Part shown: positions 1 to 64,000 of the stretch, one piece after another
Layout of the letters: every line of letters starts with the position of its first letter
How positions within the stretch are numbered: position 1 is the first letter of the stretch
Translations under genes and position numbers: made by a program
Virus record (IMG/VR): IMGVR_UViG_3300024219_000003
Coordinates: 1,300-65,299 of that record
Strand: one strand, 5' to 3'
Length of the DNA: 64,000 bases
From: a virus
Lineage: Duplodnaviria > Caudoviricetes
Notes under the pieces: generated by a model
Database searches by the model: none
What the model was told of the DNA's origin: nothing
What the model saw: the letters and a program-made list of their open reading frames with translations, nothing else

Positions 1-100
1 GTCGCGGTGACGCTAGAGACGTTGCGATGGATCTCTATGAGCCATTGCGCGTGCGGGGCTCTGCTGGTTGCGGGCAAGTGCATCAGATGCGAGGAAGATC

Positions 101-433
101 GTGATTGAACCGATGCGGGTGGTCTACCTCGTGGCGGCAAGTCTGGATCAGGGGGTGAAGGACTGCCGGGAACGGGGGTGGCAGCAGATTGCCTATACGC
201 GGTTTGTGACGCCGGAGCGGAACGATGTGCGAGTGGTCTGCCGGGGGTCGGACGTGACGCCGTTCGCGGGCCGGACGCCGCTGGTGAAGGGGTCGGACTA
301 CGATGAGGGGCCAGGGGAGAAGGCGCCGCAGCACATGCAGGATTCGTGGCTGAAGATGCGGATCGACGTGGATCGGTTCGTCGAAGAGGGGAACGGGGAG
401 TGGGTGGAGTTGGCGTCGGGCTCGCCAAGGTGA
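101..433 (+). CDS. hypothetical protein
   Basis: GTG start after GAGGAAG; stop overlaps next GTG start (GTGA coupling). Confidence 0.6.
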   Translation: MIEPMRVVYLVAASLDQGVKDCRERGWQQIAYTRFVTPERNDVRVVCRGSDVTPFAGRTPLVKGSDYDEGPGEKAPQHMQDSWLKMRIDVDRFVEEGNGEWVELASGSPR

Positions 434-1524
434 AGACCGATGAGGTTCTGTTTACCTGGCCGATCGCGTCTTCGCACGGTTGGGGCGTGCGCGGGCTCGG
501 ATACGCGCTGAACTGGCCGGGCACGGCGGTATCGACGGCACGGGAGTTGGGGGCGGAGTTGCCGCCGGACGATCCGAGGCAGGAGTTGTTGCGGCAGCGG
601 ATCAGCCAGTCATGGGATGTGCAGAAGCATATCCTGATGCCGGTGAGGGGCAATACACGGGTCGAGGCCCCGCTGCTGGTGGCGCTGGGGAACGATCTGA
701 CGGCGCCGGAGGTCTATGGCGGGCATCCGAAGGGGACGCCGACGATCGCGTGCCCGGTGTTTGAGGATGTTGCAGAGGTTGAGAGAAATGTCGAACGGCT
801 CAAGGAGTACGATCTCGTCTGTGTTGCTTCCCGATGGAACCAGGATGCCCTTGCCTCGCTTGGAGTGGAATCGACTTTATGCCACGAGGGCATCGATCCG
901 ACGATCTTCAACCCGAGCGTACGCCGAAAGCGGGACGACGGGCGGTTCCGGGTCTTCTCGGGCGGTAAGGTCGAGTACCGGAAAGGACAAGACCTCGTAA
1001 TCGAGGCGTTCAAGCTGTTCGCCGAGAAGCACGACGACGCGGTTTTGGTCGCGGCTTGGGGTTCGCCGTTCGGGGCGAGCGGCGATTTGGAGGGCAAGTG
1101 GGAGCACGGCAGTCCGCCCGGGTGGCACGTCGGGATGGCGAACTATCATGCGTGGACTCAGCGCGCCGGCATCAAGCAGCACCAGTTCGAGTTCGTCGAT
1201 CCGCGTCCAAACTGGCGGATGGCCGAGGTCTACGGCGGGGTGGACGTGGCGGTGTTTCCGAACCGCTGCGAGGGTGGGACGAATTTCGTGGCGATGGAGG
1301 CGATGGCGTGCGGCGTTCCGACGATTACGCGCGCCGTCTTTGGGCAGGAAGATTTGTGGGGCGGCCACCGCATTGAATCGGGATATTCCGATGGAGAATG
1401 CGTGGAATGGTTAGTAGGCAAAATGGAGGGCGCACATAGCGGATTTTTCAATACAGAATTGTCAGACCATTGGACCTGGGAGCGGCACTGCAAGCAGATG
1501 GCGGAGATCATCGCCGGTGCCTGA
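430..1524 (+). CDS. glycosyltransferase, GT4 (GT-B) family
   Basis: GKVEYRKGQDLVIEAF and FPNRCEGGTNFVAMEAMACGVPTI match the GT4 C-terminal E-x7-E motif. Confidence 0.9.
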   Translation: MKTDEVLFTWPIASSHGWGVRGLGYALNWPGTAVSTARELGAELPPDDPRQELLRQRISQSWDVQKHILMPVRGNTRVEAPLLVALGNDLTAPEVYGGHPKGTPTIACPVFEDVAEVERNVERLKEYDLVCVASRWNQDALASLGVESTLCHEGIDPTIFNPSVRRKRDDGRFRVFSGGKVEYRKGQDLVIEAFKLFAEKHDDAVLVAAWGSPFGASGDLEGKWEHGSPPGWHVGMANYHAWTQRAGIKQHQFEFVDPRPNWRMAEVYGGVDVAVFPNRCEGGTNFVAMEAMACGVPTITRAVFGQEDLWGGHRIESGYSDGECVEWLVGKMEGAHSGFFNTELSDHWTWERHCKQMAEIIAGA

Positions 1525-2311
1525 GTTCCGTCGCACCCACGCGATCAGCCACATGCCGTTCAGCTACGAGCACGGGGCTGTCATCCAGCCGTTCATCATG
1601 GGGGTGGATGACCAGACCGGCGACAACATCAGCGAGCACAAGGCGTTTTCGGAAGCGCGCGGGCACTACTGGCTGTGGAAAAACGGCAAGTTCGACGCCG
1701 ACGAGTTTGTCGCGATCAACCAATATCGCCGCTGTTTTTGGTTCTCGCAGCTCGTGCCGCCGGATCATCGGCTGGCCGGGATCACGAAGCATCTGGGCCT
1801 CAACGTCAGCCAAGCGACGGTCGAAACGACGCGGGCCGATTATGTCGAGTACATCAAACTGATCAGCGAAGCCGACCTCGCTCCGCTTAATCATTGGCTC
1901 GAAGGTGTCGATCTCGTCGTCAACCGCAATGTCTGGACGACGCTGCCGGTCCACAAGCTCTACGGGCTGAACCATCGGGCGCAGGATTGGGAGATTTTCG
2001 CCAATGTCCTTCGGAAGAAGGGCTACAACGACGGGCGGTTCAACTGGCTGACGACGCACACGGTTTACATTTTCACGCCCGAGTTGTTCAACGACTACAT
2101 GACCGACTGGTGGGACGTGATGTCGGAGGTCTACCCGAAGCTGATCCAGGAGGAAGACCCATACCAGCACCGCAAGGGCGGGTTCCTCTCCGAATGGTTC
2201 ATGTCGCCGTGGCTGGTCAAGCAGCGGATCGAACGGCCGACGCTGCGGGTGCAGACGCTGCCGGTGATCGAGGGCCTGTTTCAGTATGACCGGCAGCCGG
2301 GGGTGATGTAA
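1517..2311 (+). CDS. DUF4422-like glycosyltransferase (galactofuranosyltransferase-like)
   Basis: GDNISEH...YWLWKN...FVAINQYRR...GFLSEWF pattern typical of DUF4422. Confidence 0.7.
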   Translation: MPEFRRTHAISHMPFSYEHGAVIQPFIMGVDDQTGDNISEHKAFSEARGHYWLWKNGKFDADEFVAINQYRRCFWFSQLVPPDHRLAGITKHLGLNVSQATVETTRADYVEYIKLISEADLAPLNHWLEGVDLVVNRNVWTTLPVHKLYGLNHRAQDWEIFANVLRKKGYNDGRFNWLTTHTVYIFTPELFNDYMTDWWDVMSEVYPKLIQEEDPYQHRKGGFLSEWFMSPWLVKQRIERPTLRVQTLPVIEGLFQYDRQPGVM

Positions 2312-2778
2312 TGGCTATACGCCCTATTGCAGAGCGATTTTGGACAAAAGTGCGCATGGCGGGGCCAACTCAATGTTGGGAATGGCAAGCGTCAACTAAT
2401 CGACGAGGGTATGGGCAATTGTATTCCGGTGGAGGGCATACAGCACCGCGACCAATCCTTGCGCACCGACTTTCATGGGTTATTAATGTAGGAGATATCG
2501 AGGGAGATTTGTGCGTTCTCCACAAGTGCGATAATCCCAGATGTTGTAATCCTTCACATCTTTACCTGGGGACGAGAGACGACAATCTGAAAGATATGGC
2601 TAGAAAGGGCAGGGCATGCAGGGGCGCAAAACACCCACATGCGCGTTTTACGGATAAGGATATTTTATGGATAAGAAATAGTTCTGAGACAAATACATCA
2701 GTGGCGCGCCAATACGGTGTGAGACAAAGCACAATATCACAGATCCGGTCGCGCCATAGATGGAAACACCTACCATGA
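2311..2778 (+). CDS. free-standing HNH homing endonuclease
   Basis: RFWTKV...CWEW...AHRLSW...VLHKCDNPRCCNPSHLYLGT..DN motif plus C-terminal HTH; lower GC than flanks. Confidence 0.9.
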   Translation: MAIRPIAERFWTKVRMAGPTQCWEWQASTNRRGYGQLYSGGGHTAPRPILAHRLSWVINVGDIEGDLCVLHKCDNPRCCNPSHLYLGTRDDNLKDMARKGRACRGAKHPHARFTDKDILWIRNSSETNTSVARQYGVRQSTISQIRSRHRWKHLP

Positions 2779-3770
2779 ATATTCGTATTCTTGGCGCAGG
2801 ATTATATGGATGTCATCTAGCGTCTTCGTTTATTAACGAAGGGCATAATTGTGTTATCCACGAAATTGCGGATCGTATTTTTGCGGGGGCGACAGGTAAT
2901 ATTCCGGCTAGATTACATTGTGGACAACATTACGTGCGATCAAAATTAACGCGCGATGCCTGCCAAGAACATTATCGTGAATTTATGGGGAAGTACGGTG
3001 ATTTTACACATGGGGTGGCCTGTAATATTTACGCCGTGGCCGAACACGATAGCCTCGTGGATTTCGGGACATATCGGCAGATCCTGCGCGACGAGATCGA
3101 GTTCATTACGGTCGAACGCCCGGCGGAATTGGGGCTGCGGAACGTCGAGGGCGCGATCCTGACCGGCGAGCGGCATGTGCTGGCGGACAAGCTGGCGGCG
3201 CACTTCGCCGAGGTTCTGAAGGATCACATCGAGTTCGGTCGGGCGCCTGGCGTGGTTGATGATCCGACGTGGGATCTGACGATCGACTGCACGAGTTGCG
3301 CAAACGACGGGCTGAACGTGGACCGTTACGAGGCGTGCCTGACGCTGTTGCTGGAGGGGCCGGTTGATCGGGCTGTTACGATTATGGATGGCGCTCTGCC
3401 ATCGCTTTATGTGTGGGATGAGGAAAGGGGTCTGTCGTCATTGACCTCGGCGAAGTGGACGCCGATGGGGAGGTATTCAACTTGGGCGGAGGCTCGCGCG
3501 TTGTTTGATTCCGTTGGAGCGAAGGTTTTGATAGGCAACCAAACAAGCGGCATGTTGGACCAAATGGCCTCGTTCTACCCCCGCATCCGCGACGAATACC
3601 GCGTCGTCGATCACCGCCTCGCGATCCGCGCAATGCCGCGGTCGGCAGCGGACGCGCGGCTCGTCGATGTGGTGCCGGTCGGCGAACGGGCGATCCGCAT
3701 TCGGGCGGGGAAGCTCGATGCTATTTTCCATGCCGAGCGTGTGATTAGGGGAATGATACGGGATAGATGA
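2775..3770 (+). CDS. FAD-dependent oxidoreductase (polysaccharide-locus type)
   Basis: N-terminal ILGAGLYG dinucleotide-binding motif; ARLHCGQHY. Confidence 0.8.
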   Translation: MNIRILGAGLYGCHLASSFINEGHNCVIHEIADRIFAGATGNIPARLHCGQHYVRSKLTRDACQEHYREFMGKYGDFTHGVACNIYAVAEHDSLVDFGTYRQILRDEIEFITVERPAELGLRNVEGAILTGERHVLADKLAAHFAEVLKDHIEFGRAPGVVDDPTWDLTIDCTSCANDGLNVDRYEACLTLLLEGPVDRAVTIMDGALPSLYVWDEERGLSSLTSAKWTPMGRYSTWAEARALFDSVGAKVLIGNQTSGMLDQMASFYPRIRDEYRVVDHRLAIRAMPRSAADARLVDVVPVGERAIRIRAGKLDAIFHAERVIRGMIRDR

Positions 3771-3849
3771 AATGGTATAGAGTTCTACTCTAGGTAGGAC
3801 GGGGAGGAGAAGGACATTGGAAGCCTCTGACGAGGAGGGGCACGAAGGC

Positions 3850-4335
3850 ATGGCCGATAATGGTAGCGGCGAGCGGCGCAGTGGAGGTGACGGCCGGACG
3901 TTGACGGCGGTAGCGGAGCGGGTCGCGATCGTCGAGACGCGGCTGGACGGGTTGAAAGAAGATACGGTCACTATCCGGCGCAGCATGCACGAGATGGCGA
4001 GCCAAGCGCAGCATGTGATTGCGGGGCTTCATGCGCTTCAGCAAGCGGATGCGGCGGCAGCGGCGCGGCATGAGGCTGCTCAGGCAGACCGGCGCAGGCT
4101 AGAAGAGGCGATGGAGGCGCACCGACGCGATGCCTTGGCAATCCAGGCAGAGAACGTGGCAGCGGCAGCGGCAATCCGGGTCGAGTTCGTGGCGATCCAC
4201 GATAAGTTTCAGGGGCGCATCAACGATATTGTCTGGTGGCTGATCCGGGGGCTGGTGGCGATTATGATCGGGTTGTTCGCGATCATGGGCTATCTGCTAA
4301 CGAAGGGGCTACCGTGGGAGCATCTGGCGAAATGA
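3850..4335 (+). CDS. coiled-coil protein with C-terminal transmembrane helix
   Basis: Ala/Glu-rich helix then WWLIRGLVAIMIGLFAIMGYLL. Confidence 0.6.
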   Translation: MADNGSGERRSGGDGRTLTAVAERVAIVETRLDGLKEDTVTIRRSMHEMASQAQHVIAGLHALQQADAAAAARHEAAQADRRRLEEAMEAHRRDALAIQAENVAAAAAIRVEFVAIHDKFQGRINDIVWWLIRGLVAIMIGLFAIMGYLLTKGLPWEHLAK

Positions 4336-5024
4336 CGAGCGCCTTGATCGGCCACACCGGTTTCGTCGGCGGCAACCTCGCGCGCCAGATGCACTTCGAC
4401 GAGTTCTACAACTCGAAGAACATCGACGAGATCAGGGGGCGGGAGTTTGATCTTGTGGTGTGTGCGGGAGCGCCGGGGGCTAAGTGGTGGGCTAACGCAC
4501 ATCCTGACGAAGACTTAGTTTCAATCCGTCGTTTGCGGTCGGCGCTCTGTGCGGTCGAAGCGGAGTACATGGCCCTAATCTCGACCGTAGATACACTCTT
4601 TCTTAGGGATGCGTATGGGGTGCATCGGCAGTCTGTGGAGGGATTAGTAAGTGGGGGATGGGACAATCCCGCCGTGATCCGCCTCCCCGCCCTGTTCGGC
4701 CCCGGCATGAAGAAGAACGCGCTCTACGACCTGATGACGAAGCAGCGGCTTGAGGAGATCGCCCCGAACGCGACCTATCAGTGGTATCCTCTGCGCCGAC
4801 TAGGTAGGGATATCGGGCGCATCCGGGAGAGCAGTAAGCGGGTGGTTAATATCGTCTCGGAGCCGGTTACGATGGAGGCAATCCGGGCGCGGTTCTTCCC
4901 TGACTTGGCAATCGGGCCTTGGCGTGACCATGCCCCAGCGTACCATGTCAACGGCGACCCGGACTATTCGCTGACGCGCGCCGAGGTTTTCGAGGAAATG
5001 GAGGCGTTTCTTGCAAATGCGTGA
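4332..5024 (+). CDS. NAD-dependent epimerase/dehydratase-like protein
   Basis: ALIGHTGFVGGNL Rossmann motif, YGVHR, IRLPALFGPG. Confidence 0.85.
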   Translation: MTSALIGHTGFVGGNLARQMHFDEFYNSKNIDEIRGREFDLVVCAGAPGAKWWANAHPDEDLVSIRRLRSALCAVEAEYMALISTVDTLFLRDAYGVHRQSVEGLVSGGWDNPAVIRLPALFGPGMKKNALYDLMTKQRLEEIAPNATYQWYPLRRLGRDIGRIRESSKRVVNIVSEPVTMEAIRARFFPDLAIGPWRDHAPAYHVNGDPDYSLTRAEVFEEMEAFLANA

Positions 5025-5247
5025 GGTCTATAGCTCCGTCGTCCAGGAGATCGGTTACGAGGACGGCAAACTCGCCGTCGTCTGGAAGCGGACGGGGAAG
5101 ACCAGCACGTACACCGGTGTCCCGCCCGAACTCGCTCAACGGGTGATGAACGCCCCCTCGATCGGCCAGGCGTTGCGCGAAAGCGTGCGGGGCGTGTATA
5201 CACATGAGTATGCCGATGTGGATGGTGTGCCGACAGAGACACAATAA
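5017..5247 (+). CDS. KTSC domain protein
   Basis: SSVVQEIGY...L.V.W...Y.Y.GVP......MNAPSIG pattern. Confidence 0.85.
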   Translation: MREVYSSVVQEIGYEDGKLAVVWKRTGKTSTYTGVPPELAQRVMNAPSIGQALRESVRGVYTHEYADVDGVPTETQ

Positions 5248-5250
5248 TTT

Positions 5251-5350
5251 GTGGGGAGCGTCCGTGATGCCCGGACATAAAACCCGATCTTGCGCAGGGC
5301 TAACCCTGGTCAGGGAGTTTTCGGGGAACGCTGACGGCAACAGCACTCCC
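5251..5350 (+). ncRNA. candidate multibranch structured RNA
   Basis: Closing stem GGGAG/CTCCC; hairpins GTCCG/CGGAC, CCCGA/TCGGG enclosing CAGGG/CCCTG, GCTG/CAGC; folded by eye. Confidence 0.35.
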
Positions 5351-5371
5351 ATCCCTTAGAAGGAGGTTTTG

Positions 5372-5545
5372 ATGAGCGAGACGAACCATAAGCCAAATGC
5401 TGCGCCCGTAAGCGATACGGATCGCGAGCGCCAACTTCGACACAGCGCACTTAATGCAGCGATCCAGATTAACAGCGGGCGCGGTGATTATCAGGAGGTA
5501 ATTCGGGCGGCCCGAGATATTGCAGCATTCTTGAAGGACGGTTGA
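5372..5545 (+). CDS. small hypothetical protein (57 aa)
   Basis: Strong AAGGAGG RBS then ATG; MSETNHKP...FLKDG. Confidence 0.6.
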   Translation: MSETNHKPNAAPVSDTDRERQLRHSALNAAIQINSGRGDYQEVIRAARDIAAFLKDG

Positions 5546-5640
5546 TGCCCGTCACGGGGCCGCATTATGTTAACCCGAGTGATCCGCTCGATAATCGGAC
5601 GTATGGGGCACACAACCTTGTTCGACCGTGGAGGCAAGGC

Positions 5641-5886
5641 ATGACCGAGCAATCGCAACCCTTCCTCGACATGGCGGCGAGGATCGAGAAGATCGACCCG
5701 GAGGAGTTTGCCGGGGCGGTGGTCATCGTGCCGCCGGGTGGGGGGGAGCCGATTACGTTTCTGCATACCGATCCCGCTCCGGTGCTCGCGGCGTTCTGGG
5801 CGACACTGACGGGGCGTGTCGAGGTCGGGACGGCGAATGCACAGGATGCAGAGAAGTCCGGGATGCCTTGGGCGGGGCGCCGATGA
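5641..5886 (+). CDS. hypothetical protein
   Basis: GGAGG RBS; stop overlaps terminase ATG. Confidence 0.6.
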   Translation: MTEQSQPFLDMAARIEKIDPEEFAGAVVIVPPGGGEPITFLHTDPAPVLAAFWATLTGRVEVGTANAQDAEKSGMPWAGRR

Positions 5887-8825
5887 CGGCATGGTCGCCA
5901 GCCAAAGTCAGTGCGTTTCGGGATGGGTTCTACGACTTCCTCGATCATGTGATTATCTCGTCGAAGGACGGACGGGTCCGCCTTGGGCAGAGTCTCTATC
6001 GCGCCCAAACCATGTTCTACGACACGGTGTTCGATGGACTGGCCGAGGACGTTCACGAGTTCCTGATCCTCAAATCCCGGCAGCTTGGGATCTCAACTGG
6101 CACTCGTGCCCTCGACCTGTTCTGGCTCGGGATGCACGAAGGGATACGCGGATCGCTGGTGTTCGACAGCGCGTTCAACACGGCTGCGGCGCGGCGTGAG
6201 ATCGTCGAGACCCTGAAAAATCTGCCGAAGCGCCTGCACTTTCCGGGCATCAAGTCGGATAGCCGGGATGCGCTGGTGCTCGAAAACGATTCCCATTTGA
6301 TGTTCCGCCAAGCCGGCACGAAGAACAGCCGCACCGGCGGCGGGCTCGGGCGCTCGCTCGGCCTCAACCTTTCGCACGGATCGGAAATCTCCTCGTGGGC
6401 GAGTGAGGAGGGTGTCAAGTCGTATACGCAATCTCTGTCGGAAACGTATGAGAACCGGCTTTATATCTGGGAATCAACGGGGCGGGGGTACGAGTTGTGG
6501 TATCGCATGTGGTGCGATGCCAAGGACGATCCCTACACCAAGAAGACGCTGTTTCTCGGGTGGTGGTCGAAGGACAACCAGATCATTCCTCGTACCGATG
6601 CGCGGTTCAGCGTCTATGCCTCCGAACCGCCGAACAAGCGCGAGAATGAGCGCATGGATGTCGTCGAGGCATCCTACGGGTGGAAGATCACGCCCGAGCA
6701 ACTGGCGTGGATCAGGTGGAAGACCGACCCGGGGCGAGAACTGGACGAGGACGACCCCGAGGATGGGATCGCGATCCAGGAGCAGGCATGGGTCGAGGAA
6801 GACGCTTTCCAGCAGAGCGGGTCAGCGTTCTTCATGGCGGACAAGCTCACGGCGGCCTCGGCGCGGTTGATCGATGAGGTCAAGCCCCAGGTTTTCAAGT
6901 TCTGGCCAGGGCAGAACTTTGTCGAAAGTAATATGGAGATTGCGAAGACCCACCGCGAGATCGAGTTCAAGATGTGGGAGGAGCCGGTTTCGGATAGCGT
7001 CTACATCGTAGCGGCTGATCCGGCGTTCGGACACGACGAAAACAACGATCGGAGCGCGGTGCAAGTGCTTCGCTGTTATGCAGACGCGGTGGATCAGGTG
7101 GGGGAGTACGCTTCGGCGACAATCCACCCGCATCATTTTGCGTGGCTACTGTGGACGCTGATCGGGTACTACGGCTCGACGAAGACCGGATGCCAGGTCT
7201 ATTTCATTTGCGAGATCAACGGGCCTGGCGAGGAGGTCTGGCGGCAGTTTCAATCGACCGAGCAGATCGTTCGTAACGGCTATCTCCGCACGGCTGCGCG
7301 CGAGAAGGGCATCGCCGATATATTTCAGAATGCACGGAAGTATATCTACACGCGGTCGGATGCGATGTCGGCTGGACAAAGTTGGCAATGGAAGTGCCTA
7401 TCGCTGGATACACTATTGCCGACGCCGACTGGTTGGGAAGCGATCGCCAACATCAAGCCCGGCGATGAGGTGTTCGATGAGCGCGGCCGGATTTGCATTG
7501 TTCAGGGGACTTCCGGGATTGAGCACGATCACGAGTGCTACAGGATAACCTTTGACGACCGCACCTCGATTGTGTGCGACAAACAGCACCGCTGGAAAAC
7601 GTCGGACGGCTTCGTTAGGACGACAGACGAGTTGCGAGCAGGGAGTCATAAAATATGGGTAACGGAGCCTCTGGAATTACCGGAAGCCGACCTCCCAATC
7701 GACCCTTATGTGCTGGGCCTGTGGCTGGGGGACGGTTCATCCAGCAATTCGATTATCTACGGGCACAGGGACGACATGGAGGAGGTGGCCCGGTATATTC
7801 AGGCGGCGGGCTATGAAATCAGTCCGCTAGTTTCGGATGGGCATGAGGATGGCAACGTCCTGCGGGTTGGCATCATTACGATGTACACGCAGTTGCGCGT
7901 TGCGGAGTTGCTGGGGAATAAACATATTCCCCGAAGTTATCTAAGAGCGTCAAAAGAACAGCGGTTGGAACTGCTGCGTGGCCTTATGGATACGGATGGC
8001 AGCATTACTCCCGCAAGCCGCGGGCAGTGTACTTTTTACACGTCGTCTCCTGAGATTGCTTCGGGGTTTTCTGAGTTGCTGCGTTCGCTAGGGATCAAGG
8101 CAAAGTACCTTACCAAAATCCCGCAGTACGAGCACAATGGAGAAAAGCGCACGGGAAAATTGGCTTATCAATTTGCATTCACCGGCTATGATGATATGCC
8201 TGTGTTTCGGCTAAGAAGAAAGCTGGATATTCTGATGGCTCGCTTTGGGAGAAGCGGCAAGGCCAAAGAGCGCCGGCATGTGGGCAGAACCCATAAGATC
8301 GTTTCCGTTGAGCCTATGCCGTCTGTGCCGGTGAAGTGCATTGCGGTAGACTCGCCGTCGCACCTGTTCCTTGCTGGCGAGGCAATGATCCCGACGCACA
8401 ACACTCACGAACAAAACAAAGTTCAGATCATGGAGGCGTGCCGTAATTACTTCCATAACGGCGCTTTCTATGTGCGCTCGATGGATCTGCTGGAGGAGAT
8501 GCGGACGATCACGCGCGACGGCGATTCGATCGGCGCCGAGGATCGCAACAAGGACGATAGGGTATTCTCGGCGGCGTTGGGGATCAGGGCGTGGGACGAG
8601 CGAGCGCGGCGTCCACTGATCGCAGGGAATCGGACGAAGGAAGCGGAACGCGCCAAGCGGAGTTTGACCATCGACGATCAATGGACGATCTTTCAGCGCA
8701 ACAAACTGACGGATTTCTTCGCGGTCAAGGAGCGTGCGAGGCGGCAGCAGCAAATGGCGGCGCTGCGGGAAGGGTGGCGAACCGGAACCGGCGCGCGGCG
8801 CCCGCAGGCGGGGAGACGGTGGTAG
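5883..8825 (+). CDS. terL: terminase large subunit (contains intein)
   Basis: ILKSRQLGIST Walker A, HGSEISSW Walker B region, ESTGRG motif III, AADPAFG nuclease Asp, KDDRVFS. Confidence 0.92.
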   Translation: MTAWSPAKVSAFRDGFYDFLDHVIISSKDGRVRLGQSLYRAQTMFYDTVFDGLAEDVHEFLILKSRQLGISTGTRALDLFWLGMHEGIRGSLVFDSAFNTAAARREIVETLKNLPKRLHFPGIKSDSRDALVLENDSHLMFRQAGTKNSRTGGGLGRSLGLNLSHGSEISSWASEEGVKSYTQSLSETYENRLYIWESTGRGYELWYRMWCDAKDDPYTKKTLFLGWWSKDNQIIPRTDARFSVYASEPPNKRENERMDVVEASYGWKITPEQLAWIRWKTDPGRELDEDDPEDGIAIQEQAWVEEDAFQQSGSAFFMADKLTAASARLIDEVKPQVFKFWPGQNFVESNMEIAKTHREIEFKMWEEPVSDSVYIVAADPAFGHDENNDRSAVQVLRCYADAVDQVGEYASATIHPHHFAWLLWTLIGYYGSTKTGCQVYFICEINGPGEEVWRQFQSTEQIVRNGYLRTAAREKGIADIFQNARKYIYTRSDAMSAGQSWQWKCLSLDTLLPTPTGWEAIANIKPGDEVFDERGRICIVQGTSGIEHDHECYRITFDDRTSIVCDKQHRWKTSDGFVRTTDELRAGSHKIWVTEPLELPEADLPIDPYVLGLWLGDGSSSNSIIYGHRDDMEEVARYIQAAGYEISPLVSDGHEDGNVLRVGIITMYTQLRVAELLGNKHIPRSYLRASKEQRLELLRGLMDTDGSITPASRGQCTFYTSSPEIASGFSELLRSLGIKAKYLTKIPQYEHNGEKRTGKLAYQFAFTGYDDMPVFRLRRKLDILMARFGRSGKAKERRHVGRTHKIVSVEPMPSVPVKCIAVDSPSHLFLAGEAMIPTHNTHEQNKVQIMEACRNYFHNGAFYVRSMDLLEEMRTITRDGDSIGAEDRNKDDRVFSAALGIRAWDERARRPLIAGNRTKEAERAKRSLTIDDQWTIFQRNKLTDFFAVKERARRQQQMAALREGWRTGTGARRPQAGRRW
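7395..8402 (+). mobile_element. intein with LAGLIDADG homing endonuclease (336 aa)
   Basis: Starts CLSLDTLLPTPTGW, ends IPTHN followed by Thr; LGLWLGDG and LRGLMDTDG motifs. Confidence 0.95.
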
Positions 8826-8984
8826 ATGCAAGGGTGCGGCTGTTTGGCGTGTACGCGGGAGCGTGCCCGGGAGGAACGCTGGCCTCGGTTGCCCGATTTG
8901 GTGACGTGCCCTATATGCAGCCAGCAGAATTGCCCGCGCGCTCAGGATCATCGGAATGAATGCAGCGGCGAGGTGAGGGGGTAA
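8826..8984 (+). CDS. small Cys-rich protein
   Basis: MQGCGCLAC...CPICSQQNCPRAQDHRNEC; TAATG-coupled to next gene. Confidence 0.6.
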   Translation: MQGCGCLACTRERAREERWPRLPDLVTCPICSQQNCPRAQDHRNECSGEVRG

Positions 8985-9577
8985 TGGCCCGGTTTGTCTG
9001 GTACTTATGCCCCGACTGTGGCGGCAAGTTCCGGCACTTGCATCATCCGTCCGATGCCCCGCCACCGGATCGCTGCGGGTTGTGCGGCGCGTGGATGAAC
9101 ATGGATGAGCCGCCGCAGGAGGTCTTCGTCCCGCAGGCTCCGGGTATCCGCAAGAGCGATTATGCGAAGGCGATTGACCAGACGTATCGAGCGACCGAAG
9201 CGGCATCAATTGCGCGTGCCGACGATGCGGCGAGCCAACTTGAGGACGCCTATCGCAAGGAGGATCGAGAATCGCCGTTCGAGGGCGACCCGGCGGTGCT
9301 ACGCGATTTCCAGAAGAATCAGGTCGCCGAGATGCGGTCTGGGCTGAAGATCACCGACATGAAAGACCCGTCCTCGATGCGCGAAGGCGATAACGCTGTC
9401 GTCACGAAGCCGGTGCAGGTCAAGGGTGCAGGGTTCCAGAGCTTCGAGGGTGCGACGGCGGGCGATGCGCTGGGTGGAGGAGGCGGAGTGAACGCGCCGT
9501 TTGTATCCGCCGCGACAAGGGACCATAGTACGAGGGCGGCGGCGATGATTCGCGCGGGACAGATCGCGAAGCACTAG
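8984..9577 (+). CDS. zinc-ribbon hypothetical protein
   Basis: CPDCG...CGLCG; lies between terL and portal. Confidence 0.65.
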   Translation: MARFVWYLCPDCGGKFRHLHHPSDAPPPDRCGLCGAWMNMDEPPQEVFVPQAPGIRKSDYAKAIDQTYRATEAASIARADDAASQLEDAYRKEDRESPFEGDPAVLRDFQKNQVAEMRSGLKITDMKDPSSMREGDNAVVTKPVQVKGAGFQSFEGATAGDALGGGGGVNAPFVSAATRDHSTRAAAMIRAGQIAKH

Positions 9578-9607
9578 CAGGAAGGTCGGAGCCAGCACCA
9601 TGAGTCC

Positions 9608-11311
9608 GTGAGGATACCGACCACTACCGAGAAAGCGCTGGTCGAGTTTGCAAAAACGACGACCGAGGATTGCCGGGTAAGCCAGGCGGCGCGTGGCGCG
9701 GCATACAAGCAATATGGTGCCTGGGTCGAGACCGGGAAGGAATCGGGTGGTCTTGCGCTGTGCAACCTACTCTATTCGCACAATGATCGCCTCGCGGCGC
9801 ATTTGTTCAGCCCGAGTGAGTTGCGGGCAACCGTCGATTACGAAAGCCTCCAAGCAAAGGAATGGCTCGACAAGGGCGCGGTAGCTGCGCGCGTTGTGTC
9901 GCGGACATGGGAGGCGGAGAACGTCGATCTCCTGTTTGGACACGGGGTCAAGGAAGCGCTGACCTACGCCAGTTGCCTGTTGAAACAGGTTTGCATTCGG
10001 GACAGCGAGGGGAACGCCGAATACAAGGGGGCGCGGCTCGTCATGCCGTGGTCGTTCGGGGTTTACAACGAGGGCGTTAACGATCTTGCCGATCAGGAAG
10101 CCTTTGTCGAGACGGTTTGGCTGAACCGGCATGAGGTTTGGCGTCGGGTACGCACTCTTCCTGATGCCGAGCGGCTGTTCAACCGGATCATCGGCAACTC
10201 AAAAAAGGAAGAAGGTGCGGCGGCGCCGAGCAGCTTCATGCATCAGGTGCTCTCGACTTCGGTTCTGAACACAAGTTCGCAGACGGCGACGCGCCCCGGT
10301 GGGATCGTACAGCTTACCAACGACCCGAACTACGCCGTTGTCGGGCCACAGGTCGCTGCCGAACTCTACCCGATGCACGAACTATGGGTGAAGGACGACA
10401 ACCGACCAGGCGAGGATTGGACGACGATCCAATGGTTCGAGCCGGATATCCTTGTCGCCCCGAAACAGGGGTTGAAGCACATCAATCTGTTCGCGCCCGA
10501 GGTCCAACCCTATACGCTGATCCAGCCGAACTACCTCCCCGGCTATTTCTGGGGTCGTTCCGAGATCGTCGATTTGATGATGCTTCAGGATTGGTTAAGC
10601 GAGCATCTGGGGGATGCGCGCCGGCTGATGGGGTTGGCGATCGACAAGGTTCTCGCGTTCCCGGGATACGATGGGTTGACCGACGAACTCGCCACGTCAA
10701 TGCGCAACAACGGGATGATCGCATTGCCGCCGGGGGCGAGCGTCAGCGATTTGACGCCGCCGATGCCGCCTCAGTTGATCCCGATGATCGGCGAGATTAT
10801 CCAATTGATGAACATGGTCTCCGGTTTCCCGCCGATCATGGCTGGTCAGGGCGAACCCGGGGTTCGGGCCGGGGTCCATGCCGATACGCTGATGAAGACC
10901 GGGAGTCCGAGGCTTCGTGATCGCTCGCTTCTCGTCGAGCGCCAATGCGCGGCGGCGCTCGATGTCACCCTGTCGTTCCTCCAAGCCAAGAAGGCGACGG
11001 CGTACTGGACGAATCCAAACGACGAGATGACGGACTTTACGCTGGAGCAGTTGCCGAAAGACCGGCGGATATCGGTGGACAGCCACAGCGGGAGCCCGAT
11101 CTACCATGACGACAACGCACAGCTCTTGGCGTGGGGTGTTAAGTCGGGGATCGTTACGGGCGAGAGTGCTATCGAGCAGTTGCCGTTCGCTCACAAGGAC
11201 GTGCTGATCGCTCGGTTGAAGGAGAAGGAAGCCGCTCAGAAGAAACTCATGGAGGAGCATCCAGAGTTCTTCGAGAAGGGTGGCGGCAGGCGGCAAGCCC
11301 CGAGACTCTAG
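9608..11311 (+). CDS. portal protein
   Basis: 567 aa after terminase; PYTLIQPNYLPGYFWGRSEIVDL resembles podoviral portal; position. Confidence 0.8.
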   Translation: MRIPTTTEKALVEFAKTTTEDCRVSQAARGAAYKQYGAWVETGKESGGLALCNLLYSHNDRLAAHLFSPSELRATVDYESLQAKEWLDKGAVAARVVSRTWEAENVDLLFGHGVKEALTYASCLLKQVCIRDSEGNAEYKGARLVMPWSFGVYNEGVNDLADQEAFVETVWLNRHEVWRRVRTLPDAERLFNRIIGNSKKEEGAAAPSSFMHQVLSTSVLNTSSQTATRPGGIVQLTNDPNYAVVGPQVAAELYPMHELWVKDDNRPGEDWTTIQWFEPDILVAPKQGLKHINLFAPEVQPYTLIQPNYLPGYFWGRSEIVDLMMLQDWLSEHLGDARRLMGLAIDKVLAFPGYDGLTDELATSMRNNGMIALPPGASVSDLTPPMPPQLIPMIGEIIQLMNMVSGFPPIMAGQGEPGVRAGVHADTLMKTGSPRLRDRSLLVERQCAAALDVTLSFLQAKKATAYWTNPNDEMTDFTLEQLPKDRRISVDSHSGSPIYHDDNAQLLAWGVKSGIVTGESAIEQLPFAHKDVLIARLKEKEAAQKKLMEEHPEFFEKGGGRRQAPRL

Positions 11312-11315
11312 TCGG

Positions 11316-11513
11316 TTAAGCTGCGGTTTCCTCGCCGTTTTCCCACCAATCCTTCACGTCATTTTCTGAATAATATATGCGGCCTGCCCGCCGTATGAAG
11401 CGGGGGCCTATCTTCTTTTGCCGCCAAGCCCAAAGCTGCTGCTCTGTTGTTTGTAGGTCTTCGGCGACCTGCTTGGGCGTCAAAAAACCGTTAGTGGAGA
11501 ATACTGCCATCAA
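11316..11513 (-). CDS. AlpA/excisionase-like HTH DNA-binding protein
   Basis: FLTPKQVAEDL..TEQQLWAWR..KIGPRFIRRAGRIYY..NDVKDW. Confidence 0.8.
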   Translation of the reverse strand: MMAVFSTNGFLTPKQVAEDLQTTEQQLWAWRQKKIGPRFIRRAGRIYYSENDVKDWWENGEETAA

Positions 11514-11590
11514 TGAATGCCTATAGCGTGTGAGTTCTCGTTAATCAAGCGTGTTGTGCGGGCGTGATGCGATGCCCCTAGTAATAGGCA

Positions 11591-11651
11591 GCCGCATCCA
11601 TTCGTCTCTCAAGCCGATTGGCTGGTGGTGCGGCGGGTTCAACCCTTGAGA
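11591..11651 (+). promoter_or_regulatory. candidate pseudoknotted RNA leader
   Basis: Four helices, several abutting without linkers (see findings), ending just before a GGAGG RBS. Confidence 0.4.
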
Positions 11652-11662
11652 TGGAGGCTCCT

Positions 11663-11704
11663 ATGGAAGTCCGCAATCGTCGGCGCAAACACCGGCGCAA
11701 GTAG
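11663..11704 (+). CDS. 13-aa Arg-rich micropeptide MEVRNRRRKHRRK
   Basis: GGAGG RBS 5 nt upstream of ATG; TAG stop. Confidence 0.5.
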   Translation: MEVRNRRRKHRRK

Positions 11705-11765
11705 CGGTAATGCGCTACTCACGGAAACCGGCCCCGAAGAATCGGCCAATTCCGTATCGTCGGCC

Positions 11766-12197
11766 ATGCCCGAAGGTATGACCGGGACGGGAGCACCGCC
11801 TTCGGGCGGTGCCACCCCGCCGATGCAGGGACAGCAGCCGGGTCAGCCGCCGCAGGAACAGCCTGCGGGTGGCGCTGGCGGCGCGACGATGCCGACTCCG
11901 AATCGCGGGTTGGAAGCGGCGGCGCTGGCGAAGTTGGCGGTTCACGTACAAGCGATCTCGATGATCAGCGGCGTCTTGCCCGCCGGTTCGGATCTGGCGC
12001 GCGATCTGCGCGAGGCTCTGAACAAGATGGCAAAGCATGTTCCGCCCGGTGGCGTCAGCCAGGGCGTTCAGATGTCCGAGGCGCAGCGCAGTTTGATGGA
12101 GCAGCGCCAAAAGGGGCCGCAAGTCGCAGCGATGCGCGCGGCTCAACCGGCGGGGGCGCCTCCGCAAGCCCCGCCACCTCAGCCGCAAGCGGCGTAA
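11766..12197 (+). CDS. Pro/Gln/Ala-rich head-region hypothetical protein
   Basis: ORF between portal and scaffold. Confidence 0.6.
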   Translation: MPEGMTGTGAPPSGGATPPMQGQQPGQPPQEQPAGGAGGATMPTPNRGLEAAALAKLAVHVQAISMISGVLPAGSDLARDLREALNKMAKHVPPGGVSQGVQMSEAQRSLMEQRQKGPQVAAMRAAQPAGAPPQAPPPQPQAA

Positions 12198-12209
12198 CCG
12201 GAGACGATC

Positions 12210-12383
12210 ATGGTCGATATCTTCCGCGATTCCACGAAAGCCCTGCCGAAGTCCGACTCGCAGATCGTGCGCGTTGATATGAAGCAGCTCGACATCGGCG
12301 GACGCACCAGCCACATCCCGAACCCCTCGAAGTCCGGTGACATGAGCATTTCGCACGTCCCGAATGCCGGGTCGAAGAGGTAA
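12210..12383 (+). CDS. small hypothetical protein (57 aa)
   Basis: GGAG RBS; MVDIFRD...SHVPNAGSKR. Confidence 0.6.
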   Translation: MVDIFRDSTKALPKSDSQIVRVDMKQLDIGGRTSHIPNPSKSGDMSISHVPNAGSKR

Positions 12384-12389
12384 TCCGGC

Positions 12390-12953
12390 ATGCCCGAGAT
12401 CGACGAGAACGATTACGCCGAGTGGCAGCGCCATAAGACGGTGCTGGAGCGGATCGGCAAGAGCGACGAGGCGAAAAAGCTCCTCCAGAAAGCCGTTCTG
12501 ATCGGGGCACCCGAAATGGCCGGGGTCGAGCCCCGCATTCGGGACGAGAACGAGCAGTTCAAGGGCGAGATCACGTCAAAGCTCGACGCCTTCCTCGACG
12601 AGCAGCGCAAGGATCGCGAGGAACGTCAGGCCGCCGATGCGAAGGGCAAGATGGAACGCGAGTGGCTATCCGGCCGCCGCAAGCTTCGCGAGCAGGGCTA
12701 CAGCGACGAAGGCGTCGAGAAGATCGAGGAGTTCATGGAGAAGCGCGGCGTCGCCGACCATGAAATCGCGATGGCCGCCTACGAACGCGAGAACCCGCCG
12801 CCTCCTCCGGTTGCGACCGGCGGGCAGCGTTGGAACTTCTTCGATCAGCGCGACGCTGGAAACCTCGGGCTCGACGCGCTACTGAAGGGCGACGACGAAG
12901 GTTTTCTCGCTCAGGCTCTCCCGGCCGCTCTCAAGGAAGGGCGCGGCGGCTGA
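12390..12953 (+). CDS. putative capsid scaffolding protein
   Basis: Highly charged helical protein upstream of the major capsid gene. Confidence 0.6.
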   Translation: MPEIDENDYAEWQRHKTVLERIGKSDEAKKLLQKAVLIGAPEMAGVEPRIRDENEQFKGEITSKLDAFLDEQRKDREERQAADAKGKMEREWLSGRRKLREQGYSDEGVEKIEEFMEKRGVADHEIAMAAYERENPPPPPVATGGQRWNFFDQRDAGNLGLDALLKGDDEGFLAQALPAALKEGRGG

Positions 12954-13105
12954 TGTCGATCTTCCATACACCCGCACCGACGAAGGCCCCGCGCGAGGGG
13001 CAGGCGGTCGGCGCGCTCACGGGTCGCAAAGACCCTATCCCCAGCCAGGACCGCGCGGTTGATGTTCGGCATGTGCCGAATGCCGACGAGCGGATGGGGC
13101 GCTAG
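12953..13105 (+). CDS. small hypothetical protein (50 aa)
   Basis: TGATG coupling; MSIFHTP...RHVPNADERMGR. Confidence 0.55.
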   Translation: MSIFHTPAPTKAPREGQAVGALTGRKDPIPSQDRAVDVRHVPNADERMGR

Positions 13106-13776
13106 GCGATATGAGCCTCGGGTTCGCCAATTTCCGTCAGCATGACCCCCGCCGCACGGGCGAAATCGGGGTACAGGCGGAGCATTTCGATGGCGAACGC
13201 TACCTTGTCAATGACGCGCTGGCCGGCGGGATGTCGCTTGGTCCAAAGCTCCAAGTTTTCAGGTCGGTTATCGGCACGTGTTCCGTTGACGTGATGGACG
13301 TGTTCATCGGAGCGGAGCGGGCGACCAACAATGCGGGCCATGACCTGCCGATGTTCGTAGACGGGTTCTCGTTTCCCGTTGATGGCAATCGGACGAACTA
13401 TCCGAGCGTATCCGTCCTTGCGAAGGTGTCGCCCGGTTTCTCCGTTCAGGAAGCGTTGAGCGGATTTACGACGTTGGTTTGTGATCGCGCACGCCTGAGA
13501 GCAAAAGCGCTGATCGCGAACGTATGTGCTGGAATGCGGCTTCCCGCTGGTCTTGTCGATGTAAAGATAGCGCCGCATTGGAGTGACGGCACCGCATTCT
13601 TCGCAGGTGAACATGGCAATCGCGGCGTTTCGTTTGGCGGTTGCTTGGCCCCAGCATTTGCGGGAGCAGTACATCGGATCACGGCCCCATTGCTTGCGGT
13701 AATCCCGAACGCGCCGGGCAAGGTGGGTAAATGTCATTCCGCAATGTTGGCATGCAAACGAAATCATTTCTGGCAT
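13102..13776 (-). CDS. HNH homing endonuclease with Zn-finger repeats
   Basis: YEHRQVM...LRSDEHVHHVNGTRADNRPENLELW; CxxC and YCSxxC repeats. Confidence 0.9.
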   Translation of the reverse strand: MPEMISFACQHCGMTFTHLARRVRDYRKQWGRDPMYCSRKCWGQATAKRNAAIAMFTCEECGAVTPMRRYLYIDKTSGKPHSSTYVRDQRFCSQACAITNQRRKSAQRFLNGETGRHLRKDGYARIVRPIAINGKREPVYEHRQVMARIVGRPLRSDEHVHHVNGTRADNRPENLELWTKRHPAGQRVIDKVAFAIEMLRLYPDFARAAGVMLTEIGEPEAHIA

Positions 13777-13875
13777 AGCGCTCTCCGCATGGGTGGTGTG
13801 TGCATTATGTCATGGAGCGGCGGTCTGCGCAACTTGTTAGCCATGCCGCAAGTATTCGTGATGGAGAACAAGTAA

Positions 13876-14919
13876 ATGCCTCTGCCAGGACAAGGTGCTG
13901 TTCCAACTGGGTCGCTTTATGCGGAGTTGAACGCAGCAACCAGGAGAGCTTTCGTCCCGCGATTATTTGTGCAAATTTACTTTGCGACACCCTCGTTGTT
14001 CTTTATGCTTGGTGGTGCGCAGCGAGCAGCTGGGGGTCTAAGTCAAATTACTATACCTGTTCAGGGCCAAAGCATGGTGACGGGGCAATTCACCGGGTAT
14101 GGGGGCGGGTTCAACAGCCCGGTCGTCATCCCGGGTGTCCAGAACCTGCAATTCCCGCTGTGCTACTGGGTGGTTCCGATCCCGTTGCCGTTTGGTGAGA
14201 CTGTAATCCAGGCGACCGACCGCGAGATTTCGCTGCTCAAGGCGCGCATGAACGATGCGTGGGCGGTGACGGTGCAGAACATGGCGGGGTTGTTGTTTTC
14301 GAACAACACGGCGAACACGCTCCTGCCGGACAGCTTCTACGATCTGACCGACGACGGCACGAACGTCGCGACCTATGGCGGCGTCAACCGGACGGCGGCG
14401 GGCAACACCAGCCTCAAGGGCCAGTATTACGTCGGGTCGAGCGCGACCGGCAACGTCGGCAACGTCGGGTTCAAGCGGACTACGATGTCGAACTCGCTGA
14501 TCACGATCACGGACGCGGCCGGCGGCGAATCACCGACCTGTGTGATCATGAACCCGGGCGATTTTGCGACCCTCAACAGCGACTTCATCGGCGCTGAGCA
14601 GATTTTCATCCGCCCGGGCCAGGAAGCGACGATGGGGACGCCGAACCGGTCTAGCTTCCCGAACCTCAATGTCAACGGCGTGCCGATCTTCGCCGACCAC
14701 TTCTGTCCGGTGGGCAACGCCTACTATTTGAATACAAAATATTCGAGCATGTATGGAAGCGAAGATGCCATGTTCGATTTCTCCGGCTTTTACAGTCTAG
14801 TTCCTTTGGGACAGATTGGACAGCAAGGTGTTGTAGTTCTTGGATACAATATTGTCTCGGCAAAACCGAGCGCAAACGCTCACGTTACTGGAATTGTGAA
14901 CCCATCGACGACCTTCTAA
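13876..14919 (+). CDS. major capsid protein
   Basis: 347 aa after scaffold; YGGVNRT, MNPGDFATL, LNVNGVPIFADHFCP are HK97-fold-like features. Confidence 0.85.
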   Translation: MPLPGQGAVPTGSLYAELNAATRRAFVPRLFVQIYFATPSLFFMLGGAQRAAGGLSQITIPVQGQSMVTGQFTGYGGGFNSPVVIPGVQNLQFPLCYWVVPIPLPFGETVIQATDREISLLKARMNDAWAVTVQNMAGLLFSNNTANTLLPDSFYDLTDDGTNVATYGGVNRTAAGNTSLKGQYYVGSSATGNVGNVGFKRTTMSNSLITITDAAGGESPTCVIMNPGDFATLNSDFIGAEQIFIRPGQEATMGTPNRSSFPNLNVNGVPIFADHFCPVGNAYYLNTKYSSMYGSEDAMFDFSGFYSLVPLGQIGQQGVVVLGYNIVSAKPSANAHVTGIVNPSTTF

Positions 14920-15514
14920 CCAGAGCGAGTGCTATAATCAACATGCTTTCGTCCGTACCATTACTCTTTAGAGAGTTGACCGCTTGCAAAATAAAGCGGC
15001 AGTTGTCTTTGGTGTATCCAAGGGCCGGCACGATGCGGTCGATTGTTGGCGAAAATTGCTTTGGCCCGCCGATGCCGGTTGGCTCTAGTGCGAACGGAAG
15101 GTCTGTTAGTTCGCAGCGTCCGTTCCACCGATCCCGTGCCCACTCGATTGTAAGATCGAACGCCAAACCTTTGTCAGAGGCTCGCTTCTTGGCAAGACCA
15201 AGCAACCCGCGCCATGGGGAGTTTTGCCGTGCAGTTTGATGCCATTTGGCGAGCTTGTCGGGGTTTTGGCGAGTGTATTCGCGTTGTTTCGCGATTCGTT
15301 CGTCGCGGTGTTCCTGATATTGTCTGCGGTTCGCTTCACGAACGCGATCGGGGTGTCGTTGTCGGTACAGAGCAACAGATTTCCGACTTTGTTCTGGGTC
15401 TCTATTCCTCCGGTTCAGTGCCCGGACGCGGCACTTCTTGGAACAATATCGTAGTTGGGGCGGCGTTATCGGCTTCTGGCATTCGGCACACAGAAGGTAT
15501 TCGGTCATTACCAT
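14885..15514 (-). CDS. HNH-like (IDRI-type) homing endonuclease
   Basis: CELTDLPF...SPTIDRIVPALGYTKDNCRFILQAVNSLK; N-terminal Zn finger. Confidence 0.8.
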   Translation of the reverse strand: MVMTEYLLCAECQKPITPPQLRYCSKKCRVRALNRRNRDPEQSRKSVALYRQRHPDRVREANRRQYQEHRDERIAKQREYTRQNPDKLAKWHQTARQNSPWRGLLGLAKKRASDKGLAFDLTIEWARDRWNGRCELTDLPFALEPTGIGGPKQFSPTIDRIVPALGYTKDNCRFILQAVNSLKSNGTDESMLIIALALVRRSSMGSQFQ

Positions 15515-15597
15515 TCCTATCCACGTTATTCATGAAGGATAACATTGGATCGGCTAAGTATCAACTTCTTCCAGCGTTCTAAGCGGAGTAACACAGT

Positions 15598-16425
15598 ATG
15601 CCGCAGCAAAACATTGCTGGCCCGGGGGTTGGCCTTCCGCTACCGCAGGCTGGATACCCGCAGACAGCGGGGCAGACGGGGCCGTACCTCGCGCCGTCGA
15701 ACAAGTTGGCGTTGTCTCCGGCGCAGACGTTCACCGTGCCGGCCGGATCGTGGGTTGTCGCGTCAACTGGCACGATCTCGGCGATTCAATGGAAAGACCC
15801 GATCCGAGCGGAATGGGTCAACATGCAGGGGCCGGGCGTTGCCTTGTTCATGCGTGTGAACAGCGACGGCGTGAACTGGCGCGTCAACAATCTTTCGGAT
15901 GCGGCATACGGTGCGACCGTGACCTCGGCTGGTTCCAGCTATGTCCAGGCCACAACGACCGTTACGGCGGGTACGGGCAATTCGACGTGGGTTCCGGTGG
16001 TCGGCGGCGCCGTCGCAACGGGGTCCATCACGGCGGCAGGTGCGGGATACACGATCCCTCCCCTGGTCTTGATCCCCCCGCCTCCGTCTCCGGGCGTACC
16101 GGCGACCGCGATTGCGGTCATCAGCGGGGGCTCGGTGACGAGCATCACCGTCGTCAACGCAGGGGCGGGTTATCTGACCGCGCCAGTGCCGCAGATTCTT
16201 CCGGGTCAGACCGATCCGGGCACCATCACCAGCAACGCGACGGCGACGTTGACGTTGACGGGTGCGGGGACGCTGACAGCGGTGCTGTTGGGGAACTTCG
16301 GGGCGCCGCTGACTACGGCTCCGACTCTGACAGTGGGTGGCGCGGGTACGACCGCGACGATCACGACCATCCCTGCCACGGTTGTCGCGGCGGCGAACGA
16401 TTCGATCACGTTGCAGCCGCTTTAA
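15598..16425 (+). CDS. virion structural protein (head decoration candidate) with GxGY beta-repeats
   Basis: Thr/Gly/Ala-rich; AGAGY repeats; follows capsid gene. Confidence 0.65.
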   Translation: MPQQNIAGPGVGLPLPQAGYPQTAGQTGPYLAPSNKLALSPAQTFTVPAGSWVVASTGTISAIQWKDPIRAEWVNMQGPGVALFMRVNSDGVNWRVNNLSDAAYGATVTSAGSSYVQATTTVTAGTGNSTWVPVVGGAVATGSITAAGAGYTIPPLVLIPPPPSPGVPATAIAVISGGSVTSITVVNAGAGYLTAPVPQILPGQTDPGTITSNATATLTLTGAGTLTAVLLGNFGAPLTTAPTLTVGGAGTTATITTIPATVVAAANDSITLQPL

Positions 16426-16500
16426 CGGACGGTTCCTACACGGGCTTGGGGCCATGTGAGGGAGACACAAGCCAAGGTATCGGTAGTGAGGAATGGGTAG

Positions 16501-17208
16501 ATGCTCGTCTCCTATGAAACCCTCACTTCCGCTCTCTTGCAGGCGCCCTCGTCGCCGGTATCGCTGATCAATACGTCCACCCTTGATTCATATATCAACA
16601 TTGCGCGCAACCAGGTTGCTGCGGATGGCGAGTGCATCCGGTTTCCGGCGTCGCTGACGACATCGGCTCAAAGTAATTCGTTCGCAAGCATTACGACTAG
16701 CGCGGCGAATGGGGTTGGGTCGGTGATTGCGATCCGGTCGGCGAAGATCGGGCCGAGGTTGGCGATCGATATCCGCCCGTGGGAGTATTTTGCCGCCTAT
16801 TACCTTGGCTCGGGATCAGTAGGAACGCCGTTGCGGGCGGCGCAGCAAGGGCAAGGTATCAACGGAACGTTCTTCATTGATCCGGTTCCCGCCGCTCCGG
16901 TGCAGATCACCCTCGATGTCGTCTGCTTGCCGATTGTATTGGTGAATGACACGACCCCGGAGGCGATCCCTCGGTTGTGGGTTGATGCGGTGCCGTTCTA
17001 CGCAGCGTGGCTTGGAATGATGAGCCTGCAACGTCAAGGTGATGCGCAGGTTATGATGCAGCGCTACCATGATTTGATGCGGCGTGCGCGGCAACTGTCT
17101 ACTCCGAGCGAGTTGCCCGACAATCTACCCGGTGGCCAGGGGGCGACGATGGCCTCGGGACACGGGCAGTTGTCGCAATCTACAGCGGCAGCGGCGGGGC
17201 AACGCTGA
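16501..17208 (+). CDS. head-tail adaptor-like protein 1
   Basis: Position; shares motifs with the next two ORFs. Confidence 0.65.
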   Translation: MLVSYETLTSALLQAPSSPVSLINTSTLDSYINIARNQVAADGECIRFPASLTTSAQSNSFASITTSAANGVGSVIAIRSAKIGPRLAIDIRPWEYFAAYYLGSGSVGTPLRAAQQGQGINGTFFIDPVPAAPVQITLDVVCLPIVLVNDTTPEAIPRLWVDAVPFYAAWLGMMSLQRQGDAQVMMQRYHDLMRRARQLSTPSELPDNLPGGQGATMASGHGQLSQSTAAAAGQR

Positions 17209-17930
17209 TGGCGCTTATCAGTTATCTCCAAACCACGCGGCGCATCCTCAAAGACGCTAGTTTCGCACGGTTCATTGACGGTGATCTGGTCGATTGGATC
17301 AACATCGGGCGCGGTCAGGTCGCCGCCGAGGGCGAGTGCGTGCGGGTGTGTGCGACGCTCGTTTTGAACCCGCCGGATCAAGAATACCATTTCCATGACA
17401 TCGTTCAGGTGTTCAACGGGCCGCTGTTCGTGGCGGGGACGGGCGTGGCGAGCGTCCTGAATGTCCGTATGATGACGTACAACATTCCGGGAACCTCTGG
17501 ATCGGCGATTGTCACGCCGCGCGAATGGGAATGGTTCAATTATTTCGTGAGAGGTGACGCTGATCCGAAACCTGGGCCGCCGGTCTATTGGGCGCAGATG
17601 CACCAAGGCGTCGGCGGCTCATTCTGGGTGAACATCCCGGATCTGCCATACACGTTGTTTCTCGATACTGTCTGTTTGCCGATTCCGCTCGCCGCTGAGA
17701 CTGACCCGGAAGCCGTGCCGTCGTTATGGACCGATGCTGTCCCCTATTACGCGGCCTATCTGGCGATGCTGTCGGCGCATGAGGAAGGCGCGGACAACAT
17801 GCTGAAGCTCTATGAGGTCTTCACCAATCGGGCACGCCAATTTGCCAACCCGAGCGTACTCCCAGGCCAGTATTCTCAAGCGCCGGACCCGATGATGGCT
17901 GGTCGTCTTGGCGTAACGAGAGCCGCCTGA
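17208..17930 (+). CDS. head-tail adaptor-like protein 2
   Basis: Paralog: INIGRGQVAAEGECVR...CLP...EAVPSLWTDAVPYYAA. Confidence 0.65.
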   Translation: MALISYLQTTRRILKDASFARFIDGDLVDWINIGRGQVAAEGECVRVCATLVLNPPDQEYHFHDIVQVFNGPLFVAGTGVASVLNVRMMTYNIPGTSGSAIVTPREWEWFNYFVRGDADPKPGPPVYWAQMHQGVGGSFWVNIPDLPYTLFLDTVCLPIPLAAETDPEAVPSLWTDAVPYYAAYLAMLSAHEEGADNMLKLYEVFTNRARQFANPSVLPGQYSQAPDPMMAGRLGVTRAA

Positions 17931-18853
17931 TGCTCAACCGCTATCTCCAAGAGGTAATGGGGTTCGTTCGGGATCGTGGGCAGCGGACCATGAACCCCGA
18001 CGATTTGCGCGTCTACATCAACCGTGCTCGTCGCGAGATCGCGATGCGGACGCAGTGCATCCGCAAAATCCCGCCGATTTCGGGACAGGTGATGACGATC
18101 CAGGTCACGAATTCGGGGGCCAACTACTCGGCGAACCCGGTGGTGACGATCAGCGGGCCGGATCTCCCTGGTGGGCAGAAGCTCTACCCGGCAGGGGCGC
18201 AGGCGACGGCTACGGCGATGGTCGTGGCAGGACAGATCGCCAGCATCAGCGTCATTTTCGGTGGTTCCGGCTACTTTCAGCCCACGGCAACGATCACCGA
18301 CGCAACAGGAACGGGGGCCACGGCGGTTGTTACGACCTCACCGATCAATGTTTTTGTGGCGAATCAGGAGGAGTATTTCCTTTCGGATATTCCGATGCAG
18401 GCTTATCCGGGCGTCAAGTCGGCGTTTGCGATATTGAGCAACTATGTGATTTTCAGCAACATCCGGTATCGGATTAATCATTACCCGCTGACGGAGTACA
18501 AGTCGTTCATCGAGAATTATCCGTTTCAATACTACTTCGTGCCGGTGGCGTGCGCGCAAAAGGAGCAAGGAGTGGGCGGCAGCTATCTGTTTTACCCGAT
18601 TCCGAGCCAACAATATGCGTGGGAGCCGGATTGTTTGTGTTTGCCGAGCGATCTTTCTTCGGAACTCGATGCAGAAGCTATCCCTGAGCCGTGGACCGAC
18701 GCAGTTAGCTTTTACGCTGCATCATTAGCCTACGCCGAGATGCAGAACTATAACACTGCGAGGTATTGGGAAGATCGTTTTAAGGAATACGTTAATAGAT
18801 ATGGTGTGTATGCACGCCCGCGCATGCTCGTGAGTCCATACGGACGCCGCTAA
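17930..18853 (+). CDS. head-tail adaptor-like protein 3 with inserted GxGY module
   Basis: Paralog motifs plus an insertion of about 90 aa. Confidence 0.65.
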   Translation: MLNRYLQEVMGFVRDRGQRTMNPDDLRVYINRARREIAMRTQCIRKIPPISGQVMTIQVTNSGANYSANPVVTISGPDLPGGQKLYPAGAQATATAMVVAGQIASISVIFGGSGYFQPTATITDATGTGATAVVTTSPINVFVANQEEYFLSDIPMQAYPGVKSAFAILSNYVIFSNIRYRINHYPLTEYKSFIENYPFQYYFVPVACAQKEQGVGGSYLFYPIPSQQYAWEPDCLCLPSDLSSELDAEAIPEPWTDAVSFYAASLAYAEMQNYNTARYWEDRFKEYVNRYGVYARPRMLVSPYGRR

Positions 18854-21192
18854 TGTCCGACGCAGGACAAATCTCGCAGCCAAATCAGCACTCTCTCACG
18901 CTGCCGAACGATTTTCATCCGGTAAGCTGGGAAAAATTCGAGACGCTGAACACCAAATCGCCCCGTCCGGCAATCGGCGAGGGGGAGTGTTCGTGGTTTG
19001 ACGGGTTCATGCCGGTTGGGCCAAGCTTTGCGCGCATCCTGCCGGGTGTTGGGCCGATCATCTACACGGCAAGCGGCGCGACAGTCGAGTGGATCGGGTT
19101 CGGCAATGTCGGTGACACGTCCTATGGGATCGTGTTGCAATCCGATGGCGCGATCCATCAGTTCAATACAACGACAGGGGCGCGCACTCAAATTATGGGG
19201 ACGGGGGCTATCGTCTCACCGTCCTCGACCTTTGGATTCAGCCAATGGGGCAGCCAATATCTGATTTTTTGCAAGGATCAGACAAACGGCTATTGGCTGT
19301 GGGATGGGGCTCTCCTGTTCACCGCCGGCTCGATGGGGCCGGAGGTCACGCTGACCAATGCGGGGTCGAACTACACGTCGCCACCAGCCGTGACGATCCA
19401 ACAGACCGGATCGGCGACAGGCACGGCGATGGCGGCGGAAATCGACAATGGATCGGTCAGCCGCGTCGTCGTTACGAACCCGGGGTCAGGGTTTCAGATC
19501 GGTGATTTTGTCGCGCTCAACTTCACGGGAGGAGGGTCCGACGATCAGGCGATGGCGACGGGCGTAGGTCCGACCACGACGACGGGTGGCGTCTCCGAGA
19601 TCATCGTATCCAACGGCGGGGCTCAGTATACGGCTCGGGCGAACGCCGTGTTCACGGGCGGCGGCGGGTCGGGGGCGATAGCCTCGGTCTCGATCCAGAA
19701 TGGAACGGTGACGGCAATCGCCATAATCAATCCGGGGCAGGGCTACACGACAGCACCGGCCGTTACGGTAAACGACCCCGGAATTCCGGGAACGCCGGCT
19801 ATCCCTGGCGGGACGGGGTTTTCTGGGTTCTGCAACATCGCTTTTGGGCAGATCACGGGTATCGGGATCGCATCGGGGGGTTCGGGTTATGTGACCCCTC
19901 CAATTGTGCGGATCATCGGCGACGGGACCAACGCAACGGGGATCGCGACGATAGCGAGTGGTGCCGTTACCGGGATTGTCATGTCGAATTTCGGCAGCGG
20001 GTACACCAAGGCCATCGCGATCTTCGAGGGTGGGAACAATGCGGCGAACGCTGACCCGAAACTGATGCCGTTTGGCATTTCAGGAACGTCGGTCGAGGTC
20101 GCGTTCCAGCGGGTGTGGGTGACGAATGGCGGGGCCGCCGCCGATTTCCCGCCGCGCAACCGTACCATCTTCTCGTCGCCGAACTCGCCGGTCGATTTCA
20201 GTAACGGGGGCGGTGCGTTCCAATCGACCGACTCGTTTTTGCGGGTGGGATATCATTGGTTGAAGCAGACCAACGGGTTCCTCTATCTAGGCGGCGACTC
20301 GTCGGTCAATTACATCTCGGGGGTGCAGACCACGGGGACAGGCGGCTTGGCGATCACGACGTTCGGCAACCTCAATGTTGATCCGCAGTATGGTTCGCCG
20401 TGGGCATCGAGCGTGCAGGTGTTTGGCCGGAACATTGTATTTGGGAACACACTTGGGGTCTTTGTTTCCTACGGCGGCGCGGTTACGAAGGCGTCTTTGC
20501 CGCTCGACGGGTTTTACAATACGGGACCGATCTTCGGGCTGACGGCGAATTTCTCCTCCGCCGTGGCCCAAATTTTCGGAATCGCCGTATATATGCTCCT
20601 GTTACCGGTGATCGATCAGTTCAATGGGAATCTGGTCAACAAGCTCCTGATGTACGACGGAAAGCGGTGGTTCACATCGCAACAGGACCGGACGTTGACT
20701 TATATATCAACTCAGGAGATCAATTCGGTCCTGATCGCATGGGGGTCGGACGGAACGCACGTTTTCCGCTTGTTTCAGACCCCTTCGGCGGGGTTTCAGA
20801 AGGTTATTCAATCGAAACTGTTCTCTGATCCCGGTTACTACACGACCAAGACGGCACTACGGCTATCTGGAGTGCTGCGGGTCTATGCGATCGACCAGCC
20901 GGTGACGATCACGATCGACAATGAGGCGGGGATCGGGACAGGGAATGCGCTGGCGACGGAAACTCCGGCGGCCTTGGCGGCGATCATCAATGCGGGCGGC
21001 GTCACGGTGGTTGTGGTAAATGGTTCGGGGGCTCCTGTTCAGGTGAATGGCTTCGGGATCGTGGTGTTCGGCCCGCTCCCGGTGGGCCAAGTCGGCAGGA
21101 TGATCGGGATGACCTTGCAGACGATTGCTTCCGATATGGCGCTACTGTCGCTGAATGTGGCAGATCAAGCGCCGTACACGGTCAATTTGTAG
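18853..21192 (+). CDS. tail nozzle/stabilisation protein (P22 gp10/T7 gp12-like)
   Basis: 779 aa, beta-rich, after adaptors; central GxGY repeats. Confidence 0.7.
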   Translation: MSDAGQISQPNQHSLTLPNDFHPVSWEKFETLNTKSPRPAIGEGECSWFDGFMPVGPSFARILPGVGPIIYTASGATVEWIGFGNVGDTSYGIVLQSDGAIHQFNTTTGARTQIMGTGAIVSPSSTFGFSQWGSQYLIFCKDQTNGYWLWDGALLFTAGSMGPEVTLTNAGSNYTSPPAVTIQQTGSATGTAMAAEIDNGSVSRVVVTNPGSGFQIGDFVALNFTGGGSDDQAMATGVGPTTTTGGVSEIIVSNGGAQYTARANAVFTGGGGSGAIASVSIQNGTVTAIAIINPGQGYTTAPAVTVNDPGIPGTPAIPGGTGFSGFCNIAFGQITGIGIASGGSGYVTPPIVRIIGDGTNATGIATIASGAVTGIVMSNFGSGYTKAIAIFEGGNNAANADPKLMPFGISGTSVEVAFQRVWVTNGGAAADFPPRNRTIFSSPNSPVDFSNGGGAFQSTDSFLRVGYHWLKQTNGFLYLGGDSSVNYISGVQTTGTGGLAITTFGNLNVDPQYGSPWASSVQVFGRNIVFGNTLGVFVSYGGAVTKASLPLDGFYNTGPIFGLTANFSSAVAQIFGIAVYMLLLPVIDQFNGNLVNKLLMYDGKRWFTSQQDRTLTYISTQEINSVLIAWGSDGTHVFRLFQTPSAGFQKVIQSKLFSDPGYYTTKTALRLSGVLRVYAIDQPVTITIDNEAGIGTGNALATETPAALAAIINAGGVTVVVVNGSGAPVQVNGFGIVVFGPLPVGQVGRMIGMTLQTIASDMALLSLNVADQAPYTVNL

Positions 21193-21201
21193 GATTGTCC
21201 G

Positions 21202-22182
21202 ATGGGCTATACCAACGTTTTCGCCAACGTCACGACGCTCCACACGCAGGATCTCGATACGACATTCAACCAGGCGGGGTTGTTGGGGACGATCCCGTGT
21301 ACGGTGGCCGGGACAAATACCCTTACGCTGACGCCGTTCAGCACGCCGGTTATCGGGACGCCGCCTCTCGTGTTGCAGGCGCAGCTCCGGGTCAGCGGGA
21401 TCGCGGCGAACTCAAACAGCGGTGCCGCGACCGCTAATGTAGCCGGGGGCGGTGCGTTAAACGTCTACAAGGACTCGGCGAGTGGCCCGGTTGCGTTGAG
21501 TGGCGGGGAGATCGTTGCCGGCAACTATTTTGCTCTGGCTTATGACGCGACCCTGAACGCGGGGGCAGGCGGATGGCATTTGGAAGGGGGTTTGGTTGGC
21601 GGTGCGCCGACCGGAGCGGCCGGCGGCGATCTCAGTGGGACATTCCCGAATCCGGCCGTGGCGAAGATCAATGGCGTGGCGCTCGGGTCTACGACAGCGA
21701 CGGCGGGGCATGCCCTTGTCGCCAGTGGAACGGCGTGGGTAGGGGTTGCGATCAGCGGGGATGCAACGCTATCTTCGGCGGGAGCGGTCACGGTCACGTC
21801 GTTGGGGGGTCGAGCTATTGTCGCGCCGACCGCATGGACGCCGACCGACAATTCGGGCGCGGCGCTCTCGTTCAGTGGGGTCAGCGCGAGCTATTCGAGG
21901 CTCGCCAACATGGTGTTCGCGGGGTTCTCGGTCACGTATCCGGCGACGGCAGATGGATCGAACGCCTCGTTCGCAGGGCTGCCGATTGCTGTCCCAAATC
22001 AGACGTATGCGCAGGGTCCGTGCTCGGTGTGGTGTAGCGGTGGCACGTTGCCGATTATCCTGCACCCAACCGCGAATACGTCCACGGCGGCGTTCTTGCG
22101 ACATGATACCGGGGCTGCGATCATCAATTCCGATCTGACCGGCCTTACGGTGCGCGGCATGCTGGTTTATCCGGTGGCATGA
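21202..22182 (+). CDS. tail fibre/structural protein
   Basis: GAAGGDLSGTFPNPAV fibre repeat; Thr/Ala/Gly-rich. Confidence 0.65.
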   Translation: MGYTNVFANVTTLHTQDLDTTFNQAGLLGTIPCTVAGTNTLTLTPFSTPVIGTPPLVLQAQLRVSGIAANSNSGAATANVAGGGALNVYKDSASGPVALSGGEIVAGNYFALAYDATLNAGAGGWHLEGGLVGGAPTGAAGGDLSGTFPNPAVAKINGVALGSTTATAGHALVASGTAWVGVAISGDATLSSAGAVTVTSLGGRAIVAPTAWTPTDNSGAALSFSGVSASYSRLANMVFAGFSVTYPATADGSNASFAGLPIAVPNQTYAQGPCSVWCSGGTLPIILHPTANTSTAAFLRHDTGAAIINSDLTGLTVRGMLVYPVA

Positions 22183-22520
22183 TGAGCCTCGCAAACATCT
22201 TCAACACCCCCGCTTCCGAGCATGATTTCATGGTTTGGTCGTTCTCGAACATGGACCAGCACCGGCAGATCGTGACGGCAATCGCGGCACAGAAGAAGCT
22301 AGACCTCCCCCTGTTCCCGCTCGATCCGATCCCGATGCACGACATCGAAGGGTGGGCCAGGCAGCACCAAGAAAGTCACAATGACTTCACGCAGGCGCTT
22401 GGGATTGGCGGAGTGGATCTGACCGATGTAAACTTGAAAGACCCCGGCGAATTGGCGGCATGGATCAGGCTCCACGCCAATGAACATTTACAGGCGGCGC
22501 AGATTTTGAGGATTACCTGA
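22179..22520 (+). CDS. hypothetical protein
   Basis: Coupled ORF in tail region. Confidence 0.6.
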   Translation: MMSLANIFNTPASEHDFMVWSFSNMDQHRQIVTAIAAQKKLDLPLFPLDPIPMHDIEGWARQHQESHNDFTQALGIGGVDLTDVNLKDPGELAAWIRLHANEHLQAAQILRIT

Positions 22521-23068
22521 TGTCAGAACTTCCAGAACTTCCGGTACTGCGGCGGGGGCGTCCTACCAATGCAGAGTTGGCGGCTCGTCGTCTTACTGTG
22601 ATCGAGGAAGGCGAGACGATCCCCGACCTTCCTCAGCCGAGACGGTGGCAACTCGACGATCTCGATCCGTGGCTACTGTCGCGGATCAACGACCGGTGGG
22701 CCGGCACACAGGCGATGTGGCGTGGTAAGCTGGCCGGCTACTCGGCGGGCAACGAGTACCTGTTCATCACGAACGGTGAGGCGGTGCTGTTGGCGATGGT
22801 CACGCGCCACGCGATGAGTGGGAAGCCGGTTGTTATGGAGGTTTTCGCATTCTGTCGCGAAGCGAACCTCAAGCATGAGGTCTGGGGTTTGGAGGACACG
22901 CAGGGATACGGGGCGACGGCGTTGCGGGCGCTCTACCGGCAGATGCGGGATTGGGCGAAGTCGATGAGCGCGACGCGGGTTTACGTGGGCGTCTGCTCGG
23001 ATCTGGTGCCGTCAAAACTGCGTGATATGTTCGCGGATGCCTACTACGTCGTGGGGGCGCCATGCTGA
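22520..23068 (+). CDS. hypothetical protein, possible GNAT-like fold
   Basis: GYGATALRALYRQMRDWAKSMSATRVYV resembles GNAT motifs A/B. Confidence 0.5.
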   Translation: MSELPELPVLRRGRPTNAELAARRLTVIEEGETIPDLPQPRRWQLDDLDPWLLSRINDRWAGTQAMWRGKLAGYSAGNEYLFITNGEAVLLAMVTRHAMSGKPVVMEVFAFCREANLKHEVWGLEDTQGYGATALRALYRQMRDWAKSMSATRVYVGVCSDLVPSKLRDMFADAYYVVGAPC

Positions 23069-23802
23069 CGCAGACCAAGGACGCCACGTTTTTTAATCGG
23101 GTACTTAATCACCCGGCGGTGCGACCTGACGTGGCTGATCTCGGGCAGGGCGTGCTCGACATGTCGGCGATCGTCGCCAAAGACACGACGGTCCTGCTCA
23201 TCGGTGAGCACGGCGGCTGCATGCTGTTCAAGTACTACGAGGGTTGCTACGAGGTCCACAGCGCATGCCTCCCCTCGGGCCGAGGCCGATGGATGAAGGA
23301 TTTCGCCGAGGCCGTCCTGCACTTCATGTTCACGCAGACTGATTGCATTGAGGTAATCACGCGGGTTCCGAAGGGGCACATAGCGGCGAGGGCGCTGACC
23401 GAGGCGGTTGGGTTCCATCATCACTTCACGACGCTGCCGGAGTGCCTGTTCCGGGGCGCGAAAGTGCCGTGTCACATCTACCTCTTGGCGTTGCAGGATT
23501 GGGCGATGCGGGCACCGGGGCTTGATGAGCGTGGGGCGCAGTTTCATGCGTGGCTGAACCGACAAGTGACGAGTGGAACGCCGCATGAGGACGATCCGGC
23601 GCATAACCGCGTGGTTGGCGCGGCGCTCGACATGATGCTCGCCGGCCGCGTCAACAAGGCGCTGATCTGGTACAACAGATGGTCTATTGCGGCGCGGCAT
23701 TCGCAGATCGCATTGGTCGGGACGCAGCCACCGCAGGTCCGGTTTGACGCCGGAATCCTGACGTTTGCCGAAGACGGCATTCGCTTCGCACATGCGAACT
23801 GA
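23062..23802 (+). CDS. DUF2824-like GNAT-fold virion assembly protein (P22 gp14-like)
   Basis: YEVHSACLPSGRG...ITRVPKGHIAARALTEAVGF. Confidence 0.7.
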   Translation: MLTQTKDATFFNRVLNHPAVRPDVADLGQGVLDMSAIVAKDTTVLLIGEHGGCMLFKYYEGCYEVHSACLPSGRGRWMKDFAEAVLHFMFTQTDCIEVITRVPKGHIAARALTEAVGFHHHFTTLPECLFRGAKVPCHIYLLALQDWAMRAPGLDERGAQFHAWLNRQVTSGTPHEDDPAHNRVVGAALDMMLAGRVNKALIWYNRWSIAARHSQIALVGTQPPQVRFDAGILTFAEDGIRFAHAN

Positions 23803-23803
23803 C

Positions 23804-25021
23804 ATGAGAACAACAGCCGCCCTATTCGGGACGGAGTATGAGCCTCCGAGCTTGTGCCACTTCGGCATCCTTGAAGTCGGATTGCCCGCCCTGTTGGCAG
23901 GCGGCCTAGAGGCGGCAGGTGTCGGGGCGACCACAGCAGGGATTGCGGGTGGGATCGGTGCGGGGGCGCTAGAGGGTGCGGGCCTCGGGGCGGGGGTCTC
24001 GGCGCTGACTGGCGGAGACCCGGGCAAGGGTGCGCTGACTGGTGCGATAACCGGCGGCGCAATTGGTGCGGCGGCTCCGGTTGGTGCGGCGCTTGGTGTT
24101 GGCACAACGGCGGCGGGTGTGGGGCTCGGTGCGGCTGGCGGGTTCGTAGGCGCAGAAGTTACGGGCGGAGACCCGCTAAAAGGTGCATTGTTCGGGGGCG
24201 GCGCGGGGCTGGCTTCAGGATTGATCGGCGGTGGAGGGGCCGCTACGCCGGGGACGACCGTTGCCTCGGCTCCGGCAACAGGAACGGTGGGTGGAACATC
24301 GGCGGTAGGAGCCGGCGCGACGGCCCCCGTAGGAGGAGCAAGTCCGGTGGCAGGTGATCTTACAAGCGCTGGCACGTTTTACGGTGATCCGATGGGCGCT
24401 ACGTCGGCCGGGTTCAATTTCCCCGGCTCTGCTGCTGCGCCGGTGTCTGGTCTGACGAGTAATCCGGGGGCGATTGCTGGCGATGCGGCGGCGACCGGGG
24501 CCACGGGTGGCGATGCTGGATCGAAGATCATGGGCCTCGTCGAGAAGAATCCCGGCGTCTTGCTTGCGGGCGGGCTACTCGGGGCGAACATGCTGCTCGG
24601 CAATGAGAAGACCCCTGCTGAGAAGGCGGTTGAGCAACAGGCGGGCGAGGCGGGGACGCAGGCGCGCACGCTGACGGCGTATCAGACTTCGGGTACGTTG
24701 CCGCCGGGGTTGCAGGGTATCGTTGACCAGCAATTTGATGCGGCAAAGGCGGGGGTTATCGATTCGTTCGCCAAGCAAGGGCTCGGGAACAGCACGATGA
24801 TGGCGGACAAACTCAATGCGCTAAAGGCGCAGAAGTCCGCCGAGATCGCGCAATTTGCTGATATGCTCGCTAAGCAGGGGATTCAGTGGGCGAATCTCTC
24901 GTCGAATGAGTTCACTACGTTGCTGAACGCACAAGCCCAGCAGGACTCTGCATTTACTGCTGCACTTGGCTCGTTCGCTGGTGGTCTCGCGGGCCTGCGC
25001 AGCGGGTCGGCAAAGGTATAG
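23804..25021 (+). CDS. DNA ejection (pilot) protein
   Basis: Gly/Ala-rich hydrophobic N-half and helical C-half; follows the gp14-like gene. Confidence 0.65.
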   Translation: MRTTAALFGTEYEPPSLCHFGILEVGLPALLAGGLEAAGVGATTAGIAGGIGAGALEGAGLGAGVSALTGGDPGKGALTGAITGGAIGAAAPVGAALGVGTTAAGVGLGAAGGFVGAEVTGGDPLKGALFGGGAGLASGLIGGGGAATPGTTVASAPATGTVGGTSAVGAGATAPVGGASPVAGDLTSAGTFYGDPMGATSAGFNFPGSAAAPVSGLTSNPGAIAGDAAATGATGGDAGSKIMGLVEKNPGVLLAGGLLGANMLLGNEKTPAEKAVEQQAGEAGTQARTLTAYQTSGTLPPGLQGIVDQQFDAAKAGVIDSFAKQGLGNSTMMADKLNALKAQKSAEIAQFADMLAKQGIQWANLSSNEFTTLLNAQAQQDSAFTAALGSFAGGLAGLRSGSAKV

Positions 25022-25024
25022 TCG

Positions 25025-27412
25025 ATGTCTGACGCTCCCGCTCCCCGCAGTCCTTACGACTACATTGAGCCGCCACCGAAGGGCGGGTACATCCCGCCGC
25101 CGCCGAGTCCGTCCGATACGATGGGGATCACACCGTCGCCCAGCACCCCGGCAAAGCCACCGGCTGCGCCCGCTCCGGCGAAACCGCCCGATGAGATGAT
25201 CCCGGACCCGAATGTGGGGTTGCAGCCGATCCGGCAGGTATCGTCGGGAGGGCAGCCGGCGTTGCCCGGCCTCAATCGGGATGCTGTGCGGGACGCCATC
25301 AAGGAGGAGTGGACGAAAGCGGGATATCCCTCGGCGGCGGTTGATGGCATCGCGCGGAATGTCGAACAGGAAAGTGGGTTCAATCCCTATAATCTAGGAG
25401 ATTACAAGGACGGAAAGCCCACGTCGTTCGGTGGGTATCAGCACCACGCTGACCGTGCGAAAAAACTAGCCCTTCACCTAGAGCAAGAGCGCGCGCAAGG
25501 GGCTAATCTCAGCGATCCTGTCGAGATGGCGCGAGCGCAGACGAGGTTCTCGATCAAGGAGATGGCGGGCGCTGATCCGATAGCCGCCAAGGCGCGCGAA
25601 CATCTGATGAAGGAGACCGATCCGGGGAGTGCCTATAGCACGTTCCGGGCGGCATTTGAGCGTCCTGCGAACGGGCCTGTCCCGATGTCACTGTTGGCGC
25701 ATGATCTCCCGCCGGATGCTCGGGCTGCCTTGGAGGAGTATCACGCCGCTGGTGCGCGTGAGCGGGACACGATTACTCGGGACAAGCTCGACTTGCAACG
25801 CATGGCGCAGACCGAACCGCCGGGGTCCGCAAAGCGCCAAAAGCTCGAAGACGAGATGCACGTCAAGATCGCCGAGCGGGAGAAGGAGTGGGAGGACAAG
25901 TGGCAGCACCCGCCGATCATGAAGCCGGTGGATGCGCTTGAGAATTTCGGGTCCGTCGCGACCATCGTGTCACTGGTCGGAGGGCTGTTCGCGCGCAAGC
26001 ACATGACGGCCGCGCTCGCCGCATCGGGTGCGGCGATGCAGGCGATCAACCAGAACAACTACGACCAGTACGAGCGGAATATGAAGACGTGGGATCTTCA
26101 GACGCGCTCCGCGATGGAAATTATCAAGATGCAGCGCGAGGATCTGGCGTCGCTGTTGAAGGATGACGACCGCGCATGGGATCACAAGATGGCTTTGCTC
26201 GGGATCAAGCTCAAAGAGTACGGGATGGATCGTGAACTTGCCGCCAGCGAGCGGGGCGATATCCAGACCACTCTCAACACGATGCTGACGTTTGATCGGA
26301 CGCAGAACCAGTTGCGGAACATCGTGGGGTCAATGGCGATCAACAACCACACGCTGTTCGTGAACAACGAGCGGCAGAAGTACTATTCGGAGCACCCGGA
26401 TCAGGTGGGGCAGCCTATCCCGAATGATGTGGAATTGAAGATTCAGGGGGAGGCGAACGAGAAGTTCCCGATCCAGGGGATGCCGAAGGCTGTCGCGGAG
26501 ACTCCAGCGAAGCGGATGGATGCAGAGGTGAAGGCGGATACCCAGCGGCGGAACGATGCCTTCGATAAGGAACATCCTGACGCCACGCCAGAGGAAAAGG
26601 CTGAGGCGCATCACAAGAACGATCTTGCCTCTCGTTCTGAAATGGCTATGGCAACCGCACGCTCGGGTACTGGCAGCGTGAGCGACGAGCAGGCCAGCCT
26701 CCTCGCCGACCAATACATTCAGGGCAACTATGCGGTCATCACCGCTTTGCCGCGTAGCGGTCCGTCGCGCATCAAGGTCGAGAACATGGTGGCGGAGAAG
26801 ATGCGGGGTATGCCGGATGCCGCGCGAACGATCACGATGAACCGGTTGCGAATGGTCGAGGCGGAGTCGGCTGCTCGGACGGCGGGTCGTGTCACGATGC
26901 AGACCGAGATGTATGCGACCGAAGCGGAAGGGGCGGGGCGCGAGGTCGTCAGAACGTCGAGCCTGTTCCCGCGAACCGAGTACCCCAAGGTCAACATCGC
27001 GATCCGTGCTTTTGAGCAGAATACGGGCGACCCGCGCGTGATCCAATTTGGCGCGGCGTTGAACTCGTTGATGAACGCCTATGGCAAGATGTCGAACCCG
27101 ACCGGCACCGGCATTCACGATGCCGACAAAGAGCGGTTGGCGAATATCCTCGATACGTCCCTGTCGCAGCGGCAGATCGAGGGTGGCGTCGAGCAGATCA
27201 TCAAGGAAGGCCACATCATGTCGAATGCGGCCGAAGAGGCGCAGCGGCGGGTGCTGGGCCGGATCGCGCCGCGTGCTCCGGGGACACCGGAGGAACCGCC
27301 GAGGGGTGCGGCAGCGGCAACACCGCCCGCCCCGGCGACAAGTGGTGAGGTTATTCAGAACGGGTGGCGCTATGACGCGACGACGCACGCGCCGCTAGGT
27401 CCGGCACCATGA
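25025..27412 (+). CDS. ejection protein with phage tail lysozyme domain
   Basis: GIARNVEQESGFNP...GGYQH..DR...AFERP typical of Phage_lysozyme2. Confidence 0.75.
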   Translation: MSDAPAPRSPYDYIEPPPKGGYIPPPPSPSDTMGITPSPSTPAKPPAAPAPAKPPDEMIPDPNVGLQPIRQVSSGGQPALPGLNRDAVRDAIKEEWTKAGYPSAAVDGIARNVEQESGFNPYNLGDYKDGKPTSFGGYQHHADRAKKLALHLEQERAQGANLSDPVEMARAQTRFSIKEMAGADPIAAKAREHLMKETDPGSAYSTFRAAFERPANGPVPMSLLAHDLPPDARAALEEYHAAGARERDTITRDKLDLQRMAQTEPPGSAKRQKLEDEMHVKIAEREKEWEDKWQHPPIMKPVDALENFGSVATIVSLVGGLFARKHMTAALAASGAAMQAINQNNYDQYERNMKTWDLQTRSAMEIIKMQREDLASLLKDDDRAWDHKMALLGIKLKEYGMDRELAASERGDIQTTLNTMLTFDRTQNQLRNIVGSMAINNHTLFVNNERQKYYSEHPDQVGQPIPNDVELKIQGEANEKFPIQGMPKAVAETPAKRMDAEVKADTQRRNDAFDKEHPDATPEEKAEAHHKNDLASRSEMAMATARSGTGSVSDEQASLLADQYIQGNYAVITALPRSGPSRIKVENMVAEKMRGMPDAARTITMNRLRMVEAESAARTAGRVTMQTEMYATEAEGAGREVVRTSSLFPRTEYPKVNIAIRAFEQNTGDPRVIQFGAALNSLMNAYGKMSNPTGTGIHDADKERLANILDTSLSQRQIEGGVEQIIKEGHIMSNAAEEAQRRVLGRIAPRAPGTPEEPPRGAAAATPPAPATSGEVIQNGWRYDATTHAPLGPAP

Positions 27413-29292
27413 GCGACGCAGCCCCGTCGCCGCCTCCGTTCGATCCATCGAAGCCGTTTACTCAAGCGGGGGGTGCCACCCCGCCGCCGTTTGACCCGTC
27501 GAAACCGTTTACGACGGTTACTCCTGCTGTTCCCGTTCCAGCTAAACCGCTATCGGTTGCCGACCAAATGGCAACGTATACCCAGCGGATGCGGGAACCG
27601 AACGCTGGGGCGATCGATCTAAGCGCTGCGACCGGAATGCCGCCTGCTTTGGAGCGAAGCGCAGAAATAAGTGCTGCTCATCCCTATGAGCCTGGGATGA
27701 AAGCAGGGCAGGTGATGGGGTCGGATCGCTTGGCAGATCCGATGCTTTATGGGTTCAGCCCAGGCAACATTGGTCGTGCATCTGTCCCTCCGGGTAATCC
27801 CGCCGCGACCGCTCGACTGAAGGATTTCGAGGCACAAGGAATCACGCCAAGTGTACCTGTTGTTGGACAGGGAAGGGCGACCGGGATTGCGGCACAGGCG
27901 GGACGCATCTTGCCGTTTTCGCCGGTCCAACGCGGGATCGAACGAAATACCTTAGAGATGCAAGGGGCGACAGAACGCGCGGCTGCCGGGCTTGGAACGG
28001 CGGTTGATGAGTTTGCGGGAGGCAATGTCGCGCGTAATGCGATGACCCGCTTTGCCTCAGATAAATCGCAGGCCAAGTCTGATTACAACACGTTCTTTGG
28101 TCACATGCGCGGCGCGCCGGACGCGCCTATTCCCAACACGCTGCGGGTTCTCACCGACTTGAAGGGGCGCTTTCCGAATGCGCCGGGGCTCACCGGGATA
28201 TTCACCGCGCCGCCTATCCTCCGAATGGAGGAAGAATTGCGGCCGCGTACCGTCAGCATTCCGGGGCAAACATCGCCCGTCCTCAATCAATTCGGCCAGC
28301 CGACCACCGTAACCCCTGCGCAGACCGTCCAGAAGGGCGGGAAACTTGGGATGGACGAACTCAAAGCGATGCGATCTAGGATTGGCGAGAAGTTGGAATC
28401 GCCGACGATTGGACCGGACAGCATCCCGCGTGGTGAGCTGAAGCAGCTTTACGGTGCTCTGACCGAGGATATGCGGTCAGCCGCAGCAGCGAGGGGGCCG
28501 GCGGCGGTCAGGGCGCTTGCCAAGGCGGAGGGCAATTATAAGATCCGCATGGGTATCATTGATCGGCTTGACGCGATCACGAACAAGGACGCGCCGGAGG
28601 GGGTATTCCAAGCCCTCGACCGAGCGGCAACGACAGGTGGCGGCCAGGATTCGGGGTTACTGAGCGCGGTCAAGCGTGTTACGACCCCGGCGGAATGGAA
28701 CGATATTGGGTCGGCTGTTATCCGGCGGCTGGGCAATCCGAAACCTGGACAGCCGCGCGCGCCTGGGGAGCCAGATTTCTCGGTCGGATCGTTAGCGACG
28801 AATTGGCGGAAGTTAACGCCTCGGGCAAAGGATATGTTGTTCGGCCCTGACAAGCCCGGGACGCCGCGTGCCGGCCTGGAGGAGTTAAGTCGGGTCGCGG
28901 CCTCTTTACAAAACGTTGGTAAACTCGCCAACACGTCCCACACCGCTGAGGTGGGGGCCGCCTTTGCGATGGTCGGAGAGTTGTTTGGATCGCTTGCGGC
29001 GGGCCGCGTTCCTATTCCTGAATTGGCGGCATATGCCGGTTCCTACGGCGCATCGAAACTATTGATGAGCCCAGCATTCGCACGCTGGCTCTACAAGGCG
29101 CCGAGCCTTGTGGGCAGCACCCCGTCTCCGGCAGGGGCCAGTGCAGCGTTGGTATCTCTAGGAAATGCGTTGACGGGGGATAAGAAGCAAGGAACGAAAG
29201 ATGTTGCCGAGCAGATCATAGGCGCTCGGCACGCTCGTCCGGCAGACACGTTCGGGACTGCTAACCCTGCCGCTGTTATGGGTATCCATTAA
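27409..29292 (+). CDS. large ejection (DNA transfer) protein
   Basis: 627 aa helical protein, third in the ejection cluster. Confidence 0.6.
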   Translation: MSDAAPSPPPFDPSKPFTQAGGATPPPFDPSKPFTTVTPAVPVPAKPLSVADQMATYTQRMREPNAGAIDLSAATGMPPALERSAEISAAHPYEPGMKAGQVMGSDRLADPMLYGFSPGNIGRASVPPGNPAATARLKDFEAQGITPSVPVVGQGRATGIAAQAGRILPFSPVQRGIERNTLEMQGATERAAAGLGTAVDEFAGGNVARNAMTRFASDKSQAKSDYNTFFGHMRGAPDAPIPNTLRVLTDLKGRFPNAPGLTGIFTAPPILRMEEELRPRTVSIPGQTSPVLNQFGQPTTVTPAQTVQKGGKLGMDELKAMRSRIGEKLESPTIGPDSIPRGELKQLYGALTEDMRSAAAARGPAAVRALAKAEGNYKIRMGIIDRLDAITNKDAPEGVFQALDRAATTGGGQDSGLLSAVKRVTTPAEWNDIGSAVIRRLGNPKPGQPRAPGEPDFSVGSLATNWRKLTPRAKDMLFGPDKPGTPRAGLEELSRVAASLQNVGKLANTSHTAEVGAAFAMVGELFGSLAAGRVPIPELAAYAGSYGASKLLMSPAFARWLYKAPSLVGSTPSPAGASAALVSLGNALTGDKKQGTKDVAEQIIGARHARPADTFGTANPAAVMGIH

Positions 29293-29376
29293 TGTGCTTT
29301 TCATCTAGGCGGCTTAACCACATCCAACGCGCAATTACGAAAATGACGAGGAACCATACCCACATGAGCGTGCCCG

Positions 29377-29613
29377 ATGCCTGATAACAACGCCGCGCTA
29401 GGCGACAAGCTGATCCAACTCGCCGAGAGCGTGTTGGACGACCTCAATACAGGGGAAAAGCCGCTCGATCAACGGATTGACGGGCTGAAGGCGGTGGGCG
29501 CGTTGTATTTGGGGCTGAAAAAGCATACTAAGGAACCCGAGCCGGAGGACGACGGCTTCTCGCTCAAGGCGACGCGCGAGCGGATCAGGGCGGTTGAGGG
29601 AGAGGGCAAGTGA
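29377..29613 (+). CDS. hypothetical protein
   Basis: ORF coupled to downstream gene. Confidence 0.55.
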   Translation: MPDNNAALGDKLIQLAESVLDDLNTGEKPLDQRIDGLKAVGALYLGLKKHTKEPEPEDDGFSLKATRERIRAVEGEGK

Positions 29614-29927
29614 GAGGCACGCGGCTTCAGGCGGTAGGCGAGGAAGATGCGGCTCTGATCGGCGAGGAACCGCCGGTTACTGTCCCGAATGTGCCACGCG
29701 AAACACGGCGTGCGGAATCTGCGTTGACCGGGTTGCTAATCACCAGCCTGCGGGCTTTGTCGCAGCGCACCGTCGTCGCGCTCGCCTCGCTGATTGACTT
29801 AGCGTTGCTCGGATCGGTTTTCGCCCTGATGCTGATGGTGATCTCGTCTCCGTCACAATTGCAATTGGTTGCCGTGGCCGGATACGGAGCGTTCGTTCTT
29901 GGTGCTCTTTGGATGAGGAGGAAGTGA
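29610..29927 (+). CDS. membrane protein (2 TM)
   Basis: Two hydrophobic C-terminal segments. Confidence 0.55.
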   Translation: MRGTRLQAVGEEDAALIGEEPPVTVPNVPRETRRAESALTGLLITSLRALSQRTVVALASLIDLALLGSVFALMLMVISSPSQLQLVAVAGYGAFVLGALWMRRK

Positions 29928-30106
29928 TGGACAAGTGGGAATATCTGACGCAGCCGATGCAGACCACGGATCTCGCGGCGCTGGGACAGGATGGGTGGCG
30001 GTTGGTGTCGGTTGATGCCGGCATCATGTTCTTCGAGCGCATGGTCGAGCCGCCGACCAAGGCGGAAGCCGCTGCCGCCGCGAAGGCAGAAGCAGCCAAG
30101 GCGTAA
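29927..30106 (+). CDS. small hypothetical (DUF4177-like) protein
   Basis: KWEYL...LAALGQDGWRLVSV...FFER. Confidence 0.55.
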   Translation: MDKWEYLTQPMQTTDLAALGQDGWRLVSVDAGIMFFERMVEPPTKAEAAAAAKAEAAKA

Positions 30107-30148
30107 TCATCCCTACCCTTCAAGAAAGGTTGGAGCAGATCACGCCAT

Positions 30149-32386
30149 GTGCTGAGAAAAACCCTCCTCGCGATCCTGATCGCCCTCTTCCCCGCTGTCG
30201 CGCTCGCGCAAGGGTCGGGTAATTTCACCGCCGGGCACGCGCTCCGAGCGACCGGCAATGGCGCGCAATACAGCGATGGCGGCGCGGCTACCGGGTCGGC
30301 GATATTCGGGTCAGGATACCTGACCGAACTCGGCATTACCAACACCGGCCTTCCCCTTTGCATCAACGATGCGCTCACCAATGCCACAGGCGGATATCAT
30401 CGCCTGTGCCTCGGAGCCAATTCGCTCGGTGGAGGGCTGATATCTTACGATGCGCTCGGCGGCGCATCACCTCTCCCTCTCCAATTTAGCGTCAACGGCA
30501 CCTTGTTCCCGGTCGGGTCGAGTAGTGGAGGGGGACTACCGGCTTTATGGGCGGCAGCTAATACCGCCGTCACACAGGGGCCTGGCGTTGTCGTCCAGGG
30601 GCTTAATTTCACCCGTAACAGCAGTGTCACGCAGCCGATCTACATCACTGACTTCAACCGACTGATCCTGGGCAATCCGTTCACAAGCCTGCCTTGGCTC
30701 ACAGCGCCCTGCACGCAATCAGGCTCTCTGTGTGACAACACTGCCCCGATCCTTCTTACTCATGGTGATCTGTGCTGCGGTGATCTTTACAGCTTCGGTG
30801 CAGAGACTGCTGAGGGCATCCAAGGCCAACAAATCGGAACCCGGATGGCTGGGGCACAGCCCGGCGGCCCGACGAGCATCAACGGAGGCGACATCAGCCC
30901 GCACACCGACGACATCGGTAGCGCTACGATTGAAGTCTACAACGACAGCACTGCATCCTCTGGTCCTGGCCCGCTACGGCTTGGGGGGATGACGGTTGTA
31001 GCTGGCGGTTCTGGCTATGCCGCCGGCTCGACATTCACCGTCGAGACCGGAGTCAATTGCAGCGTCAAACCAACAGGGGTCGTCTACACTATTGGGGCCG
31101 CCGGAACCGCAGTAGGAATCACGCTCAATCAAGGTCGAGGTGGGATTTGTGCGACACCAGCTGTCGGCACTCTCACCACAACCATGCTTACTGGTGGCGG
31201 CTCTGGTCTCACCGTCACAGGCACATTCGGCGCCCCTCCTTACATTGGGTCGCAGGGAAAGATCAAGCTCATTCCTTATTGTAGTGCTCCAGGCTGCCAT
31301 CAGGTAGTCGAGATTATAGGTCGAATTGCTCCAAGCACCTTGGGAGTTATCACTACGATAAACGAACTTGTAGCGAAGTTTACTCAGCCTCTACAAACAA
31401 CTGGAGCTAATACTCTAGATGTAGCCAACTCGGCAACACTGGACTACGCCAGCGGGTTTGCTAGGCTGCTCTCTGATGGCCCAGACAACACGACCAATGG
31501 GCTTTTCCAGTTGGTCAGTCAGCGAGCCAATGGATCGAATCCGTTGGTGGTCCTATCGACAGATTTGACGGGTAATGTGGCGCTGAACAGCGGTAATTTG
31601 AGCTTTCCCACGACTAATGGGGGGTTGCTCGCTCCTCTCAATGGGACGGTGTACAAGGACAATGTGACAAGTATTCAGAATAAGTCAGTGGACAACACAG
31701 GCCGATGCGGAAACTCGGCGATCAACTTTCTTGATAGCGCCGGGAATGAGCACGCCGCGTTTGGAATGACCAACACGAACAGCGCCGGATGCACGGTCTC
31801 TGGTTTTTCGCTCAATTACGCTTTCATTGAACTGAGCGATTTGAACAGTACCGGCAACAAGATGGATTTTGCGCTGCAAAACACCAATGTCCCAGCGTCG
31901 CCGTTTACCGCTTATCGGTACGACGGAACAAATAATGTCCATTTGTACAACAGCAGCGCGGGCGTAGAGAAGACGAAGATCGATGGCCAGAACGGCACGG
32001 TGACGGCACAGGGGCAGGTGAATGCGATTGGCGGGTTCTATCTGAATTCCGTTCTTCTGGTGTCCGCTGGGCCACCTGTTATTGCGAGCGGTGGATGCAC
32101 AACCGGGAGCGCGCAATCCATCTCGCAAAGCAACGGTTCAGCGGCGTTCGAGATCACCCTTGGCGGGGCTACTTGCGGTTCGACCATCACGTTGACGATG
32201 CCGGCGGCGCCACACAATTGGGTGTGCGACGCGCATAACATCACGACCCCAGCATCAAATGTCCTCGACATGACGGGCGTGGCCAGCACAACCGCCGTAG
32301 TGCTGACCAACTACGTGCGGACAACCGGCGTAGCGGGGAACTTCACCGGGGCCGACAAGTTGGCCGTGAAGTGTCTTCCGTACTAA
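30149..32386 (+). CDS. fibre/adhesin-like protein with Sec signal peptide
   Basis: MLRKTLLAILIALFPAVALA|QG; beta-rich with many paired Cys. Confidence 0.7.
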   Translation: MLRKTLLAILIALFPAVALAQGSGNFTAGHALRATGNGAQYSDGGAATGSAIFGSGYLTELGITNTGLPLCINDALTNATGGYHRLCLGANSLGGGLISYDALGGASPLPLQFSVNGTLFPVGSSSGGGLPALWAAANTAVTQGPGVVVQGLNFTRNSSVTQPIYITDFNRLILGNPFTSLPWLTAPCTQSGSLCDNTAPILLTHGDLCCGDLYSFGAETAEGIQGQQIGTRMAGAQPGGPTSINGGDISPHTDDIGSATIEVYNDSTASSGPGPLRLGGMTVVAGGSGYAAGSTFTVETGVNCSVKPTGVVYTIGAAGTAVGITLNQGRGGICATPAVGTLTTTMLTGGGSGLTVTGTFGAPPYIGSQGKIKLIPYCSAPGCHQVVEIIGRIAPSTLGVITTINELVAKFTQPLQTTGANTLDVANSATLDYASGFARLLSDGPDNTTNGLFQLVSQRANGSNPLVVLSTDLTGNVALNSGNLSFPTTNGGLLAPLNGTVYKDNVTSIQNKSVDNTGRCGNSAINFLDSAGNEHAAFGMTNTNSAGCTVSGFSLNYAFIELSDLNSTGNKMDFALQNTNVPASPFTAYRYDGTNNVHLYNSSAGVEKTKIDGQNGTVTAQGQVNAIGGFYLNSVLLVSAGPPVIASGGCTTGSAQSISQSNGSAAFEITLGGATCGSTITLTMPAAPHNWVCDAHNITTPASNVLDMTGVASTTAVVLTNYVRTTGVAGNFTGADKLAVKCLPY

Positions 32387-32399
32387 ACAGGAGGATGAC

Positions 32400-32552
32400 A
32401 TGCGCCGCATGATCGCCCTTGGGTGTCTCGCCATCCTGCTTTTCATCGGCGGGATGCGAGTACAGGCAGCCCAATCGTCATGGATATGGTGGGGAGCCAC
32501 CAACCCAATCCCCGTTTCGGCGGCCAACCCTTTGCCGGTGGCATGTCAATGA
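32400..32552 (+). CDS. 50-aa secreted peptide duplicating the N-terminus of the next protein
   Basis: MRRMIALGCLAILLFIGGMRVQA|AQSSWIWWGATNPIPVSAANPLPV; GGAGG RBS; ATGA overlap. Confidence 0.65.
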   Translation: MRRMIALGCLAILLFIGGMRVQAAQSSWIWWGATNPIPVSAANPLPVACQ

Positions 32553-34999
32553 AAAGAGTCCTCTCCATCGTTTTCGCGGTATTGCTACCTGTTGTCGGCA
32601 TCGCCAACGCGGCGCAGGAACAGTGGTTGTGGTGGGGGGCGACCAATCCGATCCCTGTAACTGCCGCCGATCCGTTGCCGGTCACGGTGAGCGGTGGCCT
32701 TACGGTGATGAAAACGGATGCATCAAACGCCACTTTACCTGACGCGCGGACTAATCTCGCGGTTCCCCATCTCAGCCCGGCATCGCCCGGCGGCGGCGTG
32801 GCGGCGTTCAGCATCCTCCCGCCGATCAAGGTGGTGAATGCTGCGGCCGGCCCGGCTGATAGCGCAGTGGGGGTCGCATCTCTCTGGGCGCGGAGCCAAT
32901 CGCCAGCAGCGCGAATAAACTTCTACACCCGGTTCAAATCGCGGGTTATCGACATTGGCGATTGGGGCGCGTGTCTCGCGGTCGATCAGGTGAAAACGAA
33001 GTTCATTTGCAACGACACCCTCGTCCCCGCCACTTACCAGGACGGAGAATGGCATAACTTCATTTTTGCATGGAACACCACGACCGGAGTTCTTCAGATC
33101 GCAGTTGACGGCGCACTCCTCGTCACCGGCCCGAACACCTCCGCCGGTGGCGCTTTTACAATTCCGATGAACGTAGCGTTGGATGCCAGCTTTGGCGTCG
33201 CCGGGTATCCTTTCGACGCCTCGGCGGCGGTCATAAACGGCTACGGCAATGCCGCTCAAGTAGACCTTGCTGAGTTCTACGTTGATTTGGCAAACACGCT
33301 CGATCTTTCTGTCGCCGCCAACATCGCGAAGTTTTATCTGGCCGGGGCGCCTGTGGCGCTCGGGGCGACCTGTGCCACCCCAACCGGGGCGCAGCCCGTC
33401 ACCTGTTTGAAGGGGCCGGCACCAACGGGCGCGACGTTCACGAATGCCGGGAGCGGCGGCAACTTCACGATCGGCGGCGGCGGCAATGGCCTGGTGGTCC
33501 CTGCGGTTGCGACGCCCGTCCGCAATCGGACAGCCGACCCGCCTCAAGACCTGCTGCTTTATTGGGACAGCTCCGACGTGAAGGAGGGCGGGAACGCGAC
33601 GATCCAGTCGCCGATCTACCCGCAAACCAACGCTTTTGTGTATCTCAGTTCCTCCGGCACGGGAGACCTCAACACCTTTACGATCACGCTGCCGAATTGC
33701 AGCAATCTGCTGAATACGCTCACCGGCATCAACGGAACGAAGGTCGCCATCACCGCCGACATGAATGTCGGCACGCTGATCGTCAACTCTCAATCTGGTG
33801 TCGTCACGAACCCGCCGACCAAGATCGTCGCGGGCAAGGCGTTCGGCTTCATCTGCTCAACCCACGCCGACAACCTGACCAAAGGCTGGTTGCCGATGGG
33901 GATGAACGGAAACCTCCAGGTTGATCCCGCCGATGCGCCCGCCGGCAACATGGTCATCAACGGGTTTTTCGACATCGACCAGCAGAACAACGGGGTCGAG
34001 ACGACGATCGGCGGCGGCGTCCGGGCGGTGGATAAGTGGCTCGGCGTCACCCCTGGCGGGCCAACGCTCAACCTGACAACGAAACAATCGACGACCAGCC
34101 CCCCGGCGGGTTATCGCCAATACCTGCACATCGCCGCAAACACCGGTGTTACTCTGTCAGCAGCACAGGCGATTGGTATACGGAATGTAATCGAGGGTAC
34201 GTATTGGAACGGTGCCGCCTATGGCACAGCATCCGCGAAACCCTTATCCTGTGGAGGATGGGCGCGGTCGAATACAATCGGCACCTATCCGTTCGCCCTA
34301 GTCAATGCTTCTGCAAATCGCAGCTACGTCACTACATGGTCGATCATCGCGGCGAATGGATGGGAGCACAAAACTATTACGATCCCGGGGGATACCACGG
34401 GGACCTGGGCCACTGGGCCAAATCAAATTGGTGGAGTGATACATTTCAACTTCGGCGCGGGGGCGAACTTCCAGACGACCGTGAATACGTGGGGTGCGGG
34501 CCTCTTTTACGACGTGTCAGCGACGACAAAACTTTCCACTGTCACCGGCGCGACGATGGACTTGGAAGCGTGGCATTGTAATTTCGGCTCGGCATTGCTT
34601 GATGAGAACCCGTTGCCGTTCGCGATGGAACTGACGCGAGCGCAGAGATATCTCGAAACTTCGATCCCGCTCGGCACAGCGATCGGCCAGAACAAGGGGG
34701 CGGCGGGTGCGGTGACGTTCCAGACGCCATACGCGCAGGCGACACTCGCGACCACGACAACCTATGTTCCCTTCCAAGTGCCGAAATTTATGAACACAGG
34801 GAACGCTCCGACGATGACCTTTTATTCGACGACCGTGGCGAGCGCGAACTGCTATAATGCGACGAGGGCGGCTGATGCTGGAGCCGGGGCGGCGGTCAAC
34901 ACATCGGATCATGGTTTTGGCCTGCAATGTACGATGGCGGCAGGTGATGCGCTCGGCGATGTCCTGCGTGTGCATTTCAAGGCAGATTCGCTGTTTTGA
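32549..34999 (+). CDS. fibre-like protein with signal peptide, LamG-like and carbohydrate-binding-like domains
   Basis: MKRVLSIVFAVLLPVVGIANA|AQ; DGEWHNFIFAWN...IAVDG; NMVINGFFDIDQ. Confidence 0.7.
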   Translation: MKRVLSIVFAVLLPVVGIANAAQEQWLWWGATNPIPVTAADPLPVTVSGGLTVMKTDASNATLPDARTNLAVPHLSPASPGGGVAAFSILPPIKVVNAAAGPADSAVGVASLWARSQSPAARINFYTRFKSRVIDIGDWGACLAVDQVKTKFICNDTLVPATYQDGEWHNFIFAWNTTTGVLQIAVDGALLVTGPNTSAGGAFTIPMNVALDASFGVAGYPFDASAAVINGYGNAAQVDLAEFYVDLANTLDLSVAANIAKFYLAGAPVALGATCATPTGAQPVTCLKGPAPTGATFTNAGSGGNFTIGGGGNGLVVPAVATPVRNRTADPPQDLLLYWDSSDVKEGGNATIQSPIYPQTNAFVYLSSSGTGDLNTFTITLPNCSNLLNTLTGINGTKVAITADMNVGTLIVNSQSGVVTNPPTKIVAGKAFGFICSTHADNLTKGWLPMGMNGNLQVDPADAPAGNMVINGFFDIDQQNNGVETTIGGGVRAVDKWLGVTPGGPTLNLTTKQSTTSPPAGYRQYLHIAANTGVTLSAAQAIGIRNVIEGTYWNGAAYGTASAKPLSCGGWARSNTIGTYPFALVNASANRSYVTTWSIIAANGWEHKTITIPGDTTGTWATGPNQIGGVIHFNFGAGANFQTTVNTWGAGLFYDVSATTKLSTVTGATMDLEAWHCNFGSALLDENPLPFAMELTRAQRYLETSIPLGTAIGQNKGAAGAVTFQTPYAQATLATTTTYVPFQVPKFMNTGNAPTMTFYSTTVASANCYNATRAADAGAGAAVNTSDHGFGLQCTMAAGDALGDVLRVHFKADSLF

Positions 35000-35018
35000 G
35001 AGGAGGAACCTTCGCGCG

Positions 35019-35534
35019 ATGAAAAAGCTCCTTCCAGCCTTTGCCGTCATCTGCCTGCTGTCTATCCCGGCGGGGGCCGTAGATCTGAGTAAGACTCCGA
35101 TCTATCCGCAGGTGCCGGTCGCGTGCGGCTCGACATGTACGCTCGGCGCGGCGAACAAGGACACTTACACCCAACTCAATCAGGCAGGCGGGTCGGTAGC
35201 GACGTTGCCGGCTGCAACCGGCACAGGCAATACCTACAAGCTATACATCAGTGTGGCGACCACGAGCGCGGCGGACAAGGTGCTGACCAACCCGATCACC
35301 GATACGATCATCGGCACGGCGCAAGGGGAGAACGCGGGCACGGCCAAGGTCTTTGTCGGTAACGCTGGGACGTTCCACTCGATCCAGATGCCCTTCGCCG
35401 GCTCGCAGCCTTCTGGCGGGTTCATCGGAGACACAATTGAATGCACCGATGTTGCTTCGGCGATCTGGAAGTGTGACATCAAGTACCAGGCGGGCACGAC
35501 CCCGACGACGCCTTACAGCACGGCGACTTCGTAG
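35019..35534 (+). CDS. secreted beta-rich structural-like protein
   Basis: MKKLLPAFAVICLLSIPAGA|VD; TLPAATGTGNTY. Confidence 0.65.
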   Translation: MKKLLPAFAVICLLSIPAGAVDLSKTPIYPQVPVACGSTCTLGAANKDTYTQLNQAGGSVATLPAATGTGNTYKLYISVATTSAADKVLTNPITDTIIGTAQGENAGTAKVFVGNAGTFHSIQMPFAGSQPSGGFIGDTIECTDVASAIWKCDIKYQAGTTPTTPYSTATS

Positions 35535-35551
35535 CGGCTGATTAGAAGGCC

Positions 35552-36172
35552 ATGCGCGCCATCGCCCCGATCGTTCTGATCGGCCTATTCGCCACTTCGA
35601 CACCGGCGGTATTGGCAGACAGTCCTGCCGGCATCCCGGTCGATGCCAAAGGCGGGCCGACAATCGACCCGACCAAGAACGTCCTGGATCTGGTCCTGGC
35701 CGCCGTGAAGCGCATCGACGATCTCATGGCGAGGGCAGACAAGCGGCAGGACGATCTTAGAGAGGCCGAGCAAAAATACCAGAATGCTATGCGCATGATG
35801 GCGGACGGTCGCTTGAACGATCTGCGCGAAGCTGATACCCGGCGGGTCAACGAGTTGAGAGAGGCTGAAACCCGGCGCCTCAATGAACTTCTGGCGCAGA
35901 AACAGGTCTTTGATCTTGAGTTGGCCCGGGTCATCCGATCGAATGTGGACTCATCCACCCTGCTCCTGGCGACCCAACTCAAAGAGGTCAAGCTGGACCT
36001 GTCCGATAGAACCGCAAAGCTCGAACAGTTCCGCTGGGAGGCTGGTGGCAAAGGAGCCGGGCAAGGGGATCTGATCAACTGGGGAATATTGATTCTCGGC
36101 ATCATCATCGGTGGGGTGGGTTTGTTCTGGCGACGCTCGCCATCAGCGGCGCCTGTGGAGGTTCCACGATGA
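35552..36172 (+). CDS. signal peptide + coiled coil + C-terminal TM protein
   Basis: MRAIAPIVLIGLFATSTPAVLA|D; WGILILGIIIGGVGLFWRR. Confidence 0.6.
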   Translation: MRAIAPIVLIGLFATSTPAVLADSPAGIPVDAKGGPTIDPTKNVLDLVLAAVKRIDDLMARADKRQDDLREAEQKYQNAMRMMADGRLNDLREADTRRVNELREAETRRLNELLAQKQVFDLELARVIRSNVDSSTLLLATQLKEVKLDLSDRTAKLEQFRWEAGGKGAGQGDLINWGILILGIIIGGVGLFWRRSPSAAPVEVPR

Positions 36173-36432
36173 CCGGAATCATCGAGCACGATTTCTCACT
36201 CGGCGATACCTGCCCTCATTGCGGCACGCCGAAGGCGTTGCAGGAGAAAAAGCCGAACTGCGTGCCGAGGTGGAGTGCCGAGGTGGCGCCTCGTGCCACG
36301 CATACCGGGCAGAGTGCCGGCGATTATGCGGCCGATGACGCGGAGGTGATCTCCCGGCGACTCCGCGAACTGGCAGCTGAGCGGCTGGCCGCGCAGAATG
36401 CGTCGGACGAGCCGCCGAGTGCGCCGCCATAG
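36169..36432 (+). CDS. hypothetical protein
   Basis: CPHCG motif; ATGA coupling. Confidence 0.5.
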   Translation: MTGIIEHDFSLGDTCPHCGTPKALQEKKPNCVPRWSAEVAPRATHTGQSAGDYAADDAEVISRRLRELAAERLAAQNASDEPPSAPP

Positions 36433-36439
36433 AGTTCGT

Positions 36440-36467
36440 TTGCATCAAGACGAAATAGGTGTACGCT
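36440..36467 (+). promoter_or_regulatory. putative sigma70 promoter of the lysis cassette
   Basis: TTGCAT-16-TACGCT, with ATG 7 nt downstream. Confidence 0.4.
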
Positions 36468-36474
36468 GTATTAC

Positions 36475-36642
36475 ATGGAGCAGCGCACCATCAACGTCCG
36501 CGTCCCGGACAATCTTCTGCGGGAGTTCGATGAATGGTGCGCCCGGCAGGAGGTCACGCTGACCCGGAGTGAGGCAATCCGTCAGGCGATGACGCGCGTG
36601 ATGGCTTATTCTATACGCGTTCGGGCGGAGGCGGGGAAATGA
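36475..36642 (+). CDS. ribbon-helix-helix (CopG-like) regulator
   Basis: RTINVRVPDNLLREFDEW...TRSEAIRQAM. Confidence 0.75.
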   Translation: MEQRTINVRVPDNLLREFDEWCARQEVTLTRSEAIRQAMTRVMAYSIRVRAEAGK

Positions 36643-37439
36643 GCGACGGCCAGACCCTCATCGGGTTCGACGCGGCCCAAGATGTAACACGCATCCTTAG
36701 GATTGCGAAGGCGGCGGGAATTGCCTGGGTAGGTCGCTACTATTCATTCAATGCTAAAAAGAACCTGACCGCAGCAGAGGCGAAAGCGATCCTGGACGCT
36801 GGGCTCGACATTGTGACGGTGTGGGAAGCGCGGGGAGATAAGTGGGACTCGTTCTTTCGCGATAATGGTACACGCGAAGCTACTGCCGCGCTGGCACAGG
36901 CCAAGGAATGCGGTCAGCCATCGAACACCTGCATCTACTTTGCGGTTGATTTTGATGCCCGTTCCTCCGAAATATCGCAGAATGTAATCCCCTATTTCGA
37001 CGCCATCAACGCCGCCCTCGCTGGTCATTATAAGATCGGTGTCTACGGCAGTGGACTCGTTTGCTCGGAACTCGATTCTGCTGGGCTCGTGTCCTACGAT
37101 TGGCTTTCCGGGGCGATGGGGTGGCAAGGTTCACGAGCCTATGCCAACGCGCACCTGACCGAGATCGAACAAGGTGGCGCGGCTGACCCTTGGGGATTTG
37201 GTTTCAATGTGGACCGGAACACGGCACCTGTCGGGAGAGACTTTGGTTCATGGCTTGGTGGTAGCTTGCCATCTCCTACACCAGCGCCGCCGCGCAACGT
37301 GATCGACGAAATCCTTAGCTACGCCCGCTTCCACGATGGGGTGTACGCTTACCAGGAGAAACGTGGTCTCGCACTGGATGGCACAATCGGGAAGAACACG
37401 CTGCGGCAGATCGGAATTGATATGGCCGGGAAGAAATGA
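36639..37439 (+). CDS. endolysin (DUF1906/GH25-like with C-terminal PG-binding remnant)
   Basis: WVGRYY...KNLTAAEA...IYFAVDFD...IGVYGSG; LDGTIGKNT. Confidence 0.85.
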   Translation: MSDGQTLIGFDAAQDVTRILRIAKAAGIAWVGRYYSFNAKKNLTAAEAKAILDAGLDIVTVWEARGDKWDSFFRDNGTREATAALAQAKECGQPSNTCIYFAVDFDARSSEISQNVIPYFDAINAALAGHYKIGVYGSGLVCSELDSAGLVSYDWLSGAMGWQGSRAYANAHLTEIEQGGAADPWGFGFNVDRNTAPVGRDFGSWLGGSLPSPTPAPPRNVIDEILSYARFHDGVYAYQEKRGLALDGTIGKNTLRQIGIDMAGKK

Positions 37440-37581
37440 TCCGCCGGTATTATTACTGGGATGACGGACGGATACGTGATGAATATCTCGTGCTGTTGGG
37501 ACTCTCAATCCGCGACGGGTGGTTTCCTCTTGCGCTGATTGTGGGCGCTCTCGCTGCGCCATTTCTGAAAGGATGAGCAAC

Positions 37582-37956
37582 ATGAACCCGTCGCAGGAGC
37601 AGGTAAAGAGCGCCTTCCGCACTCTTATCGCCACAGGTGGCGGGATGCTGGCTGGGTGGGCTATCGGCAAAGGGTGGATCACTCAGGACCAAGCGGCGGC
37701 GATCCTGTCGAATCAAGAAGTCATCGGAGCGGTGACGGCAATCTTGCTGGCCATTGTCGGCTCACTCGGATCGGCGGGGGCCGGCATCTGGGGTCTGATT
37801 GCCCACAAACAGGTCAATGTCGTCGCTACCGTCGCCGCGATGCCCGAAGTCGCGAAGGTCGAGACAATGCGGACGACGGAAGGGGTCAAGCTGGCAGCCG
37901 ATATTCAAGCCGCGGGGCCGGCGCCTGGGGCGGTTGTTGCCGTTGCTGGGGCGTAA
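37582..37956 (+). CDS. putative holin
   Basis: Multiple hydrophobic helices directly after the endolysin. Confidence 0.65.
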   Translation: MNPSQEQVKSAFRTLIATGGGMLAGWAIGKGWITQDQAAAILSNQEVIGAVTAILLAIVGSLGSAGAGIWGLIAHKQVNVVATVAAMPEVAKVETMRTTEGVKLAADIQAAGPAPGAVVAVAGA

Positions 37957-37967
37957 GGAGAATCACG

Positions 37968-38063
37968 ATGTGGTGGCTCATCGGAGGCGGTTTAATTTTC
38001 GGGGCGATCATCGGATATGTCTGGATGGCCGATGCCGGGCAGGGACATGCTAACGGGCTTTGA
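37968..38063 (+). CDS. small membrane peptide
   Basis: AAGGAG RBS; MWWLIGGGLIFGAIIGYVW. Confidence 0.5.
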   Translation: MWWLIGGGLIFGAIIGYVWMADAGQGHANGL

Positions 38064-38074
38064 GGAGAACTGAA

Positions 38075-38233
38075 ATGACAGCGGGCATCTGGTTCTGGAT
38101 CATCTATGTCCTGTCGATCCTGCTCACAGGATATTGGTGGTGGCCGTTTAACGCAGATAGGGGACCATCGCTTCTGGTCTATATTCTGATCGGCCTTTTA
38201 GGCTGGGGTATCTTCGGGGCGCCGATACGATGA
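38075..38233 (+). CDS. small 2-TM protein
   Basis: GAGGAG RBS; MTAGIWFWIIYVL...LLGWGIFGAPIR. Confidence 0.6.
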   Translation: MTAGIWFWIIYVLSILLTGYWWWPFNADRGPSLLVYILIGLLGWGIFGAPIR

Positions 38234-38380
38234 GCTTATTGACAGGGCGACTTTGAGATGGCCGCTGCGCCGCTTCAGTCCGCTCGGACGCGCGGTTGTC
38301 ATGTGGATGCTCGTGGCGGTTGTGGTGCTGACGATCTGGGCGCTGATCCCGTCGTGCTACGGCGTAGGGAGTTGTGAGCC

Positions 38381-38470
38381 ATGAGGCTCGGGGATTATCT
38401 GGCCTGGGGTGTCGTGCTGGTGATCGTTCTTGTCGTAATCGTGCTTGGATTTGGGAAACAGAAACCATGA
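38381..38470 (+). CDS. small membrane peptide
   Basis: MRLGDYLAWGVVLVIVLVVIVLGFGKQKP. Confidence 0.45.
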   Translation: MRLGDYLAWGVVLVIVLVVIVLGFGKQKP

Positions 38471-38688
38471 CCCTACATTCTTCGACCTTCGAGTACCTGA
38501 AGCCGACCGACGCGCAGATGGCGTTGATGGCGACGGTTCGTGGAGAGTTTGCCGCTTTCGCAAGTTCTCTCGACGCCGTGCTGCCGGACGGTCCCGACAA
38601 AACCTATCTGCTGCGACAGCTTCGAGAGTGTGCGATGTGGGCAAACATCGCGCTCACTCGCAACCCAGATGGGAGTCCGCGTACATGA
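38467..38688 (+). CDS. Acb2/Tad1-like helical-hairpin protein
   Basis: FEYLKPT...LPDGPDKTYLLRQLRECAMWANIALTR. Confidence 0.6.
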   Translation: MTLHSSTFEYLKPTDAQMALMATVRGEFAAFASSLDAVLPDGPDKTYLLRQLRECAMWANIALTRNPDGSPRT

Positions 38689-38954
38689 ACCATCTTCGCG
38701 CCGCCGCCGTCGCCATTCCGCTCGCCCTCGTCGCGTGTACGCCGCAGCAGACGGCCGCTCTCCAGCGTTACCAGGATCAAATCGCCGGGGCGTGCAGCCT
38801 CGCAATGACGCTGGCGCCGATGGCAGGGCCGGCTGGCGCATGGATCATCGGCGGTTGCGCGACGGAGACGGCCGTTGCGCGGCTTGCGCTCGATCCGTCA
38901 AGCCTCGCATGGCTGAACGGGATTGTCGCGCGACTGCGGGGCATGAACCGCTGA
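38685..38954 (+). CDS. lipoprotein (spanin candidate)
   Basis: Lipobox LVA|C after a hydrophobic stretch. Confidence 0.6.
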   Translation: MNHLRAAAVAIPLALVACTPQQTAALQRYQDQIAGACSLAMTLAPMAGPAGAWIIGGCATETAVARLALDPSSLAWLNGIVARLRGMNR

Positions 38955-38976
38955 CCCTTGTACCCGTTTACAGCCT

Positions 38977-39297
38977 ATGAGACGCTTGCCCAAATGGTCG
39001 CCCTGGACCCTCGCTCCACCTTGGGCGCGCGCTATACACAAGGAGCAGATCGAACAACGTAAACTCTTGGAGAAAATCATGTCCGACCTTTCCGGCCTCA
39101 CGTCTGCACTCGCCGATCTCAAGACCGAGCTCGGTGAAGTCGCTATCCGCATGGACGAAAATTTTGCTCTGCTGATCGCCGCTCAGAATGGAGGCAATCA
39201 GCCAGCGATCGATGCCGCTGCTGCCGAAGTCCGTGCTGACATCGACGCACTCAAGGCGATGGTGGCCCGCGATACGCCGGTTGCCCCGACGCCGTAA
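38977..39297 (+). CDS. coiled-coil hypothetical protein
   Basis: Last ORF before tRNA; start uncertain (38977 or 39079). Confidence 0.5.
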   Translation: MRRLPKWSPWTLAPPWARAIHKEQIEQRKLLEKIMSDLSGLTSALADLKTELGEVAIRMDENFALLIAAQNGGNQPAIDAAAAEVRADIDALKAMVARDTPVAPTP

Positions 39298-39304
39298 GGA
39301 TCAC

Positions 39305-39382
39305 GCTGGCGTAGCTCAGTTGGCTAGAGCAGTTGCCTTGTAAGCGACAGGTCGCCGGTTCGATTCCGGGCCGTCAGCACCA
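39305..39382 (+). tRNA. tRNA-Thr(UGU)
   Basis: Acceptor GCTGGCG/CGTCAGC, D arm GCTC/GAGC, anticodon loop CT-TGT-AA, TTCGATT T loop, encoded CCA. Confidence 0.92.
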
Positions 39383-39385
39383 ACA

Positions 39386-39420
39386 GAAGCGCCGCTTCCA
39401 TCGGAGGCGGCGTTTTGCTG
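39386..39420 (+). terminator. intrinsic terminator between convergent late and early regions
   Basis: CGCCGCTTCC-ATC-GGAGGCGGCG hairpin followed by TTTTG. Confidence 0.75.
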
Positions 39421-39526
39421 TTAGGGTGGACTCATCATGCTCCCCACCGGACGGCTCCGACGAAGCCGTACCAGGCGAGATAGACCGCCGGGAACCAGAG
39501 GAGCGGCCAGAGGTCGAGGACGGTCA

Positions 39527-40174
39527 TCATCCCACGATCTCTCCTCCCCGCCGTACCCTTCCCGCCCGCTCATCGTCGAACCACTGCTGCATCGCGCCAG
39601 GGACGAGCCTCGCTTCCTCCGACACCGGCTCGTCGGGCATGCCGAGTTCTGGTTCGGTCTCGATGGAAGGGAGGAGGGCGCGGATACATCGCGCGATGGA
39701 TACGCATGCCATATCCCAAGGGGTGCCGCGCTCACATCGCTGTTCAAGCGCAAACGTTGCCGCTTCCTCGATCACTTCCGCGCGACCATCGCGCCCGGGA
39801 GGCCCGCGCAGTGGCGACAGGTCTTCATGTCCCGCGTACTTCACGCAGGTTGTGTGACAAGCCAGGATTGTTGCACATCTGTCGTTAGGGTCTAGGCGAC
39901 ATGGGGTTTTGAATTTATCGTCAACCCAGTTATTCAACTCCGCGCGCAGCCGTTCGCTCTCCGCCAGCGCCTCGTATTTCTCCTCAACGAGGGTGTTTAC
40001 CTGGTCCTGTAGAACATCGGCAGCCTCGGGCTCCCGCCTTCGCTCGGCGACCTCGGCGAGAAGTGCGTCGAGCCAAGCCTCCGTCCTCCCATCGCCCATT
40101 CGGCGCTCCGGCTGTGCCTTGACTGCCGCTCGATGTTGCCGGGCCTCCTCGATCAGCTCCGCTCGATTGGTCAT
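39527..40174 (-). CDS. hypothetical protein
   Basis: MTNRAELIEEAR...; coupled ORF. Confidence 0.55.
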   Translation of the reverse strand: MTNRAELIEEARQHRAAVKAQPERRMGDGRTEAWLDALLAEVAERRREPEAADVLQDQVNTLVEEKYEALAESERLRAELNNWVDDKFKTPCRLDPNDRCATILACHTTCVKYAGHEDLSPLRGPPGRDGRAEVIEEAATFALEQRCERGTPWDMACVSIARCIRALLPSIETEPELGMPDEPVSEEARLVPGAMQQWFDDERAGRVRRGGEIVG

Positions 40175-40386
40175 AGAACCCTCCTCAGAATCCACGCGCA
40201 TACTCCGGCTACACCCGATGTCGCTACAGCCAGGACCGCGCCCGACATCCACCAGCGCCAGAGCGGCGGCAGGCGGCGGATGGTCTTCCCACCCGAGAGC
40301 CCCGTCGGCATCGCCATCGCCATGTGAATTGCCACGCGGGAGGAATGCGCCCGGGTCTTCAGTTCGATCAGGTCTAGGCTTTCCAT
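40171..40386 (-). CDS. hypothetical protein
   Basis: GGAG RBS; follows a repeat site. Confidence 0.45.
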   Translation of the reverse strand: MESLDLIELKTRAHSSRVAIHMAMAMPTGLSGGKTIRRLPPLWRWWMSGAVLAVATSGVAGVCAWILRRVL

Positions 40387-40422
40387 TCCCGCTCCTGTCT
40401 GAGAAATCATGTTATCGGTAAA

Positions 40423-40683
40423 TTAAAGCCGCTCGATCTTAGCGTAGATTTCGTCGAATGCGCCGCGCCACCCTTCTCGCTGCTCGGGGCCGGCATGTGC
40501 CCAAGGGCATCGACGGCTTTCACGAGCACCACGCAACGCCTGCTCGATTGCTATCTGCCTCGCCCCCGCTTCCGCACCCTGGATTAACTCGATCAAGTCG
40601 TTGAGGACTTCCGTATCGGAGTGCGTAAAATTGCCTCGTCGATCGCAGGTGCGAATTTTGTGGAGCAAGTCCAGAGCGTTCAT
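40423..40683 (-). CDS. cassette ORF, hypothetical
   Basis: Bounded by sites 40396 and 40692. Confidence 0.6.
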   Translation of the reverse strand: MNALDLLHKIRTCDRRGNFTHSDTEVLNDLIELIQGAEAGARQIAIEQALRGARESRRCPWAHAGPEQREGWRGAFDEIYAKIERL

Positions 40684-40707
40684 AGTCGTGTGATCCTATA
40701 AAGCCTG

Positions 40708-40920
40708 TTATGAGATCGCCTCGTCGCGCTCAAAGTCGCATTGCCTAACGTGCTCACGATAAGTCTGAACTTTCTCGCCCGGCATTTTCATCGTGACGCG
40801 CTTGTATTGCTCCCCTTGAGCGATGATGCCACGACAGGTCGCACAGACGTAAGACTTGCGTGCTTTGCCAAAGCGCGTTTGGAAAAATTCGGGGCGTTCG
40901 TAATCCTCTTGCCAACTCAT
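40708..40920 (-). CDS. cassette ORF, zinc-finger-like
   Basis: KARKSYVCATCRGIIAQGEQY; stop inside site 40692. Confidence 0.65.
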   Translation of the reverse strand: MSWQEDYERPEFFQTRFGKARKSYVCATCRGIIAQGEQYKRVTMKMPGEKVQTYREHVRQCDFERDEAIS

Positions 40921-40931
40921 TTGGCATCCCC

Positions 40932-41342
40932 TTACCGAGAATGTTGATTATAAGACTTGCCTAGTTGGGTTATTTGCGCCTCGATATAGGCGTGAAGTTT
41001 AGGTGCCCGCCGGGGCAGGTCGGCCAACCCTGTGCCGACACCATCTGATGGGATCACGATGTCCATGCCATCGCGCAGGAGAAGGCGTAGCTTAGAAAAC
41101 GCTCCGTCAATTGCCTCCCTTACCGAGCGATCGACTAGGCAGTCATCCGAGAAATACGCGCTCGGGCGCGTATGAGGTGCCCACTTCGTAGGGATGCCGA
41201 CCGTATTTGGCTCCCCTCTCATGGCTTTGGCTTGGCCACCGAAGCCTTTGCGCTCCATGTTGTCACCAAACACGAAGATCGCTGAGCGGCGGGAACGCAC
41301 TTCCTCGCGGGTGATGAATTTTTGGCGGAGAACCGAAGCCAT
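40932..41342 (-). CDS. cassette ORF, DUF7831/macro-like phage protein
   Basis: IFVFGDNMERKGFGGQAKAMRGEPNTVGIPTK. Confidence 0.65.
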   Translation of the reverse strand: MASVLRQKFITREEVRSRRSAIFVFGDNMERKGFGGQAKAMRGEPNTVGIPTKWAPHTRPSAYFSDDCLVDRSVREAIDGAFSKLRLLLRDGMDIVIPSDGVGTGLADLPRRAPKLHAYIEAQITQLGKSYNQHSR

Positions 41343-41370
41343 CTGGTAAATTGTCCTATAATAACCGTTA

Positions 41371-41589
41371 TCAGCGCCACGTTTCGGCGTAGAGCCAAAC
41401 ATGCATTGCGTTCGCGTGTGGGAACAGCAATTCGTAGACCCCCCACCAGAAGCCGTGCGGCTCGGTAAACCACGTCCGCGTGTCGAGTGGTGTGCCGAAG
41501 ATCGCATGGGCCTGTACGCGCTCAATGGCATCGTTGGCCCACGGCCCGGGTGCGGCGGATAGCATCGTACCGATGAATTGCGGGTCCAT
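41371..41589 (-). CDS. cassette ORF, hypothetical
   Basis: Bounded by sites 41352 and 41590. Confidence 0.55.
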   Translation of the reverse strand: MDPQFIGTMLSAAPGPWANDAIERVQAHAIFGTPLDTRTWFTEPHGFWWGVYELLFPHANAMHVWLYAETWR

Positions 41590-41605
41590 TTACCGACAAA
41601 CCCGG

Positions 41606-42085
41606 TTATCGGCTATTTTCGAGGGTTTGGTAGTAGAACGCATGGAGGAACCCAAGCGGCGTGCCGCCCATCTTCTCGATCATCCACAGCCACAGCGCAC
41701 GACCGGATCGACCGTTGCCATCGGTGAACGGGTGCAGCGTCTCGTACTCGACATGCGCGTGCCACGGCGAAATATCAAAACCATTGATGTCCCGGAGCAG
41801 TTTGTTTAGATCGCCGATTAACTTGGTTCCACCACGCGGCGCGACATGGCTTCCGACTCGGACATTCAGATCGCTGCGATTTCGCAAAACCGCATCGGAC
41901 TGATATACGCCGACAAGTGCCTCAAGTGAGGAGATCATTATCTCAGGGAGCACCAAGAACCGTTCGGTAGCCTCAATCTCGGCATCTGTGGGATCACGGT
42001 AAATCCCTTCAATCGCGTTGCTCTCACGAACAAATTTCGCGAGTTTCACAAAAGGACTGGAGAATCGGTGTTCTGTCTCGATCAT
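41606..42085 (-). CDS. cassette ORF, Fic-domain protein
   Basis: Canonical HPFTDGNGRSGR; N-terminal SNAIEG inhibitory-type motif. Confidence 0.92.
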   Translation of the reverse strand: MIETEHRFSSPFVKLAKFVRESNAIEGIYRDPTDAEIEATERFLVLPEIMISSLEALVGVYQSDAVLRNRSDLNVRVGSHVAPRGGTKLIGDLNKLLRDINGFDISPWHAHVEYETLHPFTDGNGRSGRALWLWMIEKMGGTPLGFLHAFYYQTLENSR

Positions 42086-42106
42086 GGTGCTTTCCTATAA
42101 CCGCAT

Positions 42107-42514
42107 TTATGAGACTGGTCGCCATTCGTGAACGGCCTCGTTGTCATGCTTGACAACGGTGCAGTGCCATCCCCAATGCCGGATGATCGCCGGCATGATG
42201 TGGCCGATGGGTTCGATGACGACGGGTCGGTAGCCAGCTTGGCGAATGACCTCGATGAGACGCGTGAGTGCTCCGCGCTGTTGCTGCCGGGCATAAACCG
42301 CGACAATGCGAATTTCCTTGCGGCCCTCATCGAACGTGATAACGCCATCGTGCCAATCCTCCTTAGAGAAGGGAATTGGCTCGGTCGCGCCGGTCGCACC
42401 ATAGGGAATGATGCCATAGCCCTTCTCGTATTCCAGATCGGACATGCGCCCAATTACCCCGCGCGGATGATTGATGATCCGGTGAATTTCAGCGGCGAGC
42501 TGCGTGGCGTCCAT
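42107..42514 (-). CDS. cassette ORF, possible GNAT-like protein
   Basis: IRIVAVYARQQQRGALTRLIEVI; bounded by sites. Confidence 0.55.
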   Translation of the reverse strand: MDATQLAAEIHRIINHPRGVIGRMSDLEYEKGYGIIPYGATGATEPIPFSKEDWHDGVITFDEGRKEIRIVAVYARQQQRGALTRLIEVIRQAGYRPVVIEPIGHIMPAIIRHWGWHCTVVKHDNEAVHEWRPVS

Positions 42515-42541
42515 GATTGTCCTATAATACCGCTTATGAGA

Positions 42542-42697
42542 TTACGAGCCTTCGGCGTCCTGCATCCGGTCGTCAAAATCGTCGTCGATCGCCTTCTGGA
42601 TGATCTCGGCGACTGCCTGCGTGATGAGGTAGCCACTGCGACCGACCATCTTCATGATCTCGGCCGCCGCGTCCTCGGCTCGCTCACCTGTCACCAT
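42542..42697 (-). CDS. cassette ORF, small acidic protein
   Basis: AGGAGG RBS; MVTGERAEDAAAEIMK. Confidence 0.55.
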   Translation of the reverse strand: MVTGERAEDAAAEIMKMVGRSGYLITQAVAEIIQKAIDDDFDDRMQDAEGS

Positions 42698-42818
42698 CCC
42701 GTCCTCCTATAAGAAACGCCCGTCGCCAGCGCGGGGCCGCCAAGCCCATTCGTGTTTCTCCATTGAATGAACCGCGCCGGTTCGGGGCGCTCCGCAGCGT
42801 CATTGCCGCGAAGCCTGA

Positions 42819-43010
42819 TCATCGATGGTGCCGTGCGATCTCGGCGTCGAAGTCGTCAGCGAGCCGGCGCAGCATGGAACTCATGCGCTGCACGTCTCGG
42901 ACCAACGGTTTTTTGCGATCCCATTTCAGGTCGATGCCCAGGCCATATTGACCCATCGAACACGTCACCGTGCCCTGATACACCGGCTCTGGGCTTTCGT
43001 TGTCAGCCAT
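42819..43010 (-). CDS. cassette ORF, hypothetical
   Basis: Starts just inside site 43022. Confidence 0.5.
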   Translation of the reverse strand: MADNESPEPVYQGTVTCSMGQYGLGIDLKWDRKKPLVRDVQRMSSMLRRLADDFDAEIARHHR

Positions 43011-43046
43011 TTTCGCTCCATTGTCCGATAAGAGACATTCTAGGAA

Positions 43047-43304
43047 TTACCATTCCGCATAAACATGGAGTTCAGCCCCACACGGCAGTCGTTCCAGTTC
43101 ATCGGCCAGCGCGTTCCATAGCGTTTTCCGTTCGGTAAATCCGCCAACAGATGCCCGGTGCATCGCACGCAACACGGGAATTTGGTCGCGCCCAACGCCC
43201 GAGCGTCCGAACGTCTCCTCATACGTCGTCCAATCCGAACTGAGCCCCGGCAGGCTCTTGTCCTTCTTCGGCGCAATGACGCGACACATAATGGAAATGC
43301 CCAT
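43047..43304 (-). CDS. cassette ORF, hypothetical
   Basis: Bounded by sites 43022 and 43308. Confidence 0.6.
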   Translation of the reverse strand: MGISIMCRVIAPKKDKSLPGLSSDWTTYEETFGRSGVGRDQIPVLRAMHRASVGGFTERKTLWNALADELERLPCGAELHVYAEW

Positions 43305-43313
43305 GACGTTCCC

Positions 43314-43520
43314 TTAATCGACTTTATGGGTAAAAGTCGGACCTAGATCGCGCTCTACTAGAGATCCCTCAAAATAGGCATTCAGCATCGCTATCCCTCC
43401 AGCAATCACCAAAGCCACATGGTCTGCAAACGCTCCACCTATAACGAGAACAACACCCACCCAATAAACTATTACGGCAACAATCTCGATTGCCTCTGAC
43501 CGACGCATCCGTTTTATCAT
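43314..43520 (-). CDS. cassette ORF, 2-TM membrane protein
   Basis: IVAVIVYWVGVVLVIGGAF...; bounded by sites. Confidence 0.6.
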   Translation of the reverse strand: MIKRMRRSEAIEIVAVIVYWVGVVLVIGGAFADHVALVIAGGIAMLNAYFEGSLVERDLGPTFTHKVD

Positions 43521-43530
43521 TTGATTTCCC

Positions 43531-43671
43531 TTAATTGATCTTATAGGTAAAAAGCAGCGCCTCACGCTGGGAACGGCCAGCGATCAATTCGTTCTCAGCG
43601 TTCGTGGATTGTCCTCTAGCGGACGCCCCCTGAGAACCATTCACCCGAAGTCTGTCTCGGATGGCGCGCAT
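43531..43671 (-). CDS. cassette ORF, 46-aa peptide
   Basis: ATG directly after site 43672, whose spacer reads AAGGAG; stop inside site 43525. Confidence 0.45.
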   Translation of the reverse strand: MRAIRDRLRVNGSQGASARGQSTNAENELIAGRSQREALLFTYKIN

Positions 43672-43677
43672 TGTCTG

Positions 43678-43932
43678 TTAACTCCTTTTATAAGCGTCGA
43701 AGCGGCGGGGAAGCCCCGGTATTCGTTTGCCTACATCTAGCCCTTGAAAATTGCGATCCGTCGAATTGGTATGGGTGGTCGCGATGTGCATCCGTTCGCC
43801 GGGCACGTTGCGCGCGAATAGGATATTCCAATCTTCGTAGGTCTCCTCCCGCACAGCCGATGTGTAATGCCGGCAGCAACCAACGCCCGGCATACCTTCC
43901 CATGTCACTCGGTAAAACCCTTCTGGGGTCAT
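43678..43932 (-). CDS. cassette ORF, hypothetical
   Basis: Starts and ends in sites. Confidence 0.6.
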   Translation of the reverse strand: MTPEGFYRVTWEGMPGVGCCRHYTSAVREETYEDWNILFARNVPGERMHIATTHTNSTDRNFQGLDVGKRIPGLPRRFDAYKRS

Positions 43933-43947
43933 TTCTCAGAATGCTCC

Positions 43948-44199
43948 TTAACGGACAAAAAGGACGTGGGCCAGCACGCCCAGCGCACAGATCGTCGCGA
44001 TGGCGGCGGCGAGCACGAAGAACGCGAGCACTCGGGAGCCGCCGGTCAGCGCCTGGTCTTCGGTCACGATGAGCCCGCTGGACGTAGCGAGCCGGTCGAT
44101 GTGCTCCCATCTGGCGTCGAGATCGTCGTCGAAGCTGGCCTCGCGGTCTTCGAGGTCATCGGGCCATGAGGCCGGCGTCGGATAGCGGACGAATGTCAT
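43948..44199 (-). CDS. membrane protein
   Basis: C-terminal TM; stop inside site 43932. Confidence 0.55.
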   Translation of the reverse strand: MTFVRYPTPASWPDDLEDREASFDDDLDARWEHIDRLATSSGLIVTEDQALTGGSRVLAFFVLAAAIATICALGVLAHVLFVR

Positions 44200-44606
44200 A
44201 ACTCCTCCGAGCGTTTATGATCGACGCGCAGCAAAGGCCCGCAGGCAGCGATCAGCATGTCGGGATCATTTGCGGGATCACGCAGTTCCGTAAATACGCA
44301 AACAGACCCTAACAACCCCCAACGGACCAATTTACTGATCTGTTCGTCGAGATTGCTGCGATCGACCACCCACTCGCCTCCTTCTTCCTTGGAGGCAACA
44401 ATTTTGGATAGACCACCAACCGCACAAAAATGAAACAACCTGTCGTCTTTTACAGAGCATTTTTCTTCCGATTGATCCGTAAATACGATCTGAAACTTCG
44501 TCTTCAGATCGCTTTGTCGTGCCGATGGTTGAAAAGCCAGCCACATATCTATGGCAACTAATGCGATAAGCAGTCCGGCGAGAGAGAGTTGGATAACACG
44601 GATCAT
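44196..44606 (-). CDS. hypothetical protein with N-terminal TM
   Basis: MIRVIQLSLAGLLIALVAIDMWL. Confidence 0.55.
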   Translation of the reverse strand: MIRVIQLSLAGLLIALVAIDMWLAFQPSARQSDLKTKFQIVFTDQSEEKCSVKDDRLFHFCAVGGLSKIVASKEEGGEWVVDRSNLDEQISKLVRWGLLGSVCVFTELRDPANDPDMLIAACGPLLRVDHKRSEEL

Positions 44607-44779
44607 CGCGTCTTCCCCTCCCCGCACGCCGGCACCGTCAGCCCGCGCTTGATCTGGACCCACGTGAACCCGGGGAAGTCGGGCATCAGCGTTCGGTATA
44701 TCTCGCGCTCGTCGTAACGCTTATCGACCGCCGCGTTTGCCCGGCGCAGGATCTCGTCGAAGGTGGCCTTGTCGATCAT
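44603..44779 (-). CDS. small hypothetical protein
   Basis: ATGA-coupled on both sides. Confidence 0.45.
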   Translation of the reverse strand: MIDKATFDEILRRANAAVDKRYDEREIYRTLMPDFPGFTWVQIKRGLTVPACGEGKTR

Positions 44780-45024
44780 CGCCGGGCCTCGATAAGACCG
44801 TCGATCAATCGTGAAGCTACAGCTCCCGATAATTCGTCCGGCATTTGTGATAACGTTTCCTCAACGACGACGATCAGCGTGCGCAGCTTCCGCTCGCTCT
44901 CGGCGGCGCGTGACCCGGCGGCGATGAGACGGTCGGCCATTGTCGTGTCCGCCGCCTTCACGCCAGCCTCGAAACAAGCGTTCGCTGTGGCTGCCGTCTC
45001 TTTGATCTGGTCGATGATGTCCAT
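44776..45024 (-). CDS. hypothetical protein
   Basis: First leftward ORF; no HTH/S24 features. Confidence 0.55.
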   Translation of the reverse strand: MDIIDQIKETAATANACFEAGVKAADTTMADRLIAAGSRAAESERKLRTLIVVVEETLSQMPDELSGAVASRLIDGLIEARR

Positions 45025-45121
45025 TCTCTATCTCCGTGCCGCTGCGCCAGGCTCGGGTCTGAGGGAACCCGGCGACCGCCCGAGGGGATCAGGCAGGGCG
45101 CGGCGACGGGTGAATAGTGCG

Positions 45122-45174
45122 GCGAGATTTTCGCTGTGGCAAGCGATTTTTTCGCTTGTTAGCGATTTTTTCGC
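45122..45174. promoter_or_regulatory. three tandem operators GCGA-N5-TCGC
   Basis: GCGAGATTTTCGC 45122, GCGATTTTTTCGC 45143 and 45162, in the divergent intergenic region. Confidence 0.75.
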
Positions 45175-45190
45175 GTGCTAGGGTTCCGCC

Positions 45191-45445
45191 ATGAAAGACG
45201 CACCAGCTATCGCCGCGAGGCGCATAATCCAGAAATTCGGCGGCCCCGCAAGCCTTGCACGCTGTCTTACTATAGGCGGCGACACAGTTCCCGCATCGAC
45301 TGTGCGAAGCTGGCAGAACGCTGGCATCCCGGTCAAGTGGCAGCATCCCGTCATTCTTGCCGGTGCGCGCGGGGCTGTACCGATCGCACCCGAGGACTTC
45401 TTCGAGCCGATCATTGAGCCGTTCCGGCCGGAGGCGGCCCAATGA
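45191..45445 (+). CDS. Cro-like HTH regulator
   Basis: IIQKFGGPASLAR...STVRSWQNAGIP. Confidence 0.8.
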   Translation: MKDAPAIAARRIIQKFGGPASLARCLTIGGDTVPASTVRSWQNAGIPVKWQHPVILAGARGAVPIAPEDFFEPIIEPFRPEAAQ

Positions 45446-46245
45446 ATCCCGACATCAATATCGACGATCTGCCGCTCGAATTGCTACGTGAGCTGAGCCG
45501 GAAGGTGCGAGCACGGATCATGGACGCGCGTCCCGAGAACGGGGTTATTATCGAAATGGTCCGCGCCGGCACGCCGCTTGGGGATTGTGGTATTCCGTGG
45601 AGTTCGGCATACAGAATCGTCAGGCGGCATGAGATCGCGACCGGCGAGAATCTGCCCCGGAGCCGCAACAGCAAATACGCCAGCCATTCGCTTCAGATAG
45701 ATAACCGCCGCCGCGGTGAGCGCAATGCCGAGATCATCGACGCGTATAAGGAGAAGCCGAACCTCACCATCGTTGGCGAGCAATTCCACATCACGCGAGA
45801 ACGGGTCCGCCAAATCATCGTCCGATATGAGCGCGAAACTGGCGAAAAATTGCCGAGGCGGACTGCCGTTCGCTATGTAGGTCGCCCCCGCGTAGCACGC
45901 ATTCTATGGCGATGCGCTGGCGAATGCGGCACGAGCCGAATGCTCACGCCTGGACATTTCGCACAAGCCGGGAAATTGTGTGGCGCGTGCAGCCATTGCA
46001 AGGGCTATAGGCTGACCGATGCACTGATCGAAGACACCATCGCAAAAGTACTGGCTGGTTCGGCCTGGTATCCGCTCGCAAGAGCGGCTGGATACAGCAG
46101 ACAATCATCGTTTCTGCTGACCCGTGGAGTCTACACCTATCTTCAGCGTCACGACCGTCATGACGTGATAACGAGACTCTGGCCGCGCGGTATCCCGCAT
46201 TGGCTCCAGAAATACACATTGAAGTCGAGGAAGATCGCAGCATGA
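45442..46245 (+). CDS. HTH-Zn-HTH DNA-binding protein
   Basis: Sigma70 region 4-like GEQFHITRERVRQI; Cys cluster. Confidence 0.65.
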   Translation: MNPDINIDDLPLELLRELSRKVRARIMDARPENGVIIEMVRAGTPLGDCGIPWSSAYRIVRRHEIATGENLPRSRNSKYASHSLQIDNRRRGERNAEIIDAYKEKPNLTIVGEQFHITRERVRQIIVRYERETGEKLPRRTAVRYVGRPRVARILWRCAGECGTSRMLTPGHFAQAGKLCGACSHCKGYRLTDALIEDTIAKVLAGSAWYPLARAAGYSRQSSFLLTRGVYTYLQRHDRHDVITRLWPRGIPHWLQKYTLKSRKIAA

Positions 46246-46577
46246 CCCGCTCATGCGCCTACGCGGCCTGCGGCAAGCCCCTCGTGCAGCGTCCATCCGA
46301 ATTGCGGCGCAATTTCCTGCGGCGCGAGACATGCGACCTCTCCTGCGGTGCGGCTCTCGGGCACCAACGAGCGAAGGAGGCTGGGCACTCGCACGGCACG
46401 AAGCGCCCGTTCCCCGAATGGGAGCCACCGTGGCCGCAGATCACCGGCGAGGTCATCGCCGATTTTTCGGGGCATGAAGTTGTGACAAACGATGGCGGGG
46501 CGCGGCGGATTGATCGCCCCCTCATCCGCTCGGGTTGTGGGTGCGCGGCCGGCTATTGCGCGGAGGGGATGCCGTGA
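46242..46577 (+). CDS. Zn-finger hypothetical protein
   Basis: CAYAACGKPL...TCDLSC. Confidence 0.55.
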   Translation: MTRSCAYAACGKPLVQRPSELRRNFLRRETCDLSCGAALGHQRAKEAGHSHGTKRPFPEWEPPWPQITGEVIADFSGHEVVTNDGGARRIDRPLIRSGCGCAAGYCAEGMP

Positions 46578-46768
46578 GCCAGTCGATCGCCATCCGCCGC
46601 AAGGGCAACCTTATCGCGATCGAGGACTTAGAAGACACGCCGGATCACAAGGGCGTCTTGAAGACGACATATCTGACGCCCGACGATGCGATTGCGTTGT
46701 TCCAAGCCGGCCTAACGATTGCGTGGGCAACGAAGTCAGAAGGCGTCACGGTTGCCACCGCGTTCTGA
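46574..46768 (+). CDS. hypothetical protein
   Basis: GTGA coupling; stop inside site 46762. Confidence 0.5.
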   Translation: MSQSIAIRRKGNLIAIEDLEDTPDHKGVLKTTYLTPDDAIALFQAGLTIAWATKSEGVTVATAF

Positions 46769-46923
46769 TAATGCCTAATCTCAGTAAACGTCCTTCCTTT
46801 CCGCCTGCTGGCTGGGCTACGAGCGTGGAATGCGGCCCGGTGGCCAACGGGTATTGCCGTTCGATACGGCTAGGTGCTTTGACAGCCAGCAGGCGCAAGG
46901 GAAGGCTTAACAGGAGGACGAAG

Positions 46924-47259
46924 ATGCTTGAACACGAAGACGGCAAGCCGACCGGCGAATTCGATTCCATGCTCGACCTCGATCGCTCGACGCTCACCAA
47001 GAGCTTCGTCGATCGTATGGAGGAGTGCCTGCGCCATCAGCAGGTAGCCTCCGACGATCTCAAAGAGGTCTGCGCCGAAGCCACGGCGGCGGAGTTCGGC
47101 CCGCACGACATCAAGGCGATGAAGAAGATCGCTCGCATCCGGCTCAAGGATCAGCAGAGCGACGCCCGCGACCAGCTTGAAGCGCTGGAGCGCATCGGTC
47201 GCATCGTCCAGTTCGAGTTGTTCGATTGGGACGAGCGCCACGTGGACGCGAAGCACTAA
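46924..47259 (+). CDS. GapR-like (DUF2312) DNA-binding protein
   Basis: KSFVDRMEE...SDDLKEVCAEA..AEF...KAMKKIARIR..D. Confidence 0.7.
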   Translation: MLEHEDGKPTGEFDSMLDLDRSTLTKSFVDRMEECLRHQQVASDDLKEVCAEATAAEFGPHDIKAMKKIARIRLKDQQSDARDQLEALERIGRIVQFELFDWDERHVDAKH

Positions 47260-47340
47260 TAGTTGCCCCGCTTGCGCTCCCGGGCAGTTAGGCGGCTGGC
47301 GTCGCCGTGGGGGAGACGCCAGCCGCCGCAGGAGGATGGG

Positions 47341-47661
47341 ATGAAGACAGGGATAGACTGGGCCGCGAAGCCGGAACCCTGGTGTTGGGTTGGCCCAGCA
47401 TTGCGCGCTGATGTGGAAGCAATCGTTGCGGGAATCGCTCCGCCTTGGGGCAGTCGAGTTCGCATCCATGATGCTGCTGCGCTGGAGTTACGCGACAGGC
47501 GAGTCAAGGCGCGGCTTACCCAGACAGAACTAGCGCGTCGCGTCGGGTGCTCCTGCTCGACGATCAGTAATATCGAGAACGGTATTGGCAGCGCGTCGGG
47601 GAGCATGTGGGGTCGGATTGATGCCGAGCTGATCCGTTCCGAGAATATGGATTCTCGGTAA
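47341..47661 (+). CDS. XRE-family HTH protein
   Basis: LRDRRVKARLTQTELARRVGCSCSTISNIENG. Confidence 0.8.
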   Translation: MKTGIDWAAKPEPWCWVGPALRADVEAIVAGIAPPWGSRVRIHDAAALELRDRRVKARLTQTELARRVGCSCSTISNIENGIGSASGSMWGRIDAELIRSENMDSR

Positions 47662-47915
47662 TGAGCGAGATGGTCGAGCGGATCAGATCACGGATTTGCA
47701 GCCTGAGAGGTACCGACGACGAGACCTTGGCCCGCGCCATTTTGCTCGTAATCCGCGAGCCGACCGAGGCAATCTTGGCGGCAGTCATACCATTCCCTGA
47801 GAATAGCGCCGCGCCTCGCTACCTGATGGCAGCGGCGGTTGCCGCTGATCGGCTGGCATTCCGAACTCGCTGGCAGGACGCGATCGACGCCATGCTTACC
47901 GAGAAGAAGGGTTAA
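47661..47915 (+). CDS. cassette ORF, hypothetical
   Basis: Starts and ends in sites. Confidence 0.6.
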   Translation: MSEMVERIRSRICSLRGTDDETLARAILLVIREPTEAILAAVIPFPENSAAPRYLMAAAVAADRLAFRTRWQDAIDAMLTEKKG

Positions 47916-47921
47916 GAGAAA

Positions 47922-48182
47922 ATGGAAGTCTGTCTAGGAGATGAGCGTAGGCCCGGGATCGAAATGCTATCGTTTCGCGGGGAGCCGGGATATCAGGATG
48001 AAGAAATCTACATTTCGAACTCCTTGAGCAATGGCCTACGCATTGAGATTGCAAATTTCGATGACGAAGAGTGCGGGAACGCGCATGCGTTTCATATCAA
48101 AGACCCCGCTACCGCCCGGCGTATTGCTGAGCGCTTGATTGAATGGTCCAGTCGGATTGCAGACCCTCCGCAAGTCCCATAA
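47922..48182 (+). CDS. cassette ORF, hypothetical
   Basis: Starts and ends in sites. Confidence 0.6.
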   Translation: MEVCLGDERRPGIEMLSFRGEPGYQDEEIYISNSLSNGLRIEIANFDDEECGNAHAFHIKDPATARRIAERLIEWSSRIADPPQVP

Positions 48183-48203
48183 CGGCTTTTATAGGACAAT
48201 GCC

Positions 48204-48659
48204 ATGATCCGCGAGCGAGTGCTTTATTGGGCAAGACGGTATGCCTCTCGGCGTATGCCCGATTTCGTGATCGGCGATCGGCAGCTTGAGCGTTGGTGGC
48301 TTATCCCACGTAACAAACTGTTCAACATCTACCTCCACCGCTTCAATCGGAGCGATGAGGATCGCGCGCTGCACGACCATCCGTGGTGTTCTCTAGGGTG
48401 GATACTCGGGCCGGGAGGCTATACCGATTATGAAGCTCGGCGCATTCGGTGGCGGCCTCCGGGATGCTGGACATGGCGTTGGCCTACGAGCGCGCATCGC
48501 GTGCTGCTCCCTGGCGATAAGGGGCCTGTCTATACGCTTTTCATTACCGGGCCGGTTGTGCGCGAATGGGGCTTTCATTGTCCGCAGGGCTGGAGGCATT
48601 GGAAGGAGTTTGTTTCGATCGTACCTGGCGGCAACAAAATCGGTCGCGGGTGCGATTAG
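48204..48659 (+). CDS. cassette ORF, cupin-like phage protein
   Basis: NIYLHRF..SDEDRALHDHPW...TLFITGP..REWGF. Confidence 0.7.
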   Translation: MIRERVLYWARRYASRRMPDFVIGDRQLERWWLIPRNKLFNIYLHRFNRSDEDRALHDHPWCSLGWILGPGGYTDYEARRIRWRPPGCWTWRWPTSAHRVLLPGDKGPVYTLFITGPVVREWGFHCPQGWRHWKEFVSIVPGGNKIGRGCD

Positions 48660-48687
48660 GCCGAGAATGTAAATTATAGGACCGCAC

Positions 48688-48891
48688 ATGGCTGACACAT
48701 CGCTAATGCCCTTGGCTCATGCCCACGACGCCCTCGGCGATCTCGTGAGCCAATTCCACAACGAGATGCTTCGCCAAGGTATCAAAGAAATGCCGGCACG
48801 AAAATGGGTCGAGGAATTCCGCAGTTGGATCGACGCTTACGATTTCGAGCGGCAATATGCCGAGACCCTGAAATCGTTGTCCGATAAGTAA
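48688..48891 (+). CDS. cassette ORF, hypothetical
   Basis: Bounded by sites 48658 and 48878. Confidence 0.6.
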   Translation: MADTSLMPLAHAHDALGDLVSQFHNEMLRQGIKEMPARKWVEEFRSWIDAYDFERQYAETLKSLSDK

Positions 48892-48911
48892 CGTTATAGG
48901 ATAGGATAAGG

Positions 48912-49154
48912 GTGATGCGCAGAATGACGATTCCGTTAATGTACGGCGATGCCGAATTACGTGTGCTACCAGGCGATGACCATAACCCGCCACTACCGAT
49001 CCATGTTACCGAATACGTTGATCTCGACCGCGAGCACGATTTCAGCCCACAGTTGATTCGCGTTACGCTTCCTCCGGGCCGGCAATGGGCATTGCTCCCT
49101 GCGGAAATGTTCTCTCGCGAAGTCCGCGACACTCTAGCCGATAAGAACACTTAA
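48912..49154 (+). CDS. cassette ORF, hypothetical
   Basis: Bounded by sites 48878 and 49135. Confidence 0.6.
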   Translation: MMRRMTIPLMYGDAELRVLPGDDHNPPLPIHVTEYVDLDREHDFSPQLIRVTLPPGRQWALLPAEMFSREVRDTLADKNT

Positions 49155-49167
49155 GGGAAAATACACC

Positions 49168-49428
49168 ATGGGAACCAAGAGCAACCCTGGCCGCTTCGAT
49201 TGCTACGCGAACGCGGGCGACGACGAGCCGATGTTCATCCTGTTGGGTAGAGACCCACATGGGCACGCCGCTGTACGGAAATGGGCCGATGATCGGATGG
49301 CTATGATCCACGCCGGACAAAAGCCCGAGACGGACGTACACATGGTCAAAGAGGCCCGTGAGTGCGCCGACGCGATGGAGCAATACGCTATCGCTTGGCA
49401 GAACCGGAAGCGCGCCGATGTCCCATAA
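49168..49428 (+). CDS. cassette ORF, conserved phage hypothetical
   Basis: GTKSNPGRFDCY...DEPMFILLGRD. Confidence 0.65.
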   Translation: MGTKSNPGRFDCYANAGDDEPMFILLGRDPHGHAAVRKWADDRMAMIHAGQKPETDVHMVKEARECADAMEQYAIAWQNRKRADVP

Positions 49429-49447
49429 AGATCATTCTCGGTAAATT

Positions 49448-49816
49448 ATGACCAAACCATGCATGACGCCCGGCGCTACCTACAGTGTAGGCGGCGATGA
49501 GTTTGGCAATTTTCTGATTCAGGTCCATGTGCCTAAAAGTGGCGCTGGCCCCAGTAACTATGTTCGTGGCTTATATGGAATAAAATTCACCAAACGGTCG
49601 GCCACTTTCGCAACGACGGATGCAGAGAACCTCAGGCGTTACGAGGAAGCCGATATAGAGCGCAAGCGTCTTACTAAGGCGTTCCATGATGCGTTAGAGC
49701 CACTTATTGCGGATTTCTATAGAACAATTTGGAAGGATGCGTTTGCGGGGAAACGATTGGATGGAGAGGTTATGCCCGAATCATATGATGAATATCTGAG
49801 AGGCCCCCACAAATGA
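49448..49816 (+). CDS. cassette ORF, hypothetical
   Basis: Starts 3 nt after site 49419. Confidence 0.55.
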   Translation: MTKPCMTPGATYSVGGDEFGNFLIQVHVPKSGAGPSNYVRGLYGIKFTKRSATFATTDAENLRRYEEADIERKRLTKAFHDALEPLIADFYRTIWKDAFAGKRLDGEVMPESYDEYLRGPHK

Positions 49817-50202
49817 GCCAGATACACGGACGACGAGACGCCTCCCGGACATTCTCCGACGACGAATTGGCCCGAGCCGCATGGCCGAAAACGGCTGAAG
49901 ATCAAGCCATCGCGGCAGAATATCGTCGTGTCATGGACGAGGAGCTTGCCGAGCGTCGAGAAGATGAGGAAAAGCGATCGTCCGAAGCGCGATACGAGGC
50001 AGGGGATCATCCCGGCCCCTGGAGCGTCAAAACCGAGCCGTCCGGTTACAGCAACGGACAGGATCACGTCTATATCGTTGATGGTCGTGGGCGGATCGTG
50101 ACCCTGATTTCCTACCCTGCGCAAGGCGGCTGGTATCGGTACGCTGGCGCGAACAAAGGGATTGCTCAAGCGATTTGCGCTGCAATGAACCGTCAACGCT
50201 GA
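49813..50202 (+). CDS. hypothetical protein
   Basis: HPGPWSV motif; ends at site 50204. Confidence 0.55.
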   Translation: MSQIHGRRDASRTFSDDELARAAWPKTAEDQAIAAEYRRVMDEELAERREDEEKRSSEARYEAGDHPGPWSVKTEPSGYSNGQDHVYIVDGRGRIVTLISYPAQGGWYRYAGANKGIAQAICAAMNRQR

Positions 50203-50227
50203 GTTACCGATAAGCGCGATTATAGGC

Positions 50228-50256
50228 TTGCGGCGGCGGGCGGAATCCGAGACAAT
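50228..50256 (+). promoter_or_regulatory. putative sigma70 promoter
   Basis: TTGCGG-17-GACAAT; predicted +1 near 50263. Confidence 0.55.
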
Positions 50257-50262
50257 GCGCGC

Positions 50263-50466
50263 GCTGCGGCGGCGTGGAAAGCAGACACGCACCTACGAAC
50301 CACGGGTGGCAAACGGAGAGCGGGAACTGACACCAAGGATGAACCGCAACGTGTCGTGGCCCTCGCCTGCAATGGTGTCCTTGCAGGATGTAGGGTAGGC
50401 AAGTGGGCATGGATCTAACGGTCTATGATATCGACAGCCAAGCCGGGGTAGCGTCCGGCCCGCAGC
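50263..50466 (+). ncRNA. candidate tRNA-like ncRNA (sRNA-Xcc1-like by recollection)
   Basis: Closing stem GCTGCGG/CCGCAGC, hairpin GCGTG-GAAAGCAGA-CACGC, hairpin GCCGG-GGTAGCGT-CCGGC. Confidence 0.55.
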
Positions 50467-50470
50467 ATTT

Positions 50471-51367
50471 TTGGAGGATCGCTTGGATATAGACTTCGCC
50501 CGAGGACGTTGGGCACCGGCTACCCGCGCCGCCTACGCCGTCTCGTGGGCGGACTTCGATCGGTGGTGTCGAGACAATGTGACGCCGGGGGATGGTCCGC
50601 TGCCAGCCTCACCACAAATCATTGCCGACTTCCTGACCGCGCGGGCCGAGACTCACAGCACGTCAACCCTGAGCGGGCGTCTTGCCGCCATCGTCGCCGT
50701 TCATTCGCTGTACGGCCGCGAGGTCAAGGTCAAGGGCACCGTCATCAAGGACGCCTGGTCGGAGATCCGCAGGCGCAAGGGCACCGCCAACAAGCCCAAG
50801 GCGGCGCTCGTGCTCGACGACATCAAGAAGATCATGGCCGGCGTCCCCGAGGAACGGCTTCTCGACCGGGCCGTACTTCTGATCGGCTTCGCCAGCGCGC
50901 TACGTCGGTCGGAGATCGTCGCACTCGACATCGCCGACCTAGAGTTCACCGACGCATCCCTGATGCTCAACGTGCGCCGCAGCAAGACGGACAAAGCCGG
51001 GAAGGGCACGCTGGTCTGCATCCTCCGCAGCGGCTCCGTGCTGTGCCCTGTGGCCGCGCTAGAGCGGTGGATCGAGGCTGAGGGTATCAAGACCGGCCCT
51101 GTGTTCCGCTGCCGTGGCGAGGATCGTATGGACGCCCGCACCGTCGCCAACATGACGCAGCGATGGGGAGCGAAGGCCGGGTTCGATCCGCGCTCGCTCG
51201 GGGCTCACTCGCTGCGGCGGGGCTGCATCACTTCGATGTTCCTGGCGGGGGCTGACATCAAGCACGTGATGGAACACAGTCGGCACAAGACCGTGGCAAT
51301 CGCTATGGGCTACGTGCAGGCCCACACGGCGGAGGCAAACCCCGCGTTGAAGGCGATCCAGTTTTGA
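50471..51367 (+). CDS. tyrosine recombinase (Cre-like, with SAM-like N-domain)
   Basis: Catalytic set ALRRSE, SKTD, HSLRRG, SRH, MGY; real start may be TTG 50483 after GGAGG. Confidence 0.93.
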   Translation: MEDRLDIDFARGRWAPATRAAYAVSWADFDRWCRDNVTPGDGPLPASPQIIADFLTARAETHSTSTLSGRLAAIVAVHSLYGREVKVKGTVIKDAWSEIRRRKGTANKPKAALVLDDIKKIMAGVPEERLLDRAVLLIGFASALRRSEIVALDIADLEFTDASLMLNVRRSKTDKAGKGTLVCILRSGSVLCPVAALERWIEAEGIKTGPVFRCRGEDRMDARTVANMTQRWGAKAGFDPRSLGAHSLRRGCITSMFLAGADIKHVMEHSRHKTVAIAMGYVQAHTAEANPALKAIQF

Positions 51368-51870
51368 CGACACCGGCCCTCCTCCGCGCCGCGCAAGCCA
51401 TCTGGGATCGCGGCAGGACCAAGCCGCCGAGTTTCGATCTGCTGTCGGACGGGCAGCGCGCGGATCTGATTGAAGATGCAGCGGCGGCCATTCGTTCGCT
51501 ACTGACTGAGGATGGTCGAGCGAGCCACTGGAACCGCGCGCTATTGACCATTTTAGGCGCAAGTGACAGAAACCTTGACGGTGGCCTAGGCCAGTCTATT
51601 ATAAGCCCCACCACGCTATCTGACGGGGGTTCGGCCGATGTCTCGGTGCTGCCAAGAGCCAAGTTGCGGTCTGGCGCTTCCCACAAACGGTCCATATCGC
51701 CGGTTTTGCCCGGGAGGAAAGTGCAAGCGAACGTATCAGCACCGCGAGTTAAAGCGCGGGAGCCGGATCTGCGCGGTCGCGATGAAATGGAGACGGTTCA
51801 AGCGCAGTCATCAGGCCGGCGCCGTCAATCCGCACAACCCATACTTCGGCGAGCTGACCGCCATGCTTGA
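51364..51870 (+). CDS. hypothetical protein (3' half doubtful)
   Basis: TTGA coupling to recombinase; overlaps a promoter and the next ORF. Confidence 0.35.
   Translation: MTTPALLRAAQAIWDRGRTKPPSFDLLSDGQRADLIEDAAAAIRSLLTEDGRASHWNRALLTILGASDRNLDGGLGQSIISPTTLSDGGSADVSVLPRAKLRSGASHKRSISPVLPGRKVQANVSAPRVKAREPDLRGRDEMETVQAQSSGRRRQSAQPILRRADRHA
51575..51602 (+). promoter_or_regulatory. putative sigma70 promoter with palindromic spacer
   Basis: TTGACG-16-TATTAT; TGGCCTAGGCCA palindrome in the spacer. Confidence 0.5.
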
Positions 51871-51919
51871 TGAGTTCATCCGCGAGGATCGCACGATGCG
51901 GGAGGCTGCCAGGCGATGA
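51638..51919 (+). CDS. Zn-finger hypothetical protein
   Basis: CQEPSC...FCPGGKC; ATGA coupling downstream. Confidence 0.5.
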   Translation: MSRCCQEPSCGLALPTNGPYRRFCPGGKCKRTYQHRELKRGSRICAVAMKWRRFKRSHQAGAVNPHNPYFGELTAMLDEFIREDRTMREAARR

Positions 51920-52110
51920 CAGATTGGAGCAAACCTTGCGGCTGTCGGCTCTGTGTAGAGGGTCGAGCGGCGTTCGGGCCACTTCCCCCGCCCTGGCGGA
52001 CCATGACCGTCTGCCCTACCTGCGGGAATAAGCGATGCCCTCATGCCACCGATCATCGGTATCCTTGCACGGATAGCAATGAACCGGGGCAGCTTGGGAG
52101 CGTCTACTGA
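51916..52110 (+). CDS. small Cys-rich protein
   Basis: CGCRLC...CPTCGNKRCPHATDHRYPC. Confidence 0.65.
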   Translation: MTDWSKPCGCRLCVEGRAAFGPLPPPWRTMTVCPTCGNKRCPHATDHRYPCTDSNEPGQLGSVY

Positions 52111-52457
52111 TGAAAACACCCACGCCTCCGCGCAAGCCGCGCCCGCCCGCGAAGTGGCGCCCGACGACGCCAAGCAAGAAGGCAATCCAGCGCGGCAACA
52201 AGTTCCTCGCCCCCTGTCTCGCGCTGGCGTTCGTCCTCGCCGGCAGCGCCGTATGGGCCGAGCCGACCGATTGGGCACTCTACACGCCCAGCGAGCGAAT
52301 GTGCGCTAAGACCCACGAAAGCTGCGAAATTGCTAGGCACGCTATTTGGGAAGGCTGGCTACTGGGCATACCGAAGGGCACCTTTAGCGTTTGCCAAATA
52401 CATCCAGATTGCTTCGACCCGGCGAGCAACGTCATCCCGGGATACCATGGGCGATGA
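52110..52457 (+). CDS. hypothetical protein with hydrophobic segment
   Basis: Coupled ORF. Confidence 0.5.
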   Translation: MKTPTPPRKPRPPAKWRPTTPSKKAIQRGNKFLAPCLALAFVLAGSAVWAEPTDWALYTPSERMCAKTHESCEIARHAIWEGWLLGIPKGTFSVCQIHPDCFDPASNVIPGYHGR

Positions 52458-52705
52458 CCACGTTTCAACAATACGGCATTGAGCCCTGCGCCTATAGCGT
52501 GCCAGTTGATCGCGTGCAGATCGTCCAACGTGACGAGAACGCCTGGGTTATCTACGACGCTGGTGCCTGCCTCAACATCTACGACGAATGGGAGATTGAG
52601 CCGCAACCGTCGAGCCGCACCGATGAGTTCAAGGCGCGCACCCGCATGCCGCTCGCCGAAGCGATGCAACGCGCGGTCTCATTCTTCAAGCTGAAGATGC
52701 GATGA
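52454..52705 (+). CDS. hypothetical protein
   Basis: ATGA-coupled on both sides. Confidence 0.55.
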   Translation: MTTFQQYGIEPCAYSVPVDRVQIVQRDENAWVIYDAGACLNIYDEWEIEPQPSSRTDEFKARTRMPLAEAMQRAVSFFKLKMR

Positions 52706-53178
52706 GAGGGGTCGAGCAGAAGCTACAGCAGCAGGTCGCCACCTATCTCGGGTGGGCGCTTGAACCTCCGGCGTGGTTCTCGTCCATCCCGGCCGGCGGC
52801 GGCGGCGAGATGCGGGGCCGCATCCTCAAGGGGACCGGATATAAGGCCGGCACGCCGGATCTGCTGATCGTTGCCGAAGGGCGCGCCTGGTTCATCGAAT
52901 TGAAAGCGCCCCGAGGCGTGCTGTCCGAGGCGCAGCGGCGCACCATCCCGCTGCTAGAGGCTGCCGGAGCGCGCGTCGTAGTGTGCCGCTCACTCGACGA
53001 GGTGCGCGGAGCACTTGATGCATGGGGCATCAAGACGCGAGAGACTAAGCCCGCGACCGAGCGCATCAGGCGCGGGTTTCTTGCCGCCCGGGCTCCGAAG
53101 GTCGGCGATGTGTGGGAGCCAATATGGCCCAAGGACGACCAGCTCGGGCGCAGGAGGAAACGACCCACAGCCCCTTAA
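52702..53178 (+). CDS. VRR-NUC domain nuclease
   Basis: GYKAGTPDLLIV...FIELKAPRGVLSEAQ. Confidence 0.88.
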   Translation: MRGVEQKLQQQVATYLGWALEPPAWFSSIPAGGGGEMRGRILKGTGYKAGTPDLLIVAEGRAWFIELKAPRGVLSEAQRRTIPLLEAAGARVVVCRSLDEVRGALDAWGIKTRETKPATERIRRGFLAARAPKVGDVWEPIWPKDDQLGRRRKRPTAP

Positions 53179-53217
53179 TCACGATTCTCGGTAAATACGA
53201 CCCAGCAGCGTCGATAG

Positions 53218-53466
53218 ATGATCCCGGACTACCTTCGTATCGGCGGGGCGATTATATACTTGACTGACGGCGCGGCATGGCTTAAGTTTCCGATCAAGGA
53301 GATAGGCCATGCGCACACCCGAGCTTTTGAGCGAACGGATGATTGCGTCAAGATCGCCCAGCATCTTCATTATCTCTACGTCTTCCCAGATGAGAGTGCG
53401 GAAGAGCGGAAGACATACGCCCCAATTCTAGCTGCCTCATGGCGATATAAACCCGACGCGCCGTAA
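53218..53466 (+). CDS. hypothetical protein
   Basis: Follows site 53169. Confidence 0.45.
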   Translation: MIPDYLRIGGAIIYLTDGAAWLKFPIKEIGHAHTRAFERTDDCVKIAQHLHYLYVFPDESAEERKTYAPILAASWRYKPDAP

Positions 53467-53811
53467 ACTCGTCTCCAGGGCCATACTCGCCGTCGAGCGC
53501 GGTATCGGCGATCACCGCCGCTCCCGCGTCGGCCATTTCTTGGGTGATTTCAATCTCAGCGCCGGCCTGTCGATTAGGATCCTTGCTCATTCTCGCCTCG
53601 TCAGTCAAGTATACAATGACCATCGGCGGGGATTGCTGCCGCCGGGAAAGTATCTGGCGGGAACTTCTTAAATAAGAACACCAATGCTCTGATATGAGGC
53701 GCAAGTTTTTCATGTGATTTTGTCTGTCGTTTAACCGTACGCCCTTTAAAGACACTCATCTTCGGGGGAGTGTCGCCCTCAACAAGATTTTCAAACTCCC
53801 CGCCGTGCATC

Positions 53812-54177
53812 TTAGCCATTCGCCGAGACATTTGTCAGATCTCTACGGTTTAGCCCATGCGCCTCGCCTAGTAGCGTGCCGCCGAGCTTTGCGTGCCCAC
53901 CCGCTGGGAGATCAGCGGCAATATCGATGGTCTTATCTGCTTGCCCCACGAGTTCGCCAATTCGTCGCCATGCGCGCATTTTGATGCGGTGAGCGAGATT
54001 GACGAGGGTTTCATCCTGAGCCTGTTTGTAATAACTCGCGATAGCTTCCGCACGAGCAGCCCATTGGCGGCACTCATCAACCGATTCGCATTCAATCAGG
54101 ATTTGTCGAGCACGGTCGTATAGGCGTGGCAGTTGCGCTTTCTCCCATCCCAACGGCGGAGCAGGAAGCCCAGACAT
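53812..54177 (-). CDS. hypothetical protein (resembles N-terminal domain of phage MT-A70 fusions)
   Basis: YDRARQIL.ECESVDEC...AEAIASYYKQAQD...IKMRAWRRIGEL. Confidence 0.55.
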   Translation of the reverse strand: MSGLPAPPLGWEKAQLPRLYDRARQILIECESVDECRQWAARAEAIASYYKQAQDETLVNLAHRIKMRAWRRIGELVGQADKTIDIAADLPAGGHAKLGGTLLGEAHGLNRRDLTNVSANG

Positions 54178-54184
54178 TTACGTT

Positions 54185-54421
54185 TTACCGAGAAAGCGCA
54201 TTCTGAGCTAAGTCGAGTTGTCGCTTGGCAAATGCCAAGGCCGCAGATTTAGCCTCATCAGATGACTCAAACATCTTGCTAAGCCGTGCCCCGAAAACAT
54301 CAACACGGTATGGCGGCGGTGGCCCATTGCGTGTCCCGATCTCGCGAGTCACAGAAATTTTCAACGCTGGCGATAGCGTCATCGACCACGATTCGCCGTA
54401 TCTCGACGCTACCCATTCCAT
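54185..54421 (-). CDS. cassette ORF, hypothetical
   Basis: Bounded by sites 54185 and 54427. Confidence 0.55.
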   Translation of the reverse strand: MEWVASRYGESWSMTLSPALKISVTREIGTRNGPPPPYRVDVFGARLSKMFESSDEAKSAALAFAKRQLDLAQNALSR

Positions 54422-54438
54422 CGCATTTACCGACAATA

Positions 54439-55002
54439 TCAGTTATGGGACAAGTGCAGTAAATCGTCTGATGGCTCCTTAGCTCGCGCCAATTTCTTAT
54501 TTAGAATCCATCGCCAGGAAGCGGGGACGGGGTAGCCGCCGTTGTCCCAAATATCTTTCAGAACGCGGTCATTCAATTGCCCTCGTTCTCCAAGCACGCG
54601 CCATATATGTTGCTGAAGGCACTGAGTTGTTGTGCCGATGCTGTGCGCTGTTCGTGTCCATGTATAGCCACGCTCGCGCAACGTAATGCCGCGTTGTATC
54701 TGTTCTCCAGTAAGAACGTGTTGCGCTCTGCCATAGCATCGCTGTGAGCAATATTTTCTAGGATCTCCTGGGCGTAGCCAAAGCGAGTTTTTGCAGACAG
54801 GACAGACAAATGGCATCCGCCCTCTATGCGGAGCACCACTATGGCGAGGCAGTCGTTCGCCCGTGCGGCGTTCCCACGCCTTAAGCCGTTGATCGACCGC
54901 TTGTTTCGATACGCCCAATGCGCCACTGAGCACCGCGAGCGATATTCCACGCTTTCGCGCACATGCTAGGACATCTTGGCTTACTTGGATCATTTTTATC
55001 AA
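54439..55002 (-). CDS. HTH-Zn-HTH protein, paralog-like of 45442..46245
   Basis: LGVSKQAVDQRL.AWERRTGERLPR; CPVC...YCSQRC. Confidence 0.6.
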   Translation of the reverse strand: MIKMIQVSQDVLACARKRGISLAVLSGALGVSKQAVDQRLKAWERRTGERLPRHSGAPHRGRMPFVCPVCKNSLWLRPGDPRKYCSQRCYGRAQHVLTGEQIQRGITLRERGYTWTRTAHSIGTTTQCLQQHIWRVLGERGQLNDRVLKDIWDNGGYPVPASWRWILNKKLARAKEPSDDLLHLSHN

Positions 55003-55011
55003 AATGGTCTG

Positions 55012-55353
55012 TTAAGGGTAATTATCAGAACGTGAAGCCTGCGCGGCTTCCTGCACGAGCCGAATAGCTGCCAGCACTCGCGCCTTCGATATGGTACGGT
55101 CGCCCTTGTTGTGTTTGATGTGCTCATAAATTTCGTCAGTCGGGCTGCTGTAGGGCAGATTGGTATTCCAATCCTCCTCGACCGCGAAGCCGATGCCGAT
55201 CGTGGTGAACTTCGGGAATCCAACGATCGCCTGCTTGTCGCTAAGCCTGACACGAAACCGCCAATAATCTTCAGCGATTGGCGGAGTCATAATAACCGCT
55301 CCGATAACAGGTGATTCGTCCCGCTGTTCACGATCCTCAAGAACCAGATCCAT
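55012..55353 (-). CDS. hypothetical protein
   Basis: GGAG RBS; stop in degenerate site. Confidence 0.6.
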   Translation of the reverse strand: MDLVLEDREQRDESPVIGAVIMTPPIAEDYWRFRVRLSDKQAIVGFPKFTTIGIGFAVEEDWNTNLPYSSPTDEIYEHIKHNKGDRTISKARVLAAIRLVQEAAQASRSDNYP

Positions 55354-55434
55354 CTCACTCTCCCGTTCTGACGTTGCGCCGGGTGCTTTTCTCCCGCAGG
55401 CGCACCCAGCAAAGCCCGCTGTCAGGGTCGGAGG

Positions 55435-55704
55435 TCAGCCGCCAGAAGGAGAAGACGGCGAGATGTCGGACCCAGGAAGCTCGGGGTTTTTGACGGATGG
55501 GATAGCTTGCCGCCGATAGACCGTTACAATATCGGCCTCTTTGCGGAATTCTTCCATGACCTGCCGGGGGCGATCATCGGGCACCTGAGCACAGCGTTGT
55601 GCGAGATCCCATGCGATGTCCATAAGGGCGGCTTTGGAAAGCTTTTCGATCTCGCCACGATATTCTCGGGGAACAAAAATCGGTGGCTGGTTCTTTAGGT
55701 TCAT
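55435..55704 (-). CDS. hypothetical protein
   Basis: GGAGG RBS. Confidence 0.55.
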   Translation of the reverse strand: MNLKNQPPIFVPREYRGEIEKLSKAALMDIAWDLAQRCAQVPDDRPRQVMEEFRKEADIVTVYRRQAIPSVKNPELPGSDISPSSPSGG

Positions 55705-55775
55705 CTCTCGATCCTCCGTTTTGACGATGCGTCTGTAGCGCGCGGCGTGAGCGGCTGTCAAGCCTATATTAGCAC

Positions 55776-55973
55776 TTATCGGTAAATCGCTACCATTGCT
55801 TCTCTAGTCTTTTGCGCCCGCGCCCTAGCGCATGCCCGATTGGCGATGTGCTGGCGCTCGTTAGCGAGGACGCGGCGACGGGCGGCGAGCTGCGCCATCT
55901 CCTCGTCGATCAGCATGACGGCGGCAAGCTCCTCTTGTGTCGCGCCCTCGCGCCAGAGGCGGGGGGCGGTCAT
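55776..55973 (-). CDS. hypothetical protein
   Basis: Stop inside site 55760. Confidence 0.55.
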   Translation of the reverse strand: MTAPRLWREGATQEELAAVMLIDEEMAQLAARRRVLANERQHIANRACARARAQKTREAMVAIYR

Positions 55974-56362
55974 GTTCGCCCCGATGCAATATCAGCCGCA
56001 TTCTGTTGCGCCAGCTCGTTGCGGCGAAGCAGGATGTAGATCGCTTCCAGCAATCCGCGATCCGAATATGCCTTGGCCTCGCCTTGTGCCGCCGTCGCTA
56101 TCTCGCGGATGAACTCACCAAATGGTGTTGGCGGCGCGCGGAAGCGGTCATTCCACATTGCGAGGGCGCGGTTTTCCCAAGTCTCAGCCGCGTTCAGAAC
56201 GAGGCCCCTACGGGGTGCTGGACGCCAAGGTATTGAAACGGCTGGGCCGGTCGCATCGCAGCGCGGACATTGATATGTGCCGCTATCACCATCGCCAAAT
56301 ACTGTGGCGCAGAGGCCCTCAGCACAGCCACAGAACGGGCATGGAAGCGCAACGGCACTCAT
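55970..56362 (-). CDS. Lar-like restriction alleviation zinc-ribbon protein
   Basis: LPCPFCG...QCPRCDATGP...WN.R. Confidence 0.65.
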   Translation of the reverse strand: MSAVALPCPFCGCAEGLCATVFGDGDSGTYQCPRCDATGPAVSIPWRPAPRRGLVLNAAETWENRALAMWNDRFRAPPTPFGEFIREIATAAQGEAKAYSDRGLLEAIYILLRRNELAQQNAADIASGRT

Positions 56363-56625
56363 ACCGCCGCACTCTGTTCGGCCAACGCCATCGCCCGCTC
56401 GGTGGCGTAGATCACCGCGCACATCGAGTACGAGCCAAATGGCTTGAAACTCTCAGCCCCGTCCCATACTGAAAGTCGCCGCGTTACCGGCTTGCCGCCC
56501 ATGCTCCACGTCGTCGTGGTAATCGTCTTCTCGGTTCGTGCCAGGATCTTGAACGAATGGATGCAGTCATAATCGCCGAGCGAGCGGCAGGCGTAGGATT
56601 TGCCGACTTGAAACTTCGTTGTCAT
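56359..56625 (-). CDS. hypothetical protein
   Basis: MTTKFQVGKSY; GGGAGAG RBS. Confidence 0.6.
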   Translation of the reverse strand: MTTKFQVGKSYACRSLGDYDCIHSFKILARTEKTITTTTWSMGGKPVTRRLSVWDGAESFKPFGSYSMCAVIYATERAMALAEQSAAV

Positions 56626-56682
56626 CTCGTCTCTCCCCTTCTGCCCTCCTTATGTAGCGGATCACGGGACGCGATACAAGGG

Positions 56683-56740
56683 AAATCGTCGGCAGGCTGA
56701 CGATTTTTCCGATTGCGCCCGACACACCGCGCGGTATCAT
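56683..56740 (+). promoter_or_regulatory. inverted repeat plus putative promoter of replication genes
   Basis: AAATCGTCGG-N4-CTGACGATTT; TTGCGC-16-TATCAT. Confidence 0.45.
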
Positions 56741-56848
56741 GTGACGAAGCGTGCGGGGCCTCTGCCGGCGACGGTCGGCAGTGTTCCACGGGCGCGGCGC
56801 TCAACGGGTTTGCCTCGCACGCTCCCGCTGCGCCGCGAGGAGCGCCGC

Positions 56849-57889
56849 ATGTTCTCGATCAAATCGCTGTTGCACGATTACGCCGCGACCTTGAACAAGA
56901 CATTCGAGCACGACCGCGCCAACACGGTCGGCGCATCCGAGGTCGGTACATGCCTGCGCAAGACGTGGTTCGGCAAGAACGATGTTCCCCACGATGCAGG
57001 CTACGCCGACCGCTACGGGGCGCGGCTGCGCGGCAACCTGATCGAGGATCATTACTGGGTGCCCGGTATCCGCGCGTCGCTGCCCGATGGCGTCGAACTG
57101 CATCTGGCCGGCGCGGAGCAGCGCACTATCGTTGATGGCTATATCTCGGCCACCCCCGATGGCGTCCTCACCGGATTGCCACGCGATTGCCTTGCCGCTA
57201 TCGGCATCGAGGATATCGGCCCCGCGCGCACGCTCGCGATTGAGTGCAAATCTATCGATCCGCGCGCCGACCTCCATACCGCCCGCGCGCACCACGTCTT
57301 CCAGACACAGGTACAGATGGGCCTCTTGCGCGCACACACCCCCTACAAGCCCGAGTATGCGCTGATTTCTTATGTGGACGCATCGTTTCTTGACGAGGTA
57401 ACCGAGTTCCCCGTCACGTTCAACCCGGCTGTCTACAAGGCCGCGCAATCCCGCTCCCGCGAGATCATGGCCGCGACCGACCCGCTCGAACTGCCGCCCG
57501 AAGGCAAGCTGGCCGGGGGCGCCGAGTGTGGGTATTGCCCTTGGGCGTCGTATTGCCAAGCCGTCATCGTCGGCGGAATGCCGCAGACCGAAACCAAGCA
57601 GCTCGGCGACAACGCCATCGCCGAATTGAAACGCCTGCGCGATATCGAGCGCGCGGCAGATGAGACAGCCGAAACCGATGCCGCCAACCTCACGGCGGCG
57701 AAACACGCAATCACCGAATTCCTGCGCATCAATGGCGTGCGCAGGGTAAACGGCGACGGGTGGTCCGTCACCTGGTCTCCGACCAAGGGACGCCAAACCG
57801 TCGATATCGAAGCGGCCGAGAACGCGGGGCTCGATCTTGGTCCATTCAGAAAAACCGGACAACCGGGGGCTCGCCTAGTCGTGAAATGA
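56849..57889 (+). CDS. PD-(D/E)XK exonuclease (Cas4/YqaJ-like)
   Basis: GASEVGTCLRK...ATPDG...IECKS...C.YCPW..YC. Confidence 0.8.
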   Translation: MFSIKSLLHDYAATLNKTFEHDRANTVGASEVGTCLRKTWFGKNDVPHDAGYADRYGARLRGNLIEDHYWVPGIRASLPDGVELHLAGAEQRTIVDGYISATPDGVLTGLPRDCLAAIGIEDIGPARTLAIECKSIDPRADLHTARAHHVFQTQVQMGLLRAHTPYKPEYALISYVDASFLDEVTEFPVTFNPAVYKAAQSRSREIMAATDPLELPPEGKLAGGAECGYCPWASYCQAVIVGGMPQTETKQLGDNAIAELKRLRDIERAADETAETDAANLTAAKHAITEFLRINGVRRVNGDGWSVTWSPTKGRQTVDIEAAENAGLDLGPFRKTGQPGARLVVK

Positions 57890-57914
57890 GAACCGAAAAC
57901 CAAAGGAGTGAGAA

Positions 57915-58565
57915 ATGAGCGATTTAGTACCTGCCGGGTCTGACCCCTATAGCGCATACGCCGCTAAGGTGGTTCAGCAAGAGGGAACATTCCTCACATT
58001 CAAGAACGGTGAGTTTCTACACGGCAAGGAAGGCGAAAGCCTGAAACTCGGGACACGCCTCATTGCCAATGTTGCCGAGATTCGGGTCGGCTGGCGGCGC
58101 TGGTTTGCCGCCAAGGTCACCGACGACCAGATGGTGCCCTTGAGCACGCAGACACCGATAGCCCGACGCGACCATCTCGGCGACCTCGACGAATCGTTGT
58201 GGGAACTCGACGACCGGGGCAAGCCCCGCGACCCGTGGATCTTCACCAACACCCTCGAACTCGCCACCGATGACGGTGAGATCTACATCTATTCGACCGG
58301 CTCGAAGGGCGGGCTCAACGCCGTGGGCAAGCTCTGCAAAGCCTTCGGCCTCGAATACCGCCAGCGGCCCGGCATGGTGCCGATCGTGGAACTCGGCAAC
58401 GACTTCTACATGCACGCCACCTATGGCAAGACCTATTTCCCGGTCTTTACTCTCGTCGGCTGGACGAATGCAGAAGACCCGAGCACAGCCCCACAAGCCG
58501 CCATCCCCGCGCCAAACAGCAAAGCAAAGGCCAAGCGCGACCTAGACGACGAGATCCCGTTTTGA
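57915..58565 (+). CDS. single-stranded DNA-binding protein
   Basis: Acidic LDDEIPF C-terminal tip; between nuclease and primase. Confidence 0.65.
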   Translation: MSDLVPAGSDPYSAYAAKVVQQEGTFLTFKNGEFLHGKEGESLKLGTRLIANVAEIRVGWRRWFAAKVTDDQMVPLSTQTPIARRDHLGDLDESLWELDDRGKPRDPWIFTNTLELATDDGEIYIYSTGSKGGLNAVGKLCKAFGLEYRQRPGMVPIVELGNDFYMHATYGKTYFPVFTLVGWTNAEDPSTAPQAAIPAPNSKAKAKRDLDDEIPF

Positions 58566-58612
58566 GGATGAATAAGAAATAAAAATTGTATTTCTAGCGG
58601 GAGGGAAAGTCT

Positions 58613-61093
58613 GTGCGCGACCTCGACTATCAGGATTCGCTCGACTTTCTCTCCCGTTTTTTTGAAGGCACCACCGAAACTATCGAAATCCGCGCGTTGC
58701 CTAACGAACGCGACGCCGGGGTCAATCGTCCCTTATTCACACGCCTGCCTAATCTTGTCCGCGCCCATTGTGTCCGATGGGATGCACTGGAGCGCGCGGT
58801 CTACTTCGGCATAGCGACACGGCGATCAGGCCCGGCATATGGCGATCGTGAACACGTCTGCGAACTGCCTGCGCTTTATACCGATACCGACGCCTACAAG
58901 CTCGGAATCAGCAAGGAGGATATCGCCGAACGTCTGTTATCGCTACCGATCCCACCGGGCGTACTGGTGGATAGCGGAGGCGGGATTCATGGGTACTGGC
59001 TCTTGGCCGAGCCGATCGATGTCCGTCAATCGGTAGCGGGATGGCCGGAAACCGAACTGGCGATCGTCTCGGCGCTGCGACAGCTTGCAGGCGTCGTCGG
59101 GGGCGACAACATCGCCGACCTCCCCCGTGTCATGCGACTGCCCGGTACGCACAACACCAAGCTCGATGCGCCGCGCTTGGTTTCGGTGTTGCCGTGCTCG
59201 ACATGGGCACGCGTCGAGTTCGGCGATATCGTCGATATGCTCGACACACAGCGCCCCCTTATCGAGCGACCGCTGACCAATGGTCACGCCGCGCACCCGG
59301 TCGAGGACAACCCCTATCTTGCTGCCGCGCGCTCGTTCATGTTTTCCGCTCCCATCGATGTCGAGCGTCGGCTTGCCGATATGTCTTACCTCGGCAACGG
59401 TGAATCCGGGATACATGCCACACAGTTGAGTGTGTCCGCTTCCCTGGTCGCTGCCGGCGCCGACGACGACGTGATTGTCAACCGCATTCTTGCCGCTACC
59501 CACGCTGCCGCTGGACCGCTTGCCGCCAATTGGAATTGGACGCGCGAGGAAGCGGCGCTGCGGAAGATGGTTGAGAGCGCCAAGCCCAAGTTTGCGCCCG
59601 GCGCACACTCGGCCACGGTCCACCAACTTCGCGCCGGCGGCCCGAAACCCGCGCCTACGCAAGACGAACCGGACGACGACCCGGCGCCTGCCGGCGAACA
59701 AGTCCGCAACGACATCGGCAACGCCTTTGCCCTTATCGAAGCGCACGGTCCCAACCTGCGCTATGTTCTCGGTATCGGCTGGCATGTCTGGGACGGAACC
59801 CGCTACGCCATTGATCCAGAGCAGGTCAATGCCCAACGCATGGCCCATGAAGTATCTGCGGCAATGCTCGAATCCGCTGCTCGGCAACCCGCATCCAAAG
59901 CCCGCACTTCTCGCATCAAATGGGCGGTACAATCCGGCAACAAGTCGCGCATCAACGCCATGCTCGACCAGGCCAAGAGCTACCTGCACTCGCGTTCCGA
60001 CGATCTCGACGCCGACCCGATGCAGCTCAATTGTCCCAATGGAACAGTTGATCTCGCCAACATCGAATTGCGCCCGCATGAGCAAAGCAATCTGCTGACG
60101 AAGTGCTGTGTTGTTGCCTACGACCCGGACGCCAAGTGCCCAATATGGGAACGCTTCATTTCCGAGATATTCGACGGCAACCAGGAATTGATGGAATTCG
60201 TGCAACGCGCCATTGGTTACTCGTTGACCGGGCGCACCGATGAACAAGTTATCTTCATCATGCACGGCGCAGGGTCGAACGGGAAAAGCGTATTGACTGA
60301 GACCATTGCCGCAATCCTCGCCGATTACGTCAAACGCTCGCCTGCCGAGACATGGGTATCGAAACCCTATTCCGGCGCCAGCAACGATATCGCCGCCCTC
60401 GCCGGTGCCCGCTTTGTTTCAGTGATCGAGACCGAGCACGACAAGAACCTGGCCGAAGCCCTGGTCAAGCAGGCCACCGGGGGCGACGCAATGACCGCCC
60501 GGTTCCTCCACCGGGAGTTCTTCTCGTTCCTGCCAAAGTTCAAATTGTGGTTCGCCACTAATCACAAGCCACGCATCCGGGGCTCGGACTACGCCATCTG
60601 GCGTCGTATCCTGCTGGTTCCATTCGCTGTCACATTTGCCGATGCCGAGGCGCTGGTCGATGGCCAGAAGGTCAAAGACCCTGACCTCAAAAACAAGCTG
60701 CTGGCCGAATATCCCGGCATCCTGGCGTGGATGATCCGGGGTTGCGCGGCTTGGCAAACCCTCGGATTGGCCCCTCCGATAATCGTTCGCAACGCAACCG
60801 AGGGTTATCAAGATAGCGAAGATAACGTGTCCGCTTTTATCCGCGATAACTGCCACGTTTCGAGGGGGATAACGTGTGAGGCGAGTTTGTTGTATGCAGC
60901 CTATACCATTTGGTGTGAGGAAAACGACGAGGAGCCGAGGAAGAAAAACGCGTTCGGCCGCAACCTGGAGGAGCGAGGCTACTCCAATGGACCCCGAACC
61001 AATCGCGCCAGACTGCGCAAAGGGATTGATATAAAAGAAGAATACCGCTTTTCGGCCGAGCAAAGACGGGCTCAACCACGTGCAGATCAGTGA
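58613..61093 (+). CDS. primase-helicase (RepB-like primase + D5_N + P4-type SF3 helicase)
   Basis: VDSGGGIHGYW, RVMRLPGT, GAGSNGKS Walker A, KQATGGD, IWRRI. Confidence 0.92.
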   Translation: MRDLDYQDSLDFLSRFFEGTTETIEIRALPNERDAGVNRPLFTRLPNLVRAHCVRWDALERAVYFGIATRRSGPAYGDREHVCELPALYTDTDAYKLGISKEDIAERLLSLPIPPGVLVDSGGGIHGYWLLAEPIDVRQSVAGWPETELAIVSALRQLAGVVGGDNIADLPRVMRLPGTHNTKLDAPRLVSVLPCSTWARVEFGDIVDMLDTQRPLIERPLTNGHAAHPVEDNPYLAAARSFMFSAPIDVERRLADMSYLGNGESGIHATQLSVSASLVAAGADDDVIVNRILAATHAAAGPLAANWNWTREEAALRKMVESAKPKFAPGAHSATVHQLRAGGPKPAPTQDEPDDDPAPAGEQVRNDIGNAFALIEAHGPNLRYVLGIGWHVWDGTRYAIDPEQVNAQRMAHEVSAAMLESAARQPASKARTSRIKWAVQSGNKSRINAMLDQAKSYLHSRSDDLDADPMQLNCPNGTVDLANIELRPHEQSNLLTKCCVVAYDPDAKCPIWERFISEIFDGNQELMEFVQRAIGYSLTGRTDEQVIFIMHGAGSNGKSVLTETIAAILADYVKRSPAETWVSKPYSGASNDIAALAGARFVSVIETEHDKNLAEALVKQATGGDAMTARFLHREFFSFLPKFKLWFATNHKPRIRGSDYAIWRRILLVPFAVTFADAEALVDGQKVKDPDLKNKLLAEYPGILAWMIRGCAAWQTLGLAPPIIVRNATEGYQDSEDNVSAFIRDNCHVSRGITCEASLLYAAYTIWCEENDEEPRKKNAFGRNLEERGYSNGPRTNRARLRKGIDIKEEYRFSAEQRRAQPRADQ

Positions 61094-61191
61094 CACAAGT
61101 GACACAAGTGACACGAGTTTGGTGTTTTCCTATGAAAATAATGACTCACGCGAGAAACTCATAATTCGTGTCACTAGTGTCATTGTGTCAC
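61090..61191. repeat. convergent GTGACAC iterons (origin candidate)
   Basis: 3 x GTGACAC at 9-nt period (61090-61116) and 3 inverted copies (61168-61191). Confidence 0.7.
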
Positions 61192-61444
61192 TGTACAGAA
61201 CTACGCTGTGGTATCGCGCAAAACGTGTTTACAACTAAAAGAGGCTACTGTGTGGGCATGCTGTGGGCATGCGAAAGCTGCCCGAGTCTCCCCGAGCCGC
61301 CGTCGCCCCGCGAGGCACCGCCCCGCGCCGTGTGTGTGGTTTTAGCGTTCGAACTTGAAGCCGAGCCGATGCAGTTCGCGAAAGCGGGTCAACTGCGTGC
61401 CGGCCTCATAGGCCAGAGCATGCCGCTGTTCGGTCAGCAGGTGA

Positions 61445-61915
61445 TCCATCACCACCAAAGCGCGGGAGCATTTCGAGGCGATCCGCTGGCCGGATGGCCC
61501 CTATTGCCCGCATTGCGGCGAGACGGAAAAGGTTTACCGGCTGAACGGTAAGTCGCATCGCGAAGGTTTGCTTCATTGCAACGGCTGCAACGAGGCCTTC
61601 ACAGTCACGGTCGGCACCGTCATGGAGCGCAGCCATGTGCCTTTGCACAAATGGGCGCTAGCCTTCCGGCTTCTGTGTTCTGGAAAGAAAGGCTTCTCGG
61701 CGCACCAGCTGCATCGGACCATCGGCGTCACATACAAGACGGCTTGGTTTATGGCGCACCGCATTCGCGAGGCGATGCGCCCGCTTGCAACCGGCGATAA
61801 CGGCCAGCTTGGCGGCACATTTGATGCCTCCGAATGCCACTGTGAGCGTTTGGTGGCACCAAAACAACTACGGCCACCCGAAGGTGGCCGTAGGATCTGC
61901 CGCCCAGTTTCCTGA
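61445..61915 (+). pseudogene. IS1595-family transposase N-terminal fragment
   Basis: WPDGPYCPHCG...C..C...FTVTVGTVMERSHVPLHKW...KKGFSAHQLHRTIGVTYKTAWFMAHRIREAM; no start or DDE domain. Confidence 0.85.
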
Positions 61916-62251
61916 TACGGCGCTTTAGCTGGTGCTGGGATCAGAATCTAGGCAGAAGTTCGCCGAAAGTCAAGCGTGCCGCCCGTGTTGCGCCGGCCCC
62001 TTGCTTGTCTGAAGCTGGCGCTTCGTGCTGCCCGAGCGTACCCGGGCAGGCCGAAGAAGTCAGGTCGGTATGGTTGCCGAACTCGGCAGGATCGTTACCG
62101 CACGATCACCACACCATGACAGGATGTGCGACAGCGATGCGCCGCGAAAACCGCTAACGGGAATGCCGCGTCGTGGCGACCCGCACCACACCAGCCAATG
62201 CCCGCACGGCACCGACCATTGCACGAAATATGTTGCCATCGTCCGCCCTCC

Positions 62252-62500
62252 CTACGCCGCGCTCGGCTGAACAAAAGAGCGCTTGGCTTTGATAATGATC
62301 GTTTGCACGCTCGCCGGTAGATCGTCCCAACGCCGCACCTTTTCACCGTCAACCGTGATCGCGAGCCCCGACGCGTAGTAACGCGCTTCGTAGTCATGAC
62401 CGCGCCGGCTGAAATTGATGCCCATGCCGCCGCCGAGGATGGCGATGTCGGCATTGCTCGGCACGTGAAGCTCGACGCCGCTTGTTGGATATTTGCTCAT
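62252..62500 (-). CDS. hypothetical protein
   Basis: GAGGG RBS. Confidence 0.5.
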   Translation of the reverse strand: MSKYPTSGVELHVPSNADIAILGGGMGINFSRRGHDYEARYYASGLAITVDGEKVRRWDDLPASVQTIIIKAKRSFVQPSAA

Positions 62501-62523
62501 CGTCCCTCTCCCCTGACCGCCGC

Positions 62524-62691
62524 TCACGCGGCGCGTAGCGAAAGCGCTATCGCGCGATTGTCCAAAATGTCCGCACACTCCAGCAGCCGAACCAACTTCG
62601 CTGCCCACGCACTCGCCTGCTCGTTCTTGCCGCACTGCTTGTAGGCTATCGCCTTCGCAAGAGCCCGGCTCACTTCGCTCCGATCAATCAT
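62524..62691 (-). CDS. small hypothetical protein
   Basis: GGGGAG RBS; MIDRSEVSRALAKAIAYK. Confidence 0.55.
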   Translation of the reverse strand: MIDRSEVSRALAKAIAYKQCGKNEQASAWAAKLVRLLECADILDNRAIALSLRAA

Positions 62692-62779
62692 CTCTCGTCT
62701 CCCCTTTCTGACAATCCCAATGTACGCGATCACGTGAACAGATACAAGAGGAGATTTGTAACAGGATGACGATTCCCTC

Positions 62780-63190
62780 TCAGCCGCCCCGAGACCGTCG
62801 CTTGAGCGTCCCAACCGGCCGTTCCACCGATAGTGCCTCAAACTCCGTCGCCAGCTGCTCAAATGCCGCTGCTCGCTCCCGACAGATCAGTTGCATCCGT
62901 TCAGCTTGCTTTGCCGGCAACCGTTCCGGGCGATAGAGCCAATCCTCAACCGTGCGCGGTGATACCCCGAACAGTTCCGACAGCGCCCGTAAATGACCGG
63001 GATATTCCTCAATCGTCCAAGGCAGCAAAAGCGTGATAAAGCGACTTACCAAACCGTAACCCGGTTCACGCGATACGTGAAAACGCCGCTTCTTAGCGCG
63101 TGCATGGCTTCTTCGCCCGAGCAACCATAGCCCAAAACGGCCGGCCTGAACTGGCGTCAAGCCTGGTGGCAACTGTGGCAATGCGGACAT
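62780..63190 (-). CDS. HTH-containing hypothetical protein
   Basis: LSELFGVSPRTVEDWL. Confidence 0.5.
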   Translation of the reverse strand: MSALPQLPPGLTPVQAGRFGLWLLGRRSHARAKKRRFHVSREPGYGLVSRFITLLLPWTIEEYPGHLRALSELFGVSPRTVEDWLYRPERLPAKQAERMQLICRERAAAFEQLATEFEALSVERPVGTLKRRSRGG

Positions 63191-63283
63191 TCGGGACACG
63201 CTATCGGGACACGCGATCGAACGCTAGATGTTGTGCGCGACGATCCGTCGATGCTCTAAGTCATTGATATTGCTTGCACGACC

Positions 63284-63309
63284 TATCCCATAACTGTACT
63301 TATCGGTAA
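63284..63309. repeat. isolated dif-like site
   Basis: TATCCCATAA-CTGTAC-TTATCGGTAA. Confidence 0.8.
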
Positions 63310-63444
63310 TTACACGCTAGACGGGTGTCGGCGAGGTTACCAACAACCGTGTGCGCCAGCCCGTTTCCGGGCGCACCCCATCGGACCCGAGCGCGGCCGA
63401 ATCCGGGGACGCAACTCGTCGCCCGCCCCGGAAAATAAGGAGGA

Positions 63445-63473
63445 TTGACGATCAACGTGGTATCACGTATAGG
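63445..63473 (+). promoter_or_regulatory. putative sigma70 promoter with operator-like inverted repeat
   Basis: TTGACG-17-TATAGG; ACGTG-N4-CACGT in the spacer. Confidence 0.6.
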
Positions 63474-63479
63474 GGAAGG

Positions 63480-63644
63480 ATGAGACGGAAACGGTTGCCG
63501 AGATGGGTTGGGGTTAGGGTTAGCGAGGCTGATTGGGCTTGGCTTGTGGCGGAGGGTGATCGTCGGGAGATGTCGCTTGCGGAGGTAGTACGCGACGTTT
63601 TGTCGCAGGCTCGGGCGGGAGCTGGCGGGGAGAAGGCGGCGTGA
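63480..63644 (+). CDS. ribbon-helix-helix-like regulator
   Basis: VGVRVSEADWAWL...MSLAEVVRDVL. Confidence 0.65.
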   Translation: MRRKRLPRWVGVRVSEADWAWLVAEGDRREMSLAEVVRDVLSQARAGAGGEKAA

Positions 63645-64000
63645 GCGACGCGGGTCGGAACGAGCATTTGTATCAGGAGGCGGTGAAGAACGTTCGTGGG
63701 CGTGGGAGTGCGGCGGATTGGTATGGGCTGGGGTGTTTGTTGATGGGGATGGGTCGGGGAGCGTTGGGGTCGGCGGCGGGATGTTTTGCGCGGTGTGTAG
63801 AGTTGGAGCCTGGGGTGTTTCGGGGTTGGGCGAACTTGGGGTGGTGTTTGCATTTGGGGGGTCGGAGCAAGGAGGGGGCGTGGGCGTTGCGGAAGGCGCT
63901 GGATGTGGAGCCGGGAGAAGGGAAGCCGCATGCGTTGTTGTCTCAGATTGAGCTGCTGATGGGGATGGGTGGCATTGCCATCGCCGAGGCGAGGGATGCG
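63641..64000 (+). CDS. TPR-repeat protein (truncated by window end)
   Basis: WYGLG.LL...AAGCFARCVELEP...WANLG..L...ALRKALDVEP. Confidence 0.75.
   Translation, partial: MSDAGRNEHLYQEAVKNVRGRGSAADWYGLGCLLMGMGRGALGSAAGCFARCVELEPGVFRGWANLGWCLHLGGRSKEGAWALRKALDVEPGEGKPHALLSQIELLMGMGGIAIAEARDA

What the first reader, a model, noticed from the sequence alone, without database searches (positions are those of the whole stretch)
30149..36172. Fibre-like proteins in this block carry Sec signal peptides and paired cysteines
Seen: five consecutive ORFs start with basic-hydrophobic-small-residue cleavage-site leaders (AVALA|Q, RVQA|A, IANA|A, PAGA|V, AVLA|D). The 745-, 817- and 171-aa ones are beta-rich fibre/lectin-like with many spaced Cys pairs. 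Known: tailed virions assemble in the reducing cytoplasm and fibres normally lack signal peptides. Inference: receptor-binding parts are exported and oxidatively folded in the periplasm, then added at lysis; alternatively they are displayed on the infected cell. Either would be an unusual assembly route.
Basis: partly seen in the sequence, partly recalled or inferred. Interest (0 to 1): 0.7.

Follow-up and report, generated by a model that had tools for sequence, protein, structure and literature searches.

The report
Phage fibre-like proteins carrying export signals
An uncultured 65-kb short-tailed phage, like many of its metagenomic relatives, puts ordinary bacterial secretion signals and fully paired cysteines on its tail-fibre-like proteins. 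These host-recognition-type parts therefore almost certainly fold in the periplasm and not in the cytoplasm where tailed phage particles are built; where they end up is still open.

Summary
Five consecutive + strand ORFs (745 aa; a 49-aa stub; 816/818 aa; 171 aa; 206 aa) begin with canonical Sec/signal-peptidase-I type leaders. No other ORF of 100 aa or more on that strand does.

The leaders are conserved as a feature in three independent families:
- 745 family: 33 aligned homologues, with A at -3 in 27, A at -1 in 29 and Q at +1 in 31. Leader identity is 0.29 against 0.62 for the domain behind it.
- 816 family: 9 clusters.
- 171 family: at least 105 of 119.

Mature cysteine counts are even in 32/33 and 96/97. 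In the 171 family, the five complete leaderless homologues have lost the cysteine pairs that 104 of 105 leader-bearing ones keep.

The proteins are receptor-binding-protein-like. They have a conserved N-terminal module and swapped C-termini, which include a tail-fibre domain of cultured podophages, pectate-lyase helices and S74 chaperone domains. Export and disulfide folding is therefore well supported (about 0.85).

Whether they join the virion at lysis (about 0.35-0.4), act free or on the envelope, or are displayed on the cell is untested. The phage also has a leaderless fibre. This scan has noted the same pattern on other phage DNA before. I found no published description of it for tailed-phage fibres.

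The parts
30149..32386 (+). 745-aa exported fibre/RBP-like protein. It has a leader (residues 1-20), a conserved beta-rich N-terminal module (about 21-120, invariant Cys71/Cys87), a variable body, and a C-terminal beta-sandwich (about 640-745).
   Evidence: 41 homologues share only the first ~120 residues; leader rules met in 33/33 aligned. (C-terminal 124 aa are 81% identical to a leader-bearing protein of an unrelated phage contig, L001). (AF2 domains; beta-sandwich, Z up to 6.7). (16 Cys).
32400..32549 (+). 49-aa ORF: a leader plus the first ~25 residues of the N-terminal motif of the next gene. Its TGA overlaps the ATG at 32549 (ATGA overlap).
   Evidence: AGGAGG site; stop-start overlap. 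(P0055 is a 50-aa homologue elsewhere, with an identical mature part and a diverged leader). (55% identity to the start of the 816-aa protein, E 6e-13).
32549..34999 (+). 816-aa exported fibre-like protein (818 aa if started at 32543). It has a leader, a short conserved Trp-rich N-terminal motif and a lectin-like middle part. The C-terminal half is homologous to tail fibres of cultured podophages.
   Evidence: 9 clusters share leader plus motif; C-termini differ. (residues ~450-816 match annotated tail fibres of Synechococcus, Prochlorococcus, Methylophilales and Pelagibacter phages, E down to 3e-24). (S74 chaperone domain in three family members). (10 Cys).
35019..35534 (+). 171-aa exported protein: a leader plus a ~140-aa 'tip' domain with two cysteine pairs.
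   Evidence: 300 homologues; at least 105 of the 119 listed are leader-bearing; 104 of those keep all four Cys. (leaderless homologues sit in head or neck modules and lack the Cys).
35552..36172 (+). 206-aa protein with a leader, a periplasmic coiled coil and a C-terminal membrane helix. It has no Cys and is not fibre-like. The role is unknown: lysis-related or an inner-membrane dock.
   Evidence: Atlas structural neighbour is a 201-aa viral cluster, TM 0.52; no family name.
21202..22182 (+). Leaderless 326-aa tail-fibre-like protein directly after the nozzle-like 779-aa gene. It is a context part and shows that the particle has a cytoplasmic fibre.
   Evidence: sequence with a common tail-fibre motif; 3 Cys. 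(N-terminal 127 aa conserved, C-terminus swapped in L002; 65% identical over its full length in L004).
25025..29292 (+). Two large cysteine-free internal virion / DNA-transfer-like proteins (795 and 627 aa) that precede the exported block (context).
   Evidence: Phage_lysozyme2; phrog_770 weak; 0 Cys; same order in related contigs.
36639..37439 (+). Endolysin (Rv2525c-like glycoside hydrolase domain). It marks the start of the lysis genes after the block (context).
38685..38954 (+). 89-aa lipoprotein-type ORF (lipobox with Cys). It is a candidate outer-membrane spanin and indicates a diderm host (context).
   Evidence: sequence; no family hit.

Best explanation
The block encodes a late-expressed set of modular tail-fibre / receptor-binding-type proteins. 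These are translocated by the host Sec system, cut by signal peptidase I, and folded with disulfide bonds in the periplasm of a diderm host.

They cannot return to the cytoplasm. I therefore infer that they meet the DNA-filled, cytoplasmically built particle only after the holin opens the inner membrane. In the seconds before the outer membrane fails, they would dock through their conserved N-terminal modules: the ~100-residue module of the 745-aa protein and the short Trp-rich motif of the 816-aa protein. They would then serve as additional, disulfide-stabilised fibres beside the leaderless 326-aa fibre.

How firmly each step stands:
- Shown by comparative sequence evidence: leaders under selection as leaders; cysteines paired; RBP-type domains and modularity; position in the fibre slot.
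- Inferred from established Sec/SPase I/Dsb biology: export, cleavage and oxidation (about 0.85).
- Pure inference: docking to the virion at lysis.

The confidence given here is for the whole chain.
For: Leaders.
- 745 family: 33 aligned homologues all have 18-23-aa leaders, with A at -3 in 27, A/G/S at -1 in 33 and Q at +1 in 31. Leader identity is 0.29 against 0.62 for the domain behind it.
- 816 family: 9 clusters carry a leader plus the motif.
- 171 family: at least 105 of 119 carry a leader.

Disulfides.
- Mature Cys counts are even in 32/33 and 96/97.
- Across eleven phage stretches (the window plus loci L001-L010), 25 of 27 leader-bearing ORFs have an even count. Leaderless ORFs split 31 even to 60 odd (Fisher 6e-9).
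- The five complete leaderless homologues of the 171-aa domain have replaced the cysteines that 104/105 leader-bearing ones keep.
- The cultured leaderless homologue S-SBP1 gp44 has 3 Cys.

Fibre nature.
- The C-terminal half of the 816-aa protein matches annotated tail fibres of cultured podophages.
- Family members end in Peptidase_S74 chaperone domains or carry pectate-lyase helices.
- The architecture is a conserved N-module with swapped C-termini.
- L001 shares an 81% identical C-terminal domain with the 745-aa protein but has a different N-module, and it is a different phage type. N-modules therefore follow the phage and C-domains follow the host, as in virion RBPs.
- Several alternative conserved N-modules are joined to the same tip domain.

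Position.
- The block lies between the ejection proteins and the lysis genes, the fibre slot of T7-like gene order.
- The same layout, with 1-8 leader genes, occurs in eight related IMG/VR contigs and in low-GC phages L018-L020.
- In L001 and L006 the leader genes lie between tail genes.
- No promoter or terminator signal above chance separates the block from its neighbours.
Against: - No experiment and no trained signal-peptide predictor was available.
- I found no published tailed phage whose fibres are exported.
- The phage has a leaderless fibre-like protein right after the nozzle gene, so the particle does not need the exported proteins to have a fibre.
- The N-modules match no known virion anchor family in Pfam or PHROGs. 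The Atlas neighbours (Mtd_N, T4_gp9_10_N clusters, scores 0.82-0.84) are only leads.
- Parity counts within one family are not independent observations.
- Later checks of similar reports in this scan rated the virion-attachment reading at about 10 in 100.
Confidence: 0.38

Rival explanations
1. The proteins are exported and disulfide-bonded as above, but never become part of the particle. They would act as free or envelope-directed glycan-binding or depolymerising proteins. In the periplasm they could bind or cut nascent surface polysaccharide, giving receptor masking or destruction, superinfection exclusion and less trapping of progeny on debris. After lysis they could be released as stable soluble 'public-good' lectins or depolymerases that open the matrix for the progeny.
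For: - A leaderless fibre exists for the particle itself.
- Family members carry pectate-lyase-type helices typical of depolymerases.
- The block abuts the lysis genes.
- Disulfides suit extracellular stability.
- There is no detectable similarity to known virion anchor domains.
- Published Porphyromonas phages encode exported proteins of unknown function that are thought to modify the host envelope (PMC10367356).
Against: - A free enzyme needs no conserved N-terminal docking module, yet several such modules are conserved and shuffled with common C-domains.
- The N-module follows phage type, not the shared C-terminal (host-side) domain.
- Up to eight such genes (about 10 kb) per genome is a large investment for a non-structural function.
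- The exported proteins are not copies of the phage's own leaderless fibre, so a simple decoy of its receptor-binding domain is not supported.
Confidence: 0.35
2. After Sec export the proteins are taken across the outer membrane and displayed on the infected cell. The conserved N-terminal module would anchor them to a surface element, as proposed for Bdellovibrio MAT fibres. This could stick infected cells to fresh hosts or block receptors in cis.
For: The architecture is the same as in the 21 Bdellovibrio MAT fibres: a signal peptide, a conserved ~130-aa beta-rich N-domain, then a variable trimeric fibre with or without an S74 domain (PMC10769870). The 816 family includes S74-ending members.
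Against: - No outer-membrane secretion signal or secretion gene was found in the block.
- The pattern scan of one genome for each of 185,579 species found no cellular homologue of the N-module, so it is phage-specific rather than matched to a host surface system.
- These are late genes next to the lysis genes, which leaves little time for display.
Confidence: 0.1
3. The hydrophobic N-termini are not cleaved export signals. They would be uncleaved membrane anchors or structural helices, and the proteins would stay on the cytoplasmic side.
For: No trained predictor or experiment was available. A single hydrophobic helix can act as a signal anchor.
Against: - Small residues at -3 and -1 are conserved in 33 of 33 aligned homologues, with a near-invariant residue at +1.
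- Leader sequence drifts while leader length and hydrophobicity are kept.
- Cysteine counts are even, and cysteines are lost exactly in the leaderless homologues. None of this is expected for cytoplasmic proteins.
Confidence: 0.05

Closest known systems
Bdellovibrio bacteriovorus mosaic adhesive trimer (MAT) fibres (Caulton et al. 2024, PMC10769870)
   Same: Signal peptide, then a conserved beta-rich N-terminal domain of about 100-130 residues, then a variable phage-like fibre. Some members end in an S74 chaperone/protease domain, and the tips are swapped between members.
   Different: MATs are encoded by a bacterium and shown on its own surface. Here the genes sit in the late operon of a lytic-type phage genome. 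The N-module was not found by the pattern scan of one genome for each of 185,579 species. Homology between the two N-domains was not tested, because no full MAT sequence was on hand.
Podophage tail fibres with a conserved N-terminal anchor and variable C-terminal receptor-binding domain (T7 gp17 type; cyanopodovirus S-SBP1 gp44 and relatives)
   Same: The gene position after the internal virion proteins is the same, and so is the modular N-conserved / C-variable build. The C-terminal half of the 816-aa protein is homologous to these annotated fibres.
   Different: The cultured fibres have no leader and an odd number of cysteines. The proteins here have cleavable-type leaders and paired cysteines, and their N-modules match no known anchor family.
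Exported proteins of Porphyromonas gingivalis phages obeying the Bacteroidetes Q-rule (Matrishin et al. 2023, PMC10367356; Bochtler et al. 2018, PMC5837995)
   Same: Both are phage-encoded Sec/SPase I substrates with Gln at +1. In the 745 family 31 of 33 have Q at +1.
   Different: In those phages the proteins are of unknown function and are not described as fibre-like. Here the host is unknown, GC is 0.60, and about a quarter to a half of genes have a Shine-Dalgarno site. The Bacteroidota O-glycosylation sequon is not enriched, and the 171 family has Q at +1 in only 29 of 97.
Filamentous phage g3p (established knowledge, from memory)
   Same: A phage receptor-binding protein made with a Sec signal peptide and folded with disulfides in the periplasm.
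   Different: Inoviruses assemble by extrusion at the membrane. This is a terminase-packaged, HK97-type tailed phage.

Membership tests
Sec / signal peptidase I (type I) signal peptides | Positively charged n-region, 8-15 residue uncharged hydrophobic core, total length about 18-25 | tested here: met
   All five window ORFs. 33 of 33 aligned homologues of the 745-aa protein have 18-23 residue leaders with K/R near the start.
Sec / signal peptidase I (type I) signal peptides | Small neutral residues at -3 and -1 (A-x-A rule) | tested here: met
   In the 745 family, -3 is A in 27/33 and -1 is A in 29, G in 3 and S in 1. All five window leaders end in A at -1.
Sec / signal peptidase I (type I) signal peptides | Conserved as a feature while the sequence drifts | tested here: met
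   Pairwise identity is 0.29 in the leader against 0.62 in the following domain. The stub and its homologue P0055 have an identical mature part and diverged leaders.
Sec / signal peptidase I (type I) signal peptides | Positive call by a trained predictor; cleavage shown experimentally | not testable with these tools
   No SignalP or proteomics was available.
Periplasmic disulfide-bonded proteins | Cysteines paired (even number) and lost when the protein is cytoplasmic | tested here: met
   Even counts in 32/33, 96/97 and 25 of 27. Five complete leaderless homologues of the 171-aa domain lack the pairs. Family members are related, so the counts are not fully independent.
Phage tail fibre / receptor-binding protein | Homology to tail fibres of cultured phages | tested here: met
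   The C-terminal half of the 816-aa protein matches annotated tail fibres (context). For the 745-aa protein only a generic beta-sandwich match was found.
Phage tail fibre / receptor-binding protein | Conserved N-terminal module with exchanged C-terminal domains; S74 chaperone or beta-helix in family members | tested here: met
Phage tail fibre / receptor-binding protein | N-terminal anchor of a known virion-attachment family | tested here: inconclusive
   No Pfam or PHROG hit. Atlas feature neighbours include Mtd_N and T4_gp9_10_N clusters at 0.82-0.84, below the level that means anything.
Phage tail fibre / receptor-binding protein | Physically present on the virion | not testable with these tools
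Bdellovibrio MAT fibres | Signal peptide + conserved beta-rich N-domain + variable fibre | tested here: met
   The architecture is as described in PMC10769870 and as seen.
Bdellovibrio MAT fibres | Encoded by the cell and homologous in the N-domain | tested here: inconclusive
   The pattern scan of genome contigs found no cellular relative of the N-module. That scan sees only fairly close relatives, and no MAT sequence was compared.
Spanins (for the 206-aa protein) | i-spanin: N-terminal uncleaved membrane helix. u-spanin: N-terminal lipobox plus C-terminal helix. | tested here: not met
   The leader ends in a cleavage-type site with no lipobox Cys, and the membrane helix is C-terminal. There are no family hits.
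Bacteroidetes Q-rule substrates | Gln at +1 in most exported proteins of the system; Bacteroidota host traits | tested here: inconclusive
   Q at +1 in 31/33 of the 745 family and in about 60% of unrelated leader proteins in related contigs. It is present in only 29/97 of the 171 family and in one of the five window leaders. The O-glycosylation sequon is not enriched. The host is unknown.

The most novel reading that the evidence does not exclude
In this phage lineage, and in other lineages with the same layout, part of the virion's host-recognition apparatus is built outside the cytoplasm. The fibres are secreted by Sec, trimmed, disulfide-locked in the periplasm, and snapped onto finished particles only in the interval between holin triggering and outer-membrane rupture. 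That would be a two-compartment assembly pathway for a tailed phage.
Probability: 0.33. Interest if true: 0.9.

Novelty: new variant of a known kind. Interest (0 to 1): 0.66.

Why it matters
Textbook assembly of tailed phages is wholly cytoplasmic. If fibres routinely mature in the periplasm, three things follow:
- Host Sec, signal peptidase and Dsb functions become host factors for phage infectivity.
- Annotation rules that treat 'signal peptide' as evidence against 'virion protein' are wrong for whole lineages.
- Disulfide-locked receptor-binding proteins become available as unusually stable binders or depolymerases.

Even if the proteins never join the particle, a widespread class of exported RBP-like late proteins would be a new player in superinfection exclusion or matrix degradation.

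The within-family contrast (leader plus cysteine pairs against no leader and no cysteines) gives a simple rule, computable from sequence alone, for finding such proteins in viromes.

Tried and rejected
- The look-up of sequencing runs: none was listed and no RNA holder was listed.

Host inference failed:
- The genome-contig scans with the N-module alignment and with the phage epimerase gave no confirmed relative.
- The capsid and portal match only two uncultured spring-water phages.
- There is no DNA match in the phage collection.

Structure gave little:
- The AF2 model of the 818-aa form failed (pLDDT 35).
- The 745-aa model is usable only for the N-domain and the last ~105 residues. Its fold search gave only generic beta-sandwich matches, with Z at most 6.7.
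- PDB sequence searches gave nothing useful: a weak pentraxin-like stretch at E 0.005.

Ideas tested without support:
- Bacteroidota host idea: the O-glycosylation sequon D-S/T-hydrophobic is not enriched in any block protein.
- N-x-S/T sequons are about twice the expected number in the 745- and 816-aa proteins (P 0.003 and 0.011) but not in pooled homologues (385 observed, 389 expected). I do not build on this.
- 'Decoy copy of the phage's own fibre': there is no similarity between the leaderless 326-aa fibre and the exported proteins.
- Own promoter or terminator (moron-like cassette): no signal above shuffled expectation.
- Literature searches for exported tail fibres of tailed phages found no description.


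Full report
WHAT IS THERE

The window is bases 1300-65299 of a single 65,299-bp contig with the gene content of a short-tailed phage:
- a large terminase interrupted by a LAGLIDADG intein;
- a major head protein;
- three adaptor-like paralogues, one with a weak SU10-adaptor match;
- a 779-aa nozzle-like protein with Ig-like repeats;
- a leaderless 326-aa tail-fibre-like protein;
- three large internal virion / DNA-transfer-like proteins, one with a tail lysozyme domain;
- the block in question;
- an endolysin and small membrane proteins.

The block holds five consecutive + strand ORFs with signal-peptide-like N-termini:
- 30149-32386 (745 aa);
- 32400-32549 (49 aa);
- 32549-34999 (816 aa; 818 aa from 32543);
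- 35019-35534 (171 aa);
- 35552-36172 (206 aa).

Gaps between them are 13-19 nt or overlaps, and 42 nt lies upstream of the first. A consensus scan finds no promoter or terminator above shuffled expectation. A rule-based leader test flags these ORFs and no other + strand ORF of 100 aa or more in the window.

ARE THE LEADERS REAL?

No trained predictor was available, so I used comparative evidence.

The 745-aa protein has 41 database homologues that share only its first ~120 residues. In an alignment of 33 of them:
- every one has an 18-23-residue leader with K/R near the start;
- position -3 is Ala in 27;
- position -1 is Ala in 29, Gly in 3 and Ser in 1;
- position +1 is Gln in 31;
- mean pairwise identity is 0.29 in the leader and 0.62 in the 100 residues behind it.

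That is the pattern of a segment selected for its physical properties and its cleavage site, not for its sequence.

A full HMMER search with the first 110 residues of the 818-aa form found nine further clusters. They have the same build: a leader, a short Trp-rich motif, then unrelated C-termini.

The 171-aa protein has 300 homologues. Of the 119 listed, at least 105 carry a leader.

ARE THEY OXIDISED?

Three lines of evidence agree.

1. Mature cysteine counts are even in 32 of 33 members of the 745 family, although the counts range from 6 to 24 in unrelated C-termini. They are even in 96 of 97 leader-bearing members of the 171 family.

2. Across the window and ten related or unrelated phage loci, 25 of 27 leader-bearing ORFs have an even non-zero count. 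The two exceptions are short and doubtful ORFs. Leaderless ORFs of the same strands split 31 even, 60 odd and 37 without cysteine (Fisher 6e-9). The big internal virion proteins have no cysteine in any of these phages.

3. The 171-aa domain offers a natural experiment. 104 of 105 leader-bearing members keep all four cysteines. The five complete leaderless members have replaced them. These five sit on contigs of 1.8-38 kb (four of them 19-38 kb) and have ordinary fibre-like N-termini. In IMG/VR loci the leaderless, cysteine-poor versions sit in head or neck modules (L017, L023, L025-L027). The leader-bearing versions sit in blocks of exported proteins (L014, L018-L020, L022).

The eight remaining 'leaderless but four-cysteine' entries start inside a repeat or come from contigs of about 1-3 kb, and look like truncated gene calls.

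The cultured homologue of the 816-aa C-domain (S-SBP1 gp44) has no leader and three cysteines.

One caveat applies: members of one family are related, so the parity numbers overstate independence. The agreement of three unrelated families with the loss pattern is the real argument.

ARE THEY FIBRE-LIKE?

- Residues ~450-816 of the 816-aa protein match annotated tail fibres of cultured Synechococcus, Prochlorococcus, Methylophilales and Pelagibacter podophages (E down to 3e-24). In S-SBP1 the match lies in a run of tail-fibre genes.
- Three members of its family end in a Peptidase_S74 chaperone domain above Pfam's threshold.
- Members of the 745 family, and the neighbour of its relative in L001, carry pectate-lyase-type beta-helices or hit tail-spike PHROGs.
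- The last 124 residues of the 745-aa protein are 81% identical to the end of a leader-bearing 349-aa protein in L001. L001 is a 35.6-kb contig of another phage type, and there the gene lies between a tail protein and a virion-associated enzyme. Its N-terminal part is different.

So C-terminal domains travel between phage types while N-modules stay with the phage type, as in classical receptor-binding proteins.

The 206-aa protein is different. It has a leader, a coiled coil, a C-terminal membrane helix and no cysteine. Its only neighbour is an unnamed viral cluster.

LINEAGE

The pattern scan found no relative of the N-module of the 745-aa protein in genome contigs, which holds one genome for each of 185,579 prokaryote species. 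It is present in eight IMG/VR contigs of 25-64 kb. In these, one to eight leader-bearing, cysteine-rich genes follow the cysteine-free ejection proteins. Low-GC phages (L018-L020, GC 0.43) show the same order: ejection proteins, a small membrane protein, four leader genes, then lysis genes. No cultured relative exists in the phage collection, and the host is unknown.

HOW IT MOST LIKELY WORKS

By established Sec/SPase I/Dsb biology, proteins with these leaders are translocated unfolded, cleaved and oxidised in the periplasm of a diderm host. A lipobox ORF at 38685 fits a diderm host. I put this core at about 0.85.

What happens next is inference. Four observations make docking to a phage-made structure attractive:
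- the conserved N-modules;
- the shuffling of those modules with common tips;
- the fibre-slot position;
- the large coding investment.

The only time such docking could occur is after the holin has opened the inner membrane and before or just after the outer membrane fails.

Three points count against it. The phage has a leaderless fibre. The N-modules match no known anchor. No tailed phage is known to do this.

My estimates are:
- virion attachment, about 0.35-0.4;
- a free or envelope-acting exported lectin or depolymerase role, about 0.35;
- surface display in the manner of Bdellovibrio MAT fibres, about 0.1. Those fibres have the same signal peptide / conserved N-domain / variable fibre build (PMC10769870);
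- non-export, about 0.05.

COMPARISON AND NOVELTY

The nearest items in print that I found are these:
- exported proteins of unknown function in Porphyromonas phages that obey the Bacteroidetes Q-rule (PMC10367356; PMC10653852 and PMC5837995);
- the cell-encoded MAT fibres.

Neither describes exported tail-fibre-like proteins of a tailed phage.

The near-invariant Gln at +1 in the 745 family recalls the Q-rule. It is not general here: 29 of 97 in the 171 family, and one of five in the window. The Bacteroidota O-glycosylation sequon is not enriched. I therefore draw no host conclusion.

This scan has reported the same kind of pattern on other phage DNA several times. Later checks there kept the observation but rated the virion-attachment reading low.

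What this report adds is the leader / cysteine-pair co-variation within one domain family, and the parity statistics over independent C-termini.

LIMITS

There is no SignalP, no proteomics and no usable model of the 816-aa protein. The context of most homologues is unknown.

Noticed in passing
window 32400-32549 (+): A 49-aa ORF repeats the leader and the first ~25 mature residues of the next gene. It has the strongest ribosome site in the block, and its TGA overlaps the ATG at 32549 (ATGA). A 50-aa homologue elsewhere (P0055) has an identical mature part but a diverged leader, so the stub looks selected and not a dead relic. It could be a secreted docking-motif peptide, or a translational coupler for the 816-aa gene, which has no ribosome site of its own.
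   Followed up: partly
window 5628-8825 (+): The 1065-aa large terminase carries a LAGLIDADG / Hom_end homing-endonuclease domain at residues ~775-841, i.e. a probable intein inside terL.
   Followed up: no
window 21202-22182 (+): A leaderless 326-aa protein with a common tail-fibre motif sits directly after the nozzle-like gene. Its N-terminal 127 residues are conserved in L002, while its C-terminal part is swapped. A 56-residue piece of it recurs inside the leader-bearing 682-aa protein of L002.
   Followed up: partly
window 35552-36172 (+): A 206-aa protein has a cleavable-type leader, a long coiled coil and a C-terminal membrane helix followed by Arg-Arg. This is the mirror image of an i-spanin topology, and it lies next to the lysis genes. 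It has no family name. A 201-aa viral cluster is its structural neighbour (TM 0.52).
   Followed up: partly
window 38685-38954 (+): An 89-aa ORF has a lipoprotein-type signal (lipobox with Cys) about 1.2 kb downstream of the endolysin. It is a candidate outer-membrane spanin.
   Followed up: no
window 30149-34999 (+): N-x-S/T sequons occur at about twice the shuffled expectation in the 745-aa protein (19 against 9.9, P 0.003) and the 816-aa protein (15 against 8.5, P 0.011). No other virion protein tested shows this. Pooled homologues show no excess.
   Followed up: partly
homologues of window 30149-30508; loci L002-L009: Gln follows the predicted cleavage site in 31 of 33 members of the 745 family and in roughly 60% of unrelated leader-bearing proteins of related contigs. 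This resembles the Bacteroidetes Q-rule, although GC is 0.60, Shine-Dalgarno sites are used and no O-glycosylation sequon excess is seen.
   Followed up: partly
loci L017, L023, L025, L026, L027: Leaderless, cysteine-free versions of the 171-aa tip domain lie in head or neck gene modules of other phage types: between portal and scaffold, or before the sheath-like gene. They may be head or neck fibres.
   Followed up: partly
window 25025-29292 and the matching genes in L002-L009, L018-L019: The large internal virion / ejection proteins contain no cysteine at all in any of these phages. That is several thousand residues without one.
   Followed up: no
window 39305-39382 (+): tRNA-Thr (TGT) lies just after the lysis region.
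   Followed up: no

Follow-up and report, generated by a model that had tools for sequence, protein, structure and literature searches.

Twenty-seven palindromes at accessory-gene junctions of a temperate phage: possible crossover sites of its own Cre-like recombinase

Phage genomes are mosaics jointed at gene boundaries. Why this is so has been debated for decades, with selection after random recombination on one side and dedicated linker sequences on the other. A 65.3-kb temperate phage genome, 64,000 nucleotides of which form the stretch analysed here (hereafter the window, to which all coordinates refer), bears on this question, in that a 26-bp palindrome recurs at the junctions of its small accessory genes. 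What are these palindromes, and which protein uses them? The original prediction had counted about 26 dif-like sites, including clusters of 12 and 9, and had attributed them to an integron-like or pdif-like system that captures and shuffles single genes.

The weight matrix that the original prediction had proposed was built, iterated and run on both strands of the genome, and recovered 27 sites at the predicted positions, with scores of 22.5-34.5: 12 in 40396-43957, 9 in 46762-50229, and singles at 53169, 54185, 54427, 55006, 55760 and 63284. The next-best match scored 20.2 (position 2644), and no match fell between 16 and 20. A degenerate 7-6-7 pattern gave 25-27 matches, compared with 0.2-6.4 in shuffled sequence. 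In the scan of the 65.3-kb genome, the virion region contained no site, as had been claimed for the structural region, and nothing comparable was found outside the listed positions. The copy described as degenerate at 54996 corresponds to the site at 55006, about 10 bp away, and the core layout expected for a tyrosine recombinase (arm-6 bp-arm) is present in the sites. The sites and the recombinase gene are listed below, G001 being a related phage.

40396..40421, minus strand, site 1, left array; PWM score 29.0; centre catgat in transcription sense
40692..40717, minus strand, site 2; PWM score 25.7
40932..40957, minus strand, site 3; PWM score 26.5
41352..41377, minus strand, site 4; PWM score 23.5
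41590..41615, minus strand, site 5; PWM score 29.8
42091..42116, minus strand, site 6; PWM score 29.5
42518..42543, minus strand, site 7; PWM score 31.8
43022..43047, minus strand, site 8; centre tgtctc, as in the G001 site at 1571
43308..43333, minus strand, site 9; centre agtcga, as in the G001 site at 948; neighbour of site 8 in both phages
43525..43550, minus strand, site 10; PWM score 30.5
43672..43697, minus strand, site 11; PWM score 24.4
43932..43957, minus strand, site 12, first of the leftward array; centre ggagca, as in the G001 site at 59118
46762..46787, plus strand, site 13, first of the rightward array; PWM score 22.5; a 137-nt leader follows in place of a start codon
47636..47661, plus strand, site 14; within the 3' end of an XRE-HTH gene
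47896..47921, plus strand, site 15; PWM score 25.9
48173..48198, plus strand, site 16; PWM score 33.4
48658..48683, plus strand, site 17; PWM score 25.3
48878..48903, plus strand, site 18; PWM score 34.5
49135..49160, plus strand, site 19; bounds the 86-aa gene common to G001 on its upstream side; right arm TTAAGGG, of G001 type
49419..49444, plus strand, site 20; downstream limit of the same 86-aa gene
50204..50229, plus strand, site 21, last of the rightward array; 242 bp before the recombinase gene
50471..51367, plus strand, Cre/Xer-like tyrosine recombinase, 298 aa; R146, K172, H246, R249, H272 and Y281 intact
53169..53194, plus strand, site 22, after the VRR-NUC gene; centre tcacga, as in the G001 site at 57108
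54185..54210, minus strand, site 23; PWM score 25.0
54427..54452, minus strand, site 24; PWM score 32.5
55006..55031, minus strand, site 25, the copy described as degenerate; PWM score 26.2
55760..55785, minus strand, site 26; PWM score 30.5
63284..63309, no strand assigned, site 27, isolated copy; PWM score 33.8

Inspection of the intervals bore out that most of them hold a single ORF and that the sites lie at junctions of small early genes; they are confined to early operons, directly at gene starts. The blocks of core genes (from the recombinase to VRR-NUC, from the exonuclease to the primase, and the immunity region) have no internal sites. The consensus is CYNAKAA-N6-TTMTMGG, with near-symmetric arms, and relative to transcription all array sites point the same way. 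In 22-23 of the 27 sites, the downstream arm is followed within 0-12 nt by a start codon (none follows those at 46762, 50204 and 53169), and the stop codon of the upstream gene is in either arm or in the centre, in a frame that varies among sites. The two arms of a site pair at 66.3% of positions, compared with 68.4% after shuffling of arms between sites. Because the arms show no co-variation within a site, the palindrome looks like two protein half-sites and not like an RNA hairpin.

The recombinase encoded at 50471-51367 matches PF00589 and is a two-domain protein that lacks an arm-binding domain and in which the catalytic set R-K-H-R-H/W-Y is complete; no variation in the catalytic R, K, HxxR, H and Y occurs among 41 homologues or among the three array-bearing phages (see below). 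The family profile matches Cre, its best PDB match, over the full length (residues 6-287, E 2e-20). A palindrome CGATAA-N6-TTMTCG was found no more than 350 bp upstream of the family gene at 30 of 214 loci, compared with 26 of 6490 control windows. These single-site loci come from several phyla and differ in their neighbouring genes, and the polarity of the site is kept; at two of them (L008 and L013) the site has a 14-6-14 structure, with a promoter-like region on one side and the recombinase gene start on the other, and in the single-site relatives the Shine-Dalgarno sequence is outside the palindrome. Apart from those of G001 and a second phage, G002 (see below), the loci of the family in IMG/VR, about 78, have at most two sites each. 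This comparison across relatives backs the originally suggested tie to the recombinase at 50471, and the most likely role of the 26-bp palindrome is that of a target for the Cre-like recombinase of the phage itself, a binding that we infer from co-occurrence.

In an IMG/VR-wide motif scan, multiple matches were found in two phages only, G001 and G002; the array comparison involves these two relatives, whose recombinases are 54-56% identical to that of the window phage. Their sites follow the pattern CCNTTAA-N6-TTAANGG, with 22-44 copies in G001 and 23-53 in G002 (0 in reversed-pattern controls), and the half-site varies with the recombinase clade, being ATAA/TTAT in the window phage and TTAA/TTAA in the other two. 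Besides the recombinase, the primase is the only gene common to all three phages, and no relationship exists between their virion modules. Between the window phage and G001, the 86-aa gene is 85% identical, compared with 52-55% for backbone genes, and its homology stops at both flanking sites; in G001, the one informative relative, the limits of homology are in line with the expectation that breakpoints would fall at sites. The gene at 38374-38688 also occurs in G002, where, unlike in the window phage, sites flank it, and no sites were found around distant homologues of the 86-aa gene, so that sites do not always travel with genes.

The 27 centres all differ from one another, as the original prediction had cautioned, and within genomes no pair of centres has one mismatch or fewer, compared with 6.5 such pairs expected (genome-label permutation, P=0.0002); in a relaxed site set there were 8, compared with 18.5 expected (P=0.00075). 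Such differences could also guard against homologous recombination, or against catalysis that would be undesirable in a mainly regulatory recombinase. Between genomes there are 20 centre pairs with one mismatch or fewer, those differing by one base being at about chance level. The window phage and G001 have four identical centres (null mean 0.36-0.38, P about 0.001), an observation that, like the hybrid arms of site 19, was made post hoc on one genome pair. Three of the four keep their order and orientation, in the operon divergent from a shared cro-like gene. Two of the shared centres, agtcga and tgtctc, are neighbours in both phages and enclose unrelated genes, of 85 and 199 aa, and the flanks of the pair are unrelated as well. 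Taken together, the centre statistics point to sites that are competent for recombination. Centres that all differ, and are kept apart within a genome, fit an exchange only between matching centres, and they give no support to the free capture and shuffling between any two sites that had been envisaged.

The reading that we favour, with a probability a little below even, is that the palindromes are core sites of the phage's own recombinase, multiplied at accessory-gene junctions, where they would enable the centre-matched replacement of single genes. If the palindrome is indeed the target of the recombinase, its copies are probably crossover points for single-gene swaps between phages. In the ancestral state, one site would have been located immediately upstream of the recombinase gene, as is still the case in distant relatives, and in a small phage clade it would have spread to almost all small accessory-gene junctions in two divergent early operons, its downstream half doubling as a ribosome-binding site and its upstream half often providing a stop codon. 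Since each site has its own centre, sites of the same genome would be unable to recombine together, and the partner would be a same-centre copy on another molecule, for example a sister genome or a relative that is co-infecting or resident. Between two adjoining sites, one gene could then be replaced, in the way that incompatible lox sites are used for cassette exchange in the laboratory. The steps that we infer are binding of the recombinase at the sites, strand exchange there, and gene exchange. A more tentative version is a natural cassette exchange by address: the Cre-like clade would keep mutually incompatible lox-like sites whose 6-bp centre is an address common to phages that are otherwise unrelated. 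Single genes would be swapped by a double crossover at adjacent addresses, and each gene that comes in would obtain its ribosome-binding site and stop codon from the site. Judged from sequence, the sites would be lox- or pdif-like, recombination-competent, addressed by their centre, and would divide the accessory genes into exchangeable, presumably mobile modules.

The alternative that survives best, although we consider it rather unlikely, is that the recombinase or another phage DNA-binding protein uses the sites as operators or roadblocks, silencing or timing accessory early genes, with recombination as a side effect. Operator function had been raised from the beginning as a caveat, and it now has published precedents: in SPbeta, the master repressor MrpR, of tyrosine-recombinase fold, acts on repeated intergenic boxes, SPBRE (PMC10516654; bioRxiv 10.1101/2025.11.27.690993), and a set of over 20 repressor sites located in short intergenic spaces is also on record (PMC9283540). 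The restriction of the sites to early operons, at gene starts, would suit this role, as would the RHH protein (36475-36642), weakly conserved in all three phages, and the lone site of the relatives, between promoter-like region and gene start, is consistent with autoregulation. However, MrpR has lost catalytic residues, with 3 of 7 left (PMC10516654), whereas the recombinase of the window phage keeps every one. Furthermore, the MrpR/SroF-SPBRE boxes and the cluster A stoperators, the latter bound by the L5 repressor, are asymmetric and monomer-bound (PMC10516654; 10.1101/2025.11.27.690993; PMC9283540), whereas the palindromes described here are of dimer type. A different repeat, GCGA-T6-CGC, is present in three copies at 45125-45180, in the divergent promoter region adjoining the cro-like gene, which indicates that a separate immunity switch exists. 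Among the three phages, no clearly shared regulator was found besides the recombinase, and pure regulation would not predict centres that are conserved between phages and kept apart within them.

It is unlikely that the sites serve genome maintenance, each lox-like site recombining with its own copy (in a terminal redundancy or a dimer) and aiding cyclisation or dimer resolution as Cre-loxP does in P1, with no gene exchange. A Cre-like recombinase with a single site beside its gene in relatives would be in keeping with such a role, which would equally require unique centres within a genome, but the ends of G001 are fixed direct terminal repeats, not permuted, and one or few sites would suffice; both the sites at almost every accessory-gene junction and the conserved-centre sites around unrelated genes would be left unexplained. 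Still less probable is an RNA-level translational signal, i.e. an intercistronic stop and ribosome-binding-site motif, perhaps with a hairpin coupling the translation of neighbours. A sequence resembling a Shine-Dalgarno is indeed present in the right arm (TTAAAGGAGA in G001), start codons are found 0-12 nt further on and left arms often contain the stop codon TAA, but pairing within sites is no better than between shuffled arms, three sites lack a start codon behind them, the Shine-Dalgarno sequence of the single-site relatives lies outside the palindrome, and neither the link to the recombinase clade nor the centre statistics would be accounted for. Finally, the originally suggested action of host XerCD, as on pdif modules or Xer-using integrating elements (IMEX), is unsupported and very improbable, as the resemblance to dif is limited to the inner ATAA-N6-TTAT around a 6-bp centre, while the outer arms are unlike those of XerC or XerD, the half-site differs from one phage recombinase clade to another, and the sites track the phage recombinase across phyla.

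If the palindromes are core sites of the phage's own recombinase, as we favour, this enzyme and an addressed site at each accessory-gene junction would constitute a dedicated mechanism of mosaicism, comparable to integrons and dif modules, and one small recombinase would have dozens of natural recombination sites that are incompatible with each other. Should the sites be regulatory instead, the recently found recombinase-fold repressors would be extended to a catalytically intact enzyme in a different phage group.

Among known systems, the promoter-early stem-loop (PeSL) cassettes of T4-type phages likewise have a repeated element that bounds small early genes and is tied to modular shuffling, which is thought to proceed via homologous recombination. 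The window sites were rejected as PeSLs (4 promoter-like sites vs 8.2 in shuffles, no stem-loop co-variation). Integrons share with the window phage a tyrosine recombinase beside small promoterless genes of one orientation, with a site of recombination type bounding each of them; in the window, however, the recombinase gene points along the array. Their attC sites are folded, being imperfect inverted repeats of 57-141 bp that carry R and L boxes, whereas the sites described here are 26-bp duplex palindromes in which a GTTRRRY box was looked for and is absent and the arms do not co-vary, so that attC identity was rejected. So was IntI identity of the recombinase, which scored 30 bits against the profile TIGR02249 (cut-off 265), leaving the suggested membership of the integron family unsupported.

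SPbeta, with its SPBRE, and the cluster A mycobacteriophages, with their stoperators, are temperate phages that also have many copies of one protein-binding box in short intergenic spaces, but the window phage has a separate cro-type switch region, and its sites depart from this type in being palindromic and accompanied by a recombinase that is catalytically intact by sequence. The pdif modules of Acinetobacter plasmids (PMC13141974, PMC6449649) are similar in that many short arm-6 bp-arm sites cut an accessory region into small modules, with toxin-antitoxin-like and accessory cargo. Those modules combine a plasmid, host XerCD, distinct XerC and XerD arms and alternating site polarity, whereas the window system combines a phage, its own Cre-like recombinase, near-palindromic arms and one polarity relative to transcription, with mostly single-gene modules and sites that double as stop codon and ribosome-binding site. 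A match to the dif consensus was rejected: the arms CYNAKAA/TTMTMGG are near-symmetric, with no distinct XerC and XerD arms, and the XerD arm TTATGTTAAAT is not matched beyond ATAA/TTAT.

Cre-loxP of P1 also has a simple two-domain recombinase with a palindromic site beside its gene, and the 14-6-14 site of the single-site relatives totals 34 bp, equal to loxP. P1 has one loxP with an 8-bp centre, whereas the arrays considered here comprise 27-44 sites with differing 6-bp centres, for which recombination is predicted and in which conservation of the arms is confined to their inner 7-10 bp. As in cassette exchange with incompatible lox sites, the centre would be expected to decide the partner.

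A weight matrix, seeded from a dozen clear copies of the 26-bp palindrome (two arms and a 6-bp centre) and iterated over both strands, converged on 27 sites with scores of 22.5-34.5. The best match that is not a site scores 20.2, and the interval 16-20 is empty. The scan returned exactly the site positions listed in the original prediction, and the copy described there as degenerate is recovered as a site at 55006-55031. As also noted there, the virion region contains no sites; neither were any present between the genes of the recombinase-VRR-NUC block, the exonuclease-primase block and the immunity region. The sole near-hits outside the early region are two overlapping weak matches (15.9 and 20.2; TTACGGATAA-N6-TTTATGGATAA) at 2627-2677, among sugar genes. 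The main features are as follows.

36475-36642, CopG-type ribbon-helix-helix (RHH) protein (PF01402, E 9e-6)
39305-39382, complete tRNA-Thr, anticodon TGT, where the late region ends (Rfam 59 bits; ARAGORN)
40396-43957, leftward array, sites 1-12
40932-42085, array cargo, including one DUF7831 protein and one of the Fic/DOC family
45125-45180, GCGA-T6-CGC palindrome in three tandem copies, unlike the 26-bp sites; lies in the divergent region, immediately before the cro-like gene
45191-45445, cro-like gene
46762-50229, rightward array, sites 13-21
46790-46923, leader of about 135 nt, formed by a long inverted repeat rich in G+C, that separates site 13 from the GapR-like gene; no Rfam match
46924-47259, GapR-like gene
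47341-47661, XRE/HipB-like HTH protein, in the rightward array
49168-49428, gene for an 86-aa protein
50230-50470, 240-bp non-coding stretch separating the last array site from the recombinase gene; no Rfam match at the gathering threshold
50471-51367, plus strand, tyrosine recombinase

The source record is a single contig of 65,299 bp, of which the window covers bases 1300-65299. The phage looks temperate and, in addition to the recombinase, encodes a RecE/Cas4-like exonuclease and a D5-type primase; the presence of the GapR-like gene points to an alphaproteobacterial host. No cultured close relatives were found by megablast among phages, tblastn matches to the primase were at most 42% identical, and IMG/VR scans that used one protein as query, either the recombinase or the product of the gene at 45442, gave nothing useful. 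The G+C content of the arrays is about 5% below that of the rest of the genome.

In the local sense of transcription, the site consensus is nnnCYNAKAA-N6-TTMTMGGWMA, with the downstream arm better conserved than the upstream arm. A start codon follows the downstream arm within 0-12 nt at 22-23 sites, while none follows the sites at 46762, 50204 and 53169, and most inter-site intervals hold one ORF. The upstream gene may end in the left arm, in the centre or in the right arm, and in different frames, so that some sites lie largely within the 3' end of a gene. The DUF7831, Fic/DOC and XRE/HipB-like genes are accessory or toxin-antitoxin-like in content.

Several explanations of the palindrome were discarded. 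An RNA hairpin or a cruciform is ruled out by the absence of co-variation between the arms: in the alignment of the 27 sites, pairing within a site reaches 66.3% of arm positions, compared with 68.4% when left arms are matched to the right arms of other sites (443 of 500 shuffles equalled or exceeded the observed value). Because the arms pair no better within than across sites, the symmetry is a property of the consensus and not of the individual site, a pattern that fits the two half-sites of a protein dimer. Rfam likewise found nothing at the sites, the tRNA-Thr being the only known RNA family. Sigma-70 promoters are excluded by their number (4 found against 8.2 in shuffled sequences), and operators of CI/Cro type by the fact that the switch region carries repeats of a different kind, GCGA-T6-CGC, and it is these that probably serve as the operators in the lysis-lysogeny switch.

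A profile built from 41 homologues of the recombinase matches Cre over its full length (E 2e-20), and the matches to XerA and XerD are weaker. The catalytic residues R, K, HxxR, H and Y are invariant in the family. Homologues about 35-43% identical have a single palindrome, of the type CTTCCGATAA-N6-TTCTCGGAAG, just upstream of the gene; in a survey of metagenomic, viral and genomic loci it was present in 30 of 214, against 26 of 6490 control windows. Its variants occur in Alphaproteobacteria, Negativicutes, Bifidobacterium, Rhodothermales, Burkholderiales and Actinomycetota, and it extends to 14-6-14 in the two loci L008 and L013. At the single-site loci the centre varies freely but the site keeps its polarity with respect to the gene, with differing neighbours (an RHH gene in L008, a co-directional ORF in locus L208). 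A recombinase gene with one upstream palindrome is a module widely distributed among bacterial genomes and proviruses, across several phyla (L008 at 1779-1804, L013 at 1175-1200 and about 28 more loci); it may serve in integration, resolution or autoregulation. An RHH-like gene adjoins the single site in both L008 and L013; the window lacks a clear homologue of the L008 protein. Weak homologues of the window's own CopG-type protein occur within the arrays of the two phages described below; this protein may act as a regulator or as an accessory factor.

Only two IMG/VR phages have a recombinase more than 50% identical to that of the window phage, namely G001, a 59.4-kb genome that has direct terminal repeats, and G002, of 97 kb; both carry arrays of their own. 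A degenerate 7-6-7 pattern gave 22 and 23 exact matches, respectively, and 44 and 53 with one mismatch allowed; reversed-pattern controls gave 0. The half-site in these phages is CCNTTAA/TTAANGG, compared with CCNATAA/TTATNGG in the window phage, and the downstream arm of G001, TTAAMGGAGA, is a full Shine-Dalgarno sequence. The three phages have in common only the recombinase and the primase, their virion genes being unrelated, and in all three the arrays occupy two divergent early operons. The remaining IMG/VR loci of the family (about 78) have at most two sites each. A collection-wide scan for the G001-type motif, which could not detect the motif type of the window phage, gave multiple matches in G001 and G002 only.

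All site centres differ. Within the three genomes there are 0, 0 and 0 pairs of centres with at most one mismatch, against 3.0, 2.7 and 2.5 expected when letters are shuffled within centres. When genome labels were permuted, the 70 strict sites gave 0 close within-genome pairs against 6.5 expected (P = 0.0002), and the 106 relaxed sites 8 against 18.5 (P = 0.00075); close pairs between genomes numbered 20 and 47, respectively. Four centres are identical between the window phage and G001 (null mean 0.36-0.38, P about 0.001), and one of these, tcacga, lies downstream of the recombinase. The others, tgtctc, agtcga and ggagca, belong to the leftward array and keep the same order and orientation in both phages, in the operon diverging from the cro-like gene, which is also common to the two. 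The agtcga and tgtctc sites are adjacent in both phages. The gene between them encodes 85 aa in the window phage and 199 aa in G001, and the two genes are unrelated, as are the flanking genes and the 70-nt flanks; from the site counts, we estimate that chance would produce two neighbouring centre matches about 6e-5 times. The interval from ggagca to agtcga holds three genes in the window phage and five in G001. The G001-type TTAA arm, otherwise rare in the window phage, is found on three of the four shared-centre sites and on the site that precedes the 86-aa gene common to both phages, a pattern noticed in hindsight and no more than suggestive.

The 86-aa gene is 85% identical to its G001 counterpart in protein and about 80% in DNA, compared with 52-55% for backbone genes. 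Its homology spans the coding sequence from start to stop codon, with its limits at the two flanking sites, the neighbouring genes being unrelated, and the GapR gene shared with G002 behaves likewise. The nucleotide homology around both genes stops at the gene limits and cannot be placed to the site centre. Two observations point the other way: a further gene common to the window phage and G002 (38374-38688) has flanking sites in G002 and none in the window, and the more remote homologues of the 86-aa gene lack sites. The GapR gene of G002 also has a leader of similar length, unrelated in sequence to that of the window.

The sites are best explained as cognate core sites of the Cre-like recombinase that the phage itself encodes in intact form. 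Recombination competence seems likely for them, although we infer binding, catalysis and exchange alike. The identity of the centre would decide which partner site recombines, which would account for centres being kept apart within a genome and for some being conserved between phages around replaced genes.

The sites could instead be regulatory, bound as boxes or operators. This is possible because the SPbeta master repressor MrpR/SroF, which has a tyrosine-recombinase fold, binds a repeated intergenic box (PMC10516654; bioRxiv 10.1101/2025.11.27.690993), and repressors of the L5 type bind to over 20 stoperators located between genes (PMC9283540). However, the window recombinase retains every catalytic residue, whereas MrpR has three of the seven; the sites are palindromic, unlike boxes for a monomer; the window phage has a separate cro-type switch; and the conservation of centres between phages would be unexpected for operators. 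A dual role, in recombination and in regulation, is possible. As for the integron-like system, or one using host XerCD, originally proposed, membership of either class was rejected: the recombinase scores far below the cut-offs of the NCBIfam XerC, XerD and integron-integrase models, and is not an IntI.
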